IMG/VR virus record: IMGVR_UViG_3300030503_000315 | Coordinates: 124,001 to 188,000 of that record | Direction: 5' to 3' (one strand) | Length of the DNA: 64,000 bases | Shown here: piece after piece, positions 1-64,000 of the stretch | How the letters are laid out: the number at the start of each line of letters is the position of its first letter | How positions within the stretch are numbered: position 1 is the stretch's first letter | Notes under the pieces: model-generated | What the model was told of the DNA's origin: nothing | What the model saw: only the letters and a program-made list of their open reading frames with translations | Database searches by the model: none | Made by a program: the position numbers and the translations under genes

Positions 1-304
1 GAACCTGTTTATCGACCTGAACCATACGAATTTTGAATTCGTTATGGAGGGGGTAATGGATCGCCTGACGTTTCGTTTTCCGAACCGGGAAGTTACCGCC
101 CCACTGAGCCTCACGTCGCAGCTGATACTTGCAAGCACAGTAGAACCCGATAGCCACCGATAGGAGGATCATCAGCGCGCAGATTACCAATGCAGCGATT
201 TGCTGCTCGACTGAGTTCGCGGTGACGAACAGGTAGGACGGAAATGCAATCGCCAGGAGAAGACCCAAGCCGGTGATCTTGCACATAAGTTTGAACGGTG
301 ACAT
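1..304 (-). CDS. Partial membrane protein (runs off window edge)
   Basis: ATG at 304 with AAGGAG SD; translates MSPFKLMCKITGLGLLLAIAFPSYLF..., two hydrophobic segments, open to position 1. Confidence 0.6.
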   Translation of the reverse strand, partial: MSPFKLMCKITGLGLLLAIAFPSYLFVTANSVEQQIAALVICALMILLSVAIGFYCACKYQLRREAQWGGNFPVRKTKRQAIHYPLHNEFKIRMVQVDKQV

Positions 305-314
305 CTTATTCTCC

Positions 315-713
315 TTAATCGTCTTCGCCAGCATCATCACCTACTGTGTAGGTAACGACACCTTGTCGTTGCTTCATCTCAGCCAGCAGGATCTCCAGGC
401 TGGAGATCATGACCGGGCGCTGTTCGTCGTGCGGTTTGGACTTTTCCAAATCCAGCAAACTTTGGATCCAACCCACCTGGGCTGTGGCTAAACCATTGCT
501 GGAAGCACCCACAATGTCTTCCCATAACCCCTGAATCGTGCCACGACAATTGATTAAGGCAGAGAGCGCCCACAGTTCAATAGAACTGTCAGAGTTCGGC
601 TGCGCATGCATATAGTGCTTCTCCAAAAACGCGCGGAGCTCCTTATAGTCTGAGACTTCGCGGGAGTTGCGATGCAGGATCATCGGGTTAACCTTCTTGT
701 CTGCGTCTCTCAT
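315..713 (-). CDS. Hypothetical protein
   Basis: 132 aa ORF tightly packed in minus-strand operon with GGAG SD. Confidence 0.7.
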   Translation of the reverse strand: MRDADKKVNPMILHRNSREVSDYKELRAFLEKHYMHAQPNSDSSIELWALSALINCRGTIQGLWEDIVGASSNGLATAQVGWIQSLLDLEKSKPHDEQRPVMISSLEILLAEMKQRQGVVTYTVGDDAGEDD

Positions 714-716
714 GAT

Positions 717-1043
717 TTACTCCGTAACGTATTTGACTCTGACATTGGTCCACGCCGATTGCTTCATCGGTACCTTCTTGCCCATCTTTGCGTAGAAGCG
801 CCGGACAGCCTCACCATTGATATCCATCCTGGAGCCCGGGACAAAGTCCAACTCCATGAGGAAATCATGCGGATCTGCAAACTGGAAATTCTCTCCAGCT
901 ACTTTTGCTTCGAGGAATTCTTCGAGCGACTGCGCTTCGGTTTTGATTTCCCTCAGACGTGCGGTCAACTTCGCTTGTTCTTCCTGCAGCTTGTGCAGCT
1001 CAAACGCGTAGTCTGAAATCTTCTTGCTCGAGACAAACTTCAT
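717..1043 (-). CDS. Hypothetical protein with N-terminal coiled coil
   Basis: 108 aa ORF, ATGA overlap with upstream gene. Confidence 0.7.
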   Translation of the reverse strand: MKFVSSKKISDYAFELHKLQEEQAKLTARLREIKTEAQSLEEFLEAKVAGENFQFADPHDFLMELDFVPGSRMDINGEAVRRFYAKMGKKVPMKQSAWTNVRVKYVTE

Positions 1044-1495
1044 GATTCATCTCCCTCAAAATCAGTCCAGCCATCGTCTGTTTTCACATCTACGTGATCC
1101 AGCTTTTTCTTCCAAGCTTCGAACTCTTGCAGACGCTGGTCGTACACATTGCACGCAACCATAGCGGCCTTGTTGAGGCTCTCCATAACCTTCTTGAGAG
1201 AAATCGAACAACCACCAAGTAGCCGGTGGTAGTCTTTGACAGTCAAAGTCACACCGCTGTGCATCAATGCGGACTCATATCCACACAAACAGGATCCCGT
1301 GTCAAACGTCATAGCCACTCCATCCGCATCGACCTGAAGAAGTTCAAAGTCGTAGAAGCAGTCGCCTGTGTGTTCGGTCTTGACCAGGAACTCGCCAACA
1401 TGTTTTCTATCCCGACCTTCAGATTGACTGGTGCGGGACATCCCCGAAGGGTTCGCGATAACCCAAACTACATGATCGATTTTACCACGAATCAT
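1040..1495 (-). CDS. Hypothetical protein
   Basis: 151 aa ORF preceded by repeated leader motif ending in GGAG. Confidence 0.7.
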   Translation of the reverse strand: MIRGKIDHVVWVIANPSGMSRTSQSEGRDRKHVGEFLVKTEHTGDCFYDFELLQVDADGVAMTFDTGSCLCGYESALMHSGVTLTVKDYHRLLGGCSISLKKVMESLNKAAMVACNVYDQRLQEFEAWKKKLDHVDVKTDDGWTDFEGDES

Positions 1496-1501
1496 TTTAT
1501 T

Positions 1502-1520
1502 CTCCGTTTCGTTAGGAGGT
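1502..1520 (-). promoter_or_regulatory. Repeated leader/RBS motif ACCTCC(C/T)AACGAAACGGAG, copy 1 of 3
   Basis: Near-identical 19-mers at 1502, 2539 and 4865, each just upstream of a start codon. Confidence 0.75.
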
Positions 1521-1525
1521 TGTGA

Positions 1526-1885
1526 TTACTTACTCAGGCAGATAGCCTTGGCACGACTTACCAATGTTTCTTCGCTGAGCTCAGGATGAGCATACGCGTA
1601 CGTGATTACGCGCATCGTTGCTGCCTTCCCTGCTGCATCTCCCGGTGCCTCGTCCATCTTCTGCTGCACCTGTGCAAGTGTAGGTGCAAGAGGAGGTCCC
1701 GTGCTAACCATTGCATACGCAGCATGCGCCGTGTCGTCCGCATGCTCGTTGCAGAACGAGGGGTCGAGACCACTAGGTGTCGTCCCGATTAAGTAGACAA
1801 TCCACAAAATTGTGGCGACTGTCCCGGCGCAGGCTAGACCCATGAGGGTGTATCCGAGACCCCGACCGAAGGATCTAATGTTCAT
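1526..1885 (-). CDS. Membrane-anchored hypothetical protein
   Basis: Start trimmed to MNIRSFG (AGGAG SD); single TM segment. Confidence 0.6.
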   Translation of the reverse strand: MNIRSFGRGLGYTLMGLACAGTVATILWIVYLIGTTPSGLDPSFCNEHADDTAHAAYAMVSTGPPLAPTLAQVQQKMDEAPGDAAGKAATMRVITYAYAHPELSEETLVSRAKAICLSK

Positions 1886-2082
1886 CCTGAACTCCTGTGG
1901 TAACAGGTCGAGCGTAGGTGAGTGTGACATCCCTGTGGTGAGATGTAGCGAGAAACAATTCTACCACAGCTCGCAGGAAAGATTTCCCTTCCCACCAGAT
2001 CAGGGTGTCCTGTTCCAAGCCATTATCCCACGAAGGATCTTCGTAGTGAAGAACTACTGTGATTACATACGTTCTCTTCATA

Positions 2083-2532
2083 TTAGCCCCGTGCCCGATG
2101 GCCGAACTTTGCTGCCAGAGCTTCGAGCTTCGAAGGTGCAGGAGGCACATGCAGTGGCGTTGTTTTGCCGGACTGCTTGTCCTTGACCTGGAACTGATTC
2201 GTCTCGGACTGAAACGAGGTGATTTGCAGATTGGGATTTGCCTTGACGAGCAAGAGCTTGATCTCCTGATTCACGGCCGCAGTGTATTGCTTCGACCAGG
2301 CCTTCAGGATAACAAGTGCGTGGCGAAGTTTCTCAGCTGCGCGAAAGTCACGGGTGACGTCCATGCGGTACCAACCGAAGCCACGTTTGAAAAGATAGAC
2401 GCCGTGAGGGAAGCCAACATTCTTGCCAGCCTCGGTGTGCATCCAATAACGCAAATGTGCGTGCTCGTCTGCGCTGAGGTGGACAGTGATGTATGCGGTG
2501 TCGTCGTTCGTCAGGTGCGTGAAGTATTTCAT
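2083..2532 (-). CDS. Hypothetical protein
   Basis: 149 aa ORF downstream of leader motif copy 2. Confidence 0.7.
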   Translation of the reverse strand: MKYFTHLTNDDTAYITVHLSADEHAHLRYWMHTEAGKNVGFPHGVYLFKRGFGWYRMDVTRDFRAAEKLRHALVILKAWSKQYTAAVNQEIKLLLVKANPNLQITSFQSETNQFQVKDKQSGKTTPLHVPPAPSKLEALAAKFGHRARG

Positions 2533-2538
2533 GATGCT

Positions 2539-2557
2539 CTCCGTTTCGTTGGGAGGT
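2539..2557 (-). promoter_or_regulatory. Repeated leader/RBS motif, copy 2
   Basis: CTCCGTTTCGTTGGGAGGT on + strand, identical to the 4865 copy. Confidence 0.75.
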
Positions 2558-2584
2558 GGGGAAAACGTTGTTACAGGTTATTTA

Positions 2585-3019
2585 CTACAACCATTCTCTC
2601 TCTTCGTCCTCATCTTCGTCATCACCTTCTTCCCCATCACCTTCGCGTGCATCTCCCATAATGGAGGAAGCGGCTAGGATGGATTCTTCGGTAGGATCCG
2701 AGACGAATTCGAGATTGTCATGTTCATGCCACCAACTACCGCCGACACCATAAGTCGTCCCACTTGGATCGGCCGCTACTTCATGAACAACCTGAGCTAA
2801 CGCATCCGGAGGATCGCTCTTGAATCGCACCATAGTGCCGACTGCATAGATCGCACGGGGGTATTTTTCAACCGCCAAGCGGTAACCTGCGAATGCGCTG
2901 CTGGTGTCCTTCTTCAGGAACCCAACAAATTCGCGCGGCGTGTAGTCGTAGTAGTCGGGGAATTCCTTTTCCGAGTCTAGGATAAATTGCATTTCAAGAA
3001 ATGTGAGTTCACGTGCCAT
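2585..3019 (-). CDS. Hypothetical protein with acidic tail
   Basis: Start trimmed to MARELTF (AAGGAG SD). Confidence 0.65.
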   Translation of the reverse strand: MARELTFLEMQFILDSEKEFPDYYDYTPREFVGFLKKDTSSAFAGYRLAVEKYPRAIYAVGTMVRFKSDPPDALAQVVHEVAADPSGTTYGVGGSWWHEHDNLEFVSDPTEESILAASSIMGDAREGDGEEGDDEDEDEEREWL

Positions 3020-3529
3020 GTTAAATCTCCTTGAGTTTTTCAAGACAAGCCATCTCCGGCGGAGCCTCGTACTTCTGTTGGAACTTTTCGGCAGTTTCGA
3101 GGTCATCAAAATAAGCGATAATGACCACGGCTCGGTCGTACATAGTCTCACCAGGGATATGCCAGAACGATACCGATGCTACAGACGTAGGTAGACGTTT
3201 TAGACTTCCACACTCACTAACAACCATCATGCGATTTGCCATGTCAGTTACCTCCATGCTTGTAGTTAACTTTACGGATGTGCCACCCAATGCCTCGCAC
3301 GTTTTCGTACAGGCACATGCTCTGCCACATATTACTCCAGAACACACAGAAATGCTTCATGTCTTCCATTTGGCACCTCAGATGAGGTCGTTGAGAATAC
3401 GAATCAGGTCGTGCGGTGCCCAGAAGCCGTACAGCGCAATAGCACCAAAAGCTCCAACCGCGCACGCCATCAAAACTTCCGTGAATGTTGTTTCTTTCAT
3501 GATGTTGCTCCTCTATACAACAGTTGAGA

Positions 3530-3916
3530 TTAACGAACGAACTTTCCGGCAATGTCTACTTTTGCCTTCGAACCGCCGGGAGACTTCAGGTTGAACACCG
3601 CGCCCTCGCGACCCACGACGTCGATGCCAGACAACTCCCAGCCCAACTTCGCGGCCTTGAGAATTGTTTGAGCCTGCTCATCGGTCATGCGTTCGGCTGC
3701 ATCAACAAGCGCTTTGATTTGCTTGCTCAGCTTTTCATCCATCTGAATGCCGTAGCCGTTGATCTGACAACCGAGGGCGATCAGTGCCCCGGTGGCGCGC
3801 AGACGTTGCGGGAAGTAATAGGTAACGTTGCCTTCCTTGACTTCGGTCAACCCATCGACCTTGATAAACTTCTCGAACGTCTCCAGCCCTTCTGCTTTGT
3901 TGCTGGGGATCCCCAT
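3530..3916 (-). CDS. Hypothetical protein
   Basis: Start trimmed to MGIPSNK (AAGGAG SD). Confidence 0.65.
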   Translation of the reverse strand: MGIPSNKAEGLETFEKFIKVDGLTEVKEGNVTYYFPQRLRATGALIALGCQINGYGIQMDEKLSKQIKALVDAAERMTDEQAQTILKAAKLGWELSGIDVVGREGAVFNLKSPGGSKAKVDIAGKFVR

Positions 3917-3926
3917 GTCATGCTCC

Positions 3927-4250
3927 TTACGCAAAATACGAACGAATGACGCGGTGCATGTCATTCACGTTGTCAACAATCTCAACATCATGACCTCCGC
4001 ACGCTTCGAACGGTCGAGCGGTCACAAACGACTGAGCACTGAACGTTACCTTGCTTTCCTCAAAGTTGAGGTGCAACTCCAACGTGTGAGTCCACGTAGC
4101 CTGCTGCCGGGCCATCAATATGGTGTATCCACGCTCTTCAAACTTGCCGGCTTGATAGGTTGCGCTGATGCTGGGATAGCATTCAGCGAGCTGTGCGGCG
4201 AACCCACGCACGATCTGCCCCCTCGTAAGTTCAATGACGTCACTCATCAT
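3927..4250 (-). CDS. Hypothetical protein
   Basis: 107 aa ORF within packed operon. Confidence 0.6.
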   Translation of the reverse strand: MMSDVIELTRGQIVRGFAAQLAECYPSISATYQAGKFEERGYTILMARQQATWTHTLELHLNFEESKVTFSAQSFVTARPFEACGGHDVEIVDNVNDMHRVIRSYFA

Positions 4251-4476
4251 TGATAAGCCCCATGTTTACGAGATCGGCACGTACAGCTTCGCGCCATTCG
4301 CGATGTTTCAGCCACCGTTGCAACTGGTACTCTGCAACGTGCGCACAGTGTTCAGTCTGCGCAGCCTGCAGATTTTGCAGGAACAACAAGTTGCTTTCCG
4401 CTGCGAACCCCTGCCACACGCTTAGGCCACGGATTTTGTTCGAAGCGGAAGTCTGAAATGTTTTCGTGAGTTTCAT
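4240..4476 (-). CDS. Hypothetical protein
   Basis: Start trimmed to MKLTKTF (AAGGAG SD). Confidence 0.6.
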   Translation of the reverse strand: MKLTKTFQTSASNKIRGLSVWQGFAAESNLLFLQNLQAAQTEHCAHVAEYQLQRWLKHREWREAVRADLVNMGLINDE

Positions 4477-4501
4477 CGTTTGCTCCTTGAGCAATGTTTG
4501 C

Positions 4502-4858
4502 TTAGACTGCGAACAGTTCGAGCCGCGCCCTGTCATCAATAACGCCAGCACGACGACTCCGAATGTGCGCGATGTATTTGCGCTTGGCGCTGGACGGTAT
4601 CGTGAGCTTACCGTTTGAAACGGTTGCCGGCAGACAGTCTAGATTGAACAGACAACGAATGTCCCACGCGTTCTCTTCACTGACAATAACAACACGATGG
4701 ATCGACGGCTGGAAGTGATCGCGGTGGATCAGAAATGCCTTCGAAACATCCAAAGCATTGTACGTCTTCGCGCGCTGAACAAGCAGCACGTCTTTGCTGA
4801 GACCGATTGTGAATTCGCTTTTCGTGTCGAATACTGCGCGGTTGTTTATGACTTGCAT
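4502..4858 (-). CDS. Hypothetical protein
   Basis: 118 aa ORF downstream of leader motif copy 3. Confidence 0.65.
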   Translation of the reverse strand: MQVINNRAVFDTKSEFTIGLSKDVLLVQRAKTYNALDVSKAFLIHRDHFQPSIHRVVIVSEENAWDIRCLFNLDCLPATVSNGKLTIPSSAKRKYIAHIRSRRAGVIDDRARLELFAV

Positions 4859-4864
4859 GATGAA

Positions 4865-4883
4865 CTCCGTTTCGTTGGGAGGT
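4865..4883 (-). promoter_or_regulatory. Repeated leader/RBS motif, copy 3
   Basis: CTCCGTTTCGTTGGGAGGT on + strand. Confidence 0.75.
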
Positions 4884-4954
4884 ATGAAAACGCGAACAAC
4901 GCGCGAATCGCACCTAGGTGCCGAATTTCGAAGATGCGTTGCCCCTGCAGAACC

Positions 4955-4963
4955 ATTCTAACA
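4955..4963 (-). promoter_or_regulatory. Probable sigma70 extended -10 promoter (TGTTAGAAT) for the early-type operon 1-4858
   Basis: TGnTAGAAT in the intergenic gap just after a terminator; -35 weak. Confidence 0.45.
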
Positions 4964-4990
4964 GAAAAACCACCAACTGTGGCGAAGATG

Positions 4991-5021
4991 GAAAAAGCCG
5001 TTGTTTTTACGCAACGGCTTC
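4991..5021 (-). terminator. Intrinsic terminator
   Basis: AAGCCGTTG/CAACGGCTT stem followed by a U tract on the minus strand. Confidence 0.65.
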
Positions 5022-5060
5022 AAACCACCATCTGAAGCGGGTTTCTGATGGTTTTTCCGC

Positions 5061-5504
5061 TCAAACCACAACGTGTTTCTGCAGGTAACGCAGGTGTTCC
5101 ACAACATGCCACATCTCGTTAAGTTGCTTCACCAAATCGCTGTGGACCGGGCTCGAAAGCACAACATTGCCGAAATATCCGGAGTCTACCGAGACGATGC
5201 TCCCTACTTCAGATTTCTGATCGTACAGATTGTTAGGCATATGAGCACGCATGATTGCTTCGAGGCCACCGACTTCACGGGAAAGTACGCCCACCATCTC
5301 TCCAAGAGTAACCACCGCATTCGATGCGTTCAGACTCGGATCGGTGAACGCATCTTGCGGCGCTCCTTGTACAGGACCATCATTCATCTTCGTCTGTTGC
5401 TGTGCTGCCTGCATCTGTTGCTGTGCCATTGCCCTCATGACTGAGCTGACTGGGCGCACCGAAACTTTCTTTGCAGATGTTGCCTTGACATCACTCATCT
5501 TCAT
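5061..5504 (-). CDS. Hypothetical protein (Gln-rich N-terminus)
   Basis: 147 aa ORF overlapping upstream gene end. Confidence 0.65.
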   Translation of the reverse strand: MKMSDVKATSAKKVSVRPVSSVMRAMAQQQMQAAQQQTKMNDGPVQGAPQDAFTDPSLNASNAVVTLGEMVGVLSREVGGLEAIMRAHMPNNLYDQKSEVGSIVSVDSGYFGNVVLSSPVHSDLVKQLNEMWHVVEHLRYLQKHVVV

Positions 5505-6276
5505 TCTCCTCAGAGCTCGGAACTTCGCCGAGCAAACATTTGACCAACTTTACGCATGCGTGCATCTGATCGATGCGGCGCTGCACACTGGCGCGAGCAA
5601 ACAACATGTGGTAGATTTCATTGGCATCACTATTTCGCTCAGCCATGGTGATTCTCTTCGCCAGCTTGTGGTGATTAAGACCAAACAGAGCATTCGACTT
5701 CCACTTCTGATGCTCTGAAATGGATGAAGCATGGGGAACATACATCAACCATTCCAGCCTCTTAGCCTCACGATTCAGGTACCAGATGGCCTTGTTCAGA
5801 TCCTGCTCGGAATTTCCCTTGTCGCCCCGACGATAGATGTACTTGAAAGCGTTACCCGGGTTGAACTCCATCACCTCAGCGATATCTATACACTCAACCT
5901 CGGAAGGGTGATTGTTGTAATGCTTTGGGTGGTTCACCATCTCTTCGCTATCGAGAGCACGGCGTGCAGGGATCTCCATACTCATCATCGCATCCTTCGT
6001 TGCTTCATCTAACTGATGACATGTCCCGCACTGACCCCAGGTCAAACTCTGCAGGTCATTAGATTTCTGACAGACGATACAGTCTGCTTTCGCCTTTCCA
6101 AACCCATCGACCTCTGCTTCAGCCATCTTATCAATGGTGGTATTGAAGTCTCCTATTGCCTTGTCTACAACAACCTTCGCTTTCTTAGCCATACCAAGAG
6201 CCTGATCTACAAGCTGGTTGGCATACGCGAATGCTAGAGAAGGTTCTTCCTTTTTCTCTTTTCCATCTTCCATCAT
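5491..6276 (-). CDS. DUF3310-domain protein
   Basis: VNHPKHY...ECID...GNAFKY..R...K....QDL.KA.WYL signature. Confidence 0.85.
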   Translation of the reverse strand: MMEDGKEKKEEPSLAFAYANQLVDQALGMAKKAKVVVDKAIGDFNTTIDKMAEAEVDGFGKAKADCIVCQKSNDLQSLTWGQCGTCHQLDEATKDAMMSMEIPARRALDSEEMVNHPKHYNNHPSEVECIDIAEVMEFNPGNAFKYIYRRGDKGNSEQDLNKAIWYLNREAKRLEWLMYVPHASSISEHQKWKSNALFGLNHHKLAKRITMAERNSDANEIYHMLFARASVQRRIDQMHACVKLVKCLLGEVPSSEENEDE

Positions 6277-6324
6277 GTTTTCCTTTTCATCAATGCTAGG
6301 GTAAAGTAAACCTCACAACATTGC

Positions 6325-6660
6325 TTACTCGTCTACATACTCAGATGCTTCAACCTCGGCATGCTCAACCTCGAGATCGTCACCATCCATGTCTTCAACT
6401 TCAGGGAAGTTTACGATCAGGAAGTTTTCTATATCTTCGATAGCACCGAGATGCCGCGAAGGTACACCACAGGTCATCAAACATTGCTTCAGACCTTCTT
6501 CTCGGATCAAAGCTAGAGCATCGTACGCGTGATTCACCAGGTTCTGCCTGTGTGCAAAGTTCAGATTCTGAATAAGAGTTGCATCCGCGTAGACGTTAGC
6601 TCTAAGGACATTCATGATCTTCTCTTTATTAGACAGGGTTTCTTCACCAGTGTTGTCCAT
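6325..6660 (-). CDS. Hypothetical protein
   Basis: 111 aa, GAGGTG SD. Confidence 0.7.
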   Translation of the reverse strand: MDNTGEETLSNKEKIMNVLRANVYADATLIQNLNFAHRQNLVNHAYDALALIREEGLKQCLMTCGVPSRHLGAIEDIENFLIVNFPEVEDMDGDDLEVEHAEVEASEYVDE

Positions 6661-6670
6661 GGCTCACCTC

Positions 6671-7387
6671 TTACTCAGCAGCGGCTTCAGCAGCCTTGCG
6701 CAACTCAATCAAACGACTCTTGATGAGCTTGACCGTGCGCGGATGTGCCGGAAGATTGTCACGCAGATAACGGAGCTCCTTGCGACTCAACTTAGCCTTG
6801 CCCTGAACCAGACCAAGCGTGTTGGTGTCCGGTTGTTGTTTAAGGCGCTGGAAGAACGCTTCGAAGTTTGCACTTAGGCCACCTACTCCTGTCGTCACAC
6901 CTGCCTTGACCTGAGCGGTGACATTATCGTTATGCACCGAAACAGACGGAGCATTGCCTTCGCGGCCAGACAGCTCACGAGAGTTGACCACGTCAACATT
7001 TGCATCACTGATTTTACGAACCGAACCGGCTTCGCGGATTTGCTGTGACAGGTTTTGCATGCGCAGTTGTTCCTCACGGGCACCCGGCGACTTCAGAATC
7101 TTGGAAGCCGTAGGTTCGTCAATGAGAGTGACCAACTCTTCAACCACTGCGTTACGAAACTCTGTTGACTCAAGCAAACGCTTCTTTGTAAAACGTCCGG
7201 TAGCATTGTAGGGGAGCCATGACTGCGGAACGCGCATGAGCTCTGCACGACCTTGTGCAGTGGGAATGTTGATGAGAAGTTCACCTTCCATCTGCAGCTT
7301 CGAATCTGCCGCAGAGTTAAGAAGCCATATCGACTTCTTGTCTTCGTTTGCTTCCAGTTCATCCAGGGAAATTGCGATTATACTCAC
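6671..7387 (-). CDS. Hypothetical protein
   Basis: 238 aa, GTG start with AGGAG SD. Confidence 0.75.
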   Translation of the reverse strand: MSIIAISLDELEANEDKKSIWLLNSAADSKLQMEGELLINIPTAQGRAELMRVPQSWLPYNATGRFTKKRLLESTEFRNAVVEELVTLIDEPTASKILKSPGAREEQLRMQNLSQQIREAGSVRKISDANVDVVNSRELSGREGNAPSVSVHNDNVTAQVKAGVTTGVGGLSANFEAFFQRLKQQPDTNTLGLVQGKAKLSRKELRYLRDNLPAHPRTVKLIKSRLIELRKAAEAAAE

Positions 7388-7472
7388 TTTGAAACTCCTA
7401 ACTGTTTTACGCTTATTAGCGCGAGTTGTGATGTCAGGTATGTTAGGGAAGGGTTTACCTGCGGCTTCGCTG

Positions 7473-7736
7473 TTAGGTAGCGAGCTCTTTTTTGAGTCTC
7501 TTCTTAAGACTTCTACGTCCTATATTTACTACATCTACGGGTAGGACGGGGAGTCCGACACGCCTTGCATACTCATGGGATGGAATTGGGGTTTGTGCGA
7601 ACGTACAACCTCCGTGCAAACGATGTTGCCACATACAACTTCCCTTAGCTAAGGGACATCGCGAAACTGCCAATTGCTGTTGAATCACACCACAGAATGT
7701 TCCTCCTTCCTTGGGTAACTGGTCATCATGATCCAT
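7473..7736 (-). CDS. Small Cys-containing hypothetical protein
   Basis: 87 aa, four spaced Cys. Confidence 0.55.
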   Translation of the reverse strand: MDHDDQLPKEGGTFCGVIQQQLAVSRCPLAKGSCMWQHRLHGGCTFAQTPIPSHEYARRVGLPVLPVDVVNIGRRSLKKRLKKELAT

Positions 7737-8049
7737 CTTTTAAGTCCTTGGGTTTCATTGTTACTTTATAAGGCTTGCCAAGATCGTATCGAGAATTTTC
7801 TGTCTCCACCCTTACTGCATCCCCTTCTTCATTGTACCCAATAGCTACAACAAGACTTGTTCGGATCCACTCGCCCGAACGAATAGCCCAGTCTGGATAG
7901 TCATAGATATCGCCCATCACTACAAAGTCAAGACTGTTGTCCATGGGCTTATGGAATGTCCAATTCTCTATCCGGCCCTTATGGGGTTTCAGGTCTTGGG
8001 CTGAGTTTTGCGAGGAGTCGCCTTCCGTCTTCTGCGTTTCGTTGCTCAT
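7726..8049 (-). CDS. Hypothetical phage protein
   Basis: Start trimmed to MSNETQK; G.I.TS.VV...ETENSRY pattern typical of small phage proteins. Confidence 0.65.
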   Translation of the reverse strand: MSNETQKTEGDSSQNSAQDLKPHKGRIENWTFHKPMDNSLDFVVMGDIYDYPDWAIRSGEWIRTSLVVAIGYNEEGDAVRVETENSRYDLGKPYKVTMKPKDLKDGS

Positions 8050-8542
8050 CTGTTTCTCCTTCTTTATCAGATTTGTTAGCCATGCGTTCCCTAAATCCTT
8101 CCATCTCTTTGTCAACGTGTTCCCGTGCCATGTCGAATGCCTCGTAGTGTGCAAACACCAATTCATCCTTTTCTTCTGGTTGTTCCTCAGGATCTTTCTT
8201 GCCAAGAAATAACTTGATAACGTCCTCACGACGAACCCAATCACCTTGCTGCATACGGAAAGACTCACCATCGAAGTGATCGTAGTTCTCAATGGTTGCC
8301 AATATCCTCTCCAGGTGGTTCCTGTTGAACCTATTATTCCTCAGGATGTCCTCGGTCATCCATTCCGGATATTGCGTGCGGATCATCAAGATACGTTCCA
8401 TTCTATCCGTTATGCAAGGATAGTCCAAACCACCTATGGGACCCCACTGAATTTGCATCTCAGGATGATCGGACCAAACTTCATCCTCGTCAAACATCTC
8501 AGGGATGTCAGCGACGAATCTCTTAAGTTCTTTAACGTTCAT
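7979..8542 (-). CDS. Hypothetical protein
   Basis: 187 aa ORF. Confidence 0.65.
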   Translation of the reverse strand: MNVKELKRFVADIPEMFDEDEVWSDHPEMQIQWGPIGGLDYPCITDRMERILMIRTQYPEWMTEDILRNNRFNRNHLERILATIENYDHFDGESFRMQQGDWVRREDVIKLFLGKKDPEEQPEEKDELVFAHYEAFDMAREHVDKEMEGFRERMANKSDKEGETDEQRNAEDGRRLLAKLSPRPETP

Positions 8543-8729
8543 CCGAGCTTTCCTCCAGCTTTGATATGCTTAGAAAGTATTCAAACAGGATTGCCATTTC
8601 TGAACAATCTCTTCCCGAGAAGAAAGGTCTGCCTTCGTCAAGATAGACATAAGCTCGACGAAGGTCCACAATGTATTCCTGTACAATTTCTTTGAGTTCC
8701 CAAGGCTCCATCTCTGACGGATGCATCAT
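8532..8729 (-). CDS. Small protein sharing a module with the 14577-15815 protein
   Basis: DLRRAYVYLDEGRPFFSGRDCSEMA vs DLHRAHEYLDAGKPFFTGKDCSELA. Confidence 0.7.
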   Translation of the reverse strand: MMHPSEMEPWELKEIVQEYIVDLRRAYVYLDEGRPFFSGRDCSEMAILFEYFLSISKLEESSDER

Positions 8730-8731
8730 TT

Positions 8732-10784
8732 CTATAGCTCCAAAAATTTCTTGTAGAAGGACTCGAACTCTTTCTCACACGCTATGATGGCCATCTGTTC
8801 CTCGTCCGGTCTCCCCTTCAGTTGCTTACGTCTGCGGCGTATATCTTCGAAGTCTTGAAGCATGAACTTGTAGAATACAGGATCTATGAATTCCCTGTTC
8901 TGTATCTCATGAGGAGGCTTCTTTTTGTCATCCACCCTATACCTCCACCACTATCAAGAGAGCAAGATGCAGGAAAGTTAAGTATATAGTGATAACAATC
9001 AAGGCAGATATAAGGAGAACTACGAAGGCAAAACTTCTCTTCTCATTCCACTCCATTTTTGCGTAGAAACCTATGAGGCTCAGCTCTAGGATAGTAGCTA
9101 GGGTTAACGTAGCAATTCCACCCCACAACGTATAATCCATAACTACCTCAGTACGATAGAAACATGATGTATGCCATACGCTATAGATTCGAGAAGTACG
9201 GCAACGGCAGCTATGCAGATGAAGAATACAAACGCGATGAACGACCTAGCTGCCTGCTCACCATCTTTTGATGCTCCAGCTATGACCAAGAAGATCATAG
9301 CTATCGCAAAAATTGCTAGAAGAAATTTTGTCACATTTGCTCCTTTAGCTTTCTGAGGTATTCTTTCTGATCGGCATCCCGTCGCTCAAACTCGAGGTCA
9401 AGAATCGGCTCACAGGCCTTGAGGAGTTTGTTAACCTGATTTTCTGCATCCTCAGGACCATCGAGATCATTCATGCAATCATAGATTCCGTTACTGATAA
9501 GAGCGAGGCCTAGAGACGCATGGAACTTGAGTCGGGTGTATGCTTCTTCCCGTTCATCTATAGAATGGCCACAACCATCATCCGATTCTTCGATTGCCTG
9601 TTCGTGCTTGTAGCAAATCGGACAAGGAAAATATAGATCAGTCATGATACTTCCTATGGAGAACAGCTAGTTCCTGATATAGAGCATAAGAATCTTCAAA
9701 CAGTACATCGTAGGAGGATTGAAGATGTGTCATACTGTTGCAAGAATACTTGTGCAAGGTTTCAATCAGTTCGTCTTCTTCCTCAGATGACATCCTCGTA
9801 ATTACCTCAGCCCACTTTTGCCTTTGTGCGGCCTTTCGAACTTTATAATCAAAGTTTTTCTTGGCTTTCTCTGCCCTGACCTCTTTAATATCCCGCTTAA
9901 GTTTCCTGCGAAGCTTTATGGTCTTATAAAGCAACCAACATGCCAGGATAAAACATACTCCACTACATGCAAAGGATATCCAAACATCGATAGGCATTTC
10001 AGTCCTCCGTCCATGCATGTTGCCAAAGCTTGTATTGACCACAACGGAGACACTTCCAACCACAAGCTGCAGGGTAGGCTTCTTTGTTAGACATCTCTTG
10101 CTTGTTATGTCCGAAATACTGACAGACGAGTTGATCGAAAGGATCAACTGGGGTGCGCTCAGGAGGAATGTTCTTGTCTGCTTTCTTGATCTCTTTCCAA
10201 CTCAAGTCACTAAACACTAAAACGATCAACCTGCGGAACAGATACATCGCGAACTTTTTCAGCATCACCCTTCTCCTTGAGTAGGTCGGACAGTTCCTTC
10301 AGACGATAAGCAATCTTAGTACATACTGAACAATTGGCATCCCACAGATGGTGGATCATTTCCTCATCGGTGTTTACTTCATCTCTGTTGAATTGCATTT
10401 TATGATGTTAGTCGATAGAATTTGGGAGGATTAAGAATACACGAAGCACACAGATGTGCGCCTTCCGATCTTTCCTTGCTCCGCTCAGAATTAACATCAC
10501 TGACATAACCGTTAGCTATTGCCTGACACATTTCTGCAGCATCATGCATAGCACCCTTCCATACCCTCTCACAATAAGCCCACTCACTTTCTCCACGCAT
10601 TCTTGCGTGCGTCCTTTCCCACTCTTCAAATGTCATGATAACCTCATGGTAGGCAGTACAGGATGGAACCAATGGCAACACAGATCACACCACACAACAT
10701 CGCTTCAGGCCAGTCACGAGTGCAGACGAACGCTAAAGTAAACACTAGGGCTACAAATAGCAAGAAGATACAGAAAAAGGTCAT
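8732..10784 (-). other. Cluster of ~9 small hypothetical genes, several membrane proteins
   Basis: Abutting short ORFs (8732-8935, 8937-9140, 9143-9334, 9331-9645, 9638-~9997, 9999-~10247, 10210-10398, 10400-~10636, 10644-10784) with SD motifs. Confidence 0.6.
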
Positions 10785-10791
10785 GATAACC

Positions 10792-11820
10792 TCAGGCAGC
10801 CTTCACTGAATTCAGGACACGTCTACGTACGCTCTTTATGTGTTGACGCATCTTGTCCGGTACATCATATGACTCTATCCATGCGGAAAAGAACTCTGCT
10901 ACTTCGAACTTGATCGCTTGCCCATCTGTCAGATCCTCGGTTAACACCGACGCAAGATCCTGCTTCGTTTTGAAGTTCTTGTTCTCAACAATGTTGTTGA
11001 ACTTTGCATAGTCACCCGGGGAGACGTCACAACCATCCTGGATGATAAGCTTCACCAGATCGGTGGGTGAATCAGGGATAAGACTTATGTCATCCCGCGT
11101 CTGTAGAACGATGTTGTGCAGCTTGTATTTCGGATCGTTCTTTACAAGCCGGATCTCGAAGTCTTCCGGTGAGTTGAATTCAATATGGTGAAAGTACTTT
11201 GGAAGGCTCTCTCCAAAATTTGTTTGATATAGTGTTCCTGAGTAATACGTGTTACGTACTCGATGAGCGGTATGCAAATGTCCACCGCAGATGACGGCTT
11301 TGGACTTTGTGAGTCCATCGGATTCAAAAGCTTTGCCATGATCGTTCTTTGAACCATGAGCTTCGAGGTGAAAAACATTCAGAGCTTCCCTATCGAACGA
11401 CGCATGAGGAAACGGCAAAAACCGAACCTTCGCTCCATGCACCTCGACTGTCTTTGGCCTGGTGTAGAAGCGAACGTTCGGCTTATGATAAAGCAACTTC
11501 AAAATCTCAAGACTGTGCCCGGCAGATGCTTCGGTACCGAGCATATCGTGATTACCTAGGATGAAGTCGAACTCGAAGTCATCATTAGTAGAGAGGAAAC
11601 GTGCTAGAGATGTTGTAGCTGGGTAAGACAGCCGATACATGTCTCCAGAGATATCTCCATACTGGAACACACGATTGATACCCCTGTCCCTACCATAGTC
11701 CAACACCTTTGAGAATTCATCGAGCACCATCTTGTCTGGTTCCTCGATGTACTTCGACAAGGCACCGCGCCCTGCCGCATCGGTCATGTGCAAATCCCCG
11801 ACCCCAAGAAACTCAGCCAT
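10792..11820 (-). CDS. Mre11/SbcD-like metallophosphoesterase (recombination nuclease subunit)
   Basis: GDLH, GD, GNHD and GHLH motifs plus YSGT.YQ.NFGE. Confidence 0.9.
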   Translation of the reverse strand: MAEFLGVGDLHMTDAAGRGALSKYIEEPDKMVLDEFSKVLDYGRDRGINRVFQYGDISGDMYRLSYPATTSLARFLSTNDDFEFDFILGNHDMLGTEASAGHSLEILKLLYHKPNVRFYTRPKTVEVHGAKVRFLPFPHASFDREALNVFHLEAHGSKNDHGKAFESDGLTKSKAVICGGHLHTAHRVRNTYYSGTLYQTNFGESLPKYFHHIEFNSPEDFEIRLVKNDPKYKLHNIVLQTRDDISLIPDSPTDLVKLIIQDGCDVSPGDYAKFNNIVENKNFKTKQDLASVLTEDLTDGQAIKFEVAEFFSAWIESYDVPDKMRQHIKSVRRRVLNSVKAA

Positions 11821-11823
11821 TCA

Positions 11824-14620
11824 TTATTCCTTATCCACCAAAGCAACTAGATCTATGTCGGGTTTATTTACTTCATGCCAAACTGCTTTGAGGATCTCAC
11901 TGGAGACGGCGTCCGGATGGTTAGGGTGATGGTCTACACCGCTCAGGATATACGTGATATCGTTGTTTTCATGTGCTTCGAACCAAAGCTGAACCAGAGG
12001 ATTATCTTTTTCCCAAAGACCATAGTGATTGCGGATGTGCATACCAACCGAATGATGGAACTGTCCCATCTTTTCAGCAGTATCAACTTCTTCGCTTCGG
12101 AGGAATTTGATATCATCCTCTTTGAGGTTTGCTACGAGTTCCTTAATGATCTCTTCTTTACTTAGGTACGACATTGCTAGCTCCTTGTTGGTTATCATAC
12201 TTGAAATGCGTGTCCCGCCAATCTTCACAAACAGATTCTACGTGATGCGCGCCATCGATACCTATGTAAGTTAGGTCATGACCTTTGTAGCAATACTGTC
12301 CATCATCGTTGCATCCAGAAATTACAGCAGCTATAAGCAAGAGAGTTATCACAAACAAAGTAGGGGCCCACGCGGGATAAGTGTTCTTCATGTTCGCCTC
12401 TAGTTACAAGTTTGAGTAAGCTTATTTAGCGCCAGAGCTATGAGGATGTTCATTCTTCAACTTCATGCCATCCTTCTGCCGGAGTGTGTTCAATCATTAC
12501 TGGCTTGTGACCCAAAGCTATCAACTCTTCAGCCGTCATCTCATACCAAGGCTTGCTGTTAATCCCGGGAATGGGAAGAGGCGATGATTCGATTTTCATG
12601 TCCAAAGGATCGTAGATAGGATTACCTTTGATGTCATGATCTACGGGATTCATTTCTTCTCCAGTTCATCTCTTATGAGGTTGAGGGCTAGCCGCTCGTA
12701 ACTTCCTTCCTCGGTCATGTCTTCAAGGTACCGTAACGCGTCATCAACGGAAGTAAAGTCAGGCCGTTTGCTGTCAGATGTATCCACTGGGATGCTGTAT
12801 CGGTTTCGGAGGGGATACTTTTTGGGATCGCTCCAAGAAGTAGAGCCGCACTTACGACAAGACCAACAATGAGTGCCACTGCCGGTATAAGAATCCGAGT
12901 ATTCAAACCAATCATGTTTGTCCTCGTCGCACGGAATGACAGGCATGTTAGTGACCCATGTTCTCTAGTTTAGCTAAGGCAGCGAGTCTTTCTCTTTCCC
13001 ACTCATCCCTAGCCTTGGTGATTTCTTCAATGAAGATGTTAAGATTGTAGATGGACATGTGGTCACCCATCATGTCAAGGAAATTCTGTGTAAACTCTCG
13101 TGCATCTTTTGCTGAGATATCTATATCCTGTTCCGCAGCTTCCTCACTTCTCTGTAGACCGAACCCAGCTTCAGAGTGATGCTCATAGATGATGCGAAAA
13201 CGATTCCACGGGTTAAGATACAACGTTTGCTCAGGTTGGTCTGGGTTGCCCGGAAGCCACGTTCCCCAATCAGGATGTACCTCTTTATGATACTCAGCGT
13301 GCCTAGCCATCGACATTGCTGCGAGCTCAAGTTTGATCTTCATTTTGGAAACTCCTTAATTCTGCATTAACGTTCTCGATACTACCATACTTCTTCACAA
13401 TACGATCATGCTCAATCTTAACGAGTTCTCTACGATTCTTCCTCTCTTCGACGGAGAGATTAGGATAGAGATAACGATCCTCTGCAAGCCTCTGGTAATA
13501 GAGATAGATATGTTCGTATGGGTTTCTGATTTTGTATTGCCTAAGAGCCTCGTCGATTTCTTCATCCGATGGCTCGGGTATTTCCTGAACTACCTTCCTA
13601 CCACAGGTCTCGCAGGATGAGACCTTCACTCGGGAAAGTCCGACATCGGACGATTCAAATCCTCTGGATGAATCTGACGTTCTCTATCCAACTGTTCGAT
13701 GGATTTCTTCGCCAAACTTAATCCTTTCTTGATTCCTTCTACTATCACCTTACTGTCAACATCGGCAACAAGATCGTGGAGCTCAGAGTCAACAAATCTC
13801 GCTATGTCAGCATCTATATTTGTAGATGAGATATGAGATTGGTCAACGGGAGAGGATATGTCAACCACGTTTGGATCTTTATCAGCTGCGCATGTCACGG
13901 TAAAACTTTTGCCACACATAAAGTTCTGACACGTCGAGGCCCACGGTGCATTTCCTGTTCCACATACAGGACATTTCCATCCAGTCTGTACCGGTTGTGG
14001 TGCAGGTTCACATCCCTGGAATGGTGCGCACATCCCGGGCGTCGGACACTCAGACATAGTCTTTCTGCAGATCATCATATTCTTACCTCCTGGTGGTCTG
14101 GAGTATTCTAACTCCAAAAAGATACCATGTTGTTACCTGAGCGTATCCGTAGAACTCTCTCGGTCTACCTGGCAGTTCAACCTGGTTCCAGGTTTTGGAA
14201 ATCATCTGGACCTCACACGTAATCTTCGAAGTCAGGCGGAAAGAAAAGGACAGGATCGTCTTCCGGATCACCAGAAAATGGAATGCCTTGGAATTTCTTC
14301 GTAAAGAAACGCCCTTCCTTACCACAACGTTTGAGCAATTTCGTTTCCATCCAACTTGCCGAACGTTGGATGGAACATTCAGTTAGGTAGTCAGAGTGGT
14401 GTTCTCTGTATTTCGTCTTCCCATCTACAAGATCTATGTAGGAAGATTTCTCTATCCTTCTATGCTCCATGGTTACCGCGTACGCACAGGTATCCGGCTT
14501 CCGACCATGAACAGTCATTGCACCTTGTATATGATGGACGCAATCTTTGCACAACGGTATGTTGTTATTTACCATATCATTCTCCACAGAACCCGAAGGA
14601 ACGTTCGACCACAGAGTCAT
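11824..14620 (-). other. Cluster of ~9 small hypothetical genes, some with CxxC motifs
   Basis: Abutting ORFs 11824-~12174, 12158-12391 (lipoprotein-like ISGC), 12450-12653, 12650-12946, 12948-13343, 13327-13629, 13626-~14078, 14213-~14575. Confidence 0.6.
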
Positions 14621-15815
14621 CTACATGCTCGAAACGAGGGATCCACAGACCATCTCGCTTCACGTATTCCCGCCACTCTGAGACAGGACGCAACCAGTCC
14701 GAAAGTTTCGACACTGACTCGTAGTCAACGTAGGATACACCCGTAGCTTCCATCGTGCTGATCTTCGTCACACGATAGAACCCACCATTGTAGTGACGGT
14801 AGTATTCGTTGACCTCAGGCATGGGAGACAGTTCAGGAAACTTCGGCTGTTCCTTTTTAGAATCTAACCCGAGCAAAGATTCGAGGAACTCTGCAAGTTC
14901 GCTACAATCTTTGCCGGTGAAGAATGGTTTACCCGCATCAAGATACTCATGTGCGCGATGAAGATCGTTAATCCATTCGGTCGCATACTGTCTCTTTTCC
15001 TCCTCATCCGCCCACCACATGTTGCCCGGCGCATGTAGAAGGGGTTCTACGGCTAGACGTCTCTTCTCTACCTGTTCTTGAGTGTCGGCCAGCTGACATT
15101 GAAGCGAAAGATCCGACGCAGACTCACGAATCAGGCCATAGGTAGGGTCTGCATCTTCCAAAGGATCACCATAGACTACTTCCGGAAGAATCTCTTCAGG
15201 ATCGTCAATGCTCCAACTCTGCACTTCCTGCCACCAAGGCTTCTGCTCAATTCTTGTCCCCAATGTTTCTTCCAGGCTAGGATTAACTCCGAAAACAGGA
15301 ACCTCTTTTGTGTCTACAGGTTTCTCCTCTTGTTCTATCAGGAAATCTATCAGGAAATCTTTCTTTAGTCCAGACGCTGCCTGGTGTTTGTTGTCCAACC
15401 GAAACCACACCCCGGTAAATTTCCTATGTACATGAAAGTGTCCGACTGCAGGGGCAGGTACACTCAATGGTTTGGACTGTCTGCGAAACCCCGGAAATTC
15501 CATCTGAGCTAACTGACGAAATGCCGAGGCTTCACCTGATATCGTAGAGTCGTATGGCAGAACATGAAGGAGGATACATTCATTAAAAATTCCCTCAGTT
15601 TCCAGCTCACGTTTCAGGTGATTCATTGCCGCGTTGTAGGTGTTCCACAGGAACTGGTTGTAAGGATGAACGGGGTAGAAAATCAGGTAACCTTTCTGTG
15701 ATGGCAACCATCGTGGATCTGAACCTAGGACATCGTGGAGAATTCGAGCCTCATCCACCTGGTAAACCTTCTTCCAGATACGTCCTTCCCGACCTTCCTC
15801 AATCGTAAAATGCAT
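14577..15815 (-). CDS. Multidomain protein with C-terminal DUF1653-like domain
   Basis: True start MHFTIEEG at 15815 (GGAGGGAG SD); C-terminal YRHYNGGFYRV...VDYES...WLRP.SEW. Confidence 0.75.
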   Translation of the reverse strand: MHFTIEEGREGRIWKKVYQVDEARILHDVLGSDPRWLPSQKGYLIFYPVHPYNQFLWNTYNAAMNHLKRELETEGIFNECILLHVLPYDSTISGEASAFRQLAQMEFPGFRRQSKPLSVPAPAVGHFHVHRKFTGVWFRLDNKHQAASGLKKDFLIDFLIEQEEKPVDTKEVPVFGVNPSLEETLGTRIEQKPWWQEVQSWSIDDPEEILPEVVYGDPLEDADPTYGLIRESASDLSLQCQLADTQEQVEKRRLAVEPLLHAPGNMWWADEEEKRQYATEWINDLHRAHEYLDAGKPFFTGKDCSELAEFLESLLGLDSKKEQPKFPELSPMPEVNEYYRHYNGGFYRVTKISTMEATGVSYVDYESVSKLSDWLRPVSEWREYVKRDGLWIPRFEHVDDSVVERSFGFCGE

Positions 15816-15859
15816 AACTCCCTCCTCTGGTTGTTGACCTCCATATTTACTGTTTCTAG

Positions 15860-16073
15860 GTACTGTCAACATCCACTGTAAGTACTTCCTGTACCCCAGG
15901 ATATAACGTAACAATATACTATATGTGACAGTACCTAAATGTCGACAAGTACCCAAGAGTACTGTCAACATCCACTGTAAGTACCACCACCTACTTACAG
16001 TAACCACTGACAGTACATCCTCAAACGTAGGAAATGGTAAATATGAGGTACTTACAACAAATACTGACAGTAC
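15860..16073. repeat. Iteron-like direct and inverted repeats; candidate replication origin at strand switch
   Basis: 26 bp direct repeat GTACTGTCAACATCCACTGTAAGTAC at 15860-15885 and 15959-15984; inverted bipartite copies at 15992-16016 and 16048-16073; extra TGACAGTAC at 15926. Confidence 0.85.
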
Positions 16074-16104
16074 CAAAACGGAGTTTAAGTTGAACAGATA
16101 TGCA

Positions 16105-17430
16105 ATGTTGGATGGGGCAGCAATAGGTACCGAATATGACCCAGCATTAGACTCTGGTCGTGTGGTTTGCAAGAATCCAAAAGCCCTATGGAAAGCGATC
16201 GAGGAATCACGGGAAATCACAATCATAGCCAAGAAAGCTGATGAACTTGTTGCTCGAATGGATCCATGGGATAACGAGAGTGGTCGGGGTTGTCGTGATC
16301 TACCAATCAAACGAACGATCTACCTCGATCTAAAGATGAGTGCGGATAAGAAAGGTAAGAAAAGGTGGCATTTCAACATTCGTACGAATCCTGCGTCGGT
16401 CTTCACTGGGGATAACACATTTGGATCCTTGATGGTTGTTCGGCAAATCAGGGAAGTGTTCAACTTCATCCTGGATTACTTCGAGGACATGGGGGTAAAT
16501 GTCGAGGTGATGAGGAAGCAGGTACAACGAGGGGACATAGTTCTGTCTTCCATAGCATTTGCTGTCTACTCTGACAAGGTGAAAAACTCTGATATAGTTC
16601 GGCGACTGCTGGACAAGTGGTACTTCATGTACGAGACAAGGGTGGAGTACGAAGGACGGTATGTGACTCTGTTGGAAGCTCTTGGTTTGTCCAGGTCATC
16701 TGGGGAACAGTTCGCAGATTCCTTGGGGCTGAATATCTTTGGGTATAACCTGGCGGCAAAGGCGAAGTCGGCTACCGACAGAGGGCACAAGCTGATGCAC
16801 CTTTGCCTGTACGATAAGGCGGCAGAACTTCGTGCCAAGGACAACCTGGCGGATAATGATGATGAACTAGTGGATGATCTTGAACGCAGGATACGGTTTG
16901 ACCTGACGATCTCTCGCTATTACTTCAACACCGCATGGAACATGAAGCACGTAACATTGCGTAACCTCTACATGAAGATGAAGGAAAAGGGGTCGTGGGA
17001 AAATGTTGTGCTGGAACTAATGAACTATGCCATTGATCGTACCTGCCTGCAGTACATGGCGGTGGCTCCGAATGTCTATGCGGCGGAACATTCGGAGATA
17101 CTTGATCTGTGGACCAGGCAGATAGAGCAGAGGAAAGGTAGAGGGTCAGGGAAGTGGGACCCGAAGTTGATTCGATGGGCGGAAGAACTGGGCGTCAAGT
17201 TGAAGGTGAGTCCAATAGCACATCTGATAATGCACCAAGGTAGGCTTGGTCTGCATATGAATCGTATGGATAAGGCGAAGGAATGGTTGTCGTCACCCGA
17301 AGGCGCAAAGAAGTACGGCCTGTCGGTAACCAAGGCGGCGGAGCTTGAGCGTAAGCAGAGCAATTTCGCGAGAGCAGTGTCAAAGCTTGAGCTAGACTTC
17401 TCCAGTCCAACTTACGTGAGGTTAGGATGA
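16105..17430 (+). CDS. Gene II/X-family (Rep_trans-like) rolling-circle replication initiator-like protein
   Basis: Start trimmed to MLDG; TNPASVFTGDNTFGS resembles the NPxK..xGHNxFGS motif; LYDKAAE (catalytic YxK) and RIRFDL. Confidence 0.7.
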   Translation: MLDGAAIGTEYDPALDSGRVVCKNPKALWKAIEESREITIIAKKADELVARMDPWDNESGRGCRDLPIKRTIYLDLKMSADKKGKKRWHFNIRTNPASVFTGDNTFGSLMVVRQIREVFNFILDYFEDMGVNVEVMRKQVQRGDIVLSSIAFAVYSDKVKNSDIVRRLLDKWYFMYETRVEYEGRYVTLLEALGLSRSSGEQFADSLGLNIFGYNLAAKAKSATDRGHKLMHLCLYDKAAELRAKDNLADNDDELVDDLERRIRFDLTISRYYFNTAWNMKHVTLRNLYMKMKEKGSWENVVLELMNYAIDRTCLQYMAVAPNVYAAEHSEILDLWTRQIEQRKGRGSGKWDPKLIRWAEELGVKLKVSPIAHLIMHQGRLGLHMNRMDKAKEWLSSPEGAKKYGLSVTKAAELERKQSNFARAVSKLELDFSSPTYVRLG

Positions 17431-18131
17431 AGGACAATGAAAAATCTTACGTCTACATGTATCGGGTAGATGGCGTACCTATCTATGTTGGAATAGGGAC
17501 CGAAGATAATGGGAACTTTGTACGCGCGCGGAGTCTGGTAGGACATAAGGGTATTAAACCTGACGAATTCGATAAGGTTCAGATAGATGTGATCCAGCGT
17601 AACATTTCTAGAACACAAGCTAGAACATTTGAATCCGTACTTATCCAGGTTCTGGGTCAGGATTTCAGGTTAAGGAATAAGAAGATCTCAGACCGCAAAG
17701 TAAATGTTCGCACCATAGTGGCCGACCCAAATTCGAAAAAGAGAATTGTAAGAGGACAGGTTGCGGATGAGATGATTCGGAAAGAATTAGTCACAGAACA
17801 ATTACAACTATTCTCGAGCGACAGCGGACTAGCTTCTCATAATATATTTTTAGAACCTAGCAAGACTTCTTCGGGTAATTTGGTAGCAGCCTTGTGTACT
17901 GGGTATGATCCGGAATTGGATTCACTCTTGACAAAGTTTCATAAGTGGTGGAGATCCGTCGGGTTCGACCCGATGTATGAGAAAGTAATGATTATAGTAC
18001 CATGGGAATCTCAAGCCGAAAATTTTCGGAAAGCTACCAAAGATATTTGTTTCCATGGATCAGATAGGCCTGCGGTTCTGATTACTTCAGTTGAGCGTTG
18101 GGCAGAGTTTATGTTGGGGCACAAGAAGTGA
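17427..18131 (+). CDS. GIY-YIG nuclease-domain protein
   Basis: YVYMY...IYVGIG, downstream Arg, Glu (ARTFE) and Asn (LRN). Confidence 0.7.
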   Translation: MKDNEKSYVYMYRVDGVPIYVGIGTEDNGNFVRARSLVGHKGIKPDEFDKVQIDVIQRNISRTQARTFESVLIQVLGQDFRLRNKKISDRKVNVRTIVADPNSKKRIVRGQVADEMIRKELVTEQLQLFSSDSGLASHNIFLEPSKTSSGNLVAALCTGYDPELDSLLTKFHKWWRSVGFDPMYEKVMIIVPWESQAENFRKATKDICFHGSDRPAVLITSVERWAEFMLGHKK

Positions 18132-18180
18132 CGTTAGGACAAGTAAATATGAACGATCCCTAAACCTAGAGGAGCAACGA

Positions 18181-18558
18181 ATGACGATACTTTGCAGGAT
18201 ACGGAAGGACAAACAAAACAACTGGTGGGACCTTGATTCGGTTCTCATAAGTGTGGATGGCATCCTGGGCATGCCCTTCGCCCGCGGATTCAAAGATCAG
18301 TTTCATGCAGTGTCGTGGTTAAGTCATCATGTAACGAGATGCTTAGGCATCGATTGCTCACACCTGTTTAATGGATACTCCGTACCTTACGATGATCTGG
18401 ACGTTGAGGTATCATACACTTTTGGTGTAGCTTATCCAACGGTGAGTTTCCATGCGTTCAATATTAGCCTGTCAACCTTTGAAGTGATCTGTGACGAGTC
18501 ACAGACTAAGGAAGACCTGGATCTTCTACAACTCATGAAAGACATTTGTCAGGGATAA
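18181..18558 (+). CDS. DLLQLM-tag family protein 1
   Basis: Start trimmed to MTILCR (AGGAG SD); ends DLDLLQLMKDICQG. Confidence 0.75.
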   Translation: MTILCRIRKDKQNNWWDLDSVLISVDGILGMPFARGFKDQFHAVSWLSHHVTRCLGIDCSHLFNGYSVPYDDLDVEVSYTFGVAYPTVSFHAFNISLSTFEVICDESQTKEDLDLLQLMKDICQG

Positions 18559-18561
18559 CCA

Positions 18562-18948
18562 ATGAATCAATGTAGTGGATGCGTCTACCAGGCCAGAAAG
18601 CAGAATGACCTGTGGCATCTTTTCTATGAGATGTTATACACCGAAAAGTCATCTGGTCTTCGTCATCTTATGAGAGGTCAGTTCACAAGTAGGGATGAAG
18701 CTGAGCGTCATCTTGTTGAAACCTTTGGTCGTTGTACAGACCAACTCGAGGCCGACAGGGTGTCTTGTCTTGTCCTGCTTATTCCACGAGAACAGGAATG
18801 GGATCTTCAAGTGAAATGGGATCCAGTTCCTACCACCAGCATGTTGTGTTATCCAAATATTGCAAACCTAAAGTACAAGATCACCAAACATGCTGCACAA
18901 CCTGATCTTCTGCAACTCATGCACGATATCCTTGGAGATAACCAATGA
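18562..18948 (+). CDS. DLLQLM-tag family protein 2
   Basis: Ends PDLLQLMHDILGDNQ. Confidence 0.75.
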   Translation: MNQCSGCVYQARKQNDLWHLFYEMLYTEKSSGLRHLMRGQFTSRDEAERHLVETFGRCTDQLEADRVSCLVLLIPREQEWDLQVKWDPVPTTSMLCYPNIANLKYKITKHAAQPDLLQLMHDILGDNQ

Positions 18949-19307
18949 CGATCCTTGTTCATTTTCGAAAATCTACGAACCCGCAAAAGTGGAGCGTGAG
19001 TACAACTCTGGTGTCTCGTGATGGCATCCTCGGTATGCCCGAACGCGGTGCCTTCGCGACGCAAGCCGGAGCCTACGAGTGGCTTATAAGTGAGATAGCC
19101 GTGGCGACCAATTATGACGTAAAACAGGTTTTTGAAGAGGCACGTGCCGAGGTGCGTATCGATATCGAAGAGGAGTTCGACATCGTAATTTCTGTACCAA
19201 ACGGGCACAGTACCCTTCCTATAGTGGAGTTCAAAAGACTCAACATGGTGGGAGATGTAACCACCGTGGACCTCCTGCAGTTGATGAACGACATCTGCTC
19301 TAACTGA
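18945..19307 (+). CDS. DLLQLM-tag family protein 3
   Basis: Ends VDLLQLMNDICSN; shares DGILGMP with protein 1. Confidence 0.75.
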   Translation: MTILVHFRKSTNPQKWSVSTTLVSRDGILGMPERGAFATQAGAYEWLISEIAVATNYDVKQVFEEARAEVRIDIEEEFDIVISVPNGHSTLPIVEFKRLNMVGDVTTVDLLQLMNDICSN

Positions 19308-19315
19308 GGTATAGA

Positions 19316-19675
19316 ATGGCAATCAGAAAATGTGAGTGGAGTATAATGCGAGTAGGGAACATCGCTAGCTCTGGGACTTACTCGGGTTATGAAATCTATG
19401 ATGACGCTACACAGAAACTCTTAGATACAGCTCCTCGTGGATTTCTTTCGACGACTTTGCGCCGCTTGATGTTATGTATTGGATATCCTAGAGATCAGAT
19501 AGACGCCCTTGTGGATCCCTTGGTTGTTCAGTTGATGAAAGATGAAACAACACCTCTGTACCTTCACTTCGAAGCAGACCTTGAGATGTGCTGCCGACTT
19601 CTGGATGTACCTTACAAGGGTCCGGTGGTTCCCACTCCAGACCTCCTGCAAATCATGAATGATATCTGTTCCTAA
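19316..19675 (+). CDS. DLLQLM-tag family protein 4
   Basis: Ends PDLLQIMNDICS. Confidence 0.75.
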   Translation: MAIRKCEWSIMRVGNIASSGTYSGYEIYDDATQKLLDTAPRGFLSTTLRRLMLCIGYPRDQIDALVDPLVVQLMKDETTPLYLHFEADLEMCCRLLDVPYKGPVVPTPDLLQIMNDICS

Positions 19676-19685
19676 GGACTAGCAT

Positions 19686-20084
19686 ATGGATCTCATAGGA
19701 TGTATTTTTAAAGTTAGGATGTTACGAAACGCAGCCCATTGGGAAATTCTTAATCAGTACATCTATGAGGATGGATCTCTAACTCGAGAGACTTACTTTA
19801 GTTCGAGTTTAGGCTCAAGGTTACAGGCGGATTCATACCTCGCTGGACATGTCCGAAGCTGTTTTGACGACATTCGCTACTCCATGGCGCTCTCTACTAT
19901 AGATAGAGTAGGGAAAGATCTTGAGTACGACTTTATCCTGAACTGGGATCCTGTACCTCCCATCTTTCCAGGTGGTAATGCCGCATTGAAGAATCTGAGC
20001 ATGAGAGTTGAAGTTCCTGGTGATGATGGACAGCAAACAACACCTGATCTTTTATCCATCATGAATGATGTTTGTAGAGGATGA
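19686..20084 (+). CDS. DLLQLM-tag family protein 5
   Basis: Ends PDLLSIMNDVCRG; shares WDPVP with protein 2. Confidence 0.75.
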   Translation: MDLIGCIFKVRMLRNAAHWEILNQYIYEDGSLTRETYFSSSLGSRLQADSYLAGHVRSCFDDIRYSMALSTIDRVGKDLEYDFILNWDPVPPIFPGGNAALKNLSMRVEVPGDDGQQTTPDLLSIMNDVCRG

Positions 20085-20476
20085 AGATGAAATACGTTAC
20101 ATGCACGTTCAAGGTATTGAAGAACCCAGATGTATCTAGTGCGTCAAAGTGGGTAGTCAAGTACATGTACAAGCAGGAATTCGGTCTTGCTACAGTTCCG
20201 CAAACATTTGGTACTTATCTCACAAGAGGTGAGGCTATGGATAGTCTTGTCTATCATATAGGATCTGTCCTTGGTGATTTGTCGAACCACTACTATGATC
20301 TACCTCCGGATGTTGAATTCAGGATTGACATCAATTTCGACCCTATCGATCCGGACATTCATCCTCTGAATCATACTTCCCTCACAAATGTTCGACTAGA
20401 TCTAACGTGGAAAGATGACAAGAGCCTGGATGGTTCGGCCTTGCTTGATCTCATGTACGACATCTTGGGAAACTGA
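20081..20476 (+). CDS. DLLQLM-tag family protein 6
   Basis: Ends ALLDLMYDILGN. Confidence 0.75.
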   Translation: MKMKYVTCTFKVLKNPDVSSASKWVVKYMYKQEFGLATVPQTFGTYLTRGEAMDSLVYHIGSVLGDLSNHYYDLPPDVEFRIDINFDPIDPDIHPLNHTSLTNVRLDLTWKDDKSLDGSALLDLMYDILGN

Positions 20477-20477
20477 C

Positions 20478-20903
20478 ATGCTAGTGACCAATATGCAGTA
20501 TCTTGTTCAACCTAAGAAATCTGGTATCTGCGATTTTCATGTCGATGCCAAGTGGGTGGATACGAATGGAGTATCCCATCTGTATGATTCTTTCTATCCG
20601 ATTGACCGGGAAAACCTTTTGGTAACCCTTGCATGGTTGTCGCACCACAAGATCGGCAGCAACTGTGGGGCTTCCGATTACGCATGGCGTCAACTCTTTG
20701 ATAACTATGTGCAGCCCAAGGACAATTTCTATACACACGAGTGTTTGATAACCTTGGGTTGGGGTCTCAAAGCTTACGACGAATCGTCTGTCACTCCTAC
20801 CCATGTGCGTATCGATGAAGCTACGTGGACCAAAGTTGGTATCCATGGGGGAAGCTTAAGAACAAATCTCCTCGACCTGGCCAAAGATTTGTGTCAGTTC
20901 TAG
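20478..20903 (+). CDS. DLLQLM-tag family protein 7
   Basis: Start trimmed to MLVTN; ends NLLDLAKDLCQF. Confidence 0.7.
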   Translation: MLVTNMQYLVQPKKSGICDFHVDAKWVDTNGVSHLYDSFYPIDRENLLVTLAWLSHHKIGSNCGASDYAWRQLFDNYVQPKDNFYTHECLITLGWGLKAYDESSVTPTHVRIDEATWTKVGIHGGSLRTNLLDLAKDLCQF

Positions 20904-20933
20904 GAAAGTAAATATTGATGTCGATCTTAGGAG

Positions 20934-21314
20934 GTGCCCGCGGTGAAAGATAACTGTTTCAACATTTACTACAACTCAAGGCTTGATACTTGGGAACTGT
21001 ACGAGTCCAGCGGCCATGCAATCTTGGGTTGGAGCAGGTCTCAAGATCAGGTCGTGTGGTTTGCAAAGAATGCTGCTCAACGAAATAACGGTGGCGAACC
21101 CGTAGAGTTCGATATCGAACGCTATGGCGCCGTGGTTTATATGTCTCCCAAGCCCACCTCGGCTATTTGGCAAGAAATTGTAGACCGGGAAGATGCCGAG
21201 TGGAAGAGGAAGGTTGACGAGATGATAGCGGGTTATGTTCCTGGATCTCTACTGGATCCTACAAAGGTCTGGTCTACTGAGCCAGACCTTTTGCAGTTGA
21301 TGCATGATCTCTAA
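20934..21314 (+). CDS. DLLQLM-tag family protein 8
   Basis: Ends PDLLQLMHDL. Confidence 0.75.
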   Translation: MPAVKDNCFNIYYNSRLDTWELYESSGHAILGWSRSQDQVVWFAKNAAQRNNGGEPVEFDIERYGAVVYMSPKPTSAIWQEIVDREDAEWKRKVDEMIAGYVPGSLLDPTKVWSTEPDLLQLMHDL

Positions 21315-21322
21315 GGAGAACC

Positions 21323-21790
21323 ATGATGGTTTTGGAGAAGCTTGAATTTCGTTTCAATAGAAGTTGGATGGCGCCACACTCAATGTTGTTCATTGATAGT
21401 GGAGGAGGTCAAACTGTTTGGGCTACATTCGATGAAGATCAGATGGAAGCTACCCTCGACACCTTCATTCGCAACCGGTTTGCTGGACTAGACTTTGTCA
21501 AAGAAGCGTTTGATGACTGGTTAACCGATGCTGTCTCGGGTGGTCCTGAAATCTCAGATGAAGAGGCATGGAATTTTGATGTCTATTTTGGACCCCAGCA
21601 GATAGATGGTATGGATCCAAATTTCGATTCCAAGAAATTTGCCATAGCAGAGTGGGATCTTCCTGATGATGAAATAGAACAATTGAGTAGTGTTCGTGGT
21701 TGTACTTTCTCCAAAGACACCATCATCCAGTTTGTAGAAGTCACTTACGGGAGTAAAGTAGTTGATCTCCTTTCCTTAATCCCCTTTTAA
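21323..21790 (+). CDS. Tag family protein 9 (VDLLSLIPF variant)
   Basis: Ends VDLLSLIPF. Confidence 0.75.
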   Translation: MMVLEKLEFRFNRSWMAPHSMLFIDSGGGQTVWATFDEDQMEATLDTFIRNRFAGLDFVKEAFDDWLTDAVSGGPEISDEEAWNFDVYFGPQQIDGMDPNFDSKKFAIAEWDLPDDEIEQLSSVRGCTFSKDTIIQFVEVTYGSKVVDLLSLIPF

Positions 21791-21802
21791 GCTGAGACAT
21801 TT

Positions 21803-22438
21803 ATGGTCGCGTTATTCCTTACCGGGATGTCGTTTGTAGAATCTCTTCTCTTCATACCATTTGTGTTTTATGGTTTGGTGTTGGTTCTCGTTGTCCTATC
21901 TGCTTGGGCAATAGATGAATCACCAGGTAACAAACGTGAAGGTTGGTTTATTGCAACTTTGCTATCTGCGTTGCTTGTTCTACTTATTGGCTGGAAGTTT
22001 GGTGTTCATTTCTCGGGCCTGGTGAACCACCCGGTGTTCTCTATCGAAGCTTTTGTGGTATATCTTGTTGTAGGTGTGCTGTGGAGTTTTGGTAAGTGGT
22101 ATTTCTTTCTCTCTAAGGTCAGAGAGAAATACTTAGAACTCAAGGATGAATATTCATCTAGCTTACAAAGCCTTTATCATGCTGTGGATTCAGAGTTGAA
22201 TTTCTACAAGAGAGTTGACTATAATTCTTTGGATAAAAATCCAAATCAAATCTCTGAAGCGATCAAACCCCAGGTATCGGCGCATAAAGCGAGTATCACC
22301 CGTTGGATCATTTGTTGGCCTTTGAGTTTCGTGTGGACTATGCTTAATGATCCACTGCGCAAACTTGCCGATACAATCTTCTCGCATATCAAAAGTGTAT
22401 TCCAGAAGATGTCTGATAAGATGTTCCATGGAGTATGA
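21803..22438 (+). CDS. Multi-pass membrane protein
   Basis: Three N-terminal TM segments plus a C-terminal hydrophobic stretch. Confidence 0.75.
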   Translation: MVALFLTGMSFVESLLFIPFVFYGLVLVLVVLSAWAIDESPGNKREGWFIATLLSALLVLLIGWKFGVHFSGLVNHPVFSIEAFVVYLVVGVLWSFGKWYFFLSKVREKYLELKDEYSSSLQSLYHAVDSELNFYKRVDYNSLDKNPNQISEAIKPQVSAHKASITRWIICWPLSFVWTMLNDPLRKLADTIFSHIKSVFQKMSDKMFHGV

Positions 22439-22439
22439 G

Positions 22440-22796
22440 ATGGCAATTTCTGACAGATACAAGTTTGTGATGTTTAGGACAGATATTGGTTTTCAGGTGG
22501 ATAAATTTCTAGGATTCAATGATCTTAGCTACGAGAGTGAACCTGTATCCAAAACCTATAGTTCATTTGTCCTGGCATGCGATTCAATCCTGCTTATTAT
22601 TCGTCCGTTCTTGCCGGACACCATGAAGCCAGTTCCAACTTGTATGAAGGGGCTGGATTCATCCAGGAATCATGAGTTCATTGTAATTTATGATACTTTT
22701 AATATAGTTGCTGTCGGTGCCCGATGTTTCAAGGAACATCCATATAACCCAAACCTAATCGAGGAAGTTGATCTGCTTTCTCTCATTCCATTCTAA
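22440..22796 (+). CDS. Tag family protein 10 (VDLLSLIPF variant)
   Basis: Start trimmed to MAISDRY; ends VDLLSLIPF. Confidence 0.7.
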   Translation: MAISDRYKFVMFRTDIGFQVDKFLGFNDLSYESEPVSKTYSSFVLACDSILLIIRPFLPDTMKPVPTCMKGLDSSRNHEFIVIYDTFNIVAVGARCFKEHPYNPNLIEEVDLLSLIPF

Positions 22797-22805
22797 GGAT
22801 AAGAT

Positions 22806-23909
22806 ATGAGTACTCAAGATGTTCAAGACGTTGACTTCAAGGAAGTAACGGAATCAAAGATGATCGATAGCACCAAACAGGAAGTAAAACCAAAGCATCG
22901 AATCCTTCATGTTCAGGTGCAGGGCAATCCCAGTTCGGAAGACTTGTTGAGCACCGCTCAGGCGTTTGAGAAGGCTCTACAATCTGGATCGTCCTCAGTG
23001 GTATCCACGACCCCGAACGTTCAGACGTTCCACATCTATGGCGAAGGTGAAGCTCCGTTCAATGGTGTTCTGGTTCGTGGGGCTATTACCCTCGAAGACA
23101 TCGCAAGGACAATCCATGATGCGGAGATGGCGTACAGCAAGCAAGGCTTCAAATATTGGTTCGATCTTGCGGATGATCGACGCCGCGAGTACGTCAAGTT
23201 GGTTAAGAATGAGCTGCGTGGTATCACAACTACGTCTGACGACCAGGTGAAGAATCAGCTTGTCTATAACATCGTTACCGCATTGAAGTCTTGCCTCCCT
23301 GCTCCGCAACTTACCAACCTTATCCAGGCTAAGGTGTGGAATGGTTCTCAGGATTATGAGAGCGACGATGCTTGGACGACGATCGGGTTCCCTGATCTGA
23401 AGAAGGGTCATGTGTGGATCAACCCTGAAGAATCTCCTGTGGTGTATCGTCACTGCCAGTCTGATTCATATGTCAACTACGATGGTGGAACATCGTTCGT
23501 TACCGTAGATGTACTGGAAGTCGTTCCTTGTACTGGAACCATTGAGGACAAGATCGTTCTTCAATGGAAGCCCAAGGCGTTGATCGAGCACGAAGTTCGT
23601 GAAGCTTTTTCGAAGTCCGAAGAAAGTGCGGACGCTGAATTGCTAGCCCAAGCTAACGAAGCACGCGATGAAGGCTTTGCACCGGATGAAGAAGTACAGG
23701 CACTACAAGATTCATTAGTTTTGTCTGATGAAGATTCCAAACCTGCGGGTGAAGAAGTTCTCAAGCCCTTCAGTGACACTAGCGATGCAGTGGATCAACC
23801 ACAAACTGCTGTTGATACGAATGGTGTAGAACACAAGGTGAATCCTGTTACCGACACCTGGCAGAAAGAATTGAACGTTCAAGGAGAGCAGGATGCGTCT
23901 TCAGTGTAA
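22806..23909 (+). CDS. Hypothetical protein, acidic C-terminus
   Basis: 367 aa ORF. Confidence 0.8.
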   Translation: MSTQDVQDVDFKEVTESKMIDSTKQEVKPKHRILHVQVQGNPSSEDLLSTAQAFEKALQSGSSSVVSTTPNVQTFHIYGEGEAPFNGVLVRGAITLEDIARTIHDAEMAYSKQGFKYWFDLADDRRREYVKLVKNELRGITTTSDDQVKNQLVYNIVTALKSCLPAPQLTNLIQAKVWNGSQDYESDDAWTTIGFPDLKKGHVWINPEESPVVYRHCQSDSYVNYDGGTSFVTVDVLEVVPCTGTIEDKIVLQWKPKALIEHEVREAFSKSEESADAELLAQANEARDEGFAPDEEVQALQDSLVLSDEDSKPAGEEVLKPFSDTSDAVDQPQTAVDTNGVEHKVNPVTDTWQKELNVQGEQDASSV

Positions 23910-25966
23910 AGTCACTTCCTGGAAGGTAGCGGAGTTCGGTGCAGTATCTGGAAACCATTTCCTCCTCGAATTCCAGGCTACCCATCTCGAATGGAAAACC
24001 GTAGTCGTTCCTTTTCCCTCTTCTCCTTCTTCGGCGTTTGAAGAGATGAGGAAGATGTATGAAAAGCACGTCCACACCTCGATGGCTATCCCAGGTCATC
24101 TTCTGACAACCGAAGGAGAAACGCGTGGATTACATTAACAATGCAATAACGTTGGAAGAAATGCAAGTTGAGTATGGTATCCTTCATTCCGATTTGGGAG
24201 AGACGGATCTGTGCGAAATGGTCACCGCAAGGCTGAATGAAGGTTGGGAGCTGCAAGGTGGCGTAGCTTTGATGAGTTTTATGTTACCGCCATCCACTAT
24301 TCCAACGATTCGCTATGCGCAGGCAATCGTTCGTTATGTGCCGTTACCGAAGGAAGATCAACCAGAGCAAATTGAAGCGTAAGAAAACTTAAGGAGTAGT
24401 ATAGCATGCAGAAAAGAATCAAGGTTAGTTCCTTTAACAACACAGTCAAAACTGTTGTAGCAGGCGAGACCGAACGTGAAGTTAAGGTGGGGTGGAAAAA
24501 GATAGATCAGAGTCAGATTTTATTCACTGGAGCACCCACTCTTGGTCGTGTTACGGTTGGGCAGGGCCTTAGCTTCGACAGCACTTACGGTGTGATCGGA
24601 ATCCAAGACAATACTAGTATCACCTCAGCACCTGTTATCTGCAAGGAATATGTTGAGAAAGAAGCGTTCGATCAGTTGAAGATGCAGTGCGACCTCATGA
24701 TGGGACAAATCTCAATGCTTGAAATGGCGCGCCAGCGCTTCGAGATGCTGGAGAGTATATCTGGTGGTTCGTATGTGCTTCAGGAAAAGATCAATAAGAT
24801 CCGTAACCTGGAAACTGAACTACTGAATACTCAACGCAAACTTGAGTGGGACGGCAACAGTGTGATTAATCAACTTCGGGAGGTTCGCGGTGACCAATAT
24901 CGACAAATCTACTAGGCCGAAGGTCAAGGTCACTTCTGTCAATCAGGAAAAGGTTAACAAAGCTTGTGGTGAGATGGTAGATTTCCTTTCGAAGTCTATC
25001 GAATCTTACCTGTCATCCCTACTTGGTTTTTCGGAAGATGAGTTTACAAGGTCGTTAGCTCTCAACATGCTAGCACCTTCGTCTCGGGAACTTGTGGTCG
25101 GTAGTCCTGTTGTCGGGAAAACCTTGGTTGATAATAATCTTAAAGCCATAAACTATTTGACCTACGGTAACCAACTGTGGGTTCAACGTGTGAATCCTGC
25201 GTTCCCGGGCGACATTAACAGCTTTGAACACCAACTGGTTGGTGACGTCATTGAAGACGAAGATTGTGCCAAGGACGAATCTTTCGCCCTGAAACCATAG
25301 GGGTGGGGATGAGTAAGAGAAAGCAGAAGGTACTTCCTCCGGGCATAGTTGCTCAGTCTCAGAAGAACAAATGCCTGGACGGAACTTTCATCGACCACAA
25401 GAAGTACATGAAGTTGTATCGTCACCACACCATGCGGATTATCCGTGACGTTCGCAAGGGCGTGGTGAACGAGGTTGATATGGACAAGCTACAGAACTTC
25501 ATCCAGTTTTCTCTCGCTCTGATGGATCGTGCTAATATGGAGGACATAGACAAGGCATGGCGTAATGCTGAAGCCATGTCCTTCATCCACGCGGACATGG
25601 GAATCGAGATTGTGGAGACCGTGGATGAACGGGAAAACTACGAGGGGATCCTCGACCCAGTGGTTCAAGCGACGGCAACGCAAGAAGGAAAACCAGATGG
25701 CAAACCCTCCCAACCCATTACCACCGAGTAAACAGAATCTGTTGCCGGATTACGCGGTCATCTCCATCGCAAACAAACACTCCGCTGCGTCCCTGTCCGA
25801 CCCATCAAAACCCTCGATCTACACCGAACAGTTCATTGCTGCTATAACAGAAGCTTTGATCGAGGCGGAGATACGCTCAGAAATTCTGATGCAGAATGCT
25901 ACGGCAAGATTTATTTGCGTGTGCGGGCAAAAAGGTCCGCATTCCTGTCAGTACATCAAAACTTAG
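23893..25966 (+). other. Six small hypothetical genes; three begin with the VKV(T/S)S motif
   Basis: ORFs 23893-24138, 24125-24382, 24406-24915, 24890-25300, ~25309-25731, ~25697-25966. Confidence 0.65.
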
Positions 25967-25974
25967 GAACCAAC

Positions 25975-26529
25975 ATGACCCAAGAAATCCCCGCGCACGT
26001 TCAGCGTATGCAAGCTGAATTCTTCGAACTGACGGGCAGGATAGAAAAACTTCTAGACTTCATCCGCAACAATCCTATCTTCCACACCCTCGACGAGGAA
26101 GAGCAAACCGACATGGAATTGCAATGTCACTACATGCAACTGTATAGTTTTCGACTTGAGTCGAGAATTGATCGCGCCAGGTTCAATCTGATAGACGGAA
26201 CAGAGACGGACGATGAGGACGCGAATGAGATCATCGAAAGCTGGGAAAAACCTGTTCCGGATTCCAGGATGCCTGAGTCGTTTGTCTTCGGAGACAACAC
26301 GAAGAACATCGCCAAGATAGTTACTCCAGAGACCATGAAGGCTGCGATGCGCCTGGATGAGATGCAGGAAATGAAACATCCTGACAAAGCTATACCAGAC
26401 TCGTTCAAGATCATAGATGATGGTGAAGTAGCTGGTCATGTTGCCTTAAAAGTAAGTGATCCTACAAAGCTGTGGCCATTTCCTACTGGTTCTCGTGGGT
26501 TTATCGGGAAATCCAAGGATAGTAAATAG
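25975..26529 (+). CDS. crAss001_48-like domain protein
   Basis: PAHVQRMQAE..EL..RI.KL..F.....F..L...EQ..M..Q...M..Y...L..RI pattern. Confidence 0.65.
   Translation: MTQEIPAHVQRMQAEFFELTGRIEKLLDFIRNNPIFHTLDEEEQTDMELQCHYMQLYSFRLESRIDRARFNLIDGTETDDEDANEIIESWEKPVPDSRMPESFVFGDNTKNIAKIVTPETMKAAMRLDEMQEMKHPDKAIPDSFKIIDDGEVAGHVALKVSDPTKLWPFPTGSRGFIGKSKDSK
26521..26528 (+). promoter_or_regulatory. Phage promoter motif (A/G/T)GTAAATA, representative of ~18 copies
   Basis: Minus: 2579, 7523, 11865, 15844; plus: 16036, 18142, 20907, 26521, 26722, 29477, 35548, 38183, 41539, 45057, 45722, 48241, 54501, 61017; these copies lie on the coding strand upstream of gene starts. Confidence 0.75.
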
Positions 26530-26584
26530 TGTTGTCAACAATGACACTAATCCAAACCTGGGCTCACACTCGAGCTTCAGTCAG

Positions 26585-26690
26585 GAATGCCGGTTCATGT
26601 AGACGTTGAAAGCGATGGTGATAGTAGATCGGATGTGAACGCCGGGTCGATCCGGAAAGGTGGGTTCGACTCCCACAATCCATCGTGACA
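26585..26690 (+). ncRNA. Candidate tRNA-like (T-loop) structured RNA
   Basis: Perfect T-arm GTGGG-TTCGACT-CCCAC at 26660-26676, closing helix CGATGG/CCATCG, intergenic between two AGTAAATA motifs; no CCA or canonical anticodon loop. Confidence 0.5.
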
Positions 26691-26850
26691 AAAATTCGTG
26701 GTTCTCTGGATTTTCCAGAATAGTAAATAGTGTGGTAGGGCAGGATGTTGTAGAGGGAAGTATCATGTCTTGTCCGTACAGATTTTTCAAGTAGCACTGG
26801 TGTAACCTTGTTGGTATCATTCACGCAACGACACTACAGAGGGAACTGAA

Positions 26851-28791
26851 ATGTCGAGTATTCTTAATTCTTTCGCATCGGACTTCGACCAATCGCTGAA
26901 CGAAAAGTACAGCGTCCTGGAATATCTGGAAAACTGCCGTACGGACAAATCGTTCTACGCAACGGCAGCGGAACGGATGTTGAAAGCAATCGGTGAACCG
27001 CGCATGCTGGATACGTCGAAAGATGCGCGTCTCGGTCGTATCTTTGACAACCGGACAATCAAGGTGTACCCGGCGTTCGAAGAAGAGTTCTTCGGTATCG
27101 AGGACACAATTGAACGTCTAGTTGGTTTCTTCCGCGCAGCAGCACAGGGTCTGGAAGAACGCAAACAGGTTCTGTACATGCTTGGACCGGTAGGCTCTGC
27201 AAAGTCGAGTCTGGCAGAGAAGTTGAAGTACCTGATGGAACTCAACCCCATCTACGTGCTGAGCTACAAAAATCAGTTGTCCCCGGTGTTCGAATCTCCG
27301 CTCGGCCTCTTCCCGGTTCACAAGTATGGTGAACGTCTGGAAAAGGAATACGGAATTCATCGTCGTTACCTGACGAACCTGATCCCTTCGCCATGGGCTC
27401 TGAAACGTCTGAAGGAAACTAATGGTGATCTGTCTGATTTCAGCGTGGTCAAGATGTACCCGTCCAAGCTGAACCAGCAGGCAATCATGAAGGTCGAACC
27501 GGGGGATGAAAACAATCAGGACATCTCATCCTTGGTTGGTAAGATCAACCTTCGTCGTATCGATGCGCACGACCAGAACGACAGCGATGCATATCTGTAC
27601 TCGGGTGGCCTCTGCCGCTCCAATCAGGGCATGCTCGAATTCGTGGAAATGTTCAAGGCACCTATCAAGGTTCTTCACCCGTTGCTGACGGCGACGCAGG
27701 AAGGTAACTACGTTGGTACCGAAGCGCTTCCTCCTATTCCGTTCAGTGGTGTAGTAGTTGCGCACTCGAACGAAAGCGAATGGGAAACGTTCAAGAACAA
27801 CAAGAACAACGAGGCTTTCCTGGATCGTGTGTCCCTTGTGTCTGTACCGTATTGCAAACGCGTTGATGAAGAAATCAACATCTACAAGAAGATGCTTGGT
27901 GCTTCGTCATTGGCACAGTCGCCGATTGCACCGCAGACCTTGAAGTACCTGGCGCAATGGTCGATCTCTACACGGCTGAAGGAGCCGGAGAATTCCCTGC
28001 TGTTTTCTAAAGTCCGAGTCTACAACGGTGAGAACCTCAAGGACATCGATCCGCGAGCAAAGTCGACGCGTGAGTATCGCGATCACGCAGGTGTAGCTGA
28101 GGGAATGACAGGGATGTCTACCCGCTTCGCATTCAAGATCCTGTCGAAGACATTCAACAACGATGCGGAAGAAGTTGCAGCTGATCCGCTTCAGCTGATG
28201 GTTGTCCTGCAGAATGAGATCAAGCGCGAGCAGATGTCGAAGGAACAGGAAGAGAAGTACGAGTCGTTCGTCAAGGAAATGTCGCAACGTTACCTTGAGG
28301 ATCTGACGAAGGACATCCAGAAGGCATTCATCGAGAATAGCGAAGACTATTGCCAGAACCTGTTCGAACGTTATATCCAGTTGGCAGATGCCTGGTGCCA
28401 GGATTCGACGTTCAAGGACGATAACACCGGTTCGACAATGAACAAGGCAGAGATGGATCAGGAGCTGTCGAAGATCGAAAAGCCGGCGGGTATCGCGAAC
28501 CCGAAGGATTTCCGCCCTGAAGTCGTGCAGTTCGTACTGCGCGTTCAAGCTCGTAATGGTGGCAAGATGCCGCGCTGGAATTCGTATGAAAAGATGAAGC
28601 AGGTCATCGAAAGCAAGATGAGCGCTTCTCTGGACGAACTCCTCCCGGTGATCTCGTTCGAAACGAAGAAGGAAGTGAAGCTGCAGAAGGATCACGACTC
28701 GTTCGTGGAGCGTATGGAGAAGATCGGCTACACCTCACGTCAAGTTCGTCGTGTAGTCGAATGGTTCAGCCGCGCACGCAAGGCTAACTAA
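26851..28791 (+). CDS. prkA: PrkA/YeaG family AAA+ serine protein kinase
   Basis: GLEERKQVLYMLGPVGSAKSSL Walker A; EPGDENNQDISSLVGK; ANPKDFR. Confidence 0.95.
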   Translation: MSSILNSFASDFDQSLNEKYSVLEYLENCRTDKSFYATAAERMLKAIGEPRMLDTSKDARLGRIFDNRTIKVYPAFEEEFFGIEDTIERLVGFFRAAAQGLEERKQVLYMLGPVGSAKSSLAEKLKYLMELNPIYVLSYKNQLSPVFESPLGLFPVHKYGERLEKEYGIHRRYLTNLIPSPWALKRLKETNGDLSDFSVVKMYPSKLNQQAIMKVEPGDENNQDISSLVGKINLRRIDAHDQNDSDAYLYSGGLCRSNQGMLEFVEMFKAPIKVLHPLLTATQEGNYVGTEALPPIPFSGVVVAHSNESEWETFKNNKNNEAFLDRVSLVSVPYCKRVDEEINIYKKMLGASSLAQSPIAPQTLKYLAQWSISTRLKEPENSLLFSKVRVYNGENLKDIDPRAKSTREYRDHAGVAEGMTGMSTRFAFKILSKTFNNDAEEVAADPLQLMVVLQNEIKREQMSKEQEEKYESFVKEMSQRYLEDLTKDIQKAFIENSEDYCQNLFERYIQLADAWCQDSTFKDDNTGSTMNKAEMDQELSKIEKPAGIANPKDFRPEVVQFVLRVQARNGGKMPRWNSYEKMKQVIESKMSASLDELLPVISFETKKEVKLQKDHDSFVERMEKIGYTSRQVRRVVEWFSRARKAN

Positions 28792-28864
28792 GATTGTAGT
28801 TGCACCGGGTAGTTCCCCTGTAGTACCGTGTGAAGTGTAGTACGTAGTCTTGTAAGTTGTGAAG

Positions 28865-28900
28865 GGGGCAGCCTGTTTAAGTTAGGCTGCCCTTTTCCTT
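28865..28900 (+). terminator. Intrinsic terminator
   Basis: GGGCAGCCT/AGGCTGCCC stem followed by T tract. Confidence 0.8.
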
Positions 28901-28928
28901 TTTGTTTTCGAATTTCATAGGTACCACC

Positions 28929-29489
28929 ATGGAAACAATTGATAAGATTTTCAATTGGATGAATCAAGACGGGGCAAGATTCGGAGTAGGAATGTGGATC
29001 ATAGGTGTAGCGTTTGGTCTCTTCCTGTCCTTGATTATCAAGTGGGTCAATCCATGAGTGTTCTTCGCAAAGAAATCTCTCGTCTGAACCATGTTATTGA
29101 GCGCACCGAGCAAGAGATGATTAATCTAGAGGAAGATTTCTGGCAGAATGGTGGCATCTGTTGTCCGGGTTGTGGTGTACCTGGATTCTCAGAGATGGAA
29201 GAGAAGCAAGAGCGTAGGAAAAAGCAACTTAGATATCTTATCAAGAAGTACGAGAAGGACAGTGGGAGGAAATATGAAGATCATCCGGAAGCTCGTAGCC
29301 TGGCCAGCCGCATATTCAATTTTCTTCTTGGGCTTGATCCTGACTAGGTTGGGTTGGTACAAAGGTCAGTGGCATTGGTTTATGGACTTAGCGATGCATA
29401 TCAGGATTGGGGTGGTTGCCCGGGTCCATGGCTTCGCACAGAAGATGTTCATAATGCACGAAAGAACAGGTGATGTAGTAAATATTTGA
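28929..29489 (+). other. Three small genes inserted between prkA and yeaH
   Basis: 28929-29057 (42 aa membrane peptide), 29054-29347 (CCPGC motif), ~29272-29489. Confidence 0.55.
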
Positions 29490-29539
29490 TGGGCGGTATA
29501 AAACCGGGTGACGGGTAGATCGTCACCTCAACTGGAGGG

Positions 29540-30817
29540 TTGAAAATGTTTAGTCGGACTATTGTTGATGCACGACCACAATCGCAGTCTAAGACCTCGG
29601 CAGACCGGCAGAGGTTTGTTCGTCGGGCTAAATCTCAGATTCGTGAAGCAGTTAAGAAGGCAATCTCTACTGGCGATATCAAGTCATTGGAGAAGGGTCG
29701 CATTCGTGTTCCAGTCAAGGACATGAATGAACCCACGTTTGAGAACGACAGGGAATCCGGGTCCCGTGATCGCGTCTACACCGGGAACAAAGAATGGATT
29801 CCAGGTGACACGATTGCACGTCCTGAGGAAGGTGGAGGTAATGGTACTCAAGGATCGGATGATCCAAGCATTGGCAATGATGACTTCGCCTTCATTCTGA
29901 CTCCAGAGGAATTCTACGATATCTTGTTCGAGGATTTGGGTCTTCCTGATCTAATGAAGAAGACGATGAAGGATATCACGAAGGTCACTCGCAAACGCGC
30001 GGGCTTCGTTATCACGGGTAATCCTTCGCAGCTGGATATTCGCCAGACTTACAAGTTCGCATTCGCACGTCACAAGGCATTGGGTCGTCCTTCGAATGTA
30101 GACATCGAAGAAGCTGAAGAGGATCTCAAGGAAGCACAGGAGTGTGGAACACAATTCGATGCAGAACTAGTTGAAGATGCATTGAAGGAAATGAAAATCG
30201 CACAGAAACGTATCCCGCTCATTGATACAATTGATCTGCGATATCGCAACTATCCACCGCGTCCTGAGCCGATCACCAAGGCAGTGATGATTTGCTGTAT
30301 GGATGTTTCTGGGTCGATGGATGAGGATCGAAAGGATCTGGCAAAACGATTCTATCTCTTGCTATATGTCTGGTTGATGAAGCAGTACAATCAAAGGGTT
30401 GATATCGTGTTCATCCGTCATCACACGCGTGCGGAAGAAGTAGACGAACAAAAATTCTTCTACGATCAAGAATCAGGTGGTACAGTCGTAAGTCCAATCT
30501 TTGAACTCGCAGCTAAGATCATCAAAGATCGTTACAATCCTTCTGATTGGAACATCTACATGTGTCATGCATCTGACGGTGACAACTGGACAGATGACAA
30601 CAAGAAGGTTGTCGAGGCATTGGATGGTATGGCGTCTACCTTGCAATACTTTGCATATCTTCAGGTTACGGAAGAAGACGAGGACGAAGGAGATACGTTG
30701 TGGAACGCCTATCAAAAGGTGAGTGAACGACACAACCATATTCGTATGGTGTCCGCGGATGAACCTTCGGAAATCTGGCCGGTGTTTAAAGAGTTGTTCA
30801 CCAAGGATATGGCGTAA
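29540..30817 (+). CDS. yeaH: YeaH/YhbH (DUF444) vWA-like protein
   Basis: RQRFVRR, MDVSGSM, FIRHHT, ESGGT.VS, SDGDNW. Confidence 0.93.
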   Translation: MKMFSRTIVDARPQSQSKTSADRQRFVRRAKSQIREAVKKAISTGDIKSLEKGRIRVPVKDMNEPTFENDRESGSRDRVYTGNKEWIPGDTIARPEEGGGNGTQGSDDPSIGNDDFAFILTPEEFYDILFEDLGLPDLMKKTMKDITKVTRKRAGFVITGNPSQLDIRQTYKFAFARHKALGRPSNVDIEEAEEDLKEAQECGTQFDAELVEDALKEMKIAQKRIPLIDTIDLRYRNYPPRPEPITKAVMICCMDVSGSMDEDRKDLAKRFYLLLYVWLMKQYNQRVDIVFIRHHTRAEEVDEQKFFYDQESGGTVVSPIFELAAKIIKDRYNPSDWNIYMCHASDGDNWTDDNKKVVEALDGMASTLQYFAYLQVTEEDEDEGDTLWNAYQKVSERHNHIRMVSADEPSEIWPVFKELFTKDMA

Positions 30818-30823
30818 GGAGAA

Positions 30824-32347
30824 TTGGAAATGAAATCCGCTATCAAGACAATCAAGCCCGATTACCTGTTCACCACTTCTGAGTGGACATTCGAGATGCT
30901 TGAGAACACCCTTCGTCTTTGTGAAGACATTGGCAAGGAAGAGCTCGGCCTCAAGCTCATGCGTAATCAGGTTGAGATCATCACCAGCGATCAAATGCTT
31001 GAAGCCTACACTTCGGTAGGAATGCCGATTCACTATCATCACTGGTCGAACGGCAAGTCGTATCTTCAGCAAAAGCAAGCGTACAAGGGCGGTAACATGG
31101 GTCTGGCTTATGAGATCGTTATCAATAGCGATCCATGCATCGCCTACTGCATGGAAGAGAACAGCTCTGCTATGCAAACTCTCGTATTGGCCCATGCTTC
31201 GGTTGGACACAACTCAGTTTTCAACATGAATTATCTGTTCAAGCACTGGACGGATGCAACGGCTATTGTCGATTACCTGATCTTTGCGCGCAACTACATT
31301 CGTCAGTGTGAAGAGCGTTATGGTCTGGATGAAGTCGAAGAGATTCTCGACTCAGCTCATGCACTTCGCTACATGTCGTTCGATCGCCGCAAACGTCAGT
31401 CGACTTTGACGGAAGACCAGGAACAAAAGCGTCGCATGGATTTGTTGGAAGCGCTGGAGCGTGAGCGTTCACAGTATGATGATCTCATCCCAGTGGATGA
31501 ACGGGAGGATGAAGCTAAGGACAAGGATCGTGGTGATCTCAAAGAGCCGGAAGAGAACCTCCTGTATTTCCTTGAGAAGAACTCTCCTAATCTGAAGGCG
31601 TGGCAGCGTGAAATCCTTCGGATTGTACGGACAATCCAGCAGTACTTCTACCCGCAGATGCAGACGCAGGTGGTGAATGAAGGATGGGCGACATTCACTC
31701 ACTACTACATTCTCAATCGTCTGTATGAGATGGGAAAGATTACGGAAGGTGCGTTGCTTGAATGCATGACTTCGCATTCGCAGGTCCTTTTTCAACAGCC
31801 AATGAGTCCCAACCTGAATCCGTATGCACTTGGATTTTCTATCTACAAGGATATCAAACGGATGTGCGAGGAACCCACAGATGAAGATCGTGAGTGGTTC
31901 CCTAATCTGGTTGGTAAAGATTGGAAGGAAGAATGCCTGTTCGCCATGATGAACTTCAAGGACGAGTCGTTCATTCTTCAGTACCTTAGCCCAAAGGTTA
32001 TGCGTGACTTCCGCATGTTTGCCTTGACGGATGATGCAGACGAGGATCACTATCTGGTGAATAAGATTCACAACGATCCTGGGTATAAAGAGATTCGTTC
32101 GATGTTGAGTCAGCAGTATCGTATGGAAAACCGCATGCCGAACATGATGGTTGTCCGTGCAGACATGAAAGGCAATCGTCTTCTAACCGTACAGAACAAG
32201 ACGCAGAATAAGATTCTTCTTAAAGACGATCCCGCGAAAGATTCTGTGCAACATCTGGCGTATCTGTGGGGATACGACGTTAGAGTGGAAACCGTGGATG
32301 AGAGTGGTAAGGTCCTGCAATACTACACAGCTGAGGTGGAGAACTAA
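30824..32347 (+). CDS. ycgB: SpoVR/YcgB family protein
   Basis: GMPIHYHHWS.GK, LAYEIVINSDPCIAY, TQVVNEGWATF.HY, NPYALGF. Confidence 0.93.
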   Translation: MEMKSAIKTIKPDYLFTTSEWTFEMLENTLRLCEDIGKEELGLKLMRNQVEIITSDQMLEAYTSVGMPIHYHHWSNGKSYLQQKQAYKGGNMGLAYEIVINSDPCIAYCMEENSSAMQTLVLAHASVGHNSVFNMNYLFKHWTDATAIVDYLIFARNYIRQCEERYGLDEVEEILDSAHALRYMSFDRRKRQSTLTEDQEQKRRMDLLEALERERSQYDDLIPVDEREDEAKDKDRGDLKEPEENLLYFLEKNSPNLKAWQREILRIVRTIQQYFYPQMQTQVVNEGWATFTHYYILNRLYEMGKITEGALLECMTSHSQVLFQQPMSPNLNPYALGFSIYKDIKRMCEEPTDEDREWFPNLVGKDWKEECLFAMMNFKDESFILQYLSPKVMRDFRMFALTDDADEDHYLVNKIHNDPGYKEIRSMLSQQYRMENRMPNMMVVRADMKGNRLLTVQNKTQNKILLKDDPAKDSVQHLAYLWGYDVRVETVDESGKVLQYYTAEVEN

Positions 32348-32555
32348 ATGGGACAAGAATGCAATGATATCCGATGGTCCTTGGATGATATAAAAAGAAC
32401 TGTAGTGAGAATTGAAGAGAGACAAAGAGGACGAAGAGAACAGATGATGGTTAACCTACTAAAGCAGGCTGTGGATAGTAAGGTGGTGCAGGCTGCCCTA
32501 GGTGACACTTGGGTTACTCTAGTCTGCGATTTGCTTAATACCTATTAGGAGTAGA

Positions 32556-33107
32556 GTGATGGATGACGATTCAGGTGAAAGGAAAATAGTCTGGGGTGCG
32601 CTTCCACTAGACGAATTCGTAATTGGTATGACCGCGGAAGAACTTGCTATCAGGAACAAGCCGAGTGCGAAGGGTCTTGCTGGTGAGGAAGCTGTGAGGA
32701 TTGCCTGGCTAACCAGGGAATCTCGGTCTCAGCATGAATGGGTTGAACTGCAGAGTCCGGATTTCACAGGCAGAGTAACCTTTGATCTACACTCGCACCT
32801 GAATCGTCAGTATGAATTCTCTCAACGAATCTTTGGTCCTGGCACAAAGACGGCGAGTGTTCTCGATCATATCAGGAAAGAATTGGTAGAGATCGAAAAG
32901 GATCCTCTTGATCTTGAAGAGTGGGTAGACGTAATTATTCTTGCATTGGATGGGGCAATGCGTACTGGTCGGACTTCACTCGAAGTCATCGAAGCATTGA
33001 TTGCTAAGCAGACCAAGAACGAGAAGCGCAAGTGGCCTGACTGGAGAACGATTGATCCCGATAAGGCAATCGAGCATGACCGTAGTAAGGACGAGGAGGC
33101 TCAGTAA
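32556..33107 (+). CDS. DUF550 dATP/dGTP pyrophosphohydrolase domain protein
   Basis: FS.RIFGPG....VLDHIRKEL.EI...P.DLEEW.D.IILA.DG..R...K..KNE.R.WPDWR. Confidence 0.85.
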   Translation: MMDDDSGERKIVWGALPLDEFVIGMTAEELAIRNKPSAKGLAGEEAVRIAWLTRESRSQHEWVELQSPDFTGRVTFDLHSHLNRQYEFSQRIFGPGTKTASVLDHIRKELVEIEKDPLDLEEWVDVIILALDGAMRTGRTSLEVIEALIAKQTKNEKRKWPDWRTIDPDKAIEHDRSKDEEAQ

Positions 33108-33258
33108 TGGATTTCGATGCGATAATTAAGGATGCCAAGGAGCACATTCGTTCTTTGAAGAAAGTGTCACCTCAAATCTATCCTGAGTATTCGAGATTAC
33201 GTACTGCACAGATTGACTTCGCCAAAGCAAGGTTGGAGTTGCAGGAAGCGGAGGAGGC

Positions 33259-33663
33259 GTGGGAAAAGTTAGGAAATTGAAAGAGAAACGTTTGGCACTA
33301 CGCCTCCTCGTTACTGGAGGTCGCGACTATAACGACGAAGAATTCGTTGCGCTAGTGCTTAAGCGTTACAACCGCAAAGCCAAATCCATTGGAAGAGTTC
33401 TTGTAGTCATAAATGGTGGTGCCCGCGGTTTGGATACCTTGGCCAAGAATTGGTGTTTAAAGCATGGAGTTCCTTGTATCACTATGGATGCTTCGTGGGA
33501 TTACTACAGAAATTCTGCTGGACCAATTCGCAATGGTTGGATGTTAGAATTCTGTGCTCCAACACACTGCTACGTGTTCCCGGGTGGGACGGGAACAAAT
33601 GACATGATGAAACAGGCTAAGGCAGACAATCTTATCATGGCAAGTCATGAAGACGAGGAATAA
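33259..33663 (+). CDS. DUF2493/YspA SLOG-family protein
   Basis: LVTGGRDY, GGARGLD, AGPIRN..M, FPGGTGT.DM. Confidence 0.85.
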   Translation: MGKVRKLKEKRLALRLLVTGGRDYNDEEFVALVLKRYNRKAKSIGRVLVVINGGARGLDTLAKNWCLKHGVPCITMDASWDYYRNSAGPIRNGWMLEFCAPTHCYVFPGGTGTNDMMKQAKADNLIMASHEDEE

Positions 33664-33664
33664 G

Positions 33665-35552
33665 ATGAGTATCGGCGTAGTACAGGAACCAGATGGGAAA
33701 TACACCGTCTACATGGATGAATGTGACTACCTGCTTGGGGTAAATGCCCACAAAAAGGTGACACTAAAAGATTTGATCGATCTCGAGGGTAAGATTCATT
33801 ACCTGGTTTTGAAGCACGAGATGGGTGATAAGTTTGATACGCCGAAAGAACATGTTCCCAGAACTGATTGACATCCATTGGTGTATCAGTCCCACCACCG
33901 GTTTAGGAAAGGTCAGAAATACCACCAGTACCTTTGCTCGATGCATATACCAGGTGATCCTCGTTGCTATGATTCCTGAAGACACGTATGAAGAAGTAAA
34001 AGCAAGGTTGGAGAATCCTCCTGTGAGATTTGGAGAAAGCAATGACTAATAGTCAGGGATTTGCACTCATTTGTTACCTCTTCCTTGTGGCTTCAATCTT
34101 AAGCTCTGGCATTGCCTTAGCCACAATAGTTAGGAACAAAGAGAAGGGGGCCATCCCAGCATCCATTGCAGTACTTTCCTATGGAACCTTCTTCCTATCC
34201 ATAGCAGTAATGTTTATGTTTCTGAAGTTAGCTAAACTTCTTGGGTAAGATTTGGAGATTCAAAATGAACAATCATAACATTGGCGTATTCTTCATCCCG
34301 AACTTCGGAGCCGTTGGTCCTCCTCGGCGAGTTCGGTTGGAGAATCATCATGCGTCAATCGTCAAGGGCGGAGCGTCGCCATCATGTTCAACGCCTTAAA
34401 CATAAACGACGTACTTATTGGGGCTATCCTAATAATTATCACGTTTCATCTTTGGATCATCCTCCTATTTCTCCCGTTGAGATGGATGCACGTCAACTGG
34501 GTCAGGTCGTTTCTACGCCTCAGCTATGTTCATGTCTTGGTTGCGGTAATCCGCGCCATAATACTGCTGGGTGGACGCCAACTATTAAAGAGCTTCGGTG
34601 GCTCCAACAATATCGAGAACAGGTCGAAGAGACCGAGGAAGATTTAAAGGAAAAAGATGAGTGAGACGGATATCGTGAAAAAGAAAACAATAAGAGGGTA
34701 TGAAGAATTTCAGAACCGTATCATGACTCTTCGCAAGGTTACGTTGATCCTTGGAGATCTTGAAGGGCATGTGGCGAAATTCTTCATCAATGATACGTGG
34801 AAGACTGCGTTCCCTAGAGAGCAATATAAACTCTGCTCAATGGTAGTTGTGGCTGATCCTTATAAGGTCGATGTAGGTGTTCTCCTTCCTCTTGAAGAAG
34901 CTACTGCCTTATATGGTATCTATGAGGGATCTGGCCCATTCGTATCACAGGTCAATTATGTCTCTGCAAAGAATGGCTTCAAGCTTAAAGAGAGTGGTCA
35001 AACAACTGGTTTGCAGGAATTCATCAAAGGTAACTAACGTGATCCTCTTCGGTTCAGGACATTGCCGTAGTCCTTCTATAGTATCTCAGTGTCCGATGGT
35101 CTTCTGCAATTGTGATTGTCATCGAGATGGTTCGGGTATGAAGCATTTCATGCAATGTTGTAGCATTGGTACCTGTCCTGTTTGCAACGAAGTGATGGAT
35201 AAGGTCAAGTATATTTTTCCGGTCAACAAGGACGAGAATAATGAGCCTGTGGAAAAGTGATGAAGAGGAACTTGAGTTCGAACGACCCGAACCTTATGGG
35301 TGGTTCACCATCGTGTTCCCAAAGATAGATGACAGGAATACCAACATAGATGTATGGTTCAACACAGCAACAAGTTGGATCAATGGTGAGTGCATGCGTC
35401 AAACTTTCTCGTGCTTCACTCCTTCTGTTAAAAAGAAAAAGGGAATGCCCTTAGCAATCTCTCCCGTGTTCTTCTTCAAAGAATTGATGGACGCCAAGAG
35501 GTTTGAGTGGCGCTTCAGCGGTGAGATTGTCAACAATATAGTTGAACAGTAA
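33665..35552 (+). other. Cluster of small hypothetical genes
   Basis: Abutting ORFs including ~34350-34664 (Arg-rich with CSCxxCGNPR), 34657-35037 and 35241-35552. Confidence 0.6.
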
Positions 35553-35583
35553 ATAAAGTGACACGTATAAGAGTGAGAGACAG

Positions 35584-36015
35584 ATGAGCAATATCAAAAT
35601 CAGACCCCTGCAAGACGACGACAAGCAAGTTTGGACCATGATGCTTCTCGACTACTACCCTCCCCTCAAGGACAAATTGCAGGTGAGTTGGTGGAACGCG
35701 ATGCAAGGCGACGTGCAGTGGAACCTTGCCGAGCTAGATAATACGGTAGTCGGTTTCTCCGCAGTAGTCTTGCACTACACCGCGTTCTCGAGCGGAGAAA
35801 TAGCTTATCTGTCTGACCTCTATACGCATCCAAAATATCGAAGGATGGGAGTTGCGCGCGCCCTGCTTGAAGATGTGATTGCCACGTGCCGCACCCTAAA
35901 GTTGGAACGTGTTTATTGGAACACCGAGCATGACAATCCAGCGCGAAAATTATACGACCAGTACGCTCGAGCAGACTTCACCAGGTATCATCTTGACCTT
36001 TTCGGACCAACATGA
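35584..36015 (+). CDS. GNAT acetyltransferase
   Basis: YLSDLYTHPKYRRMGVARALL motif A; N.PARKLYD. Confidence 0.9.
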   Translation: MSNIKIRPLQDDDKQVWTMMLLDYYPPLKDKLQVSWWNAMQGDVQWNLAELDNTVVGFSAVVLHYTAFSSGEIAYLSDLYTHPKYRRMGVARALLEDVIATCRTLKLERVYWNTEHDNPARKLYDQYARADFTRYHLDLFGPT

Positions 36016-36793
36016 AGCTAGACATCGTTGATGCGTTGAACAGGATAGAGCAGTACAGACAGTTGAATCGCCCGGAACTAGAGGATCTTGAGTTTTACCA
36101 TGATGGGGCGAAGATTGAAATTCCGCCAAACCAATTGCGGGAATTTATATTCCTCGGTTTGAACAACACGGATTTTATCCGATGGTATTTTGGCAAGGAA
36201 GAGTTCTTTACTTCTCTTATGATCTACAAGAAAGGTGAAGATCAACCGGGTGATGAATCTATTGATAGCTGGATGGAGAAGAAGCATGGCGGAAAGAATG
36301 GAGATGGTGGTGAAGATGCAAGTCACAGAAGCACAGGGGCTAGCACTTCAAGCAATGTTCAAGACGTGGAATAGCTTAGCTTCGATGGGATGTTCCCGAA
36401 TGGTAGCGTTCTATGTTGATGGTGATGGAAATTTCAAACCGAAGTGTGAGGTGTCGTTTTCAGAACCGGTGCAGGATCTTACACCTGAATTAGAGAAGGC
36501 CGCCATGGTTATGAGTGAGAACGATAACCCAAGGCGTGATATTCAATTTGACTTTGATCCTATTGCGTGGAATATAAACAAGGGAAAGTAATGTGGATCC
36601 TCATTGTGACAATGATGTTCGATACCTCCGGTCCTCGTCCAGACGTGAGGTTTCAGGAATTCAGTACAGAGCAGTCTTGTAAGGACGCAGCGAATTGGAT
36701 TGCTACGGATATGAAGTACGAGATTTCGAATTCTAGTTACGCCAGTAGCAGCAATGTGCAATTTCACGTTCAGTGCAAAAAGAAATAGAAGAC

Positions 36794-36869
36794 GGTGAGA
36801 TAGCTCAGTTGGTAGAGCACCGTGTTGATAACGCGGTGGTCGCAGGTTCGAGCCCTGCTCTCACTACCA
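36794..36869 (+). tRNA. tRNA-Ile(GAT)
   Basis: Full cloverleaf, anticodon loop TT GAT AA, encoded CCA. Confidence 0.95.
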
Positions 36870-36884
36870 GTTTTATGTTTTATA

Positions 36885-36961
36885 GGGACCGTAGCTCAGT
36901 GTGATAGAGTAGTGGCCTACGAAGCCATTGGTCGGGGGTTCGAATCCCTCCGGTCCCACCA
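36885..36961 (+). tRNA. tRNA-Arg(ACG)
   Basis: Full cloverleaf, loop CT ACG AA, encoded CCA. Confidence 0.95.
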
Positions 36962-37083
36962 AATGTGCAGTTTCCGGATTCTGCCAAGTGTTGATAAAGA
37001 ACACATAAACAACACCGGTTTGATTTAAGGAGATAAGATGAAAAAGATGAGCATGTATGTAACCTCCCGATCGGATAAGATCA

Positions 37084-37548
37084 ATGGAGGTTCGAATGTC
37101 CAGAACAAAACGTTGCAAAAACTATGTCGTGGAAAACAATACGACCTGGGATCGACGGGGTAAGAAGGTAGCTTTGGAGTATACGGAAGACGATACACCG
37201 TACGAAGAAACAGGGCGCATGGTCCAGACTACCTTTTACGAAATGGTGATGAGAGGTGGAGTCACCGATTGGGTTCCCAAGGTTGGACCGAAAAGGCCGG
37301 AACGTGTTGCCCGGACGATCGAGTATCGTCCAATGGATAAGGGTGAACGTTGGTGGAAGGATCGCATGATGCATGGCGAATCTTCAACTGCTAACTCTCG
37401 TTCTCCTAGTCATTGGCATCGTCTCAACCGTCAGAAGCAAAACCGTTCGATCAACAAGCAAGAGATGTTGAAGTGGCTTAAAGCGAACGGTGAGTACGAA
37501 CCCATGTTCGAAGATAATCCCCGTGATTGTTGGTGGGATTGGTCCTGA
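37084..37548 (+). CDS. Basic hypothetical protein
   Basis: MSRT... start, Arg/Trp-rich C-terminus. Confidence 0.7.
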   Translation: MEVRMSRTKRCKNYVVENNTTWDRRGKKVALEYTEDDTPYEETGRMVQTTFYEMVMRGGVTDWVPKVGPKRPERVARTIEYRPMDKGERWWKDRMMHGESSTANSRSPSHWHRLNRQKQNRSINKQEMLKWLKANGEYEPMFEDNPRDCWWDWS

Positions 37549-37602
37549 AAATAAGGAGGCTATCATGAGTACAATCTAATCTCTAAAGAAAGGAGATGTA
37601 CT

Positions 37603-37914
37603 ATGAAAGCAAAAGCGTTTCACCACAAGGTAATAAGCTATGGTCCGGGCGGGTACAAGTGCCCGTGCTGCGGACCACACCCAAAGAAGCGTCAGGAAGA
37701 AAGACGCTTCTTGCGTCGTGCCTTCAATCGTGTCCTGGACGACATTGAGAAGGACGACGAAAGCAATATTGATTGGTATATGTTCCCGGAGTTCGATCAA
37801 CATAACTTGTGGATCGAGGCAGAAGAGAACTATTACCAATGGCTCTTGAAAGAAGGCCTTCTCGAAGACGTGTGGTGGTACAAAGAATGGTTGAAGCAGC
37901 AAGAAGAGAAGTGA
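37603..37914 (+). CDS. Small basic protein with GPGGxxCPCC motif
   Basis: AGGAG SD; YGPGGYKCPCCGP followed by Arg-rich helix. Confidence 0.75.
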   Translation: MKAKAFHHKVISYGPGGYKCPCCGPHPKKRQEERRFLRRAFNRVLDDIEKDDESNIDWYMFPEFDQHNLWIEAEENYYQWLLKEGLLEDVWWYKEWLKQQEEK

Positions 37915-37918
37915 ACGC

Positions 37919-38170
37919 CTTCCCTCCATCAATCTGTGTGGAAATCTCGGCCAGAGCGGGTTGGTGTCAGGGAAACTCCAAAGTTGACGAGCGTTAAGGA
38001 AGGACGCGCCTGATTCCTCGGTCAGGCAAGTAGCGCTGAGAGGTCCACTCGCGCTAAATCGTCAACAGCTCAACGCTGGGTGGTTACAGCCCTCCCTCTG
38101 TTGGCCCAGTGTACAGCCTGCGCTATCTACCCCCCATCAAGATTAGGTAGCGTGGGCTGTACATTTCTTT
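37919..38170 (+). ncRNA. Candidate structured ncRNA ending in terminator hairpin
   Basis: At least six helices, including a four-way junction closed by GTTGACGA/TCGTCAAC and a long terminal hairpin 38110-38163 plus T tract. Confidence 0.6.
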
Positions 38171-38223
38171 TCCATAAGAAACAGTAAATATGTGTTGTTG
38201 TTCAACTTCATAAAGGACGTAGA

Positions 38224-38595
38224 ATGAATGCCAAGCAGGTGAAGAAGATTCGCAAAGACCTCTTCAAGGAAGGTATCGACATTGCGAGTATTGTGTACTG
38301 CCAAATCGGCGGTAAGGTTTCGCAAGGTCGCATGATGTACCAGAAGGCAAAGAAAGATGCCAAGGCCTCGCCGACTATACTATCGCCGTATGCTCCTTCT
38401 CACGGTGTTGGTGTTCCTTCGGAAGGTAAGGCCTCGAAGTTCAAGGGTTTCACGAAGAAGGGTGAGAAGTGGCGCGATAACTACGGCGACACTCACCTAA
38501 TGTACGAGGAACGTCCTTACCGCCGCCTTGTCCGCGAACTCGAAGAATCGCAACGTGTAGCTAATAAGGCATTCTTGCCTAAGCAAGGAGACTAA
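38224..38595 (+). CDS. Basic hypothetical protein
   Basis: 123 aa, downstream of AGTAAATA motif. Confidence 0.7.
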   Translation: MNAKQVKKIRKDLFKEGIDIASIVYCQIGGKVSQGRMMYQKAKKDAKASPTILSPYAPSHGVGVPSEGKASKFKGFTKKGEKWRDNYGDTHLMYEERPYRRLVRELEESQRVANKAFLPKQGD

Positions 38596-38596
38596 G

Positions 38597-38965
38597 ATGC
38601 CCATTATCGCACTGTATGACAACGTAATTATTCGTCGGATAGAATCCCCGAACACGACTGCGTCTGGTCTTATCATTTCTTCTACGTCATCCCCGGATCA
38701 ATGGACAGGTGAAGTAGTTGCAACTGGTGAAGGAAAGATCCTTCAGGACGGATGTTTGTTCCCTCTAACCGTCAAAGAAGGTGATAAGGTTATCATCAGC
38801 ACTAAGTCAGAGTACCGTGCTCCTATATCGGTCGACGGTGAAGAACTTTACGCGTTCAAGGAACATGAACTAGTTGGTATCATCTATCCATATGGAACGG
38901 AATTGAATAATAGTTTCGGGATCGATGAAGAACTGGAAGACGAAGGGGAAGAGGAGGAAGAATGA
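38597..38965 (+). CDS. groES: GroES/Cpn10 co-chaperonin
   Basis: LYDNVIIRR...TASGLII...GEVVATGEG...PLTVKEGDKV. Confidence 0.85.
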   Translation: MPIIALYDNVIIRRIESPNTTASGLIISSTSSPDQWTGEVVATGEGKILQDGCLFPLTVKEGDKVIISTKSEYRAPISVDGEELYAFKEHELVGIIYPYGTELNNSFGIDEELEDEGEEEEE

Positions 38966-39187
38966 CTACTACACAGGTAGTTTGTGATCTGCTAGAAATT
39001 CGTCGATCGCTGTTTATGTGGAAGATGAACCTGGCAGCTGTGGATCGTTTGCTTCGTCACGTCGACTACGATACGACTACACTAGAGCAATACGACTTCA
39101 GCAAAGTCAACTACGAAGGCCAATCTGCGGGTTATCAGCGGGTAATCAAAGTTGACTTACTTGCTTTGTTGACCAAGTAAGTAGTAA

Positions 39188-39263
39188 GGGCCGTTAGCTC
39201 ATTGGTTAAGAGCCGGGTACTCATAATACTCAGGTGAAGGTTCGATTCCTTCACGGCCCACCA
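39188..39263 (+). tRNA. tRNA with CAT anticodon, probably Ile2 (lysidine type)
   Basis: Cloverleaf, loop CT CAT AA; C4:G69 and C5:G68; G1:C72 excludes initiator. Confidence 0.85.
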
Positions 39264-40051
39264 ACGAAGGATTGCTATGCCTTGGATACAAGAACCCTAC
39301 GCTCCTCCTGCAACACAGAAAGTCATATTCAACACCTACGATATAGATCAAGCGAACGTTTGGATGAGAATAATCCAGATGCATATCTGTGATGAGAAGT
39401 TAAGGAATAAGCCAGGAACTTTCGAGTTCGGACATATAACGTTGCACGACGTCATCCTTGTCTCATGCTGTACGGATCAGGAACCTTCTTATTTGGTTTC
39501 CAGATCTCCCAAGACAGAGATTGAACTCGCGTTCATCCACTTCCCGGAAGAAAAGAAGGTTGAGAAGACAAACTTGCTGAGGTTGATCCATGAACCACGA
39601 TAGACATCCTGTTCTTGTTTGGATCGGTGCCTACGCGGTTTGCGTGGTCTTTGCCATAGTAATGATATTCATTCTTGCGGTCATCCGTGGAGATTTTCCT
39701 TTTAAGGATAGGAGGCAGATGAGTATTCTTGCAGGATTTGTATTCACGCCGGGTTTGAATGTTCTGTACGGTATAGCTTGCATCCCATATATGTTCCTGG
39801 CCTTTGACAAGAAGATCAAATCATGATCCCGGTAGAAATTCGATGGAACCATCGAAGGAATATAAACGGTTTGATCTGGGATGGGGAAATTCATACTCTA
39901 CCACTTATCGACCATTTCATCTCAATTGAAGATGATGGTATAACTAAGAGGTATATAGTAGTTGATGTTGAGCATCAGTTGAAGCATGTAGCATTGCACG
40001 AAGAACAGAACGTTTACATTTTTGTCAAATCTCATCCTTAGTAAAACCAAT

Positions 40052-40139
40052 GCCCGGGTGGCGAAAACTGGTAGACGCATCTGGCTTAAGATCAGACGGA
40101 TGAATATCCATGAGGGTTCAAGTCCCTCCTCGGGCACCA
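40052..40139 (+). tRNA. tRNA-Leu(TAA)
   Basis: Cloverleaf with long variable arm, loop CT TAA GA, CCA. Confidence 0.95.
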
Positions 40140-40161
40140 CCTTACCTAACAGGAATTTCAA

Positions 40162-40575
40162 ATGAGCCTTAGCCTTCATTCTCAAACAATCAACATGAAG
40201 CGAACCGAGTTGATCCGTATTCTTGAGACCAACCTGGAGAAACACGTAGAAGAGTATAAGGAGGCGGTCATCAATTACCGTAAGGCATTGATGGTTGACC
40301 TGACGGAAGCTCTTCGCCAGGCTCAAGATGAGTCGTTCAATCTTAAAAAGATAAAGGTGGATTTTGTTCACCCGCAGTCACATGAATCGGATTACACTCG
40401 TGTTCTGAAGATGATGCGCCTTTCGATTGACGACACTATCGAAATAGATAATCAAGCATACGACGCATACATCGAAGATGAATGGCAATGGAAGTCGCAA
40501 TTCCGTCTGATGAACTCAACCTACGCAACTAAGGCTGCAGTGTTTGAGTCAAGCGTAGGTGGAATGATTGAGTAA
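40162..40575 (+). CDS. Conserved helical phage hypothetical protein
   Basis: N..KH..EY.EA...Y...P.SH..DY.R...M.......I.......Y..D.W.W pattern. Confidence 0.75.
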   Translation: MSLSLHSQTINMKRTELIRILETNLEKHVEEYKEAVINYRKALMVDLTEALRQAQDESFNLKKIKVDFVHPQSHESDYTRVLKMMRLSIDDTIEIDNQAYDAYIEDEWQWKSQFRLMNSTYATKAAVFESSVGGMIE

Positions 40576-40631
40576 GTAGCAAAAACATAATTATCATTTG
40601 TGACCCTTCGTTATACCTAATAGGAAAAATC

Positions 40632-41429
40632 ATGGCAAAGCTACATGAAGTGCTGGCATCGGAAAAGACAGTTACAGCCGCACGCGATCATCTGCATGAA
40701 GACACTCAGACAAAGTTTAAGAAAGCCGATCAATACTTTACAGGTATGATTAAATCCCTTAAGATGATCGAAGACTCTCCGGAAGCGGAGGCTATTGAAC
40801 AGGCAGCGAAGCAAGAGAAGGAACTCCCGACTACTCTAGTCACCACGATGGATTATTACCTTAGCTTCTGGGCTAAGGCAGAGAACCTCCTGTTTCAAAA
40901 GAACGTGACGAACACCCAAGCAGTGACCAGTCTATTATTCCGAGGCTCACTGGTTGCTGATAATGTTCCGGTTGATGAGTTGATGGGACTAGAAGTACGC
41001 ATTGGTGAATTGCGCAAACTAATTTTGGAAATGCCAACACTTGATGCTTCTAAGAATTGGGAGTTGGATTTGACTGCGCCGCAGGCTGGCACATGGAAAG
41101 CAACAAGCAATCAGGTAACGACCAAGACGGAGAAGGATGAAGTGACCGCAATTATTGTACCGGCAAATGATAAACATCCGGCACAGGTAAAGACGACCAT
41201 CAAAGACAAGGTAGTTGGTAAGTTCACATTGCAGACTTCGTCAGGCGCGACCACTGCAATTCAGAAGGCAAACATGATTGCTGCGATGGACGATTTCCTT
41301 ATCGAAGTCAAGACGGCTCGTACCCGGGCTAACTCTGTTGAGGTTGTTCCAGTTGACCCCATTGGGAATATCATCAAGGACATCCTCATGGCGTCACTGC
41401 TAGACGCACCCTCGAACAATCAGGTGTGA
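40632..41429 (+). CDS. Conserved hypothetical protein (recalled as DUF7873-like) directly upstream of large RNA
   Basis: MAKL..V.A.EK, VPV..L..LE, P.LD....W, A.DKHPAQV, SGA, VK.AR..AN..EV motifs. Confidence 0.7.
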   Translation: MAKLHEVLASEKTVTAARDHLHEDTQTKFKKADQYFTGMIKSLKMIEDSPEAEAIEQAAKQEKELPTTLVTTMDYYLSFWAKAENLLFQKNVTNTQAVTSLLFRGSLVADNVPVDELMGLEVRIGELRKLILEMPTLDASKNWELDLTAPQAGTWKATSNQVTTKTEKDEVTAIIVPANDKHPAQVKTTIKDKVVGKFTLQTSSGATTAIQKANMIAAMDDFLIEVKTARTRANSVEVVPVDPIGNIIKDILMASLLDAPSNNQV

Positions 41430-41430
41430 C

Positions 41431-41547
41431 ATGAACTGGCCGATGGCTTTTGCAATTGTTGGAGTAGTAGCTGCAGTGATGTTTGGCTCAGCAGCAAACG
41501 ATTATGTGGATAGCCCAAAGATAGCATGTACGCCGAATAGTAAATAA
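41431..41547 (+). CDS. Small membrane peptide
   Basis: 38 aa MNWPMAFAIVGVVAAVMFG... Confidence 0.5.
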   Translation: MNWPMAFAIVGVVAAVMFGSAANDYVDSPKIACTPNSK

Positions 41548-41625
41548 GTGTTGAAGGATTGTTGAAGGATTGTTGTAGCAAAACATACAGGAACAGGAAG
41601 CGTTATCATCCTCGTTAGCATCCTC

Positions 41626-41853
41626 GCCTTACGTTGGTTCGAATCCAGCCAGGCGCGCCAAGAGTTCTGCTGTATGTATACTTCATAAGATTGACATTAT
41701 CTGATTGAAGGAGAGGGCCGACGACTTCCGACAGCTCGCCCCTCATAATCCAGAAAACCTATTATGTTTCATAGCGAGTATGGAGTATGGTAGAATTCTT
41801 GACGCGCCTGTGACCCGAGAGGATAGGGCCCAGATTTCTAATCTGGTGTAGGC
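41626..41853 (+). tRNA. Circularly permuted tRNA-Arg(TCT)-like module: 3' part 41626-41660, 5' part 41804-41853
   Basis: T-arm + CAGGCGC-G-CCA upstream; GCGCCTG + D-arm + CCAGA-TTTCTAA-TCTGG downstream; acceptor strands perfectly complementary. Confidence 0.8.
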
Positions 41854-41955
41854 AATTATCGTTCTTGTATTACCTGTATGAGTTATCATAAGCAACTGCA
41901 GTATGAATCCCGTCGAGTTGCTGGCACACCCTACTGAATAGAGTGCCTAGCTAAA

Positions 41956-42519
41956 AATCAGAAGTCACGGGTTCGAATCCCGTCTCCGCCTCACTGTGTA
42001 TTATGGTATGACAAGAAAAGAGAAACGAAACTTTATCCGAGCCAATATCCAGAAAATTGGTGAATGCTGGATCTGGCAATTGAAGACGGATAGAGATGGT
42101 TACGGTTGGTATTCCTACAAAGGAAAATTGCGCCGGGCTCATAGATCCTCGTTTCACGCTTTCAAGGGAAAGATTCCAAAAGGTCTTTCTGTCTGTCATA
42201 CCTGCGACAATCCAAGCTGTGTGAGACCAAAACATCTGTTTGCGGGTACTCACAAACAAAACATGGAAGACATGGCAAAGAAGGGAAGATCTAATAAAGG
42301 CCGCCATGTTAATACCGGAGAGGCTCACGGTTATTCCGTTCTGACTGAAGAACTAGTTCTGTACATAAGAAAGGTATGTGCGGGAGGTAAATCACAGAAC
42401 TCTGTTGAAAGAGAACTTGGTTTATCCTCTGGACTTGTTAACAAGGTGGTCAGAAGAAAGCTTTGGACGCACATTTAGTATACAGTGAGGCGGAGTATCT
42501 CAGTGGTAGAGGTCTGATT
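41956..42519 (+). tRNA. Circularly permuted Cys-like tRNA module split at the anticodon loop: 3' half 41956-41993, 5' half 42489-42519
   Basis: AA-TCAGA-AGTC-ACGGG-TTCGAAT-CCCGT-CTCCGCC-T upstream; GGCGGAG-TA-TCTC-AGTGGTA-GAGG-TCTGA-TT downstream. Confidence 0.75.
42008..42478 (+). CDS. HNH homing endonuclease
   Basis: CWIW...GYG...AHR....F...IP.GL.VCHTCDNP.CVRP.HL..GT...N..D; C-terminal HTH-like segment. Confidence 0.93.
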   Translation: MTRKEKRNFIRANIQKIGECWIWQLKTDRDGYGWYSYKGKLRRAHRSSFHAFKGKIPKGLSVCHTCDNPSCVRPKHLFAGTHKQNMEDMAKKGRSNKGRHVNTGEAHGYSVLTEELVLYIRKVCAGGKSQNSVERELGLSSGLVNKVVRRKLWTHI

Positions 42520-42664
42520 CTATTCCTTATCGTAACTAACTCGAATGTGGTGGAAAGTGTGGTTGGGATTAATATCCAAAGTTCCAGGCAGGAGTCGGAT
42601 AAGACAAATGTTCTGGAACTTCCTAAAGAGTTTTCCACGAGAGCTCTTTAGAAAGACAAACAAG

Positions 42665-42695
42665 AAGGCTACCAATTTCGGTTGGTAGCCTTTTT
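42665..42695 (+). terminator. Intrinsic terminator
   Basis: AAGGCTACCAA/TTGGTAGCCTT stem plus T tract. Confidence 0.85.
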
Positions 42696-42829
42696 CTATC
42701 TTCGCCTACAGGGTTTTGAGCAAATTTCATGGGGATTGTGTCGAGGACACGACACTGAAACCTAAGGAGCTTTCCATGGCGTTACTCACACGTCTTTGCT
42801 CAACCTTGCTCACCCTGTACAGGAAGATC

Positions 42830-44020
42830 ATGCATCGCTTTGAAACACCTAGCAACAATGCGCCCGTAGTCAAGAGGGACTATCCGCGCGTCCTTTTCGT
42901 ACTTAAGTATCGAGATGGATACAGTCCGTATTCTTACTCTGAGTCATCGGGATCGGGAGACTCCACCGGCTCTGGAGATTGGGGAGACGGCGGACCTAAA
43001 CGTCCTCTTTCATCTGGCTTGTTCAACTCTGCCCGCATGGTTGTTGAAATGCTCGAGCAGAATCGCGTGCCGGTTAAGTTGGTTCATGTTATCGACAACA
43101 ACTTCATCCACCGTGAGATCGTTGCGTTCAAACCTGACATTGTAGTCATCGAAGCCTTCTGGGTTGTTCCGGATAAGTTTGATGAGCTGCGTCGCGTTTG
43201 CCCGAATGTTACCTTCATTATCCGCAACCACTCTGAAGTCCCATTCCTGGCTCAGGAAGGCATCGCATTTGATTGGATGCTTCGCTATATCAAGAAGCCG
43301 AATGTAATCATGAGTGCCAATTCGCAGAGGATGAACAGAGAAACCCGCGAGCTCGCACTAGTTGCTAATCCGGACATGGACATCCTCGAAGTGACGAGGA
43401 AGACTCCGTACCTTCCTAACTACTATCAGATGCCGCAAGCATTGATGGGTGACGGTGGGTGCATTGATCCGGATAGTGACACTATAGATATCGGTTGCTT
43501 CGGTGCAGTTCGCCCCTTGAAGAATCAGTTGCTGCAAGCTATCGCAGCAATCGAATTCGCAAATCATTTGGGTAAGAAATTGCGTTTCCATATAAACGGC
43601 AAACGTATCGAGATGAATGGTGGACAGGTTATCAAGAATCTTGTTTCCCTGTTCTCACACTATCCACAGTATGAATTGGTTAACCACGCATGGATGCAAC
43701 ACTCGGAGTTCAAGGAGCTGATTGCCTCAATGGATATAGTGATGCAGGTGTCTTTCAGTGAGACGTTCAATATCGTTGCTGCGGATGCAATCAGCAATGG
43801 TGTTGTTACTATCACTAGTCCTGAGATTCGTTGGAGCTCGCCACAACTTCAGGCGGATCCCACGAGTTCGGAAAGTATATTCGATACACTGGTCAAGGCT
43901 TGGTTACGTAAGGTCGAAAATCCTGATTGGAATCCTAATCTCGCGGGCTTGGTTCATTACAATAGTAAGTCGGTTGAAGTGTGGCTAGACTACCTGACAA
44001 ATTTTCGAAAATCAAAGTAA
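42830..44020 (+). CDS. Glycosyltransferase (GT-B, GT4-like)
   Basis: FGAVRPLKNQ, QVSFSETFNIVAADA; start trimmed to MHRFE. Confidence 0.8.
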   Translation: MHRFETPSNNAPVVKRDYPRVLFVLKYRDGYSPYSYSESSGSGDSTGSGDWGDGGPKRPLSSGLFNSARMVVEMLEQNRVPVKLVHVIDNNFIHREIVAFKPDIVVIEAFWVVPDKFDELRRVCPNVTFIIRNHSEVPFLAQEGIAFDWMLRYIKKPNVIMSANSQRMNRETRELALVANPDMDILEVTRKTPYLPNYYQMPQALMGDGGCIDPDSDTIDIGCFGAVRPLKNQLLQAIAAIEFANHLGKKLRFHINGKRIEMNGGQVIKNLVSLFSHYPQYELVNHAWMQHSEFKELIASMDIVMQVSFSETFNIVAADAISNGVVTITSPEIRWSSPQLQADPTSSESIFDTLVKAWLRKVENPDWNPNLAGLVHYNSKSVEVWLDYLTNFRKSK

Positions 44021-44041
44021 GGCATAGTAGGGGCAACCGAG

Positions 44042-45058
44042 ATGAAAACAAATTCCAGTACTCGACTTCAGGCTTCAGAAGGTTGGTGGGACGCCTTAAC
44101 TTCCGAACAAAAGAAACTGTACATAAAACAGCACCCGAACTCCAAGTATGCGAAAGATCCTATTGGTGAGGATGAAGAAGCACCGGAAGAAAAAGCTCCT
44201 GAGGAACACGAGGAAAGTCCGACTGAAGATACCCATGAGGAATCGGAAGAGAGTCATGAAGTCGAAGAGGTAAAGGACGAGCATCGCAAATCGGTTGCGG
44301 ATACACTGCGTAAGCTGGGCCCGAAGGTCGCTAAAACCATCAAGCATAAGTTTGCTAAAATCGGTATAGCGGGCGCAGCACTCAAACGCATTGCAGCAGG
44401 ACAAGAGCTAGAAGAGGAACACAAGGAGACACTACGTGAACTAGGTTCCTTCACCCTCAAAACATTGAGCTCTCACGTAACGGGTTCTCCAGAGTTAAGC
44501 AAGGTCATTGCTCGCGTGGGTACTACCGCGGTAGAGCATGCGATTGAGAAGTTCAAAGAACATAAAGAAAAGAGCGGCAAGGATGATATCGATACCTTCG
44601 TGGATGGTGTTGCGGAAGGGCTCGAGAAAGCAGAGGTAAAGAAGGACGACAAGGAAGAGACTTCGATCAAATCGATCGGCAACCATATCAAGAAATCAAC
44701 GAACCATATCGTTGATGTTTTAAACAAGTCGTTCCAACATATAAAACCTGCAACGGAAGGTCTGAAGAACCTGGTGCAGGGTAAGCCACTGGATGATGAG
44801 CATAAGGCCGCAATGAAAGGCTTAGGAAAAATTGCCCTAGCTACATCTGTCGCTACGCTGCCTGGTGGTCTTGCGGTACATATAACAGCTAGCATAGGTG
44901 GTGCCGCACTCATTCATGCATTCAAGAAAATGAAGGCGTTCAAGTCTCAAGGGCATGAGCATGGTATCCTCCACCACTTTGTCGAGTCTATAGGTGAAGG
45001 CCTGGAAGATGCATTACTTGAGCACGCAGCAGAAGGTCCTGAACACCTGCACGAATAG
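44042..45058 (+). CDS. Hypothetical protein (possible virion protein) with internal repeat
   Basis: WWDALT.EQ...YIKQHPNSKYA motif; two similar helical segments (L..GQELEEEHK / L..GKPLDDEHK; FVDGVAEGLE / FVESIGEGLE). Confidence 0.7.
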   Translation: MKTNSSTRLQASEGWWDALTSEQKKLYIKQHPNSKYAKDPIGEDEEAPEEKAPEEHEESPTEDTHEESEESHEVEEVKDEHRKSVADTLRKLGPKVAKTIKHKFAKIGIAGAALKRIAAGQELEEEHKETLRELGSFTLKTLSSHVTGSPELSKVIARVGTTAVEHAIEKFKEHKEKSGKDDIDTFVDGVAEGLEKAEVKKDDKEETSIKSIGNHIKKSTNHIVDVLNKSFQHIKPATEGLKNLVQGKPLDDEHKAAMKGLGKIALATSVATLPGGLAVHITASIGGAALIHAFKKMKAFKSQGHEHGILHHFVESIGEGLEDALLEHAAEGPEHLHE

Positions 45059-45087
45059 TAAATACATAAAAAGGAGGGCCTACCTAC

Positions 45088-45702
45088 ATGACATTTTCTT
45101 CAGAGAAATTACCGGATACGATTTTGGTGTTGATTGATATCGACGATCCGATCACTTATGACAAAGAGTTTCAACGTCAGCTAAGGTATAGCCCTTACAT
45201 AGCTGGCGGATCAGAGATGTCACCTCGCAGTCGAAAGATGATTCGAAGCCGAAAGGAATCACCTGACGAGTTGTTCGTCCATAAGTTCATTGTCGAAGTG
45301 ATGGTTGATAAGCTGGGAGACTTTGCAGTATTCTTTCTCGCCAATCCAATGACCCAACGATCATTGATCTTCCGTAAGCTGCATTGGTCTGGTCCTGACA
45401 TCGAGGATATTCCCGATGAAGTCTTGAAAGAGATGGAAGAACATGGTGCGGACCCAGAAGAATATCTCATGGAAGAACAGGAGTTGACGCATATCTATGA
45501 GTTCACTTCAGGCGCTGCATTGATGCTTCACGACTCAGATGATCTTGATGACTACTCTGGCGATCCGGATGATGAAGATGGTGGATCAGGTCCTGTCAAG
45601 GTTGCAAGAAATAGAAATGTGGATATAGTAGAGTCCGATGAGAACAAAGAAGAGGACGAAGACGATGCATTCGTAGTCCCTACAAACAAAACGGTTCATT
45701 AA
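45088..45702 (+). CDS. Acidic hypothetical protein
   Basis: 204 aa, AGGAGG SD. Confidence 0.75.
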   Translation: MTFSSEKLPDTILVLIDIDDPITYDKEFQRQLRYSPYIAGGSEMSPRSRKMIRSRKESPDELFVHKFIVEVMVDKLGDFAVFFLANPMTQRSLIFRKLHWSGPDIEDIPDEVLKEMEEHGADPEEYLMEEQELTHIYEFTSGAALMLHDSDDLDDYSGDPDDEDGGSGPVKVARNRNVDIVESDENKEEDEDDAFVVPTNKTVH

Positions 45703-45709
45703 GTACTAT

Positions 45710-45750
45710 AGGGTACGACATAGTAAATAATGTCGTACCCTTTTCTTTCT
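45710..45750 (+). terminator. Terminator hairpin whose loop is the AGTAAATA promoter motif
   Basis: AGGGTACGACAT-AGTAAATA-ATGTCGTACCCT-TTTCTTT. Confidence 0.75.
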
Positions 45751-45758
45751 TCGGAGAC

Positions 45759-46334
45759 GTGATGCGAACCTGGTGTGCAATCGATTTAGAAACTCTAAGC
45801 CTTAAGCAATCTACATGTCCGATTCTTAGCCTTGGCGCTGTTTCCTATAGTTTTGAGGAAGGGATAACTGCAGAGTTCCATGAATTCTTTAATGTAGACG
45901 AGCAGTTCAAGTTAGGTCGTCTACCTCAGTGGAAGACCATCCAATGGTGGCTAAAGCAATCGGATGATGCACGCACGCCCATGTCTGGGGAACGGAAAGA
46001 TACGCTTACTGTGGATGAGATGACGGATGAATTCTATGAGTGGTGGGATGAGGAGGTAGGAACTCCAGCCCAACATTGGGCGGAAGATTTCGATTACAAG
46101 CTAGGAGCCCGAGCCATATCGAATGGCTCAAACTTCGACATCGCTATACTCGAATCCCTGTTCGATGAAGTGCCTTGGCATTTCAGGAATACACGTTGCT
46201 ATCGTTCAATGATTGATTGGTTCCCCGCACCAGTTCAACCACGTCAGACAATCAAACACGATGCCTTGCAAGATGCAATATACCAGGCGAAGGTCCATTT
46301 GAATTTAATGGTTTCGAATGAAAATCTGAGGTGA
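45759..46334 (+). CDS. DEDDh 3'-5' exonuclease (Rv2179c-like)
   Basis: IDLETL, NGSNFDIAIL, HDALQDA. Confidence 0.88.
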   Translation: MMRTWCAIDLETLSLKQSTCPILSLGAVSYSFEEGITAEFHEFFNVDEQFKLGRLPQWKTIQWWLKQSDDARTPMSGERKDTLTVDEMTDEFYEWWDEEVGTPAQHWAEDFDYKLGARAISNGSNFDIAILESLFDEVPWHFRNTRCYRSMIDWFPAPVQPRQTIKHDALQDAIYQAKVHLNLMVSNENLR

Positions 46335-46609
46335 TATTATGGAAGAGCTTGCTGTATCGGTCTTGGTTCTTATTCTCCTTCTTGTTCTAGGTCGTTACGT
46401 ACACTATAGACATGAGAAGTGGAAGATAGATGTCTATACCGAAGGTTGGAAGTACGCCAGCTCTTCCCTCAAGAATCACACAGAGACCTATGACTCTCTT
46501 GAAACCAATGTTAAGCTTGCCAAGGGCATTGGAATTTTCGGAGAGTATCATAGAGGGATAGAGAATTACCTGTCCATCACCCCACCATTCAAGAGGCTTC
46601 AAGACTTCG

Positions 46610-47146
46610 ATGAACAACACAATGAGTAAGATCCTATTCATGGATATCGATGGAGTACTTAACTCCAGACGATCCGAGATCGCGCACGCGGCTGGCTTCC
46701 TACCCAGCCCAAACTCTCCTTGGCAGGAACAACTTCCTCGCGCATTCCAGGATATCGATTGGATTGCCGTTGGGATGATTCATGTTCTCTGCACCAGGCT
46801 AGACGCAAAGATTGTCATAAGCTCAAGCTGGCGCGCAAACTACAAGCCGGAACAGTTGGCTAAGTACTTCAACTTACCAATGATTATCGATGCCACGGAT
46901 CAGTTGGAAAGTAATCGTGGTGGCCAGATTCAGCGATGGCTGAATGCCCATCCTGAAGTCACCCAGTATGCAATCGTGGATGACAACTCAGGGATGCTTG
47001 AATCACAGGCAGATCATTTTGTGCAGGTGGATTGGGACGAGGGTTTGACATATAAAGACTGTTCTCGTCTGCGTGATATCCTTCAGGGCATCTTTGCACC
47101 TCAACCTCGTAATCCTGCACGGTTCATTCTCTTTGACGAGATCTAA
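46610..47146 (+). CDS. HAD-family phosphatase (Swiss Army Knife RNA-repair type)
   Basis: FMDIDGVLN, IVISSSWR, RG..I..WL, YAIVDD. Confidence 0.85.
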   Translation: MNNTMSKILFMDIDGVLNSRRSEIAHAAGFLPSPNSPWQEQLPRAFQDIDWIAVGMIHVLCTRLDAKIVISSSWRANYKPEQLAKYFNLPMIIDATDQLESNRGGQIQRWLNAHPEVTQYAIVDDNSGMLESQADHFVQVDWDEGLTYKDCSRLRDILQGIFAPQPRNPARFILFDEI

Positions 47147-47148
47147 TA

Positions 47149-47502
47149 ATGAATATGAATAAAGGTTCTTGGATAGGCGTAGATTTTGACGGGACGCTTG
47201 CCTATTACGACCATTGGCGTGGTAAAGATCATCTAGGAAAACCAATCCCTTTGATGGTCGCCAGAGTAAAACGACTATTAGAAAAAGGTCTAACCGTAAA
47301 GATTTTCACTGCTCGTGCCTACATGGCAACACAAGAAGAGATTGATGCAATCAAGGCGTGGTGTCTAGAGCATATTGGCCAGGAACTTGAAGTAACGTGC
47401 ATCAAAGATATGGGCATGGTTCAACTTTACGATGACCGTGCAACTCAGGTTGTTCTCAACACCGGAAAGATTGTCTACCTAAAGAAGGACAAAGTAAAAT
47501 GA
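47149..47502 (+). CDS. HAD-family phosphatase (PNK phosphatase-like)
   Basis: GVDFDGTLA, IFTAR, LYDDRA. Confidence 0.85.
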   Translation: MNMNKGSWIGVDFDGTLAYYDHWRGKDHLGKPIPLMVARVKRLLEKGLTVKIFTARAYMATQEEIDAIKAWCLEHIGQELEVTCIKDMGMVQLYDDRATQVVLNTGKIVYLKKDKVK

Positions 47503-48245
47503 ATGACTTACATCGATCCCTGAATACCGAAGTGGAGTTCCTGCCTGACGAAGAATTCCGACCTTCAGTTGAAGCACTCAATATTTTGCTTGAGACTTTT
47601 GGTGACACCACCAGAACGGTGCTTAGACTTGCATCGTCGGGTTTCCATCGCCTTAACCCTTACCACAATATTAAACATGAGTTGCAGCATGTGTACTGGT
47701 CTCATGCATGTTTGATGAATGAACCGTACATATCTGCGGATGGTCTTACCCAGGCAGATCAATATCATCTTGCTATAGCATCTATTTTCCACGACCACAA
47801 TCATTCTGGTGGTAAGAAATCGGATGCTGAGAATATTCAAATAGCACTTCAGATCCTTCCGGTGGTGGCTAATGAACTAGCCTTTCTCGATGGCAGCATC
47901 CTCCTAAATCAGGATGTGGTAACGCGATTGATCCAGGTCACTCAATATAACAAGCGTGATGGGTTTGAAAAGGAACCCACGACGTGCCTTGAGCAATGTA
48001 TGCGCGACGCCGATCTCATGTCAATCTACACAGAGGAAGGACGGGATCTTCTCATAGGTCTTTACTCAGAGCTGGGTATGGATCTTCAAGAAATGAAGAC
48101 GAGCGAACTCAATGCAGCTCTTGACGCGAATGCGGAGTTCCTTCGTAATGCCAAAATGTATACTTTCTATGGCATCAAGATGAAGGAGTACTACCTAGAT
48201 GATTGCCTGAAATTCTTCGCAGATCAGGTTCGCGCTTCATTGTAA
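47499..48245 (+). CDS. HD-domain metal-dependent phosphohydrolase
   Basis: PYHN..H, FHDHNH, RDADL. Confidence 0.8.
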   Translation: MNDLHRSLNTEVEFLPDEEFRPSVEALNILLETFGDTTRTVLRLASSGFHRLNPYHNIKHELQHVYWSHACLMNEPYISADGLTQADQYHLAIASIFHDHNHSGGKKSDAENIQIALQILPVVANELAFLDGSILLNQDVVTRLIQVTQYNKRDGFEKEPTTCLEQCMRDADLMSIYTEEGRDLLIGLYSELGMDLQEMKTSELNAALDANAEFLRNAKMYTFYGIKMKEYYLDDCLKFFADQVRASL

Positions 48246-48277
48246 ATAAGGGTATGTAGTTCATAGAAGGATAAGCA

Positions 48278-50602
48278 ATGCTCGAGAGTCAGTTTTCCTT
48301 TAATCCTTCCTACATTTCAGATGATAAGAATCCCTATAATCTGAAGCTCAAGAGGGACGTCAATTGGTCAACATCTAATCGGCGTCTTCTTGTCATCTTC
48401 CAAACCATTGATGGACGAGACCTAAAGTCAGGGGAATTACTGACGGGCGATGTAGGAAAAACATTCCAACGCGTCTATAAGTATGCAAGAAAGATAGCCA
48501 ACAACTACCTAGACAATCAGACGCCTTTGTATTCTGTAGCTGTAGCGAATTTCGGCGCGTATCGTCATCTACACCTTAAGGGTAGCAGGCGTTCGGACGC
48601 AGAAGCGCAATTCGCCGAGCGTGTCCATGATCTCATAAAGAAGATCAAGCCAACGCACATCCTGGTCGCTGGCGACAACGCAATGATCGCACTATACCCT
48701 AAGATAAAGGATCCTCAATATAAGAAGGGTTGGGTCCACAAGATCAAGGTAGATGATGAAGTAGTGAAAGTAGTCTCTACCGTAGACTACTCCCGTCTTC
48801 TCGAGAAGCATGGAGTTTATGCAAATCTTCTTGGACTGTTTAGCCGCCATCTAGCGTTCTTGATGATGGGCCGCAATCCACATAATCTTTCGCAGATCAA
48901 GTTGGATGCGAGGTACATCAAAACGATTGCAGAGTTCGATCAGTTGATGCACAAGTTCGATACGGCGACTGAGGTTGCAATCGATACGGAGACTCGCAAT
49001 CTCTCTGTGCTACACAACAAGATCTATACGATTCAGTTTGCAACAAATCACAACAAGGAAGTCGGATATGTCCTTGTTCTCGATCACCCTCAGGCGCATT
49101 GGGATTCGAAAGAACGAAAGTATATCAAGTCGGAGTTGAGGAAACGATTCGGAGCGAAGACGGGACCAACTCTAATCACCTTCAATGGTTTCATGTTTGA
49201 CCTGCACGTTATCCGGGTGGCTTTGAAGCTTCCCATCATCTGGCTAAAGGTGTGGGAGATCATGTTCGCAGAGCATTTGTTGGATGAGAACGTATCCTTG
49301 CAGAACGATATCTCATCTACTGTGGATCAACGTTCAGGTAAGATGTCAAAGTATGGGGGCTTGAACCCCATCTTCTGCTCATATGGCAACTCGCATTATC
49401 TTGATGCAGTCTTTGGTAAGGAAGAGCGGGGATCTATCGGCGCTATCGATCCCTCGCGCAAGGATGCAGTAGAGTATATGGCAATGGATACGGTGTCTAT
49501 CCTTAACATGCGGGATCAGGAAATTGCCAGAGCAGAGCATATGGATATCGAAGGGAAGAACTACAAGCCTTTCTTTATTCGACATATGAAGCATCAGATG
49601 TCAGATGCAGCGCATGCGATGTCACAAATGCGTCAGGATGGATCCTTCATAGATATCAAATATCTGAGCTATCTGTTGTCGAAGCAATCTCCATTGCGTC
49701 AGGAACTAAAACGCGTTGAGAAGCAGATGTTTGAGTGGAAAGAAGTGCAGCAAGCCAATAAAGAACTTCTAGGAACAACGGGGTTCAAGGCAGGGTCACT
49801 ATTCTCCAGAGCTATTGGGACGGCAACGAATTGGATCTTCAAGCTGAGTAAGCCAGACCATAAGAAGAAGTTGTTTATAGATATCATGGAACTTGAACCC
49901 GTCAACAAGACGGCGACAGGTGAAGATGCAATTGACAAAGACTTCATCGCCCACTACAAGGACACGAACAAAATTGTCGCTCTGTACGGGGATCACCAGG
50001 GTTTATCAAAACTTATCTCGACCTATGTTAAGGGATGGCGTAGGATACTAACAAACAATGTCGATGCTATCACTGATCTCTGTTTACGTGCAGCGTATTT
50101 CATAGTTGATACAGGTCGACTGGGATCCAATAAGCCGAACCTTCAACAGATTCCATCGCGTGGAAAGTCAGCCAAGTCTATAAAACGTTCATTCGTAGCT
50201 GAGCCCGGTCGCATTCCAATCCAGTTCGACTATTCAGCACACGAAGTGCGAATGTGGTCTGTTGCATCAAACGATTTGAATCTTGCAGCGGTGTTCAAGA
50301 TAGGCCAGAAGCTAAGGAAGATGTATGTTAAAAATCCTACAGACGAACTCAAGGCGCGTATCAAAACGGAAGGAGACGTACACATTCTTAACGTTAAACG
50401 AATCTTCGGTAAGATCGTTGACAAGGCGCACCCGCTCCGATACGCGATCAAGGCGGTTATCTTTGGCCTTATCTACGGAAAAAGTGCGAAGTCGCTAGGT
50501 GAAGATACAAAGCAGGCAGAGATCGAAGAAGTTAGAGAGAAGCTCTCGGAACTATACAACGAGAAGCTAGATCTTCAGGCAGCTCTAAAGAAGGCAGCAT
50601 GA
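48278..50602 (+). CDS. polA: Family A DNA polymerase, N-terminal part (UDG-like domain, 3'-5' exonuclease, motifs A and B)
   Basis: AIDTET, FN..FD, Y.A.D exo motifs; TGRLGS..PNLQQIP; DYSAHEVR; RYAIKAVIFGLIYG. Confidence 0.9.
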   Translation: MLESQFSFNPSYISDDKNPYNLKLKRDVNWSTSNRRLLVIFQTIDGRDLKSGELLTGDVGKTFQRVYKYARKIANNYLDNQTPLYSVAVANFGAYRHLHLKGSRRSDAEAQFAERVHDLIKKIKPTHILVAGDNAMIALYPKIKDPQYKKGWVHKIKVDDEVVKVVSTVDYSRLLEKHGVYANLLGLFSRHLAFLMMGRNPHNLSQIKLDARYIKTIAEFDQLMHKFDTATEVAIDTETRNLSVLHNKIYTIQFATNHNKEVGYVLVLDHPQAHWDSKERKYIKSELRKRFGAKTGPTLITFNGFMFDLHVIRVALKLPIIWLKVWEIMFAEHLLDENVSLQNDISSTVDQRSGKMSKYGGLNPIFCSYGNSHYLDAVFGKEERGSIGAIDPSRKDAVEYMAMDTVSILNMRDQEIARAEHMDIEGKNYKPFFIRHMKHQMSDAAHAMSQMRQDGSFIDIKYLSYLLSKQSPLRQELKRVEKQMFEWKEVQQANKELLGTTGFKAGSLFSRAIGTATNWIFKLSKPDHKKKLFIDIMELEPVNKTATGEDAIDKDFIAHYKDTNKIVALYGDHQGLSKLISTYVKGWRRILTNNVDAITDLCLRAAYFIVDTGRLGSNKPNLQQIPSRGKSAKSIKRSFVAEPGRIPIQFDYSAHEVRMWSVASNDLNLAAVFKIGQKLRKMYVKNPTDELKARIKTEGDVHILNVKRIFGKIVDKAHPLRYAIKAVIFGLIYGKSAKSLGEDTKQAEIEEVREKLSELYNEKLDLQAALKKAA

Positions 50603-50603
50603 T

Positions 50604-51521
50604 ATGGCTGAAGTAAAAGAACGCGAATTACCGAAAACGAGAATAGACATAAAGAAGAGGATCGCACATATCGATGCAGAGATGCATAAACTGGACTCAA
50701 GGCTGAACGTATTGTATGGAGAGAACAGATCTGACTATGCTCAAGGCATAATGGACAAAATCTTCAAAGAGTTTGGCAAGGGAAAAAGTTGGCTGGATAG
50801 GATGCGTTCGAATGTAGCTGAGCATCTTCATTCCTACTCACCGAATGGTCGCGTTCGACATCTCTATGGTTATCTCTATACAGACAGAGAGTGTCAAGGT
50901 ACGCAGGAACGTCGAGGCATCAATGCACCTATTCAGGGTTTTGCATCTGAGGTAGGCGTTAAGGCTGACAGGTTGATTGTCGAGTCTTACTATCGTGAGC
51001 TTCCAAAGTTGAAGAAGATGTTGGGTATCGTAGAATCTACGTGGGCCAAGTTTCGATTGAAATGTAGTCGCGCAGTTCACGATGCACTGTACAAACAAAT
51101 CCCGTATGAATTTGTTATCCCATTCATCCACATTCTTCAGTATCAGGCAACGTACGGTGTCGCTCGAGCGTACGAGAAAGCGTTTGGAATTAGATTTACA
51201 GTGGAACCTGAAATAGAAATAGGTATTGGTGCATCTTCTGACAATGAATCAGATTGGGATTGGTCGATGTCAGATCTTGTTCGCATCATTGTCAAGACAG
51301 TAGAGGATATCGACAAGGTTGGTCAGTTGGTAGGTACTAAGAAGGAAGTGTTGGATAAGATCTTCGAGCCTTGGAGGAACAAGGAAGTACGGGACTACCT
51401 TCAAGCAAAATACCCAATTCTGGGAGTCAAGGATCTGGACGATCAGATTGAGATTGCGCTCAAGGTTCTGAAAAAGATGCAAATTGAAATGAAGAAGAAA
51501 GATGCAACCGATTCCAATTGA
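50604..51521 (+). CDS. polA: Family A DNA polymerase, C-terminal part (motif C)
   Basis: GRVRHL, ERRGINAPIQGFAS, VHDA. Confidence 0.9.
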   Translation: MAEVKERELPKTRIDIKKRIAHIDAEMHKLDSRLNVLYGENRSDYAQGIMDKIFKEFGKGKSWLDRMRSNVAEHLHSYSPNGRVRHLYGYLYTDRECQGTQERRGINAPIQGFASEVGVKADRLIVESYYRELPKLKKMLGIVESTWAKFRLKCSRAVHDALYKQIPYEFVIPFIHILQYQATYGVARAYEKAFGIRFTVEPEIEIGIGASSDNESDWDWSMSDLVRIIVKTVEDIDKVGQLVGTKKEVLDKIFEPWRNKEVRDYLQAKYPILGVKDLDDQIEIALKVLKKMQIEMKKKDATDSN

Positions 51522-52721
51522 TCTGGTTATCGACCCAGACGAAGATGAGGACGATGAGTACGAGGAACCTCAGCAGATAGAAAGTGGAGAAAATGTTGTC
51601 TCCAAGAGGTTCGACATAAATAAAATCGGTCCACTTGATTACCTGCTATTAGACTTGCAGGCCGAAGGTGGTCCACTGGTGCATTGGCTATACCTGGTTG
51701 CTATCGAGAACAAATGGTGCAATTGGCAAGTCATTTTGTCTGCATTTGATCCTTCATTGCAGACAGGTAGCATACCGATGCTTGGTCGAGAGATATGGAG
51801 TACATTCCTCTACTCCGACATGGAAGGGTTGGTTCGTCTTTGTCCACGTATAATTTCATTGCTCGAATCACTCGACGTGAATTATCCGGTCGAGTTGACA
51901 TATACGTTCGGCGGACAAGCCAACCCTCCACCTTTTCAGGCAAGCAAAAAGAAACAGGTGGAGGCTACAAACCCCTAGAGGTTACAGTGTCTCACATCTA
52001 CGGCTCCTTGTGCATCTCAGCAACAACGCCTCAGCAACAATTCCCACAGTTCAATGATATTGGTACGCGCTATAACGGTTCCCATACGCCTCATCGCTTT
52101 AGAGGTCAGTATCATATAGCTCGAGAAGGTGAGGATCATGTGGTCAGCACAACACATATCCCTCAGCGCTCAAAGTCTTTTCTTATCACTACATCGTCTG
52201 TTACCGACTTTGCTGAAAAGGCAAACCAGAAAATGATCGAATGGCTACCAGTCATGGAATCTGAGTACGAAGATGCACGTCAGCTGTACAAGTTTAACGA
52301 GATACAGAAGCGCCTGAAGGATTTGCCCGGCGCTCAACCCTTTACAGCCACAATCGTAAATACAGGTGAGCACGGACACTTTGGAATTCTCTCACAGTGG
52401 AAGGACGTCTATACGTACGGAGTTTACGACACACAAAACTTCGGCGTTCGATTTGTCTGGACCACGGATGAATGGTTCATGAATGATGTCAAGGCTGTTG
52501 ACTTTACGCGGTATGTGTTTTATCGGTTCCCTACATTGCAGGATCGTCCCTTGTTTATCTATAGTCAAGCCGTGTGTTCTAAATGGTTTGGCTGGATGAA
52601 GATCTTCAAGGGGCAGCCCGATTGCATTCTTCGGGCATTTTGTAGTCTGGAGAATTATCTTTTCAAAGAAGCTGAGTTGAGGAATCTTCAGGTTAGCCAT
52701 GCCAATCGACCCGCTTACTAA
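51502..52721 (+). other. Two hypothetical genes
   Basis: 51502-51978 and ~51987-52721. Confidence 0.65.
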
Positions 52722-53736
52722 CGCATCGAATTTGGATTTTGTACTTGGTCAGTTATCGCAGTACGCAGGTAAGAAGATAGAGAGCAACGGTCGGGTCATG
52801 GTGATCTGCCCATTCCATTCAGAAAACACACCGTCGGGTGCGATCAACACCGGACCACAATATGCACCTGGGTACTTTACATGCTTTGCATGTGGACACA
52901 AAGCATCTTGGAATGAAGTAGCACCAAAGCTTAGCCTTTTACCTTATGGTAAAATCAAACCTTCCGAACAGAGCTCCATGGATTTGTTGATGGAGAGAAT
53001 GGAAGATGACATGATGGCAGAGCAGCGTTATAAACCTTTCCAAGGTAAACGCTGGGCAGTACCCAAGAATAAGAAGTGGCGTCAAATACCGACCAACCTT
53101 ATGATCGAACTCGACGCCCAAATGTGTCGGAGGAAATTCGATAATGGTTGGGATACTGAGAAGATGTTGTACCTACCTGTCATGGTCAACGGTGAGCAGG
53201 AAGGATATTTCCTCGCGCGGTTGAGGAAGAGTGATGATCCCAATGTACCATCATACCTTTTGGCAAAGAAGACGACAAGTCGTGGATGGTCGAGGACGCA
53301 CGGGCTATGGCCTTTCGATCATAGTATTAAGATGATGCGGGAACTAGAGGTGTCATCGATCGTCCTTGTGGAAGGTCAGAGAGATGCCCTTCGATTGATA
53401 ATGAATGGAATCCCTGCAATGTGTATCTTCGGAACACAAAGCTGGTCAGACTCCAAAGCGCAATTGTTAGAGACTGCTGGGGTCGAACAAATCATTCTAT
53501 TCTTCGATGGTGATGGTGCGGGCATCGGAGCTACAAAGAAGATAAGACCACAGCTGACAAAGTGGTTTGACACACGGGTTTATAAATTGTGGAAGGCTAA
53601 AGGCTCGCCTTACCTCAAGTTTGCGCATCTACCAGAACCCACCAAGGCTGCCAAGAAAGCTGGCGTGCAATTGTGGGACCCTTTCAACTGTCCTCTGCAC
53701 ATTATTGATGGAATTCAACAAGAGTATTTCCTCTAG
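52699..53736 (+). CDS. DNA primase (CHC2 zinc finger + TOPRIM)
   Basis: CPFHSE.TPS...CFAC; LVEGQRD; FFDGDGAG. Confidence 0.9.
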   Translation: MPIDPLTNASNLDFVLGQLSQYAGKKIESNGRVMVICPFHSENTPSGAINTGPQYAPGYFTCFACGHKASWNEVAPKLSLLPYGKIKPSEQSSMDLLMERMEDDMMAEQRYKPFQGKRWAVPKNKKWRQIPTNLMIELDAQMCRRKFDNGWDTEKMLYLPVMVNGEQEGYFLARLRKSDDPNVPSYLLAKKTTSRGWSRTHGLWPFDHSIKMMRELEVSSIVLVEGQRDALRLIMNGIPAMCIFGTQSWSDSKAQLLETAGVEQIILFFDGDGAGIGATKKIRPQLTKWFDTRVYKLWKAKGSPYLKFAHLPEPTKAAKKAGVQLWDPFNCPLHIIDGIQQEYFL

Positions 53737-53745
53737 GAGTTTAGA

Positions 53746-54165
53746 ATGCCCACTGCCTTACTAGGTATAATCTTAAAGTACGTCGTTCCTGTACTTGGAG
53801 TCGTAGCGATTCTTTTTGGTGCGTATGAGTATGGACGCACTGCAGGGTATAATGCAGGCCATCTTGCTGCATGGAATACTCAGCAAGAGACGATCAACAA
53901 GATGGTCACTGCGGAAAACGCACAAGCCGATGCGAACAACAAACAGATAGCCTCGATTGAGCAAGATTCATTTAACGACGCTTTCGCTGCAAAGGCCGCC
54001 CAAGCTAAACTTGATGCCACGCGCACCGATATTGTTCAATCTTATACGAAAGCCAATCCGCAGACCTCACAAACCTGTGGATTCGATATCCCGATGGTTC
54101 AGGCAATCAATGCAATCATTCAAGCCGACCCGTCTAATGCTCAACCTTCAGGAGACACCAAATGA
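53746..54165 (+). CDS. Inner-membrane spanin (Rz-like)
   Basis: N-terminal TM, coiled periplasmic domain, C-terminal Cys; followed by lipoprotein. Confidence 0.7.
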   Translation: MPTALLGIILKYVVPVLGVVAILFGAYEYGRTAGYNAGHLAAWNTQQETINKMVTAENAQADANNKQIASIEQDSFNDAFAAKAAQAKLDATRTDIVQSYTKANPQTSQTCGFDIPMVQAINAIIQADPSNAQPSGDTK

Positions 54166-54509
54166 AGATGAGACCTATAAATGTTCTTTGCATTCTTGTT
54201 GTTGCATTTGCAATATGCGCTTGTGCGACTAAGCCTGTTGTACCAGTCGCACCGCAGCCGACGGTCGAGACGAAACAAACGGTAGACATTGATCCATCCC
54301 TGATTCAAGATTGTCCAAGTCTTAATTCCCTAGACGTACGTAATTACTCTAAGGCGGAGACCCTGCAGGTTATGAATGAGTGGGCTAATCAGTACTCTGT
54401 ATGTAAGCGTAATCATCATAGCCTTTCGGGAATAGTAATTAAAGCCTTTAACATAGATCCCGCATCAGCTCCCGTGGCTGCCTCAACACCGACAACGAAT
54501 AGTAAATAA
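54162..54509 (+). CDS. Outer-membrane spanin lipoprotein (Rz1-like)
   Basis: Lipobox-like AICAC, Pro-rich linker, two further Cys. Confidence 0.7.
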   Translation: MKMRPINVLCILVVAFAICACATKPVVPVAPQPTVETKQTVDIDPSLIQDCPSLNSLDVRNYSKAETLQVMNEWANQYSVCKRNHHSLSGIVIKAFNIDPASAPVAASTPTTNSK

Positions 54510-54553
54510 TACGCACGGTTGCGCAAACCTGTTAATAAAACACTTCCTAGGAA

Positions 54554-55750
54554 ATGAAGATGAACAACGAAGCTTTTGAACTCTTGACCCCGGCTTCTGT
54601 GTGGATCAAAGAGGATGGTAAGCAGGCTAAAGTCCTGTTTGTAACCAACACGACACTGCCGGAACGCCATCAACAAAAACATCCGGTGCAAGTGGTGTAT
54701 CTGAATGAAGAAGCGAATATCTATAGCCGCACTTTGGATTCGTTCTTCAAGATTTATCAGTTCTTTAACATCGATCCTGAACTCGAAGAGCGTCTCGTTA
54801 ATCTAGTCACCTTCTCGGAAGATGATTACGATAATGAAGACGAAGATCAAGAGAACTTGCAGAAGGAAGAAAGTACTGAAGATGATGAGAGCGATGGTCC
54901 TCTGCTTCTGCCTCTAGGTTCTGTAGAAGAAACTGCGGCACAGATTACCGCCGCGGCTCTTAAGATCACGGAAGAAGATACTACCAAGCTGACCAAGCCG
55001 TTGGCGGATTACCTGGCTGAAGAGATTAGCGATGAAACACAATATCCGTATGAAGATGAAGTAGATGATCCGGATGATGAGGTACCCGCGGTTACCTTCA
55101 TCATGTCGCAAGGTTCAGAAGCTGCCGTACCTCTGAAAACTCTTCAGGACAATCTGGTATCGTATGTTCAAGAGCCTAACAAACAGTTGAACCTAACGCA
55201 CCATAAGCTGACTTTCCTGTTGGGTGGCGGTCTGAATATTCCTGCATTGAAGGATTCGTTTATCCCCGACGACATTAGGTCAATTGTTGACGCGTTCCTC
55301 ATCAAGAATGATTACCACGAAGAGCTCGTAGCTTGGACGGATTACATCGGTACTTTCCCTGAGATCGTCTATGGTCGAGCATTTGCATCGGTGATCGTTG
55401 CTACGGAAAATTCCCCGTTGATTAGTGAGGAAGAAGCTCAGGCTCACATCCACGGCACCGCGGTAGAAGCTGTGGAAGATACTGAATTCGAAGAAGTTGA
55501 CTATGCATCCTTGGTAGAGACTATGGAACAGGCTCAGGAAGGATTCTCTGATTTGCCGGATATGCCCGCTGAGTTGTTCATCCCGCAATTGAGTACCCAG
55601 GAAGTTGTTGCCCAACAGATAGAAGAGTTGAATCGACAACAGGCTGGTCCGTTGAACCTCATTGGGAATGAACTTAATTCTGGATTTAGCGTTGTTATGA
55701 TAGACGGCGTTCCTCATGTAATCCAGAACGAGACTCCACAAGCACAGTAA
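54554..55750 (+). CDS. Acidic hypothetical protein
   Basis: 398 aa downstream of AGTAAATA motif. Confidence 0.75.
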   Translation: MKMNNEAFELLTPASVWIKEDGKQAKVLFVTNTTLPERHQQKHPVQVVYLNEEANIYSRTLDSFFKIYQFFNIDPELEERLVNLVTFSEDDYDNEDEDQENLQKEESTEDDESDGPLLLPLGSVEETAAQITAAALKITEEDTTKLTKPLADYLAEEISDETQYPYEDEVDDPDDEVPAVTFIMSQGSEAAVPLKTLQDNLVSYVQEPNKQLNLTHHKLTFLLGGGLNIPALKDSFIPDDIRSIVDAFLIKNDYHEELVAWTDYIGTFPEIVYGRAFASVIVATENSPLISEEEAQAHIHGTAVEAVEDTEFEEVDYASLVETMEQAQEGFSDLPDMPAELFIPQLSTQEVVAQQIEELNRQQAGPLNLIGNELNSGFSVVMIDGVPHVIQNETPQAQ

Positions 55751-55790
55751 GGATCACAACAAATAAAAGGAGCCTACAGGAGCGAATCCC

Positions 55791-56858
55791 GTGGGCTCTA
55801 TCCATATTGGTGGTAGAAGGAGTCTGGTAATGCAGAGTGTATCTCGTGGTGATTACGTCGTGGCACACGACGGATCAGGAAACAAAAAGAAGTCATTTCT
55901 TTTCAAGGTAGAGTCGATTAGCAAAGGTATAGCGGAGGGGACGATAGAGAAGGATTCACATATCAAGTCGCGGAGATTCACAATAGAGGCACCAGTCAAG
56001 AATGTGATAGTCAACCTGGGTGCGGATCCTTATCCGGGAAAAGCATATGGACATGACCTATCCACAATCTATCGTGGACGGAAGACTCATGATTTCTTTG
56101 GCCCAACCTATTGGATGTACTCTCCTAGCAACGAGATTAAAACCGAGTTGTTCAAAGCGATGGATAGGGCGGCGAAGGTATTGAAGACCCATCAGCTAGA
56201 GTTCGTCGTGAATCCCAATACATGCATCTGGGAAATCCAACCGAACAACGGTGAGCTTTATGCGGGAATGTATAAGCGCATGAAGAACCCGGAGAAGAGC
56301 CCGCATCGTTTGCAGATTCGCCCGGAGGTCCTTCCCTCAACCGAGTTCCCCTATGTTATCTACCATGAGCTTGGGCATCATCTTCACTATGAACATGTCA
56401 CTGGTAAGAAATTGAATGCGCAATGGATTGAATTGTTCAACACTACCATTGCAGTCACTTCGATAAAGAAAGAGAAAAGTCAGGAACTTCTTGATGCCCT
56501 TCTAGCGCAGCAGGACGATCTACCGTCTACCTTCAAGTCCAATTTGAGCGAAGAGGATACGTTGGTCTATAAGACTATCCTGAAGACTATAACAACGCAA
56601 CACTCAGTGACCGTCAAGGAATTGGATATCCTGTTCGAAGCAGACTACAAGGATGAGATCAAAGGCGTGTGGCCAGTTCGTGGATTCTCTAAGAAGGATC
56701 TTGCACCTGTTGTTTCGGACTACGCCTGCAAGAACTATAGAGAGTTATTCGCTGAATCCTTCGCGTTCCGTATGTCAGGAAAGAAGCTGCCAAAGGCAGT
56801 AGATGCTCTTCTAGATAAATCCATTAGCTATGCCAAAGCAAATAGGGAGAGGAATTGA
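55791..56858 (+). CDS. Zincin-like metallopeptidase domain protein
   Basis: YHELGHH plus YA..N..E.FAE.F. Confidence 0.7.
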   Translation: MGSIHIGGRRSLVMQSVSRGDYVVAHDGSGNKKKSFLFKVESISKGIAEGTIEKDSHIKSRRFTIEAPVKNVIVNLGADPYPGKAYGHDLSTIYRGRKTHDFFGPTYWMYSPSNEIKTELFKAMDRAAKVLKTHQLEFVVNPNTCIWEIQPNNGELYAGMYKRMKNPEKSPHRLQIRPEVLPSTEFPYVIYHELGHHLHYEHVTGKKLNAQWIELFNTTIAVTSIKKEKSQELLDALLAQQDDLPSTFKSNLSEEDTLVYKTILKTITTQHSVTVKELDILFEADYKDEIKGVWPVRGFSKKDLAPVVSDYACKNYRELFAESFAFRMSGKKLPKAVDALLDKSISYAKANRERN

Positions 56859-57765
56859 TGACTAAACAAGGTGCACCCAATATCTTTACCGCTGAAGATC
56901 TACGCGAATGGAATACTTCTCGGAAGAATGCAAATAACAGGTGGGTCCAAGCACGTCCACTAGGGTGGCAGGGTTGGAAACTTTGGTATCGCCTGAAGTT
57001 AGCGTGGGGTGTATTCACTGCTAAATACGATGTAGTCAAATGGGATGAATCATGAGAGCCAATGTCAAAGTATCAAGCAATAAAGATAACGTTATCAAAG
57101 AATTAGATTTCGATGCAATCATCGAGAATTTCAGGAAGGCTCACATTCCAATCCCACTAAAGCTGTATATGGCAGCCGGTGGCATAGATTTTCAATACCT
57201 TGAACATTCTCTTCTGCAGGAAAAGAATATTAAGGACGTAGCAACGAAAGAAGACCTTTCCTTCTTCGCAACACAGTACAACGGATAAACCATGCGCCCC
57301 ACAGTTAGAGTAACAAGTCACGGTCACCCAAAGAATCAGATTGCTACTACCTCCTTTGTCCACACTGCACTTCGAGGTGAAACAAGGTATTTTGCACATA
57401 TAGATGAGCTAGCATTCTTCCCTACAGCGGAGTCGAAAAGTTTTTGGAAAATGGCTGATCTAGATCTCACAGCACGGAAACTTAGATTGCTCGGGATAAG
57501 TCCTTGTTTTCTTTCCAATGAACCCGAAACCGAAGCACCGCATTACTGGTGAAAAATGAGTAAAGAGATTCGACGCGCATTGAAAGTTAAGTTGGTTGGT
57601 ACGTCGACCACCCTAGAGCTGACCAAGTTTGCCACACCCGCGGTTGAAAAGCAGTTCATTCACTTTGACGAATTGCCAGATGGAACGTGGCGACTCCTCT
57701 TCAACTTGGAGGGGCATGACGTCCAGGACATTGAATCTTTTGAGTTCCTTAGAGATGACGATTGA
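56855..57765 (+). other. Four small genes; two begin with the VKV(T/S)S motif
   Basis: 56855-57055, 57052-57288, 57292-57552, 57556-57765. Confidence 0.65.
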
Positions 57766-59797
57766 TCTTAATATCGAAGCAGTACCTCGCCTCGTTGAAG
57801 ATTCATTCCTGAATGCTTTGATGATAATGGCTGATACCAAGGGCGTAGTGTCGATAGACATGTTCGATACCTTGGTGACTCGCCGAGTGACTAGTCCGGT
57901 AGATGTATTCGCTGAGGTGGAGAAGCGCCTAGGTCTAAAGTATGGTTCCAAGGTAGAAGGGTTTGCCAAAGAGCGTGAGACTGTTGAACGCCAACTCTAC
58001 TCTGAACGTGGGGATACTGGCCATGAAGACGTCACGCTTGACATGATCTATTCTAGACTTACCTCTTACCCTTTAGAGGCTAAGCAGGTTGAGATGGATG
58101 CCGAGTTGGATGTCCTTGTTGCCTCGAAAGATCTTCTTAAGTTCACTCGACAACTCAACGCCCTCGATAAGCCATGGATAGTCGTGTCAGATATGTATCT
58201 GCCTGGCGAATTCCTAGCCAAGGCGCTGACCAAGTGTGGGTTCTCCGGATGGAAAAAGATTTATGTATCTGGAGACCTAGGAGCTACTAAGAATTCAGGA
58301 TCGATTTGGAAGTTGCATATTGGATGGTCCTATCCGTTAAATACTATTCTTCATGTCGGAGATAATGCACACTCTGATCTGAATATCCCATTGAGCTTAG
58401 GTATCGCAGTTCTTCCGTATAATCGGTTGAGGACAGTTACCCGAACTGGAGCACAGTTAGATCCCCATCTTCTTCCTTACTCTTATCTCAACCGTGATCT
58501 AGAGTTGAACATGATAGAGGACGCGACTGAGGATGACCAATGGCAACACCTCGGGCGTACGATGGGCGCGATCTTCATCAGTGCATTTATCAAGTGGATC
58601 GTCGAGAGGGCTAAGGCTACTGGGATAAAGCGTCTATACTTTTGCGCACGAGACGGTCACCTGTTGCACCGGGTGTGGAATTTACCTGGATCGGCTATAA
58701 GGTTCCCAGGTATAGAAGCCCGTTACCTAGATATCTCCCGGGCTCCACTGCAAATAGCGCGCGGGTACCTTGAATCGAATCCGAATTGGTTGTGTCCGCA
58801 GTTGATTGACTTCCTCATCATGGTGGATGAGAAAACTACGGTGGAGACTATCCAACGAAGAATTTCATCGGAGACGAATTCATATCTCGATCAGGATCTT
58901 CGAAAGGAATTCCCGACCATTATAATGGATAGACCTTATGGTGAGGCGATGGCAGCCTTGAGGGTAATCCTAAGTCGTTACTCTGAATGGATTTACGAGG
59001 CTATAAGACCCCTGGCTGAACGAACAAAATCTTATCTTCTCCAGGAAGGACTCGGAGAAGATATCAAGAGTGCTATCGTTGATACCGGATGGCATGCCAA
59101 TCAACAACGCTGCATAAGTACGATTGTTGATCGCCAGATCTCCGGCCTGTACCTTGGACTGTGGCGTAAAGCTTTGGGTGCAATTCCTAAAGCAGGATTC
59201 GCAGAGGGTGCGTACTCATCTCCTTTTGCGCACCAAGGAAAGGAAGAAGTGTCAGAGCTAATGATGTCAGTCAACATTATCGAATCATTGTTCACCTCAT
59301 GTGAAGGTTCGACATTTGACTACAAGCTTGACACCCGTTCCCGATGGATAGCAGTAACGAGAACGAACGATCTTGAGTATCAACAATACTGTACGAAGGT
59401 AAAGTGGTTCCAGCAGGGTGTGATGGATGTCGTTAGTGAGATTTTCAATGGGAGGAAGTATGCTACACTCTCACTTGAAGACTGCACCATCGAGGCAGGA
59501 CGATCGGCATTGAGTTATGTTTGCATGGGACCAACCTGGGATCAGCTACAGTTGATAGGAGGTCTGAATCATGCGTTCCTCTCAGATCACGATAACACTC
59601 AGACTCTAATAGATCAACAGTGGCCAGTAACAGACGATCAAGCAAACGCAGTATTGGCAACAAAGGGATGGGTGTTTGGAGTTCTCCTTAACTGGTATGC
59701 GATGGCTCCGATTCCGCAGAAGGGATGGATTCGTCGCATGGTCAATGAGAGGCTTGGCAACCTTAACGAAAGACGACTACGACCATTTTGGAAATGA
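57755..59797 (+). CDS. HAD-superfamily hydrolase of the polysaccharide-cluster type
   Basis: SIDMFDTLVTR, VSDMYL, HVGDN..SD, FCARDG, VDTGW; start trimmed to MTIDL. Confidence 0.85.
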   Translation: MTIDLNIEAVPRLVEDSFLNALMIMADTKGVVSIDMFDTLVTRRVTSPVDVFAEVEKRLGLKYGSKVEGFAKERETVERQLYSERGDTGHEDVTLDMIYSRLTSYPLEAKQVEMDAELDVLVASKDLLKFTRQLNALDKPWIVVSDMYLPGEFLAKALTKCGFSGWKKIYVSGDLGATKNSGSIWKLHIGWSYPLNTILHVGDNAHSDLNIPLSLGIAVLPYNRLRTVTRTGAQLDPHLLPYSYLNRDLELNMIEDATEDDQWQHLGRTMGAIFISAFIKWIVERAKATGIKRLYFCARDGHLLHRVWNLPGSAIRFPGIEARYLDISRAPLQIARGYLESNPNWLCPQLIDFLIMVDEKTTVETIQRRISSETNSYLDQDLRKEFPTIIMDRPYGEAMAALRVILSRYSEWIYEAIRPLAERTKSYLLQEGLGEDIKSAIVDTGWHANQQRCISTIVDRQISGLYLGLWRKALGAIPKAGFAEGAYSSPFAHQGKEEVSELMMSVNIIESLFTSCEGSTFDYKLDTRSRWIAVTRTNDLEYQQYCTKVKWFQQGVMDVVSEIFNGRKYATLSLEDCTIEAGRSALSYVCMGPTWDQLQLIGGLNHAFLSDHDNTQTLIDQQWPVTDDQANAVLATKGWVFGVLLNWYAMAPIPQKGWIRRMVNERLGNLNERRLRPFWK

Positions 59798-60825
59798 CAA
59801 TGGAACTTTATCCGACCTCAATGAGGAAGGTCTCGCCAGATGGCATGGATGGTGGAAAGGTTGGCATCATAATGCGAACGCAGAATCGCCCTATCCTGTT
59901 ATCTCGCGCACTGGCTTCAGTGTTGCATCAGAAGTACACCAACTGGAATCTCTTCCTCATCAACGATGGTGGCTCTATAGGTGATCTGGAAGCCGTAGTC
60001 GATCCCGTACGTTCTTCCTTGACCAATCGTTTGACGGTGATTCATCACGGAACGGCTAAGGGAATGGAAGCGGCAAGCAACGCAGGGCTGCAGAAAGCTT
60101 TTGATAGTCAGTGTCAATACATTTGCGTACATGATGACGACGATGCCTGGGACCCTGACTTCCTTTTCGAGACGGTGAAGTTCCTCGAAGATGATCCGAC
60201 GATGGCTGCTGTGGTGACAGAGAAGGTGATCATTAGGGAACGTATAGAAGGCGAATACGTCATCGAAGAAGGACAGGAACCAGGATTCGTCCCACCTCGT
60301 ATCACCTTCGCCAATCTGTGTGAGGCTAATCAGTTCCCACCTATCTGTTTGCTATTTCGTTCTTCCGTTGCCAAAAAGATAGGGATGTTCAATGCATCCC
60401 TGCCTGTACTTGGAGACTGGGACTATCACCTGAGAATTTTATTGGAAGGCGATATCGGAGTTATCCCGAAGAAGTTAGCTTACTATCATCACCGTCGTGC
60501 ATCAACTGATGCATACGGCAACACAGTAACTGCAGGTGCTGAAAGGCATGAGACGTATGGTGGATTGTTCATCAACTCTATGGTGCGACAACTAGCTCAG
60601 GAAAATCCTGGCTACATTGGGATACTCCATATCGTCCTGAAACGTCAGGCAGATTTGCATGTCAAGATGCGCGAACGGATCGATTACTATGAGAAGGCGC
60701 TACTTGATCTGCGTCCTATCATCCAGGATCAGAACAAGAAGGTGACGGATCTCACACAGAAGATTGACGCTCTACTGGGTTCACAACCTTGGTGGAAATT
60801 TTGGGACAAGAACAAAGGGAATTGA
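59788..60825 (+). CDS. GT2 glycosyltransferase
   Basis: RAL.SVL.Q.Y....INDGG, HDDDD, DWDY.LR; C-terminal coiled coil and PWWKFW. Confidence 0.9.
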   Translation: MEMTMELYPTSMRKVSPDGMDGGKVGIIMRTQNRPILLSRALASVLHQKYTNWNLFLINDGGSIGDLEAVVDPVRSSLTNRLTVIHHGTAKGMEAASNAGLQKAFDSQCQYICVHDDDDAWDPDFLFETVKFLEDDPTMAAVVTEKVIIRERIEGEYVIEEGQEPGFVPPRITFANLCEANQFPPICLLFRSSVAKKIGMFNASLPVLGDWDYHLRILLEGDIGVIPKKLAYYHHRRASTDAYGNTVTAGAERHETYGGLFINSMVRQLAQENPGYIGILHIVLKRQADLHVKMRERIDYYEKALLDLRPIIQDQNKKVTDLTQKIDALLGSQPWWKFWDKNKGN

Positions 60826-60826
60826 A

Positions 60827-61021
60827 ATGCGAGCTAAAGTTAAGGTAACAAGTAGTATCAAAACAAATCCAATGGACATTCTTGGGATGTATCCCGGTGC
60901 AACAGAAAAGTTCACCATCACGTTCCCCGCATCCCTGTGGCCTAACGTTACCGTACTGAAAGTCTACATGCCAGACGGAACTATCCTATCTCTTGATAAT
61001 GCACAAGTCTCAATGCAGTAA
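60827..61021 (+). CDS. Small protein with N-terminal VKVTS motif
   Basis: MRAKVKVTSS. Confidence 0.6.
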   Translation: MRAKVKVTSSIKTNPMDILGMYPGATEKFTITFPASLWPNVTVLKVYMPDGTILSLDNAQVSMQ

Positions 61022-61046
61022 ATAAGAGTTACATAAAGGAGGATTT

Positions 61047-61529
61047 ATGCCTTGGCAATCAACAAAAACTTTCGGGCATGAGCTTGGCATCTCATGTGCC
61101 TTCCGACAATGGAGAGCCACTCATTCTCATTGTCGCTTCCTCCATGGGTACGCACTAAGCTTCAAGTTTACATTCGAAGCTGATACACTGGACGATAAGA
61201 ATTGGGTCCAGGATTTTGGTTCCATGAAGCGCATCAAGGAAGAACTGCAGTATGACTTTGACCACAAGACAGTAGTGGCTCACGACGATCCGGAGTTTCA
61301 TTGGTTCGAAGAAGCGGCTGCTGCAGGGATTCTTGAGCTTACGGTTCTTCCTGCAGTAGGATGTGAGAAGTTTGCAGAGCACGCATATAATCTGGCCTAT
61401 AAACACCTGATCCAGGAAAAGCTAGATCACCGCATCCGAATTATTTCATGTGAAGTAGCGGAGCATGGTGCTAATTCTGCAATCTATACTCCTCGGCGTG
61501 AGTATAAAGACGCAATGACACAACCATAA
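61047..61529 (+). CDS. queD: 6-carboxytetrahydropterin synthase
   Basis: SHCRFLHGY, DFG, FDHK, GCEKFAE, E...NSA. Confidence 0.9.
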   Translation: MPWQSTKTFGHELGISCAFRQWRATHSHCRFLHGYALSFKFTFEADTLDDKNWVQDFGSMKRIKEELQYDFDHKTVVAHDDPEFHWFEEAAAAGILELTVLPAVGCEKFAEHAYNLAYKHLIQEKLDHRIRIISCEVAEHGANSAIYTPRREYKDAMTQP

Positions 61530-61541
61530 CAAGGATAGTAC

Positions 61542-62855
61542 ATGCCCGCTTACATCTGGGTTCCTGCCGGGTTTGATACCATGGGGCAGTTGAAGAAAGT
61601 AGGCATCAAGAAAGTCCCAAGGAAAAATGGTCGGTTCCAGATGAGTAAGAATGGGCTGACCGTTCAGGTAGAGGACAGAATCATAACGACGGACAAGGCG
61701 CAATTAAAGAAGTGCGACAAGGTTCTGAAGTATGGTCTATGGACTCCAGAGTTGATCGAGGAACATAACCTGAAGTTGGTCATGTTCAATTCAGCAACCG
61801 CAAGTCCAAGGATGCGTCCTCAAGATTTCGGAGTGGATGTCCTGACGGACTCCGGTGGGTATCAGCTAAAGACCGGGGTGAAGAAGTTCCTCGATCCAGC
61901 TGAAGTTGCACAGAAGCATAACAAGATGGGTTCTATAGGAATTTCATTGGACCTCCCGGTGACACCCGGTGAGCAGACGATTCTTCTTGATCGTCTGGCT
62001 CAGATGCAGCGCCGTAATAATGAGGTCTTCAAGAAAGAGTTGACGATCTCAGGGATGAATGTCAGTCACGGGTTCGACCTTATCAATCGTCAAAGATACA
62101 TCGAGCAAGTGTTTGACCCACACTTTGAGCGCATGGCCGTTGCTGGTTTGATTGGTCACCCACCAATTGACATCGTAGCACACCTTATCTGGATGCACGA
62201 CAAATATGGTAAAGGCGGTAAGATCAAGCACTACCATTTCCTTGGTATCTCCGGGTACGGAATCTTCTTCACCTTGTCGTACCTGGCTAAGCTATTGGGT
62301 CCTGAAGTAACGATTAGCTCAGATTCAACAACGTATCTGATGCATTCGAAGAATGTTCTTTTCTTCGACCCATTACGTTATTCAGGTTCACTGGATGTGT
62401 CGTCACGCAAGGTCATTCTGACACCCTCGACCCGTCTCCCCTGTACCTGCAGGCATTGTCGAGATCTCGAATATCTTAAGCCTATTGTTGATGGTCCAAA
62501 GGGGTTGACTATTTGCGTAGCTCACCACAACATGCTTGAGGCGACACGTCGAGTTCGTTCAGTAAATGATATGGTAGATGCTAATGATGCAGCAGGTCTG
62601 GCAAACATTATCAAGTTCATTAACCCCGTTAAAGCAGACGAGATAAATCGCGCACTACGTTTCGCAGACTCATTGATGCAGGCAGGACCTAAAGAGCGGC
62701 AGAGGATGTTGAGGCCTTGGGTTAAGACTAAATCGTTGTTCCAGATAAAGGCACATACGAAGAAAGATGTCGTACCCAAGACGAAGAGTGGGCAGCGATT
62801 CGTAAATATACTGGACGCATACGATGCCTACCATAACGAACATGGAATAAAGTGA
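61542..62855 (+). CDS. TGT-superfamily transglycosylase (DpdA-like)
   Basis: TDSGGYQ, LDLP, HFLG, DSTT, CTCRHC...H zinc site; adjacent to queD. Confidence 0.8.
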   Translation: MPAYIWVPAGFDTMGQLKKVGIKKVPRKNGRFQMSKNGLTVQVEDRIITTDKAQLKKCDKVLKYGLWTPELIEEHNLKLVMFNSATASPRMRPQDFGVDVLTDSGGYQLKTGVKKFLDPAEVAQKHNKMGSIGISLDLPVTPGEQTILLDRLAQMQRRNNEVFKKELTISGMNVSHGFDLINRQRYIEQVFDPHFERMAVAGLIGHPPIDIVAHLIWMHDKYGKGGKIKHYHFLGISGYGIFFTLSYLAKLLGPEVTISSDSTTYLMHSKNVLFFDPLRYSGSLDVSSRKVILTPSTRLPCTCRHCRDLEYLKPIVDGPKGLTICVAHHNMLEATRRVRSVNDMVDANDAAGLANIIKFINPVKADEINRALRFADSLMQAGPKERQRMLRPWVKTKSLFQIKAHTKKDVVPKTKSGQRFVNILDAYDAYHNEHGIK

Positions 62856-62862
62856 GAACACA

Positions 62863-63729
62863 ATGACTATCAATGTAGAGCAAGAGTATCTGAAGGTCGA
62901 AGGGCGTTATGAAGACCAGTATGGCCACTACTTGAAGTTCTTCCAACGGTTGGCTGAAGCTAATTTCAAAGAGCATCTGGCGTTCTGTCCTGCTTCATGG
63001 AAGCCGTTCGCAGAGTACATGGGTCACATGGTTACATCGGTCATTCATCACTTTGATTCCTGCAAAGTAATCGAAGCAATGTATCCGCACTATCATGAGT
63101 TCCCTGACCAACGTCATTTCATCGAAGTAGTATCTACGTTCCGGCCAGAGCTAGTTGATGCTCTGTGGAAATTTGACATGCAATGGGAAGTTCCCGATCA
63201 CATTCTTCTGGAACAACCGAGAGTACCGGCAGGTGAGGAAATCATTATCTCGAACAATGGTTCGTATCACCGCCGAGAGATTCTTGAGTACTTCCCCAAG
63301 CTTGATGACTACGTCCCACAGAAGGATAAGGTAGTACTGGTACCGTGCGCCGCAGATAAGCCTTATCCGGCTCCGCTGCACAAGGCAGTTCTCGAACGCA
63401 TGCCTTCGGATTTTTATCTAGCCAATATTACCGGAGTGATCGGTGTAGTTCCACAAGATCTGTGGTCAGAGATGCCCATGTATGATTCGGGCATCCCGAA
63501 TGAATGGCGTCTGGTGAATGTAGCTACAGAGTATTTCAAGAAGCACCGTCATACGAAGATCATTGTGTACCTTGACTTCTATTCGATTCCACTTAAGACA
63601 GCGTTCGAAAAGGCGGGTGTCGATCTTGATATGGTGACTTGGGTTAACCCTGTAGAATTTTATGCAGACTACCTGGACCTCCTCGATCCGTATCGCCTCC
63701 ACCAACTAGAGCAAGCATTCAAGAACTGA
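62863..63729 (+). CDS. DUF5591 (ArcS-associated) domain protein
   Basis: VLVPCAADKPY...H, G.VP.D.....P.YD. Confidence 0.7.
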   Translation: MTINVEQEYLKVEGRYEDQYGHYLKFFQRLAEANFKEHLAFCPASWKPFAEYMGHMVTSVIHHFDSCKVIEAMYPHYHEFPDQRHFIEVVSTFRPELVDALWKFDMQWEVPDHILLEQPRVPAGEEIIISNNGSYHRREILEYFPKLDDYVPQKDKVVLVPCAADKPYPAPLHKAVLERMPSDFYLANITGVIGVVPQDLWSEMPMYDSGIPNEWRLVNVATEYFKKHRHTKIIVYLDFYSIPLKTAFEKAGVDLDMVTWVNPVEFYADYLDLLDPYRLHQLEQAFKN

Positions 63730-63731
63730 CC

Positions 63732-64000
63732 ATGTATATCCAGTACAAACGAACTCACGAATTCCAAGCGTCGCATTTCAACGAAACAAACTATGGTCGT
63801 TTTGAAGATACCGTAAATTTTCAAAACATCAATGTTGAAAAACGCGTAGCCTGGACTTATGACAACTCCGTAGAATACTACTTGAGTGCAGAACTCCTCA
63901 TTGGTTTGTTACGTGATATCCATGGGCACAACTTCAAAGCTGAAGTCGTGTTGCTGGCGGAAGTGGACGATAGTTACTCATCCTACATCCTAGCAGACGA
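63732..64000 (+). CDS. Partial ORF (runs off window edge)
   Basis: ATG at 63732, open to end. Confidence 0.55.
   Translation, partial: MYIQYKRTHEFQASHFNETNYGRFEDTVNFQNINVEKRVAWTYDNSVEYYLSAELLIGLLRDIHGHNFKAEVVLLAEVDDSYSSYILAD

Follow-up and report, generated by a model that had tools for sequence, protein, structure and literature searches.

A gene II-like putative nicking initiator and a unique repeat cluster at the main strand switch of an uncultured jumbo phage, a candidate replication origin

The locus lies in a window of 64,000 nucleotides (positions 124,001 to 188,000 of the IMG/VR record IMGVR_UViG_3300030503_000315), part of the 215-kb genome (G000) of an uncultured tailed phage from peat, an RSL1-like jumbo myovirus. 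Here the two gene arms of the genome diverge. A 274-bp intergenic region (15816-16089) separates the first gene of the leftward arm from a gene encoding a 446 aa protein related to the gene II nicking initiator of filamentous phages. The intergenic region carries four bipartite sites, a fifth half-site, an AT-rich core and two divergent promoter-like boxes (Table 1). The phage encodes its own polymerase, primase, helicase and topoisomerase. Relatives infect Ralstonia, Burkholderia and Achromobacter.

Table 1 Features of the strand switch and its initiator-like gene, in window coordinates.
Position	Strand	Feature	Observations
14577..15815	-	First gene of the leftward arm, 412 aa, DUF1653 at the C-terminus	ATG at 15815, GGAGG upstream; left edge of the intergenic region, not part of the proposed mechanism; the left neighbour in locus L005 also carries DUF1653
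15842..15856	-	Leftward promoter-like box, GAAACAGTAAATATG on the minus strand	GTAAATA at 15850-15844; mirror image of 16031-16045 (15-nt inverted pair, 87% complementary)
15860..15885	+	Bipartite site 1, GTACTGTCA-N8-TGTAAGTAC	Directly upstream of the leftward box; the one bipartite site recurring in all three closest relatives (L005, L006, L002), with the same position next to the leftward box in L005
15901..15925	+	AT-rich core (80% A+T) containing TAACAATAT...ATATG	Candidate nick or unwinding site; overlaps the -10 box of a sigma-70-like leftward promoter (TCGACA-16-TATAGT, 15945..15918)
15926..15934	-	Fifth half-site, GTACTGTCA on the minus strand	Abuts the AT core; forms a perfect 12-bp inverted repeat with 15857-15868
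15959..16016	.	Bipartite sites 2 (15959-15984, +) and 3 (15991-16016, -) in inverted orientation, 8-nt spacer	Cruciform-capable; site 2 is identical to site 1 and 99 bp away, site 3 has 1 mismatch and lies 15 bp upstream of the rightward box
16031..16045	+	Rightward promoter-like box, GAAATGGTAAATATG, for the initiator gene	GTAAATA at 16037-16043
16048..16073	-	Bipartite site 4	Immediately downstream of the rightward box, a repressor-type position; presumed autoregulation site
16090..17430	+	Gene II / Rep_trans-superfamily initiator-like gene, 446 aa	TTG start, GGAG at 16080-16083; in the model, residues 1-~285 form the catalytic crescent (D8, N96, N100, Y160, Y241, K243, E246, R269, D271) and residues ~290-446 a helical domain of unassigned family

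The repeats were far above chance. The four bipartite sites compare with 0.02 expected matches, and none of 100 shuffles reached four. The half-site occurred five times in the window, against 0.42 expected. In the whole 215-kb genome the 9-mer was found only twice more, and the bipartite form nowhere else. Each 26-mer is itself a pseudo-palindrome, with GTACTKWCA half-sites. The central inverted pair was predicted to fold as a DNA hairpin of -14 kcal/mol (z = -6.4, with 0 of 200 shuffles as good). GTAAATA occurred 46 times in the genome, and 44 copies were co-oriented with their gene arm. An Rfam scan of 14000-18500 gave no hits.

The observation made in an earlier note from the sequence alone, namely four copies of a bipartite site with a cruciform-capable central pair, an AT-rich spacer and divergent GTAAATA boxes immediately upstream of a protein with gene II/X-family motifs, was confirmed in all its elements. 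One correction concerns the gene start. The gene starts at the TTG at 16090, the same residue at which homologues begin, and not at the GTG at 15925 of the mechanically called open reading frame.

The protein had a hit to Pfam PF05144 (gene II N-terminal domain, Phage_CRI) over residues 79-280, with 29.8 bits against a curated gathering cut-off of 21.7. A six-frame search of the genome gave the same single hit, and 54 of 75 relatives also hit this family. The protein is a divergent member. With the whole-protein NCBIfam model TIGR01629 (rep_II_X) it scored 17.4 bits (E = 0.0016), below the cut-off of 29, and would not be named by PGAP. Neither the gene X domain (PF05155) nor Rep_trans (PF02486) was hit at E <= 1, and a search of PDB sequences with the family profile found no relevant chain. 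We looked by eye for an internal in-frame start for a gene X-like product, around M295/M297, and found no convincing ribosome-binding site.

A structure model built on 75 sequences was confident (pLDDT 93.2, pTM 0.91), whereas a first model from 6 sequences had reached a pLDDT of only 39. The model shows the Rep_trans/gene II crescent fold, a ten-strand sheet with pseudo-twofold, TBP-like topology. The best solved-structure matches were the Rep_trans initiators RepDE/RepD (Foldseek probability 1.0) and RepSTK1 (0.5-0.8), with VIA Z scores of 8.8, 8.7 and 7.9 for 4cwe, 4cwc and 4cij. They were followed by TBPs at Z about 7, the same pattern as published for RepD. Among Swiss-Prot models, the pT181-family Reps and NicK were the top matches. 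An inovirus G2P protein ranked second in BFVD, and clusters of the “phage/plasmid replication protein, II/X family” came top in the ESM Atlas. A lack of structural similarity to Rep_trans/gpII had been set beforehand as grounds for rejecting the assignment, and such similarity was found.

The catalytic residues were invariant or nearly so. D8 was present in 72 of 72 non-gap sequences, and Y241, K243, R269 and Asn100 in 75 of 75. Position 246 was E in 60 and Q in 12, and position 271 was D in 65 and E in 10. D8, Y241, K243, E/Q246, R269 and D/E271 match the Rep_trans motifs N' (D), III (YxKxxE) and IV (RxE), and sit on the expected elements of the model: strand 1, the end of a strand followed by a helix, and the next strand. 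Aligning the family profile to M13 gpII placed Tyr-197, Lys-199 and Glu-202 on Y241, K243 and E246. Tyr-197 is the residue that forms the covalent link (PMC5405960). Motif I (RxD), with the third acidic metal ligand of Rep_trans, and motif II were not recognized in the sequence. The candidate position 156 was Glu in 40 of 75 relatives, but Ala in the window protein and its clade.

To see whether the arrangement recurs, we examined nine independent loci from relatives (L002, L003, L005, L007 and L041 to L045). In eight of them, all but L044 and including two other contigs of about 220 kb, the gene was again the first one at a divergent strand switch, behind 180-530 bp of intergenic DNA. In all of these eight but L003, this DNA carried clear lineage-specific repeats, for example eight tandem 17-bp iterons in L043. 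The repeat sequence changed with the divergence of the protein while the layout was kept. L005 and L045 had the same repeat - box - repeat layout with other repeat sequences, and the GTAAATA box was found in L002, L003, L005, L006 and L045. In a complete 218.9-kb relative (G001), its own, different repeat was likewise confined to its intergenic region. The AT core was conserved on the strand of the gene, 151-212 bp upstream of the start, in the window, L002, L005, L006 and L007, with a variant in L003. It is conserved in loci whose proteins are down to 41% identical to that of the window. A half-site followed ATATG in the relatives too. The stem 15857-15868/15926-15937 could present the AT core in the loop of a large hairpin, as in M13, but this idea was rejected because the stem is not conserved in L005. 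The junction was contiguous in independent peat assemblies.

Megablast and tblastn searches of 50,697 phage records, using the window DNA, the window protein, two distant family members and the left neighbour as queries, found no relative. A family-profile search of the closest cultured relatives (phiRSL1, BcepSaruman, BCSR5 and Motura) also found no family member, although without a positive control such an empty answer proves little. The module thus appears not to be universal in this phage group. Crude ORF calling in the GC-rich phiRSL1 genome was too noisy to show what occupies its divergence point.

The cumulative GC-skew minimum fell at the locus in both G000 and G001. The skew support proposed by the earlier note is thus real in position, but it follows gene orientation and is not independent of it. 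We compared co-oriented and counter-oriented genes to find a replication component. The G000 result (p about 1e-8) is untrustworthy, because most of the counter-oriented ORFs are probably shadow ORFs. The reliable blocks gave a mixed signal in G000 and none in G001, where reliable counter-oriented genes kept a coding-strand skew.

We propose, with moderate confidence, that the intergenic region and the gene form an origin-plus-initiator module, with a nick-initiated origin whose initiator also regulates its own promoter. The mechanism is inferred from the family. The protein would be a divergent but catalytically intact member of the gene II branch of the Rep_trans superfamily, probably binding the pseudo-palindromic 26-bp sites as a dimer. 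A molecule bound at the half-site next to the AT core would cut one strand there and become covalently linked through Tyr241 to the 5' end. The free 3'-OH would be extended by the phage's own polymerase, helicase and primase, giving sigma (rolling-circle type) replication and concatemers for packaging. Sites 3 and 4 bracket the promoter of the gene and would let the protein limit its own synthesis. Our analysis establishes the family, the fold at the level of a confident model, the motif conservation, the uniqueness of the repeats, and the conserved position and layout in relatives. Binding and nicking themselves, which protein binds the repeats, the nick site and strand, the mode and direction of replication, and origin function are inferred. 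Unidirectional nick-primed replication does not by itself explain the two symmetric arms.

The interpretation in the earlier note, a nicking initiator or origin-binding protein, domesticated, defining the origin of a large dsDNA phage, or else a captured small replicon, was supported as to family, catalytic tyrosine and position at the strand switch of a large phage, and of its alternatives the comparative data favor the nicking initiator. An unlikely rival is that the repeats are operators of a separate transcription factor controlling the divergent early promoters, while the nickase acts elsewhere or on another substrate, for example in strand-specific genome nicks, recombination priming or competition with other phages. 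The pseudo-palindromic sites upstream or downstream of promoter-like boxes and the orientation-dependent skew would fit this reading, and the conservation of the AT core could be promoter conservation, as it overlaps a sigma-70-like -10 box. L005 and L006, whose proteins are 66-70% identical to that of the window, have a second, unrelated palindrome (CTCYTATAGT..ACTATAAGAG) where the window has sites 3, 4 and the fifth half-site, so at least some repeats may belong to another regulator. However, the repeats change with the protein while the layout is kept, initiators of this superfamily bind repeats next to their nick site, with the origin just upstream of the gene in M13, and no candidate regulator gene was conserved beside the locus.

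Doubtful, too, is a domesticated, catalytically dead protein which marks or melts the origin without nicking, with priming by the phage primase and bidirectional theta replication. The unrecognized third metal ligand, the Ala at position 156, the two symmetric arms, the skew and the presence of a primase would agree with it. The conservation of the catalytic residues is, however, not expected after loss of catalysis, and position 156 varies across the whole family, not only in this clade. Least likely is a recently captured small replicon or selfish element, such as an inovirus or plasmid remnant, or a homing cassette together with the neighbouring GIY-YIG-like gene that follows, sitting at the switch by chance. 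The family is best known from filamentous phages and small plasmids, and the closest cultured relatives showed no member, but the position is the same in eight independent large-phage loci whose proteins are 21-66% identical to that of the window, and is held in phage contigs with only 21-48% identity. We found no inovirus structural or assembly genes nearby, the local G + C content (0.46-0.47) was close to that of the genome (0.472), and the downstream neighbour was not conserved with the gene.

Replication origins and initiators of jumbo phages are almost entirely unknown. Such a module has not been described for them in the literature we could search, and two broad reviews mention no rolling-circle or nick-based initiation. 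The locus gives a concrete, cheaply testable candidate, one short fragment and one protein, and a positional marker, because a gene II-like gene placed first at the main divergent switch recurs in many metagenomic large-phage contigs. If confirmed, it would extend the Rep_trans/gene II enzyme class from replicons of a few kilobases to 200-kb genomes with their own replisome, provide an anchor for annotating origins in uncultured phages, and supply a compact origin-plus-initiator pair for vectors derived from such phages. More tentatively, gene II-type covalent nickases, so far tied to small ssDNA phages, small plasmids and ICEs, may be the origin-specific initiators of a broad, so far uncultured set of large tailed dsDNA phages of up to about 220 kb, which would be the largest replicons started by this enzyme class. 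In some of them, paired nicks on opposite strands could launch bidirectional replication matching the two gene arms, as L002 has two divergently oriented copies of the AT core plus half-site.

Among known systems, the gene II protein and (+)-strand origin of the Ff filamentous phages (M13/f1/fd) share the Pfam family, the catalytic tyrosine in the same Y-x-K-x-x-E context, and an aligned N-P...G-x-N-x-x-G block. In both, the origin (here a candidate) lies in intergenic DNA 100-250 bp upstream of the gene on the same strand, with inverted and direct repeats, protein-binding in Ff phages, and an AT-rich part. The replicon here is a 215-kb dsDNA myovirus with its own replisome, and not a 6.4-kb ssDNA phage using host Rep helicase and Pol III. 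Sequence similarity is marginal (the family profile against M13 gpII gave only 14 bits), the gene X C-terminal domain was not found, and the repeats and candidate nick core are unrelated in sequence. The Rep_trans initiators of pT181-family plasmids (RepC/RepD; structures 4CWC, 4CWE, 4CIJ) share the crescent sheet, a Tyr at the end of a strand followed by a helix carrying K and E/Q, an Asp on strand 1 and an acidic residue on the following strand, as for the metal ligands, and a separate helical C-terminal domain, which in RepD binds a palindromic specificity site beside the nick hairpin. Identity is about 10% and TM only 0.3-0.4, and the plasmid proteins recruit host PcrA, while this phage encodes its own helicases. 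NicK, the Rep_trans relaxase of ICEBs1, shows that this enzyme type can start rolling-circle replication of a larger dsDNA element, but it works in conjugative transfer of an integrated element, and no conjugation genes are present here. Protein A and the ori of phage P2/186 are a precedent for a tailed dsDNA phage that starts replication with a site-specific tyrosine nickase, though with an unrelated (HUH) fold, a 33-kb genome and an ori inside the A gene.

The window (bases 124001-188000) lies in a 215,315-bp IMG/VR virus record, linear and estimated to be 91% complete. The large proteins of this genome (G000) identified a contractile-tailed jumbo phage, with a tail sheath, a large terminase, a DNA polymerase, a 1598-aa helicase, a topoisomerase II, an SbcC-like nuclease and a primase. 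The terminase was 65% identical to that of Ralstonia phage phiRSL1, and 46-58% identical to those of Burkholderia and Achromobacter jumbo phages. Near-identical DNA was present in about twenty peat metagenome runs. The junction studied here was contiguous in independent assemblies, with two single-base differences in 3 kb and none in the repeats.

Every element listed in the earlier note was found in the sequence. The bipartite site GTACTGTCA-N8-TGTAAGTAC had four matches, against 0.02 expected by shuffling. Genome-wide, the 9-mer of the half-site occurred only twice more and the bipartite form never. Each 26-mer is itself an imperfect palindrome of GTACTKWCA half-sites, which suggests a dimeric binder. 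Sites 2 and 3 can extrude a cruciform (z = -6.4). The GTAAATA boxes lie inside a 15-nt inverted pair. GTAAATA, usually preceded by A(T/C)A, occurred 46 times in the genome, and 44 copies were co-oriented with the local gene arm. The same held in a related genome (G001), and the box is therefore plausibly a phage promoter element. The element, (A/T)A(T/C)AGTAAATA, resembles the T4 late promoter TATAAATA, and it also flanks the initiator gene in distant relatives (loci L003, L005 and L045).

Features of the putative origin region, its flanks and the equivalent regions of related loci
Feature	Location	Strand	Remarks
Small Cys-rich protein	window 13626-14117	-	weak RanBP-type zinc-ribbon match (E = 6e-4, below the cut-off)
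First gene of the leftward arm	window 14577-15815	-	C-terminal DUF1653 domain (E = 2e-10)
Leftward GTAAATA box	window 15850-15844		faces outward
Bipartite site 1	window 15860	+	identical to site 2
AT-rich core	window 15901-15925		80% A+T
Fifth half-site	window 15926-15934	-
Bipartite site 2	window 15959	+	99 bp from site 1
Bipartite site 3	window 15991-16016	-
Rightward GTAAATA box	window 16037-16043		faces outward
Bipartite site 4	window 16048-16073	-
Start of the gene II-like gene	window 16090		TTG, behind GGAG
GIY-YIG-like gene	window 17427-18131	+	234 aa, overlaps the initiator's stop codon
Eight tandem paralogous small genes	window 18091-21314	+	about 120-160 aa each
Promoter-like element, examples	window 16031-16045, 18143, 20908, 26522
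Second palindrome family	L005:1537-1560, 1604-1627; L006:92-115		CTCYTATAGT-N2-4-ACTATAAGAG
Iteron array plus palindromes	L043:7526-7696 and 7697-7909		8 tandem 17-bp units plus six TGTACGCATG palindromes
Two copies of the AT core plus half-site	L002:5657-5700 and 5820-5854		divergently oriented, 21-nt perfect inverted repeat, about 120-155 bp apart

Homologues of the gene II-like protein begin at the same residue as the TTG start. The protein matched Pfam PF05144 (replication-associated protein G2P, N-terminal) with 29.8 bits against a cut-off of 21.7, while the match to NCBIfam rep_II_X was below the cut-off of that model. A word-based search found only 5 relatives, and an exhaustive profile search found 73. 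Of the 75 aligned sequences, 54 hit PF05144. With this alignment AlphaFold gave a model with a pLDDT of 93.2 and a pTM of 0.91. The best solved-structure matches of the model were the Rep_trans initiators RepDE/RepD and RepSTK1 (Foldseek probability 1.0 for RepDE/RepD and 0.5-0.8 for RepSTK1; VIA Z 8.8, 8.7 and 7.9), followed by TATA-binding proteins, which is the pattern published for the Rep_trans fold (PMC4797284). In agreement were the matches to Swiss-Prot models of pT181-family Reps and of NicK, to an inovirus G2P protein ranked second in BFVD behind an unnamed viral protein, and to “II/X family” clusters of the ESM Atlas (TM 0.64-0.66 by the hit).

Across the 75 sequences, the invariant or nearly invariant residues were D8, N96, N100, P101, N109, G112, A158, Y160, Y241, K243, E/Q246, R267, R269 and D/E271. 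These reproduce the Rep_trans motifs N' (Asp on strand 1), III (YxKxxE) and IV (RxE), and in the model they sit on the corresponding elements. The M13 gene II Tyr-197, which links covalently to the nicked strand (PMC5405960), aligned with Y241. The one gap was the third acidic metal ligand: no RxD motif was recognized, and position 156 is Glu in 40 of the 75 sequences, but Ala here. A natural variant from another sample (P0001, 98% identical) lacks 9 residues (LRAKDNLAD, residues about 247-255) just after the catalytic YxKxxE helix. On balance, judging from sequence and model, the enzyme looks catalytically intact.

Genes run leftward from about 139.8 kb down to about 29 kb, and rightward from 140.1 kb through the record end to about 29 kb. 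The cumulative GC skew had its global minimum at 140 kb, that is at window position about 16,000, and its maximum near 30 kb. The sign fits bidirectional replication from this point, but it equally fits a purine-rich coding strand. Reliable counter-oriented gene blocks gave a mixed signal in this genome and none in G001. The skew proposed as a check in the earlier note therefore agrees in position, but it is not independent evidence.

On both sides of the switch there are many small genes of unknown function, typical of early genes, among them the one for the Cys-rich protein. The first gene of the leftward arm shares its DUF1653 domain with the left neighbor in L005, and tblastn found no homologue of it in deposited phage genomes. 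The gene overlapping the end of the initiator gene had no Pfam, PHROG or NCBIfam hit, but the N-terminus of its product (YVYMYRVDGVPIYVGIG) looks like a GIY-YIG nuclease motif. The L003 neighborhood contains a LEM-3 GIY-YIG gene. The eight tandem paralogs lie directly downstream of the initiator locus, and each ends in a conserved C-terminal motif, (P)DLLQLMxDIC, 0-5 residues before the stop. Pfam found nothing in the four that were scanned. The locus L004 has a similar run of 120-170-aa genes after its initiator gene.

We obtained nine independent loci of relatives (L002, L003, L005, L007, L041, L042, L043, L045 and L044), with proteins from 66% down to about 21% identical to that of the window. 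They include a complete 218,861-bp genome with terminal repeats (G001, in which L007 and L027 are the same locus) and a 223,561-bp contig (L041). A tenth contig, L006, with a 70% identical protein, is too short to show its left flank. In eight of the nine loci the gene is the first one at a divergent strand switch, behind 180-530 bp of non-coding DNA. In the ninth, L044, it lies 1.9 kb inside the arm. In G001 the locus again coincides with the cumulative skew minimum.

Most of these intergenic regions carry their own repeats, with only weak ones in L003. The three closest relatives have the same GTACTGWCA...TGTRAGTAC sites, and G001 has ACACATAGTTTAAC-type repeats, which occur nowhere else in its 219 kb. 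L041 has TTACACCC...GGGTGTAA palindromes, and L045 has direct repeats bracketing the GTAAATA box. L043, a 39-kb phage-like contig, has a textbook iteron array and palindromes upstream of its gene II-like gene, with a Toprim primase three genes downstream and a type IB topoisomerase upstream. The layout repeat, rightward box, repeat and gene recurs in the window, L005 and L045. An AT-rich core, TAACAATAT-N3-5-ATATG followed at once by a half-site, is conserved on the gene's strand 151-212 bp upstream of the start. This holds in all loci with proteins at least 41% identical to that of the window, with a variant in L003. L002 has a second, inverted copy of this core, and the pair could be a symmetric origin.

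Of the readings in the earlier note, a nicking initiator defining the replication origin of a large phage is the one that these data favor, while domestication in the sense of inactivity was not indicated and a captured small replicon was not supported. What the analysis itself shows is the family, the predicted fold, the conserved motifs, the uniqueness of the repeats and the conserved position and layout in relatives. The binding, the nicking, the origin function and the mechanism that follows are inferred. In this mechanism, dimers of the protein would occupy the 26-bp sites, and a subunit on the fifth half-site would place the catalytic crescent on the adjoining AT core, where one strand would be cut and Tyr241 would become attached to the 5' end. 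The 3'-OH would prime the phage replisome, giving sigma-type replication and concatemers, and occupancy of sites 3 and 4 around the rightward box would limit further synthesis of the protein. We consider this reading somewhat more likely than not. It is weakened by the unresolved third metal ligand, by the overlap of the AT core with a sigma-70-like leftward promoter, TCGACA-16-TATAGT, and by the nearest cultured relatives, in which a family-profile search showed no family member. It is also weakened by L005 and L006, which carry the second palindrome type (CTCYTATAGT..ACTATAAGAG) at positions where the window has GTACTGTCA-type sites, hinting at a second DNA-binding specificity in the origin region of close relatives, and another regulator may therefore share the region.

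It is possible, although unlikely, that a separate transcription factor binds the repeats and that the nickase acts elsewhere. Less likely still is a catalytically dead origin binder, with theta replication primed by the primase. A recently captured small replicon or selfish cassette is very unlikely, as the conserved position across deeply diverged large phages, the absence of inovirus genes and the normal composition all argue against it.

In the searchable literature, we found no mention of this family as the candidate initiator of jumbo or other large tailed phages, and BLAST detected no relative in 50,697 deposited phage genomes. ESM Atlas clusters of the family are partly labeled Uroviricota, so the sequences are in databases but not interpreted. 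The enzyme family itself and the logic of an origin beside its rep gene are well known. A cis-region whose architecture is kept while its repeats change with the adjacent, putatively DNA-binding enzyme is what an origin-plus-initiator module looks like. It mirrors M13, where the (+) origin lies 100-240 bp upstream of gene II.

What the first reader, a model, noticed from the sequence alone, without database searches (positions are those of the whole stretch)
18181..22796. Tandem array of ten divergent genes sharing a C-terminal DLL(Q/S)LMxDI tag
Seen: ten of eleven consecutive ~120-155 aa ORFs end in DLLQLMKDICQG, DLLQLMHDILG, DLLQLMNDICSN, DLLQIMNDICS, DLLSIMNDVCRG, ALLDLMYDILGN, NLLDLAKDLCQF, DLLQLMHDL and VDLLSLIPF (x2), while their bodies are barely alignable. 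Codons vary synonymously (GATCTTCTACAACTCATG vs GACCTCCTGCAGTTGATG), so the conservation is at peptide level. The only membrane protein in the array lacks the tag. Similar endings occur elsewhere (38962-39180 VDLLALLTK; 39277-39603 NLLRLIHEPR). Inference: a variable-domain plus constant docking helix design, e.g. interchangeable adaptors that recruit diverse host targets to one hub (protease, chaperone, or the phage PrkA/YeaH AAA+ system) or a capsid-loading/export signal.
Basis: partly seen in the sequence, partly recalled or inferred. Interest (0 to 1): 0.8.

Follow-up and report, generated by a model that had tools for sequence, protein, structure and literature searches.

The report
Phage gene array sharing one C-terminal peptide
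Ten neighbouring small genes of an uncultured giant phage from peat have diverged almost beyond recognition, yet all keep the same short C-terminal peptide, which most likely attaches them all to one still unknown partner.

Summary
Ten of eleven consecutive + strand genes (18181-22796) end in [V/P]-D-L-L-x-L-[M/I/A]. Eight continue x-D-[I/V/L]-[C/L] (type 1). Two end P-F-COOH (type 2). In the six-frame translation of all 64 kb, the ten best motif matches are these ten tails. Synonymous codons are scrambled, so selection acts on the peptide.

The window is part of a ~245 kb peat metagenome phage. Two related phages carry the same array, giving 28 tails in all. Tagged proteins are 24-38% identical between phages, their tails nearly invariant, and untagged neighbours 42-59%.

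Genes g01-g07 are full-length paralogues, and g11 shares their N-terminal module. Only g08 and g09 show no detectable body similarity.

No known family, solved structure or viral model matches. An exhaustive search of 1.8 billion proteins found four relatives.

Best reading (confidence ~0.5): a fast-evolving family of small acidic proteins, each tethered by a variable linker to a constant amphipathic acidic helix that docks to one shared partner. The partner is unidentified. The embedded membrane protein is a weak candidate, and nothing links the array to PrkA. This is a new variant of the "variable body, constant address peptide" design. Interest is moderate.

The parts
18181..18558 (+). g01, 125 aa, class A body, type 1 tail DLLQLMKDICQG
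   Evidence: AlphaFold model: four strands, two helices, two strands, a low-confidence linker, then a C-terminal helix at residues 115-123.
18562..18948 (+). g02, 128 aa, class A, tail DLLQLMHDILGDNQ
   Evidence: full-length match to g05, 6e-11.
18945..19307 (+). g03, 120 aa, class A, tail DLLQLMNDICSN
   Evidence: g01-g03 29% identity over 123 aa, 1e-14.
19316..19675 (+). g04, 119 aa, most divergent class A member, tail DLLQIMNDICS
   Evidence: matches the family profile over its full length, 3.9e-23.
19686..20084 (+). g05, 132 aa, class A, tail DLLSIMNDVCRG
20081..20476 (+). g06, 129-131 aa (start at 20081 or 20087), class A, tail ALLDLMYDILGN
20478..20903 (+). g07, 141 aa (start corrected from 20415), class A, tail NLLDLAKDLCQF
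   Evidence: Orthologue r3 in L011.
20934..21314 (+). g08, 123-126 aa, class B body with no significant similarity to class A, tail DLLQLMHDL-COOH
   Evidence: (orthologue r4, 29% identity, tail DLLYLMQDL).
21323..21790 (+). g09, 155 aa, very acidic (pI 4.05), class C body, type 2 tail VDLLSLIPF-COOH
   Evidence: AlphaFold model is poor (pLDDT 53) and leaves the tail unstructured (pLDDT 33-37).
21803..22438 (+). g10, 211 aa, basic membrane protein without the tail, embedded between the two type 2 genes in all three phage lineages
   Evidence: It is 59-66% identical to the L011 orthologue. Homologues also occur in distant phages that have no tailed genes nearby.
22440..22796 (+). g11, 118 aa (start corrected from 22347), class D body whose N-terminal ~57 residues are homologous to class A, type 2 tail VDLLSLIPF-COOH
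38962..39180 (+). Possible extra member: 72 aa protein ending VDLLALLTK
   Evidence: It fits only the loose pattern and scores below 10 bits with the tail matrix. No relatives were available to test conservation.
39277..39603 (+). Possible extra member: 108 aa protein ending NLLRLIHEPR
   Evidence: A weak match, in the gene adjacent to the previous one.

Best explanation
The array encodes a lineage-specific, fast-evolving family of small, acidic, soluble proteins (118-155 aa) that expands by tandem duplication. Each protein has three parts: a compact body, a linker of variable length, and a constant C-terminal peptide. The body starts with three or four strands followed by a long helix.

The peptide core, [V/P]-D-L-L-x-L-[M/I/A], is the start of a short amphipathic helix. 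It has a hydrophobic face (L2, L3, L5, M6, I9, C/L10) and conserved acidic residues (D1, D8).

I propose that this peptide is a docking motif that folds onto a groove of one shared, slowly evolving partner. The bodies are then free to diverge, presumably to engage different targets. The two tail flavours (type 1, ...LMxDIC; type 2, ...LIPF-COOH) would bind the same partner in two ways, or two related sites.

Shown here: the motif, its position, peptide-level selection, its conservation across three phage lineages, its presence on at least three body types with no detectable similarity to each other, and the variable low-confidence linker.

Inferred: that it docks in trans, that there is a single partner, and that the bodies carry different specificities. 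The partner is unknown. It could be a host hub or a conserved phage protein; g10 is only a weak candidate.
For: 1. Every strong motif match in the 64 kb lies 2-8 residues from the stop of an array gene.
2. Synonymous sites are randomised (28% identical codons).
3. Across the 28 tails, L2 is kept in 28 of 28, L3 in 26 of 28, and position 5 is L in 25 and I in 3. D8 is kept in 21 of 21 type 1 tails. The tails come from the window, L011, L029 and two fragments.
4. Between phages, tagged orthologues are 24-38% identical, while untagged g10 is 42-59% and g12 51-56%.
5. Within class A, the bodies average 16% identity and the tails 61%.
6. g09 and g11 carry the identical VDLLSLIPF in the window and in L011. 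L029 keeps VDLLSLIPF on its g11 orthologue, while its two g09-type genes end VDLLALIPIL and VDLLSLIPIL. The g09 and g11 bodies are unrelated at profile level (C vs D z = 0.1), and their tail codons differ at 6 of 8 positions.
7. The linkers differ in length, are rich in P, T, G and S, and are poorly modelled. In g01 residues 107-110 have pLDDT below 50. In g09 the whole tail has pLDDT 33-37.
8. Copy number differs between lineages: 10 tagged genes in the window, 6 in L011 and 10 in L029. This is typical of families under diversifying pressure.
Against: - No partner was identified and no binding could be tested, because co-folding of two chains is not available here.
- Most bodies are homologous: class A and class D share an N-terminal module. 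The tail could therefore simply be the best-kept helix of one fold, or an oligomerisation helix.
- In the g01 model the tail is a helix of moderate confidence (pLDDT 67-69). Without coordinates I cannot tell whether it packs on the body.
- Only three phage lineages are known, all uncultured, with no expression data.
- g10 homologues occur in four more distant phage lineages without tailed neighbours.
Confidence: 0.5

Rival explanations
1. The tail is an integral structural helix, or a homo- or hetero-oligomerisation helix, of a single very divergent protein family. Its conservation would reflect packing within the family (in cis, or between paralogues), not an external hub.
For: - g01-g07 are full-length paralogues.
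- g11 shares the N-terminal module (z = 5.9).
- The low-confidence g09 model has the same N-terminal order of strands and helix.
- AlphaFold draws the g01 tail as a helix with pLDDT 67-69.
- Distant relatives found by the exhaustive search match over their full length and carry the same tail.
Against: - A helix packed on a core that has drifted to 16% identity would be expected to co-vary with that core. Instead it is nearly invariant.
- The identical 9-residue tail sits on the g09 and g11 bodies, which show no detectable similarity.
- Linker length and composition vary and the linker is modelled as disordered.
- The conserved positions include the likely solvent-facing acidic residues D1 and D8.
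Confidence: 0.27
2. The tail is a sorting signal that loads the proteins into the phage head, so that they are injected with the DNA. This would resemble the capsid targeting sequence shared by the otherwise highly diverse internal proteins of T-even phages, but placed at the C-terminus.
For: - The design is the same: highly diverse small proteins that share only a short terminal peptide. PMC3012670 describes T-even internal proteins this way.
- The bodies evolve fast and copy number varies, as expected for anti-defence cargo.
- From general knowledge: giant phages package paralogous families of ejection proteins, and encapsulin cargo uses C-terminal loading peptides.
Against: - The peptide is C-terminal, not N-terminal.
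- No conserved protease cleavage motif precedes it; the linkers share no pattern.
- The array follows the replication-initiator gene at the start of a transcription unit that contains replication and nucleotide-metabolism genes. No structural genes lie within the 64 kb.
- A membrane protein is embedded in the array.
- No virion data exist.
Confidence: 0.12
3. The tail is a degradation tag or protease-adaptor tether. It would give these proteins a short, timed life, or deliver their bound targets to a host AAA+ protease, in the way the C-terminal ClpX-binding peptide of SspB does.
For: - The architecture (body, flexible linker, short C-terminal peptide) is that of tethering adaptors such as SspB (general knowledge).
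- Type 2 tails end in a fixed hydrophobic C-terminus: IPF-COOH in 5 cases and IPIL-COOH in 2.
Against: - Type 1 tails are followed by 0-5 variable residues. The free C-terminus is therefore not part of the conserved signal, unlike ssrA-type tags.
- The sequence matches no known degron or ClpX-binding motif, as far as I know.
- Nothing was tested here.
Confidence: 0.08
4. The conservation is imposed at the nucleotide level. The gene ends might serve as ribosome-binding or coupling signals for the next gene, or might be homogenised by gene conversion.
For: - Genes are 1-13 bases apart or overlap.
- The last two or three codons after the motif are G-rich and look like Shine-Dalgarno sequences for the next gene, for example AGGGATAACCAATG and GGAGATAACCAATG.
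Against: - The core motif lies 20-35 bases upstream of the next start.
- Its codons are used almost at random: 28% identical codons for identical residues.
- g11's tail is followed after 9 bases by g12, a gene of a different kind, and is still conserved.
- The strict DNA pattern finds only this phage.
Confidence: 0.02

Closest known systems
Internal proteins of T-even phages with their capsid targeting sequence
   Same: A set of highly diverse small phage proteins that share only a short conserved terminal peptide, which addresses them all to one assembly (PMC3012670). The loci evolve fast and vary between related phages.
   Different: - The T4 signal is N-terminal, binds the scaffolding core, and is cut off by the head protease.
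- Here the peptide is C-terminal, has an unrelated sequence, and has no conserved cleavage motif before it.
- No evidence of packaging exists.
- Most bodies here are still recognisably paralogous.
C-terminal tip of bacterial single-stranded-DNA-binding protein (SSB), which ends ...DDDIPF
   Same: A short acidic and hydrophobic C-terminal peptide on a flexible linker that docks to partner proteins (PMC7913777). Type 2 tails end in the same three residues, IPF-COOH.
   Different: - Only one acidic residue precedes the IPF.
- Two of seven type 2 tails end IPIL.
- The bodies give no hit to any Pfam domain, so no DNA-binding domain was recognised.
- Type 1 tails do not resemble the SSB tip at all.
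- Mimicry of SSB is a lead only and was not tested.
Clamp-binding tails of T4 gp43, gp33 and gp55, and bacterial clamp-binding motifs (QL[SD]LF)
   Same: Unrelated proteins share a C-terminal hydrophobic and acidic tail that docks to one ring-shaped hub (general knowledge).
   Different: - The consensus is not met: Gln is present in only 11 of 28 tails and its spacing to the hydrophobic residues differs.
- No clamp gene was seen among the window proteins I scanned.
SspB-type tethering adaptors and poxvirus ankyrin proteins with a C-terminal F-box-like (PRANC) motif
   Same: A target-binding body plus a C-terminal peptide or helix that tethers it to a shared machine. The poxvirus genes also form fast-evolving multigene families (general knowledge).
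   Different: There is no sequence or fold relation. These are analogies of design only.

Membership tests
Any curated protein family (Pfam, PHROGs, PADLOC) | A significant profile match | tested here: not met
   All ten tagged proteins were scanned against Pfam and PHROGs. No hit reached a curated cut-off, and the best E-value was 0.007. Six of them, plus g10 and g12, gave no PADLOC hit.
T4-type internal proteins (capsid targeting sequence) | A conserved targeting peptide at the N-terminus | tested here: not met
   The conserved peptide is at the C-terminus. The N-termini are not conserved across classes.
T4-type internal proteins (capsid targeting sequence) | A head-protease cleavage motif next to the targeting peptide | tested here: not met
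   The 12 residues before the tail share no motif.
T4-type internal proteins (capsid targeting sequence) | Presence inside virions | not testable with these tools
   The phage is uncultured and there are no proteomic data.
SSB C-terminal tip mimic | A C-terminus of the form D-D-D-[I/L]-P-F-COOH | tested here: inconclusive
   Five type 2 tails end LIPF-COOH and two end LIPIL. Only one Asp is present, five residues upstream. Type 1 tails do not fit.
Sliding-clamp-binding motif | QL[SD]LF or QLxLx[LF] | tested here: not met
   Position 4 is Q in 11 of 28 tails. The following residues, L-M-x-D-I, do not fit the motif.
Membrane-targeting amphipathic helix (MinD or FtsA type) | An amphipathic C-terminal helix with a basic face | tested here: not met
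   The tail has conserved Asp at positions 1 and 8 and no conserved basic residue. The proteins have pI 4.0-5.9.
ssrA-like C-terminal degradation tags | Conserved residues at the very C-terminus with a free carboxylate | tested here: not met
   Type 1 tails are followed by 0-5 variable residues. Type 2 tails do have a fixed end, so this cannot be excluded for them.
HicB / DUF1902-like small alpha-beta domains (my own early lead for the body) | Structural similarity of the body to solved members | tested here: not met
   Foldseek of the g01 model against the PDB gave a best E-value of 0.03 and TM-score 0.40, to unrelated folds. A PDB sequence profile search found nothing.

The most novel reading that the evidence does not exclude
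The C-terminal peptide is a portable address label of a previously unknown phage sorting or recruitment pathway. An expandable set of fast-evolving effector domains, possibly anti-defence proteins, would be delivered through one constant docking helix to a single conserved machine. That machine could be the phage head for injection, a membrane complex built around g10, or a host hub such as the partners of SSB. This would be a bacteriophage counterpart of the T4 capsid targeting sequence or the poxvirus F-box-like adaptors, using a new signal.
Probability: 0.2. Interest if true: 0.85.

Novelty: new variant of a known kind. Interest (0 to 1): 0.5.

Why it matters
Short terminal peptides that address many different proteins to one machine are powerful handles. 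The T4 capsid targeting sequence became a tool for packaging foreign proteins into virions. SSB and clamp tails define whole interaction networks.

This array offers a clean, natural experiment. There are 28 proteins from three phage lineages whose bodies have drifted to 16-38% identity while a 6-10 residue peptide stays fixed. If the partner can be found, it would reveal how a giant soil phage organises a large, rapidly evolving set of small proteins. It would also give a transferable tag.

If instead the tail is just the last helix of one fold, the array is an ordinary expanded gene family with no known relatives.

Tried and rejected
1. Nucleotide and protein searches of the phage collection with the array region and with g05 found no relatives.

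2. Word-based homologue searches with the family alignment and with g09 returned only the window's own proteins.

3. The search for related loci with g12 and with g10 in the viral collection found only the same phage. The metagenome scan added one spurious or fragmentary hit, L019. The family alignment was too divergent for that tool.

4. Degenerate DNA patterns for both tail types were scanned. They found only this phage in the viral collection. The type 1 pattern found nothing in 596 Gb of cellular genomes. The type 2 pattern found three chance, out-of-frame stubs there. No host protein carrying the tail was found, so there is no evidence for mimicry of a host tail.

5. Foldseek of the g01 model against the PDB and against viral models found nothing significant. 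The protein atlas search for g09 gave nothing usable.

6. Class A phylogeny, intended to date the duplications: the tree is saturated and unresolved except for orthologue pairs. I make no claim about the order of duplications.

7. Promoter and terminator scans were at background level.

8. No RNA runs were listed. Contigs of four other peat samples are identical to the window, so population variation cannot be used.

9. The idea that g10 is the dedicated hub is weakened by four distant lineages with g10 homologues but no tails nearby.

10. The idea that a PDZ-type peptidase encoded in the window reads the hydrophobic C-termini is dropped. The 'peptidase' at 55791-56858 has no Pfam domain.


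Full report
**What is there**

The window is part of an uncultured giant phage. Identical copies of the array lie on contigs of up to 245,653 bp from many peat metagenomes.

The window also encodes:
- a PrkA / DUF444 / SpoVR trio at 26851-32347;
- a family A DNA polymerase, a primase and an exonuclease;
- nucleotide-modification genes.

Genes switch from the - strand to the + strand near 16 kb, where GC skew also changes sign. The first + strand gene resembles filamentous-phage replication initiators (Phage_CRI). A 234 aa gene follows, and then the array.

**The observation**

Eleven tightly packed + strand genes occupy 18181-22796, and independent gene callers agree. g10 (21803-22438) is a basic membrane protein and lacks the tail.

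The motif is far beyond chance.
- A regular expression for the core occurs 11 times in the six-frame translation of the window. Every occurrence is on the + strand within 2-8 residues of a stop, and ten are the array tails.
- A scoring matrix ranks the ten tails first at 15-21 bits. The next hits, at 14.8 bits or below, are unrelated.
- Codons for identical residues are the same only 28% of the time, close to the expectation from codon usage.

The constraint is therefore on the peptide, not on the DNA. Recent gene conversion is excluded. The G-rich residues after the motif probably double as ribosome-binding sites for the next gene (my reading).

**Relatives**

No curated family matches. An exhaustive profile search of 1.84 billion representative proteins found 13 hits. 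Eight are the window's own proteins. One, a 3483 aa protein with no matched stretch, looks spurious. The other four are full-length relatives with the same tail.

Their contigs, and those of g10 homologues, reveal two further phage lineages with the same synteny: initiator, array, membrane protein, one more tailed gene, then g12 and PrkA.
- L011 has six tailed genes.
- L029 has ten.
- A 745 bp fragment, L010, shows two family genes in tandem.

Together these give 28 tails.

| Position | Residues among 28 tails |
|---|---|
| -1 | V 12, P 7 |
| 1 | D 22, N 3 |
| 2 | L 28 |
| 3 | L 26 |
| 5 | L 25, I 3 |
| 6 | M 16, I 7, A 5 |

After position 6 there are two flavours. Twenty-one tails continue x-D-[I/L/V], usually followed by C, L or V and 0-5 further residues (type 1). 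Seven end P-F or P-I-L at the C-terminus (type 2).

Between phages, tagged orthologues are 24-38% identical. Untagged g10 is 42-59% and g12 is 51-56%. Within class A, bodies average 16% identity and tails 61%.

**Are the bodies unrelated?**

Mostly not. g01-g07 give significant full-length BLAST matches to each other and to relatives.

I removed the tails and compared class profiles, using column-shuffled controls.
- Class A and class D (g11) are related over their first ~57 residues: score 23.1 against a null of 9.1 ± 2.4, E = 1.3e-3 (one search agrees).
- Class B (g08) and class C (g09) show no significant similarity to A, to D, or to each other.

The AlphaFold model of g01 (12-sequence alignment, pLDDT 74) has four strands, a long helix, a short helix and two strands. 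A linker with pLDDT below 50 follows, and then a helix at residues 115-123 that is the tail.

The g09 model is poor (pLDDT 53). It begins with three strands and a long helix in the same order, and it leaves the tail unstructured at pLDDT 33-37.

Neither the PDB nor a library of viral models contains a convincing match.

The array is thus one rapidly diverging family plus two classes that are either unrelated or beyond detection. In all of them the tail is the only strongly conserved element.

**How it most likely works**

All ten tagged proteins are acidic (pI 4.0-5.9) and lack transmembrane segments. The tail has the pattern of a short amphipathic helix with a broad hydrophobic face and two conserved Asp residues. 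It hangs on a linker that varies in length and composition.

The key argument for docking in trans is that g09 and g11 carry the identical nine residues VDLLSLIPF in the window and in L011. L029 keeps them on its g11 orthologue, and its two g09-type genes end VDLLALIPIL and VDLLSLIPIL. Yet the two bodies have no detectable similarity, and their tail codons differ. A helix packed on two different cores would be expected to co-vary with those cores.

I therefore favour a shared external partner, with confidence of about 0.5. The main rival, at about 0.27, is an integral or oligomerisation helix of one fold. I cannot exclude it because the tools return no coordinates and cannot fold two chains together.

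**Who is the partner?**

This remains unknown. g10 is embedded between the two type 2 genes in all three lineages and evolves more slowly than they do, which fits a hub. However, g10 homologues at 32-39% identity occur in four other giant-phage lineages with no tailed gene within 8 kb. g10 is therefore not a dedicated receptor.

Nothing links the array to PrkA beyond lying about 4 kb upstream of it. The strict tail patterns are absent from 185,579 species' genomes, apart from chance stubs. No host protein with this tail was found.

The IPF-COOH ending of type 2 tails recalls the SSB tip, but only weakly.

**Comparison and verdict**

[quoted passage not shown] SSB tips, clamp-binding tails and tethering adaptors such as SspB are further analogies. 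None of these families' defining features is met, so this is an analogy of design and not membership.

The family and the motif are new. The motif string appears in no paper in the searchable library. I rate it as a new variant of a known kind, of moderate interest. The pattern is clean and testable, but it comes from uncultured phages with an unknown host and no functional data.

Noticed in passing
window 38597-38965: A phage-encoded GroES-like co-chaperonin (Cpn10, E = 1.2e-17) with a poly-acidic C-terminus. It is immediately followed by the two small genes whose ends weakly resemble the tail.
   Followed up: partly
window 26851-32347: A complete PrkA, DUF444 (YeaH-like) and SpoVR (YcgB-like) trio in a phage. 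The same trio is present in the related phages L011, L027, L028 and L029. The closest phage-collection matches are huge uncultured phages and Ralstonia phage RsoM2USA, at 52-57% identity.
   Followed up: partly
window ~14500-17430: Divergent transcription units meet here and GC skew changes sign. The first + strand gene (15925-17430, true start probably later) resembles filamentous-phage replication initiators (Phage_CRI). This may mark the replication origin region.
   Followed up: no
window 17427-18131: A 234 aa gene between the initiator and the array. It has no counterpart in L011, and L029 has a 173 aa gene at this position. No family match. The L029 protein ends ...AELKDILGIDD, faintly like the second half of a type 1 tail.
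   Followed up: no
window 32556-33107, 61047-61529, 62863-63729: A dATP/dGTP pyrophosphohydrolase domain, a QueD-like synthase and a DUF5591 protein. Together they suggest that the phage modifies its DNA bases, for example through a 7-deazaguanine pathway.
   Followed up: no
L027, L028, L030 (around 8001-8800 in each): In distant giant phages the g10-like membrane protein sits in a conserved block with SIR2, SprT-like, NUDIX, NMN adenylyltransferase, NAMPT, thioredoxin and NAD kinase genes. This block is an NAD salvage island.
   Followed up: no
window 22806-23909: g12, a 367 aa very acidic protein (charge about -31) directly after the array. It is conserved at 51-56% identity in both related phages and matches phrog_5154 (unknown function).
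   Followed up: partly
window 25975-26529 and 24125-24382: A crAss001_48-related domain protein and a DUF1737 protein lie between the array and PrkA. Both are conserved in synteny in L011.
   Followed up: no

What the first reader, a model, noticed from the sequence alone, without database searches (positions are those of the whole stretch)
23893..61021. Shared N-terminal MRxxVKV(T/S)S motif on six unrelated small proteins
Seen: MRLQCKVTSW (23893), MQKRIKVSSF (24406), ...RPKVKVTSV (24890), MRANVKVSSN (57052), MRPTVRVTSH (57292), MRAKVKVTSS (60827). The downstream sequences are unrelated and the genes lie in clusters >30 kb apart. Established analogy: T4 internal proteins carry a short N-terminal capsid targeting sequence. 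Inference: a second addressing tag (beta-strand addition to a common partner, packaging signal, or Ser/Thr phospho-site for the phage PrkA).
Basis: partly seen in the sequence, partly recalled or inferred. Interest (0 to 1): 0.6.

Follow-up and report, generated by a model that had tools for sequence, protein, structure and literature searches.

The report
Capsid-protein N-terminal tag on small proteins
An uncultured jumbo phage related to Ralstonia phage phiRSL1 puts the same nine-residue N-terminal peptide, which matches the start of its own major capsid protein, on about 15 otherwise unrelated small proteins; this looks like an addressing tag of the kind phage T4 uses to load proteins into its head.

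Summary
All six window ORFs exist with the stated N-termini. The whole 215-kb genome holds 15 such ORFs, consensus M-R-x-K-V-K-V-T-S. In a six-frame scan, 11 motif hits had ATG four codons upstream, against 0.4 expected. Selection acts on the peptide, not the DNA: third codon positions are free, the invariant Ser uses both TCN and AGY codons, and conservation stops at codon 9.

New points:
- The tag matches the N-terminus of the phage's own major capsid protein (MVRQKVKVRASK). That N-terminus is conserved across the phiRSL1 clade and is the only other N-terminus in the proteome that fits the tag profile.
- Relatives outside a narrow subclade have the capsid N-terminus but no tagged ORFs.
- In one tagged family, seven of eight homologues keep the tag at 20-29% overall identity, and one distant homologue lacks it.
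- AlphaFold2 places the tag as a flexible extension before the fold.
- Several tagged ORFs contain diverged pieces of capsid, portal, terminase and tail-fibre proteins.

Best reading (confidence about 0.45) is a capsid-addressing tag copied from the capsid protein's N-arm, analogous to the T4 capsid targeting sequence (CTS). This is untested: there is no virion proteome, no partner and no cleavage site.

The parts
23893..24138 (+). Tagged ORF, 81 aa, tag MRLQCKVTS (codons 1-9 = 23893-23919). Overlaps the stop of the upstream 367-aa gene by 17 nt.
   Evidence: same gene call in JGI/ENA/Logan contigs; tag profile 23.7 bits; no Pfam or PHROG family
24406..24915 (+). Tagged ORF, 169 aa, tag MQKRIKVSS (weakest member, 18.3 bits). 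AAGGAG Shine-Dalgarno site upstream.
   Evidence: ORFan: only itself among 5.8 billion clustered proteins in the word-indexed search; same gene call in other contigs
24890..25300 (+). Tagged ORF, 136 aa, GTG start with GGGAGG Shine-Dalgarno site. The tag RPKVKVTSV lies at residues 9-17 (24914-24940), directly after the stop codon of the upstream ORF in another frame. This shows the tag need not be at the very N-terminus.
   Evidence: gene callers use the GTG start; 26.8 bits
57052..57288 (+). Tagged ORF, 78 aa, tag MRANVKVSS, ATGA overlap with the upstream gene. Residues 31-75 resemble the phage's portal protein, residues 463-510.
   Evidence: portal-like piece: blastp E 1.8e-4; portal identified
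57292..57552 (+). Tagged ORF, 86 aa, tag MRPTVRVTS. The body is a patchwork resembling the tail-fibre IATTxFV motif (aa 3-29), terminase large subunit 315-333 (aa 25-43) and portal 335-364 (aa 50-77).
   Evidence: fragment matches E 0.002-0.005 each; PHROG terminase hint; parent genes identified
60827..61021 (+). Tagged ORF, 64 aa, tag MRAKVKVTS followed by SIKTNPM, which resembles the capsid protein's ASKTPM. Starts 2 nt after the glycosyltransferase gene.
   Evidence: 26.3 bits; comparison with the capsid protein N-terminus

Best explanation
The nonapeptide M-R-x-K-V-K-V-T-S is a portable, protein-level addressing tag. It was copied from the extreme N-terminus (N-arm tip) of the phage's own major capsid protein (MCP). 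Because it presents the same peptide as the MCP, a tagged protein is proposed to dock to whatever receives the MCP N-terminus during procapsid assembly (scaffold or core, the maturation protease, or a neighbouring MCP). The tagged protein would then be carried into the head, as the T4 CTS carries diverse internal proteins into the scaffolding core.

Shown: the tag is real, N-terminal, selected as a peptide, separable from the fold, matches the MCP N-terminus, and sits on diverse accessory genes inserted into a conserved backbone.

Inferred: that the tag binds an assembly partner, that the proteins end up in the capsid, and any cleavage or ejection.
For: 1. Enrichment and position: 11 observed against 0.4 expected, and almost never internal.

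2. Peptide-level selection. Information content is periodic with free third positions. The invariant Ser is split 7 TCN: 7 AGY (the 15th member has Gly there). Conservation ends at codon 9, and only a Shine-Dalgarno site is conserved upstream. The Lys AAG bias equals genome usage.

3. Match to the MCP. The G000 MCP (genome 38258-37170, minus strand) starts MVRQKVKVRASKTP. Clade relatives start MRTKVKVRASKTP, MRNKVEVRAAKTP or MVRQKVKIAASKKP. Among 354 predicted proteins, the MCP is the only non-member N-terminus that fits the tag profile (11.9 bits against 1.1 for the next). Member 8735 (MRPRVKVRSSKSS) is the best match to the MCP N-terminus in the whole six-frame genome.

4. The MCP N-terminus is an add-on to the capsid fold. 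The PHROG head-protein profile starts at residue 31, and the solved phage G capsid protein aligns from residue 77.

5. Direction of copying. phiRSL1 and two complete relatives (217 and 245 kb) have the MCP N-terminus but no tagged ORFs.

6. Neighbouring tagged ORFs carry internal MCP pieces. ORF 9146 aa 13-41 match MCP 265-293 at 69% identity, with 15 of 20 conserved codons synonymous-different, so the piece is old and under purifying selection.

7. Conservation across lineages. In the family upstream of DnaB, seven of eight homologues from at least three phage lineages keep MRPK[VIT][KRN][VI] at 20-29% overall identity. A distant homologue in an unrelated 33%-GC contig lacks it.

8. AlphaFold2 of that family (pLDDT 81) puts residues 1-14 in coil, with pLDDT below 50 at residues 6-12, ahead of the folded domain.

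9. Tagged ORFs are insertions between genes that are adjacent in phiRSL1. This resembles the variable internal-protein loci of T-even phages, whose products share only the CTS (PMC3012670).

10. Weak: the head maturation protease has a tag-like LRAKNIRISSS at residues 21-31, just before its catalytic domain.
Against: - No virion proteome, no N-terminal sequencing and no expression data.
- No partner was identified, and the MCP model was too poor to use (pLDDT 43).
- No shared cleavage motif follows the tag.
- Most tagged genes sit in replication-type (probably early or middle) operons and are translationally coupled to genes such as DnaB, not in the head module.
- The tagged proteins are not uniformly basic like T4 internal proteins (pI 4.9-10.2).
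- The MCP register differs by one residue, and positions 8-9 differ (RA-S in the MCP, TS in the tag).
- The protease match is at noise level on its own and poorly conserved in relatives.
- Cultured relatives lack the system, so no experimental literature bears on it.
Confidence: 0.45

Rival explanations
1. Assembly modulator or decoy. The tag and the capsid, portal and terminase-like pieces let these mini-proteins occupy the docking sites of the real virion proteins. They could tune or time head assembly, poison assembly of co-infecting relatives, or bind host sensors that recognise capsid, portal or terminase proteins. They are not themselves cargo.
For: Tag matches the MCP N-terminus. Tagged or neighbouring small ORFs contain diverged MCP, portal, terminase and tail-fibre segments: 8 hits against 0.4 per shuffled replicate. 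The MCP-like piece is under purifying selection. The genes sit in early-type operons.
Against: Only 4 of 15 tagged ORFs show such pieces, and most matches are marginal (E 1e-4 to 5e-3). No defence or sensor context is present in the data. Fragments that bind own-assembly sites should be harmful to the phage itself.
Confidence: 0.15
2. Inherited start module. The ORFs descend from duplicated 5' ends of the MCP gene, recombined with other sequence. The first nine codons are kept because they give a proven, efficient translation start for short, translationally coupled genes, not because the peptide addresses anything.
For: MCP-derived pieces lie in the 8.3-9.3 kb cluster. Many tagged ORFs lack a good Shine-Dalgarno site and overlap the upstream stop codon. 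N-terminal codons are known to affect protein yield (general knowledge).
Against: An expression effect should constrain RNA sequence or structure. Instead third positions are free and Ser switches between TCN and AGY codons. Specific residues (V5, V7, S9) are held across 15 paralogues and several lineages. The tag also works 8 residues into an ORF (24890) and one residue in (MCP).
Confidence: 0.12
3. Recognition site for an enzyme: a degron or cleavage site for the head maturation protease or another phage or host protease, or a Ser/Thr modification site (for example by the phage PrkA-type kinase) shared by the MCP and the small proteins.
For: Flexible, exposed N-terminal peptide. Invariant Ser with Lys at -3 and usually Thr/Ser at -1. 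The phage encodes PrkA plus its two usual partner genes, an HExxH peptidase directly upstream of two tagged ORFs and a head maturation protease.
Against: No evidence links any of these enzymes to the tag. phiRSL1-type relatives have the same enzymes and the same MCP N-terminus without tagged ORFs. In the MCP the Ser is shifted by one position relative to V-K-V.
Confidence: 0.1
4. RNA-level operator: the first 27 nt are the binding site of a translational repressor or activator (like T4 RegA sites that overlap start codons), so the shared peptide is a by-product.
For: The position is fixed at the start codon of many small genes. RegA-type regulation of many early mRNAs is known in T4 (general knowledge).
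Against: Strict three-base periodicity of conservation, free wobble positions, Ser encoded by two unrelated codon families, and the tag sitting 24 nt downstream of the start in ORF 24890.
Confidence: 0.04
5. Chance or annotation artefact.
For: The motif is short, and the ORFs are small ORFans.
Against: 11 observed against 0.4 expected. Independent gene calls agree. The tag is conserved in relatives' orthologues.
Confidence: 0.01

Closest known systems
Capsid targeting sequence (CTS) of phage T4 internal proteins (IPI, IPII, IPIII and the variable internal-protein loci of T-even phages)
   Same: A roughly 10-residue N-terminal peptide is the only thing shared by a diverse set of small accessory proteins encoded in variable loci outside the head gene cluster. 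[quoted passage not shown]
   Different: The sequence is unrelated to the T4 CTS as I recall it. Here the tag matches the N-terminus of the major capsid protein itself, which is not reported for T4. No cleavage site, packaging or ejection is shown. The phage belongs to the phiRSL1 lineage, not the T4 lineage. Many tagged genes are embedded in replication operons.
N-arm or N-terminal propeptide of HK97-fold major capsid proteins (for example the T4 gp23 N-terminal piece)
   Same: The tag's model, the first ~10 residues of the MCP, lies in an N-terminal extension ahead of the conserved capsid fold. It is conserved across the clade, as expected for a segment with an assembly role.
   Different: Whether this MCP's N-terminus is cleaved, faces the interior, or binds a scaffold is unknown. 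Copying of an MCP N-arm tip onto unrelated proteins is, to my knowledge, not described.
Repeat-initiated genes of Burkholderia jumbo phage Matilda (same broad cluster as BcepSauron and phiRSL1)
   Same: Small hypothetical proteins with a conserved N-terminus and variable C-terminus in a related jumbo phage (bioRxiv 10.64898/2026.10.21.760668).
   Different: In Matilda the shared N-terminus comes from genes that start inside long DNA repeats. Here there is no DNA repeat: only codon positions 1-2 of nine codons are conserved.

Membership tests
T4-type capsid targeting sequence system | Short N-terminal peptide shared by otherwise unrelated small proteins | tested here: met
   15 ORFs; only two tandem pairs are homologous beyond the tag
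T4-type capsid targeting sequence system | Genes lie in variable accessory loci rather than in the conserved core | tested here: met
   Tagged ORFs are insertions between genes that are adjacent in phiRSL1. Copy number differs between relatives: one, two or three ORFs upstream of DnaB.
T4-type capsid targeting sequence system | Tag is a separable module outside the folded domain | tested here: met
   AlphaFold2: residues 1-14 coil with low pLDDT. Homologue P0007 lacks the tag.
T4-type capsid targeting sequence system | Tagged proteins are present inside proheads or virions | not testable with these tools
   Uncultured phage; no proteome available
T4-type capsid targeting sequence system | Tag is removed by the prohead protease at a consensus site | tested here: inconclusive
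   A head maturation protease exists (phrog_18299), but no common motif follows the tag, and Peptidase_S77/S78 Pfam models do not match the genome.
T4-type capsid targeting sequence system | Sequence similarity to the T4 CTS | not tested
   From memory the T4 CTS is a different, acidic-ended peptide.
Derivative of the major capsid protein N-terminus | Tag matches the MCP N-terminus better than any other N-terminus in the proteome | tested here: met
   MCP 11.9 bits, next non-member 1.1 bits, among 354 proteins. ORF 8735 is the top non-self hit to the MCP N-terminal 10-mer.
Derivative of the major capsid protein N-terminus | The MCP N-terminus predates the tagged ORFs | tested here: met
   The MCP N-terminus is conserved in 28 clade members. 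Tagged ORFs are absent from phiRSL1, G001, G003 and, at pattern level, from BcepSauron, BCSR5, Motura, G002, G004 and G005.
Derivative of the major capsid protein N-terminus | Other MCP-derived sequence lies in the same ORFs | tested here: met
   ORF 9146 against MCP 265-293, E 3e-13. ORF 8914 against MCP 76-116 and 335-358. This applies only to the 8.3-9.3 kb cluster.

The most novel reading that the evidence does not exclude
A subclade of phiRSL1-like jumbo phages has built a family of mini-proteins. Each fuses the N-arm tip of the major capsid protein to new or recycled sequence, including conserved pieces of capsid, portal, terminase and tail-fibre proteins. The phage uses capsid-protein mimicry to load these proteins into the head, or onto assembly intermediates, as injected effectors or decoys against host systems that sense those same virion proteins. 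This would be an independently evolved analogue of the T4 CTS/internal-protein arsenal, in which both the address and part of the cargo derive from structural genes.
Probability: 0.2. Interest if true: 0.8.

Novelty: new variant of a known kind. Interest (0 to 1): 0.65.

Why it matters
If the tag addresses proteins to the capsid, it would be a second, independently evolved capsid-targeting system, in a jumbo-phage lineage with no genetic model. It would also have a traceable origin, because the address is a copy of the capsid protein's own N-terminus. That makes three things directly testable: how cargo is recruited into large capsids, what the capsid N-arm tip binds, and how new accessory genes are assembled from pieces of structural genes. 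In practice, a nine-residue tag could be used to load foreign proteins into phiRSL1-type capsids, as the T4 CTS is used. Even if the function differs, a peptide held constant across 15 unrelated proteins and several lineages marks a strong interaction that has not been characterised.

Tried and rejected
- Family assignment: Pfam and PHROGs give nothing for the ten tagged proteins scanned.
- Word-indexed protein search with the 169-aa and 114-aa tagged proteins returned only themselves. The third search was not spent.
- Near-identical DNA in cultured phages: none.
- Population variation: all other contigs of this phage are 99.98-100% identical, so no polymorphism test was possible.
- IMG/VR scans. 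MRPKVKVT[S] gave 1 hit. MRPKVKV gave 22 hits, most of them unrelated or internal to other ORFs. The three large contigs among them show no expansion. The tag is therefore not a general phage motif. The window's own record is excluded from these scans.
- DNA repeat or RNA operator: rejected on codon-position periodicity and Ser codon switching.
- SD-like AAGGT inside the tag: the AAG preference equals genome codon usage.
- A G001 hit, MRRRVKIRLSK, is internal to a 312-aa protein orthologous to the G000 6479-7411 gene, so it is chance.
- ORFs at genome 14411(-) and 36844(-) match the pattern but lie on the wrong strand or inside another gene, so they were excluded.
- MCP structure: the 28-sequence alignment gave pLDDT 43, which is unusable. 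I therefore did not send a complex prediction.
- Prohead protease Pfam models S77 and S78: no match. A PHROG protease family matched instead.
- Fold search of the DnaB-upstream family: only weak similarity to gp25 / sheath-domain / IraD-like folds (E 0.04 or worse in PDB).
- Literature on phiRSL1 capsid processing: nothing usable in the held library.
Full report
**What the window is.** The window is bases 124,001-188,000 of a 215,315-bp IMG/VR virus record (CheckV completeness 91%). Its DNA polymerase is 54% identical to that of Ralstonia phage phiRSL1, and its nearest cultured relatives are BcepSauron/Saruman, BCSR5 and Motura. Its major capsid protein (MCP) is 82% identical to phiRSL1 ORF136. 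It is therefore an uncultured jumbo myovirus of the phiRSL1 lineage.

**Check of the observation.**
- Five start at ATG. The sixth (24890) starts at a GTG with a good Shine-Dalgarno site and carries the motif at residues 9-17.
- Metagenome gene callers on ten independent contigs make the same calls for the first three.
- A six-frame scan of the whole genome for [VILC][KR][VI][ST]S, with no start codon required, found 42 hits. Eleven had Met exactly four residues upstream. Thirty second-order Markov genomes gave a mean of 0.40 and never more than 1.
- Relaxing position 8 and searching by similarity added more members. After removing two wrong-strand or overlapping ORFs the set is 15 ORFs of 59-169 aa. 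They lie in six places: genome 8.7-9.3 kb (three in a row), 22.6-23.3 kb (two), 70.6-71.9 kb (three), 147.9-149.3 kb (three; window 23.9-25.3 kb), 181.0-185.0 kb (three; window 57.0-61.0 kb) and 204.0 kb (one).
- A profile of the tag separates members (18-27 bits) from everything else in six frames (14.8 bits or less).
- Only the tandem pairs 22607/22948 and 70866/71113 are homologous beyond the tag.
- Pfam and PHROGs recognise none of the ten tagged proteins scanned, the six window ORFs among them.

**Peptide or nucleic acid?** I aligned the 15 genes on the start codon.
- Conservation is confined to codon positions 1 and 2 of codons 1-9.
- Third positions carry 0.08-0.44 bits, except the Lys-6 wobble. 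Its G preference equals the genome's 66% AAG usage.
- The invariant Ser at codon 9 is TCN in seven genes and AGY in seven; the fifteenth member has Gly there.
- Conservation stops abruptly at nucleotide 27, and upstream only a Shine-Dalgarno signal is seen.

This is selection on the peptide. A DNA repeat, a recombination site or an RNA operator is very unlikely.

**The tag matches the capsid protein's N-terminus.** A tblastn of the tagged proteins against phiRSL1 unexpectedly hit its major head protein.
- The G000 MCP starts MVRQKVKVRASKTPMVAATEYK. Twenty-eight clade members start MRTKVKVRASKTP, MRNKVEVRAAKTP, MVRQKVKIAASKKP and similar.
- Scored with the tag profile, the MCP is the only non-member N-terminus in 354 predicted proteins that fits (11.9 bits against 1.1 for the next).
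- In the reverse direction, ORF 8735 (MRPRVKVRSSKSS) is the best six-frame match to the MCP's N-terminal ten residues. ORF 60827 continues SIKTNPM after the tag, where the MCP has ASKTPM.
- The MCP N-terminus lies ahead of the conserved capsid fold. The PHROG profile begins at residue 31 and the solved phage G capsid protein aligns from residue 77.

**Distribution.**
- phiRSL1 (whole genome scanned at protein level) has the MCP N-terminus but no tagged ORF. So do two complete uncultured relatives, G001 (217 kb) and G003 (245 kb).
- Pattern scans of BcepSauron, BCSR5, Motura and three more large contigs were also negative.
- A nearer relative, two 41-kb contigs with DnaB 84% identical, has at least two tagged ORFs: MSRPKVKVVS on a 104-aa ORFan, and MRPKTKIRS at the position orthologous to 22607/22948.
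- A third lineage (L127) has three tandem tagged ORFs upstream of DnaB: MRPKIKVSG, MRPKVKVHS and MRPKVKVYS. A fourth protein, P0005, starts MRPKVNVTS.
- Across IMG/VR the exact heptapeptide MRPKVKV is rare and occurs mostly in unrelated contexts.

The MCP N-terminus is therefore old. The tagged ORFs are a later invention of one subclade, expanded most in this phage.

**The tag is a separable, flexible module.**
- In the DnaB-upstream family, overall identity is 20-29%, yet seven of eight homologues keep the tag. The eighth, from an unrelated 33%-GC contig, begins where the fold begins.
- AlphaFold2 on this alignment gives a confident two-helix, three-strand domain from residue 16 (mean pLDDT 81). 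Residues 1-14 are coil, with pLDDT below 50 at residues 6-12.
- The tag tolerates one extra residue in front (the MCP and the relative's MS-RPKVKVVS) and eight residues in front (ORF 24890). It is therefore read as an internal-capable linear peptide, not through the free N-terminus.

**Genomic setting.** Tagged ORFs are insertions into a backbone collinear with phiRSL1. For example, 22607/22948 lie between a gene (PHROG 'DNA polymerase' family) and DnaB, and those two genes are about 200 bp apart in phiRSL1. Most are translationally coupled to their upstream neighbour. In the window they lie next to a PrkA operon, a putative HExxH peptidase, a family-2 glycosyltransferase and a QueD-like gene.

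**Pieces of structural genes.**
- Four tagged ORFs and at least two untagged small ORFs contain diverged segments of virion proteins:
  - ORF 9146 matches MCP 265-293 (69% identity, E 3e-13).
  - ORF 8914 matches MCP 76-116 and 335-358.
  - ORF 57052 (window) matches portal 463-510.
  - ORF 57292 (window) matches a tail-fibre motif, terminase 315-333 and portal 335-364.
  - Untagged ORFs 8358-8738 and 25055-25297 match MCP 265-299 and portal 281-338 (E 6e-12).
- Shuffled tagged proteins give 0.4 hits per replicate against 8 observed.
- In the ORF 9146 piece, 15 of 20 conserved residues use different codons. The similarity is therefore old and maintained by selection.
- The marginal matches (E around 1e-3) should be treated as leads.

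**Interpretation.**
- The best-supported reading is a capsid-addressing tag derived from the MCP's own N-arm tip. It is analogous to the T4 CTS, which is the only feature shared by the very diverse T-even internal proteins (PMC3012670).
- A weak extra hint is a tag-like LRAKNIRISSS just before the catalytic domain of the head maturation protease. At 12 bits it is not significant alone.
- What is missing is any direct evidence of packaging, cleavage or a receptor. The early-operon location and mixed charge of the proteins also differ from T4 internal proteins. I therefore put this reading at about 0.45.

**Limits.**
- The gene set for the whole genome comes from my own crude caller plus ORF listing.
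- Five tagged ORFs were missed or truncated by that caller and were recovered by pattern.
- The MCP model was unusable, so I sent no complex prediction.
- The window's own record is excluded from collection scans, so collection-wide counts describe other phages only.

Noticed in passing
window 57052-57552; genome (G000) 8358-9343 and 25055-25297: Small ORFs in accessory regions carry diverged segments of the phage's own capsid, portal, terminase and tail-fibre proteins. Examples: untagged ORF 25055-25297 against portal 281-338 (E 6e-12); ORF 8358-8738 and its paralogue 7975-8361 against the MCP 265-299 region. The MCP-like piece in ORF 9146 is under purifying selection.
   Followed up: partly
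G000 41454-42386 (minus strand), outside the window: The head maturation protease (phrog_18299, E 6e-83) has a tag-like LRAKNIRISSS at residues 21-31, just before the protease domain. It scores 12 bits only and is poorly conserved in relatives.
   Followed up: partly
window 26851-32347: Three-gene block: PrkA (AAA_PrkA + PrkA domains), a protein with a weak PHROG 'sporulation protein' match (phrog_10856), and a third protein of unknown function (phrog_35217). The arrangement resembles the bacterial prkA-yeaH-ycgB operon (from memory).
   Followed up: no
window 55791-56858: A 355-aa putative HExxH metallopeptidase (phrog_17197, conserved in phiRSL1) lies directly upstream of, and in one operon with, two tagged ORFs. 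Pfam does not recognise it.
   Followed up: no
window 24125-24382 and 25975-26529: A DUF1737 protein and a crAss001_48-related protein (PF21825, labelled Sequestin in the precomputed table) sit among the tagged ORFs of the first cluster.
   Followed up: no
window 59800-62855: A family-2 glycosyltransferase, a QueD-like 6-pyruvoyl-tetrahydropterin synthase and an unannotated 437-aa protein flank the tagged ORF at 60827. This may be a DNA-modification (7-deazaguanine or sugar) module.
   Followed up: no
window about 16000: GC skew changes sign from negative to positive, and the coding strand switches from minus to plus. This is a divergent transcription boundary or a possible replication origin.
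   Followed up: no
L093 30-1875 (IMGVR_UViG_3300013296_000029): In the nearer relative, a 350-aa ORF (function not checked) is inserted in a gene whose C-terminal ~50 residues are duplicated on both sides of it (…EFWKCLKPKFNPIISD… occurs twice). This looks like a homing-endonuclease insertion scar.
   Followed up: no
G000 22607-22951 (model m86b6073b1bbd): The DnaB-upstream tagged family folds as two helices plus a three-stranded sheet. It shows weak similarity to gp25 / tail-sheath handshake / IraD-like domains (Foldseek E 0.04-0.3, TM about 0.5).
   Followed up: partly
window 57556-57765: The 69-aa ORF following the two tagged ORFs has a degenerate tag-like ALKVKLVGTS at residues 8-17. It falls below the profile threshold.
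   Followed up: no

What the first reader, a model, noticed from the sequence alone, without database searches (positions are those of the whole stretch)
40162..42695. Candidate new system: giant multi-piece RNA built from inside-out tRNAs, next to two conserved proteins
Seen: a ~1.1 kb unit bounded by an AGTAAATA promoter (41539) and a terminator (42665-42695) contains two tRNAs in 3'-half-then-5'-half order, joined by further helices. These are CATACAGG 41584/CCTGTATG 41873; a three-way junction at 41881-41952 (AGTTA/TAGCT, AGCAACT/AGTTGCT, GGCAC/GTGCC); AAGTTCCAG 42579/CTGGAACTT 42613; a hairpin at 42623-42651; and a possible pseudoknot GTGGAAA 42550/TTTCCAC 42632. Each tRNA is attached to the scaffold through its variable arm or anticodon arm, while its acceptor stem closes a cargo loop. 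Inference: RNase P and 3' processing would excise the two cargo loops and leave a three-piece RNA with two tRNA-like acceptor ends. Piece A is ~41549-41660 ending CCA, piece B is 41804-41993 (starts as Arg 5' half, ends as Cys-like 3' half) and piece C is 42489-end. The conserved genes directly upstream (40162-40575 and 40632-41429, the latter recalled as DUF7873-like) are candidate protein partners. Established comparators are two-piece permuted tmRNAs, permuted tRNAs of algae and Thermofilum, and tRNA-associated GOLLD/ROOL RNAs; I cannot match this architecture to any of them.
Basis: partly seen in the sequence, partly recalled or inferred. Interest (0 to 1): 0.95.

Follow-up and report, generated by a model that had tools for sequence, protein, structure and literature searches.

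The report
Phage RNA with two inside-out tRNAs
A giant phage carries a large folded non-coding RNA built around two tRNA-shaped domains written "3' half first"; about a hundred related phages have the same RNA, always next to one gene, no RNA database lists it, and its function is unknown.

Summary
Window 41539-42695 holds one member of a conserved family of structured RNAs, about 350-450 nt in compact form, found in phiRSL1-like jumbo phages. The RNA has two helical domains. Each presents a tRNA-like module: a T arm, a 7-bp acceptor stem closed by a hairpin, and a D arm. Long-range helices P1-P4 link the modules and covary strongly. The RNA lies beside the DUF7873 gene in essentially every locus with enough flanking sequence, about 100 in all. 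It is usually downstream and is upstream in one clade. No Rfam family reaches threshold. The nearest matches are YrlA (a bacterial Y RNA that mimics tRNA) and the acceptor/intervening hairpin of betaproteobacterial two-piece tmRNA. Three features make excision of the loops by tRNA-processing enzymes likely but unproven: N73-CCA is often kept after the acceptor stem, short-loop variants look like tRNA spacers, and the loops repeatedly hold homing-endonuclease genes (HNH here; GIY-YIG elsewhere). Only synteny links DUF7873 to the RNA, and function is unknown. I rate it a new variant of tRNA-mimic RNA, of high interest.

The parts
41539..41546 (+). AGTAAATA promoter-like motif in front of the RNA
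   Evidence: 16 copies in the window against 1.4 expected, with strand following gene direction. The same motif lies 5-10 nt before P1 in L003, L050 and L051.
41584..41591 (+). P1, 5' strand (CATACAGG). It pairs with 41873-41880.
   Evidence: Covaries: L003 TAGAGG/CCTCTA, L024 TGTGGT/ACCACA, L025 TGTAGTGAG/TTCACTACA, L008 GTTTGGC/GCCAAAC.
41592..41625 (+). J1, single-stranded junction with the conserved AGCGUUAUC... repeat motif
   Evidence: Conserved sequence block in the anchored alignment. ATCGT is about 7-fold enriched in the junctions.
41626..41632 (+). P2 (variable-arm helix), 3'-side strand. It pairs with 41848-41853.
   Evidence: Covaries: L003 GAACTC/GAGTTC, L008 GGGGC/GCCCC, L024 CGTCTGAA/TTCAGACG.
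41633..41660 (+). Module 1, 3' half: T arm, acceptor 3' strand, G73, CCA
   Evidence: Sequence. RNAalifold on 22 relatives gives 25 of 26 pairs compensatory.
41661..41803 (+). Loop 1: non-coding extension of the acceptor hairpin
   Evidence: Homologous 109-153-nt inserts in L050, L052, L006 and L007. The loop is 6-49 nt in most relatives.
41804..41846 (+). Module 1, 5' half: acceptor 5' strand, D arm, anticodon arm with a UUUCUAA loop (UCU, Arg-like)
   Evidence: Sequence. The loop is identical in L051 and L052 and carries one extra base in L050, and the stems show compensatory changes. In other clades this arm ends in a GNRA or UUCG tetraloop or is absent.
41847..41880 (+). P2 5'-side strand, J2 (UUAUCGUU...GUAUUA) and P1 3' strand (CCTGTATG)
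41881..41892 (+). J3 junction with a further UUAUCAU copy
41893..41900 (+). P3, 5' strand (CAACTGCA). It pairs with 42558-42565 and closes domain 2.
   Evidence: MFE of the trimmed window RNA. Covaries: L003 CAATCTAA/TTAGATTG, L009 GTAAAGTTTA/TAAACTTTAT, L024, L047 GCACCGGT/ACCGGTGC.
41914..41919 (+). P4, 5' strand (CGAGTT). It pairs with 42538-42543.
   Evidence: Covaries: L003 CACCCT/AGGGTG, L004 CAAGC/GCTTG, L009 TCAAGGTC/GACCTTGG.
41923..41947 (+). Px hairpin (GGCAC/GTGCC)
   Evidence: Stems covary in L050, L051, L052, L003, L004 and L006.
41957..41993 (+). Module 2, 3' half: anticodon-stem analogue strand, variable loop, T arm, acceptor 3' strand, U73 (no CCA)
41994..42488 (+). Loop 2, carrying an HNH homing-endonuclease ORF (41996-42478)
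   Evidence: Pfam HNH_3 E=5.9e-12. The protein is 63% identical to the ORF in the same loop of L004, and L050 and L051 lack it. L063 has a GIY-YIG/NUMOD3 ORF in this loop.
42489..42518 (+). Module 2, 5' half: acceptor 5' strand, D arm, anticodon-stem analogue strand
42527..42536 (+). J4, conserved UUAUCGUAAC
   Evidence: Identical in L003, L004, L006, L050 and L051.
42538..42565 (+). P4 3' strand (42538-42543) and P3 3' strand (42558-42565)
42566..42577 (+). Py small hairpin
   Evidence: It is capped by GNRA in many relatives.
42579..42621 (+). Terminal hairpin with a conserved loop (YNGGNUAYRA-like)
   Evidence: Stems covary and a U-rich tract follows in many loci.
42623..42695 (+). Extra hairpin (42623-42651) and intrinsic terminator (42662-42695)
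40632..41429 (+). DUF7873 gene, always adjacent to the RNA
   Evidence: Pfam E=1.6e-53. For the adjacency.

Best explanation
This is a trans-acting, phage-encoded tRNA-mimic RNA of a family not yet described.

Shown:
- It is transcribed as its own unit, from the AGTAAATA motif to the terminal hairpin and terminator.
- It folds into two domains. Domain 1 is helix P1, a large internal loop with UUAUC(G/A)U repeats, and helix P2, which opens into tRNA-like module 1 at the variable-arm position.
- Domain 2 is closed by long-range helices P3 and P4. It holds hairpin Px and tRNA-like module 2, attached through its anticodon stem.
- Both modules keep canonical T and D loops, so an L-shaped elbow is expected, and a 7-bp acceptor stem.

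Inferred:
- The hairpins that close the acceptor stems act as intervening sequences. RNase P cuts at the 5' strand, and 3' trimming or CCA addition leaves N73-CCA.
- The mature RNA would then be three base-paired pieces with two tRNA-like acceptor ends: about 41549-41660, 41804-41993 and 42489 to the end.
- This would explain why the loops can hold a 145-nt extension or a whole homing-endonuclease gene.

Speculative: the processed RNA works as a scaffold or decoy that engages proteins recognising the tRNA elbow and acceptor end. The neighbouring DUF7873 protein, or whatever binds the UUAUC repeats, may be part of it.
For: Structure:
- Covariation of module 2, module 1, P1 and P2 and P3 and P4.
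- MFE z-scores of -7.7 and -7.0 for the compact homologues.

Family:
- A module is present in all 44 viral or MAG loci with downstream sequence.
- Full-length R1 matches of at least 50 bits occur in 58 of 67 independent metagenome loci.
- The RNA is upstream of DUF7873 in L115-L117, with all the hallmarks.

Own transcription unit: promoter motif and terminator.

Processing inference:
- CCA at 74-76 in 31 of 68 modules and CC in 46 of 68, where about 1 and 4 are expected by chance. N73 is always a purine in module 1.
- Loops of 9-15 nt read NCCA plus a short AU-rich spacer, ending in U in 6 of 8.
- The hairpin resembles the intervening sequence of betaproteobacterial two-piece tmRNA genes: 39.8 bits for L008 and 24.9 bits for L003. 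Transcripts of those genes are cleaved by tRNA-processing enzymes (PMC11915505).
- M. smegmatis YrlA, which has a 7-bp acceptor stem, is cut by RNase P and gains CCA in vivo (PMC4201824).
- Loop 2 holds HNH genes in two distant phages and a GIY-YIG gene in a third.
Against: - There are no transcript, end-mapping or aminoacylation data.
- About half of the modules lack an encoded CCA, including module 2 of this window (UCAC).
- In the hairpin-type loops CCA is paired with UGG, which is a poor context for RNase P.
- A closed-hairpin, YrlA-like form, as in Salmonella, is not excluded.
- DUF7873 proteins are acidic (median pI 5.7) and have no recognisable RNA-binding fold. All loci come from one phage lineage, so synteny is weak evidence of partnership.
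- No target of the mimicry is identified.
Confidence: 0.6

Rival explanations
1. It is a Y RNA of the YrlA type. The RNA stays largely intact, binds a Ro60/Rsr ring protein from the phage or host, and tethers it to a nuclease for RNA quality control or repair.
For: Module 2 with its flanks matches Rfam YrlA end to end in L003 (32 bits, E=4e-5) and partly in L008 (29 bits). YrlA has the same V arm, T arm, closed acceptor stem and D arm order. Some group 2 jumbo phages encode TROVE proteins (PMC7824862).
Against: Scores are under half of the gathering score of 69. The GNCGAAN0-1G Ro-binding motif is not conserved. No TROVE hit was found among the window ORFs tested, including all ORFs of 137 aa or more within 4 kb, or in the precomputed Pfam of L050-L052. 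The extra domain, the junction repeats and the DUF7873 linkage are foreign to YrlA.
Confidence: 0.12
2. It is a cis-acting element of a neighbouring mRNA, either the DUF7873 3' UTR or the leader of the next gene. The tRNA-like folds would serve as processing or stability signals.
For: The RNA always abuts DUF7873. In phiRSL1 the annotated ORF269 starts inside the terminal hairpin, after a GGAGGAG. In L115 the RNA ends about 30 nt before the DUF7873 start codon.
Against: It has its own promoter motif and terminator. The RNA lies on either side of DUF7873, and 600-900 nt can separate them. The downstream genes differ between loci. About 400 nt of covarying structure is far more than a processing signal needs.
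Confidence: 0.1
3. They are true circularly permuted tRNA genes. In this window's clade, module 1 is matured into a decoding tRNA-Arg(UCU).
For: In the window, L051 and L052 module 1 keeps a canonical 7-nt UUUCUAA loop despite compensatory changes in the stems. The window encodes no ordinary tRNA-Arg(UCU), while several relatives do.
Against: In most clades the anticodon arm of module 1 ends in a tetraloop or is missing, and module 2 never has an anticodon loop. The outer ends of the halves continue into conserved helices, not into a bulge-helix-bulge junction. L050 has an 8-nt loop. Position 14 of the window module is G, not A.
Confidence: 0.05
4. It is a tag-less derivative of a permuted tmRNA. 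It would compete with host tmRNA and block trans-translation, as reported for the phage DS6A tmRNA-like RNA.
For: Local matches to beta_tmRNA positions 86-150, covering the T arm, acceptor stem and intervening hairpin. Relatives encode a true permuted tmRNA (L024). The DS6A precedent is cited in PMC11915505.
Against: G3:U70 is absent from all 68 modules. Full D stems are present. ARAGORN finds no tag frame or tmRNA. Scores are far below gathering.
Confidence: 0.04
5. It is non-functional debris from rearranged tRNA genes around a homing endonuclease.
For: The unit lies in a tRNA-rich region and contains a mobile HNH gene.
Against: It is conserved with compensatory changes across about 100 loci whose neighbouring protein has diverged to 30-73% identity.
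Confidence: 0.01

Closest known systems
YrlA, a bacterial and phage Y RNA that mimics tRNA (Rfam RF02553)
   Same: The tRNA-like domain is written in the same permuted order. The acceptor stem is closed by a loop and the anticodon stem is replaced by the helix that carries the RNA ends. The T and D loops are canonical. In M. smegmatis the 7-bp acceptor version is cut by RNase P and gains CCA.
   Different: There is no Ro60 gene nearby and no GNCGAA motif, and scores are below threshold. Here there are one or two modules inside a 350-450-nt RNA with extra helices, UUAUC-repeat junctions, GNRA-capped hairpins and a linkage to DUF7873.
Two-piece (permuted) tmRNA of Betaproteobacteria (RF01850, RF04321)
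   Same: The order is T arm, acceptor 3' strand, (N)CCA, intervening hairpin, acceptor 5' strand. The intervening hairpin is similar in sequence (CCAAAG..CAUUC..GAGUG..CUUUGG). The intervening sequence can carry cargo. The mature form is held together by base pairing.
   Different: There is no tag reading frame, no pseudoknots and no G3:U70. A complete D arm is present, and there are two modules.
Circularly permuted tRNA genes (Cyanidioschyzon, Thermofilum)
   Same: The 3' half lies upstream of the 5' half, with an intervening sequence at the acceptor ends that is removed by RNase P and 3' processing.
   Different: Those genes yield a contiguous decoding tRNA through a circular intermediate made at a bulge-helix-bulge motif. 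Here the outer ends run into a conserved scaffold and most modules cannot decode.
Large phage-associated ncRNAs found near tRNA genes (GOLLD, ROOL)
   Same: They are large, highly structured, phage-borne and lie in tRNA-rich regions, and their function is unknown.
   Different: There is no sequence or structure match in Rfam. Those RNAs do not contain tRNA-shaped domains, as far as I know.

Membership tests
YrlA / Y RNA (RF02553) | Reaches the Rfam gathering score (69 bits) | tested here: not met
   32 bits in L003 and 29.3 bits in L008. Nothing in the window.
YrlA / Y RNA (RF02553) | tRNA-like domain with T arm, loop-closed acceptor stem and D arm in permuted order | tested here: met
YrlA / Y RNA (RF02553) | GNCGAAN0-1G motif near the 5' end (presumed Ro60 contact; PMC4201824) | tested here: not met
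   The corresponding strand varies in sequence. A single match in L006 (GTCGAAAG) is part of the stem and variable loop.
YrlA / Y RNA (RF02553) | Ro60/TROVE gene within about 4 kb on the same strand | tested here: not met
   No TROVE hit in window ORFs around the RNA or in L050-L052. All annotated phiRSL1 ORFs within 3 kb are under 270 aa. The rest of the genomes was not searched.
Permuted two-piece tmRNA (RF01850/RF04321) | Permuted tRNA-like domain with an intervening sequence after the CCA position | tested here: met
Permuted two-piece tmRNA (RF01850/RF04321) | Gathering score; tag reading frame with resume codon | tested here: not met
   At most 39.8 bits against 84. ARAGORN reports no tmRNA in the window.
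Permuted two-piece tmRNA (RF01850/RF04321) | G3:U70 alanine identity pair | tested here: not met
   0 of 68 modules.
Circularly permuted tRNA genes | 3' half upstream of the cognate 5' half, with complementary acceptor strands | tested here: met
Circularly permuted tRNA genes | Halves rejoin into a complete decoding tRNA (anticodon loop present; junction in a loop with a processing motif) | tested here: not met
   Module 2 has no anticodon loop. Module 1 has one only in the window's clade. The outer ends form conserved helices P1-P4.
Group I intron in a tRNA gene (permuted intron-exon idea) | Group I core detectable; exons give a canonical anticodon loop | tested here: not met
   No intron family with E up to 10. 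The joined loop would be UCUAAAA, with C at position 33.
GOLLD / ROOL | Match to the Rfam model | tested here: not met
   No hit at E up to 10 in the window unit or L003, or up to 1 in L008.
New family (twin tRNA-like RNA next to DUF7873) | Processing at the acceptor loops; CCA ends; aminoacylation | not testable with these tools
   Only indirect sequence signals are available.

The most novel reading that the evidence does not exclude
It is a new class of large phage RNA that host tRNA-maturation enzymes cut into three base-paired pieces, exposing two genuine CCA acceptor ends on one particle. At least one end is aminoacylated: module 1 is Leu-like with A73 in most clades and Arg-like with a retained UCU loop in this one. 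Together with DUF7873, or whatever binds the UUAUC repeats, the particle manipulates translation factors or disarms tRNA-directed host defence.
Probability: 0.15. Interest if true: 0.9.

Novelty: new variant of a known kind. Interest (0 to 1): 0.8.

Why it matters
Large, intricately folded non-coding RNAs are rare, and each new class has tended to reveal new biochemistry. This one is well defined: about 100 loci, strong covariation, and clear domain boundaries. It occurs in an isolated and sequenced phage, phiRSL1, so it can be studied at the bench. It combines two tRNA-shaped domains with features otherwise seen only in Y RNAs and two-piece tmRNA. It offers a direct test of whether phages use processed, multi-piece tRNA mimics, and of what such mimics target. 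It also shows that the acceptor-closing loop of a permuted tRNA-like gene is a safe landing site for homing-endonuclease genes, much like an intron. For annotation, it explains a 0.4-1.1-kb "empty" gap in phiRSL1-like genomes.

Tried and rejected
- **Permuted group I intron-exon idea** (self-splicing that would circularise the tRNA halves around the HNH gene). Rejected. No intron family matches. Most relatives have 25-37-nt loops and no ORF. The joined anticodon loop would be non-canonical.
Not conserved. P3 and P4 replace them.
- **MFE pairing ATACAGGAAC/GTTCTTGTAT in the window**.
- **DUF7873 function.** No sequence hit in PDB. The AlphaFold model (pLDDT 82) has no fold match in PDB or BFVD. 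No paper mentions the family.
- **Sigma-70-like promoter inside loop 1** (41768-41796), which would start transcription at 41804. By eye it is not conserved in L050 or L006, so I treat it as chance.
- **Small ORF 42545-42688 in the tail.** By eye the frame is not conserved in L050 or L051.
- **Ro60 in phiRSL1.** I could not test this. The supplements of PMC4201824 and PMC7824862 are not held.
- **Literature searches** for permuted tRNAs in phages or tRNA-like RNAs in jumbo phages found no description of this element.
- **Model R1 also hits junctions between ordinary tandem tRNA genes**, mostly below 35 bits with two at 45-46 bits. Only matches of at least 50 bits were counted.


Full report
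**What is in the window.**
The window comes from a 215-kb IMG/VR contig. The only isolated relative found in the phage collection is Ralstonia jumbo phage phiRSL1.
- Upstream of the unit lie four ordinary tRNA genes, a 137-aa ORF (PHROG 34511, unknown function) and a 265-aa DUF7873 protein (Pfam E=1.6e-53).
- From 41539 to 42695 there is no conserved protein gene except one ORF at 41996-42478, which is an HNH_3 homing endonuclease.
- Read directly, the sequence contains two tRNA-like genes in 3'-half-then-5'-half order, with the coordinates given under "parts".
- ARAGORN and the Rfam tRNA model do not call them. Only a partial 20.9-bit tRNA hit covers the T arm of module 2.

**The element is conserved.**
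- I aligned 40 DUF7873 homologues and fetched 41 viral loci, 6 loci from Burkholderiales metagenome-assembled genomes, 3 closest relatives and 80 metagenome loci.
- I wrote a scan for a T arm plus an acceptor 3' strand, followed downstream by its complement and a D arm. It found one or two such modules next to DUF7873 in every one of the 44 viral or MAG loci with downstream sequence.
- Covariance model R1 was built from 35 module-2 sequences. It then found full-length matches of at least 50 bits in 58 of 67 independent metagenome loci.
- Most of the loci without such a match are copies of the window itself (split by the HNH gene), truncated contigs, or loci with an insertion in the module, such as L063.
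- In L115-L117 the RNA, with all its hallmarks, lies immediately upstream of the single DUF7873 gene instead of downstream. The adjacency therefore survives a rearrangement.

**Structure.**
- Module 2: in 35 distinct sequences the acceptor and T stems are 100% paired. 19 of 20 pairs change on both sides. The covariation score is 0.86, against 0.25 in shuffles (0/500) and at most 0.26 for slid partners.
- Module 1: RNAalifold gives the T arm, an acceptor stem that continues into a hairpin, and the D stem. 25 of 26 pairs are compensatory.
- Caveat: the training sequences were chosen with a scan that demanded acceptor complementarity. The independent recovery, and the fixed distance of both strands from the conserved T and D loops, answer that.
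- An anchored alignment and per-locus folding show four further helices.
  - P2 is the variable-arm helix of module 1.
  - P3 (41893-41900 with 42558-42565) and P4 (41914-41919 with 42538-42543) close domain 2 around hairpin Px and module 2.
  - All four have different but complementary sequences in different clades.
- After P3 come a small hairpin, often capped by GNRA, and a terminal hairpin with a conserved loop and a U-rich tail.
- The compact homologues fold far better than shuffles, with z-scores of -7.7 and -7.0.
Only its GGCAC/GTGCC hairpin is kept. The proposed pseudoknot has no counterpart in L050.

**Variation that is informative.**
- Module 1 is tRNA-Leu-like (class II D arm, A73) in most clades, and there its "anticodon" arm ends in GNRA or UUCG or is missing.
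- In the window's clade module 1 is tRNA-Arg(UCU)-like. The UUUCUAA loop is conserved in the window, L051 and L052 despite compensatory stem changes. L050 has one extra base.
- One sub-clade has no module 1 at all. A plain hairpin replaces it, but P1, the junction motifs, module 2 (there tRNA-Glu-like) and the 3' hairpins remain.
- The four single-stranded junctions carry UUAUC(G/A)U-type repeats. ATCGT occurs at 9.2 per kb in junctions against 1.3 per kb in the flanks. I have no explanation for these repeats.

**The acceptor loops.**
- Loop lengths run from 6 to 153 nt for module 1 and from 9 to 39 nt for module 2, plus three cases with genes.
- Those three are HNH ORFs in the window and L004, and a GIY-YIG/NUMOD3 ORF in L063. 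The two HNH proteins are 63% identical, and the closer relatives L050 and L051 lack the gene. Loop 2 is thus a recurrent landing site for mobile endonuclease genes. In the window and L004 the base of the hairpin is preserved around the insert.
- The window's 143-nt loop 1 is a non-coding extension shared with L050, L052, L006 and L007.
- Right after the 7-bp stem, CCA follows N73 in 31 of 68 distinct modules and CC in 46 of 68. N73 of module 1 is always a purine.
- Where loops are short they read NCCA plus 5-10 AU-rich bases, ending in U in 6 of 8 cases. That looks like a spacer between tandem tRNA genes.
- Where loops are hairpins they resemble the intervening sequence of betaproteobacterial two-piece tmRNA genes: 39.8 bits locally for L008 and 24.9 bits for L003.
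- M. smegmatis YrlA, the one YrlA with a 7-bp acceptor stem, is cut by RNase P and gains CCA in vivo (PMC4201824).

**Comparison with known families.**
- No Rfam family reaches its gathering score in the window or in 13 relatives. The only hits there are ordinary tRNAs and a true permuted tmRNA in L024.
- Module 2 with its flanks aligns end to end to YrlA at 32 bits. YrlA is the closest described design.
- The defining YrlA features fail, however: the score is below threshold, there is no GNCGAA motif, and there is no Ro60/TROVE gene within 4 kb.
- tmRNA membership fails on the tag frame, G3:U70 and the D arm.
- Classical permuted tRNA genes fail because most modules cannot decode and their outer ends are part of a scaffold.
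- Literature searches found no description of this RNA or of DUF7873.

**Protein partners.**
- DUF7873 is the only constant neighbour. Its AlphaFold model (pLDDT 82) matches nothing in PDB or BFVD. The proteins are acidic, with a median pI of 5.7.
- The 137-aa protein is detectable only in the three closest relatives.
- Partnership is therefore a hypothesis based on synteny.

**Verdict.**
This is a real, strongly supported and apparently undescribed family of large phage RNAs built from one or two acceptor-capped tRNA mimics. I rate it a new variant of the tRNA-mimic kind (YrlA, permuted tmRNA domain) rather than categorically new. Processing into pieces is likely but untested, and the function is open.

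Noticed in passing
window 26851-32347: Three consecutive genes for PrkA kinase (AAA_PrkA plus PrkA), DUF444 and SpoVR. This resembles the bacterial yeaG-yeaH-ycgB stress and sporulation cluster, here carried by a phage.
   Followed up: no
window 48278-51521: A family A DNA polymerase is split over two adjacent ORFs. The first (774 aa) ends at profile position 232 and the second (305 aa) starts at 233.
   Followed up: no
window, 16 sites (e.g. 18142, 26521, 35548, 41539, 45057): AGTAAATA occurs 16 times against 1.4 expected. It is on the minus strand up to 15.8 kb and on the plus strand afterwards, matching gene direction. It is probably a phage promoter element.
   Followed up: partly
L003 (phiRSL1) 6566-6689; also L009:8994-9118, L019:8129-8243, L011:2220-2344, L008:10362-10462, L026:9512-9608: These are ordinary-order tRNA matches about 100-125 nt long. 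In phiRSL1 the anticodon loop is replaced by 62 nt (41 bits). They could be further non-decoding tRNA mimics or tRNAs with short insertions.
   Followed up: partly
L024 2591-2800: A phage-encoded permuted (two-piece) tmRNA gene, RF04321 at 73 bits, lies about 3 kb upstream of the DUF7873 gene.
   Followed up: no
window 41431-41538: A 36-aa hydrophobic ORF lies between DUF7873 and the RNA promoter motif. L052 has a 44-aa ORF at the same place.
   Followed up: no
window 41551-41572: A tandem duplication, GTTGAAGGATT twice, lies between the promoter motif and P1. It is absent from L003, L050 and L051, where P1 starts 5-10 nt after the motif.
   Followed up: no
L063 2426-3190: A GIY-YIG/NUMOD3 (SegE-like) endonuclease ORF sits inside the acceptor loop of module 2. 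This is a second family of homing endonuclease using the same site as the HNH gene of the window.
   Followed up: yes
L115-L117 (e.g. L115 1130-1500): Here the RNA, in its single-module form, lies directly upstream of DUF7873 instead of downstream.
   Followed up: partly
window 62863-63729: A 288-aa ORF carries a DUF5591 domain. From memory, that domain is known from archaeosine tRNA-guanine transglycosylase-like proteins, so this may be part of a DNA or RNA base-modification system.
   Followed up: no
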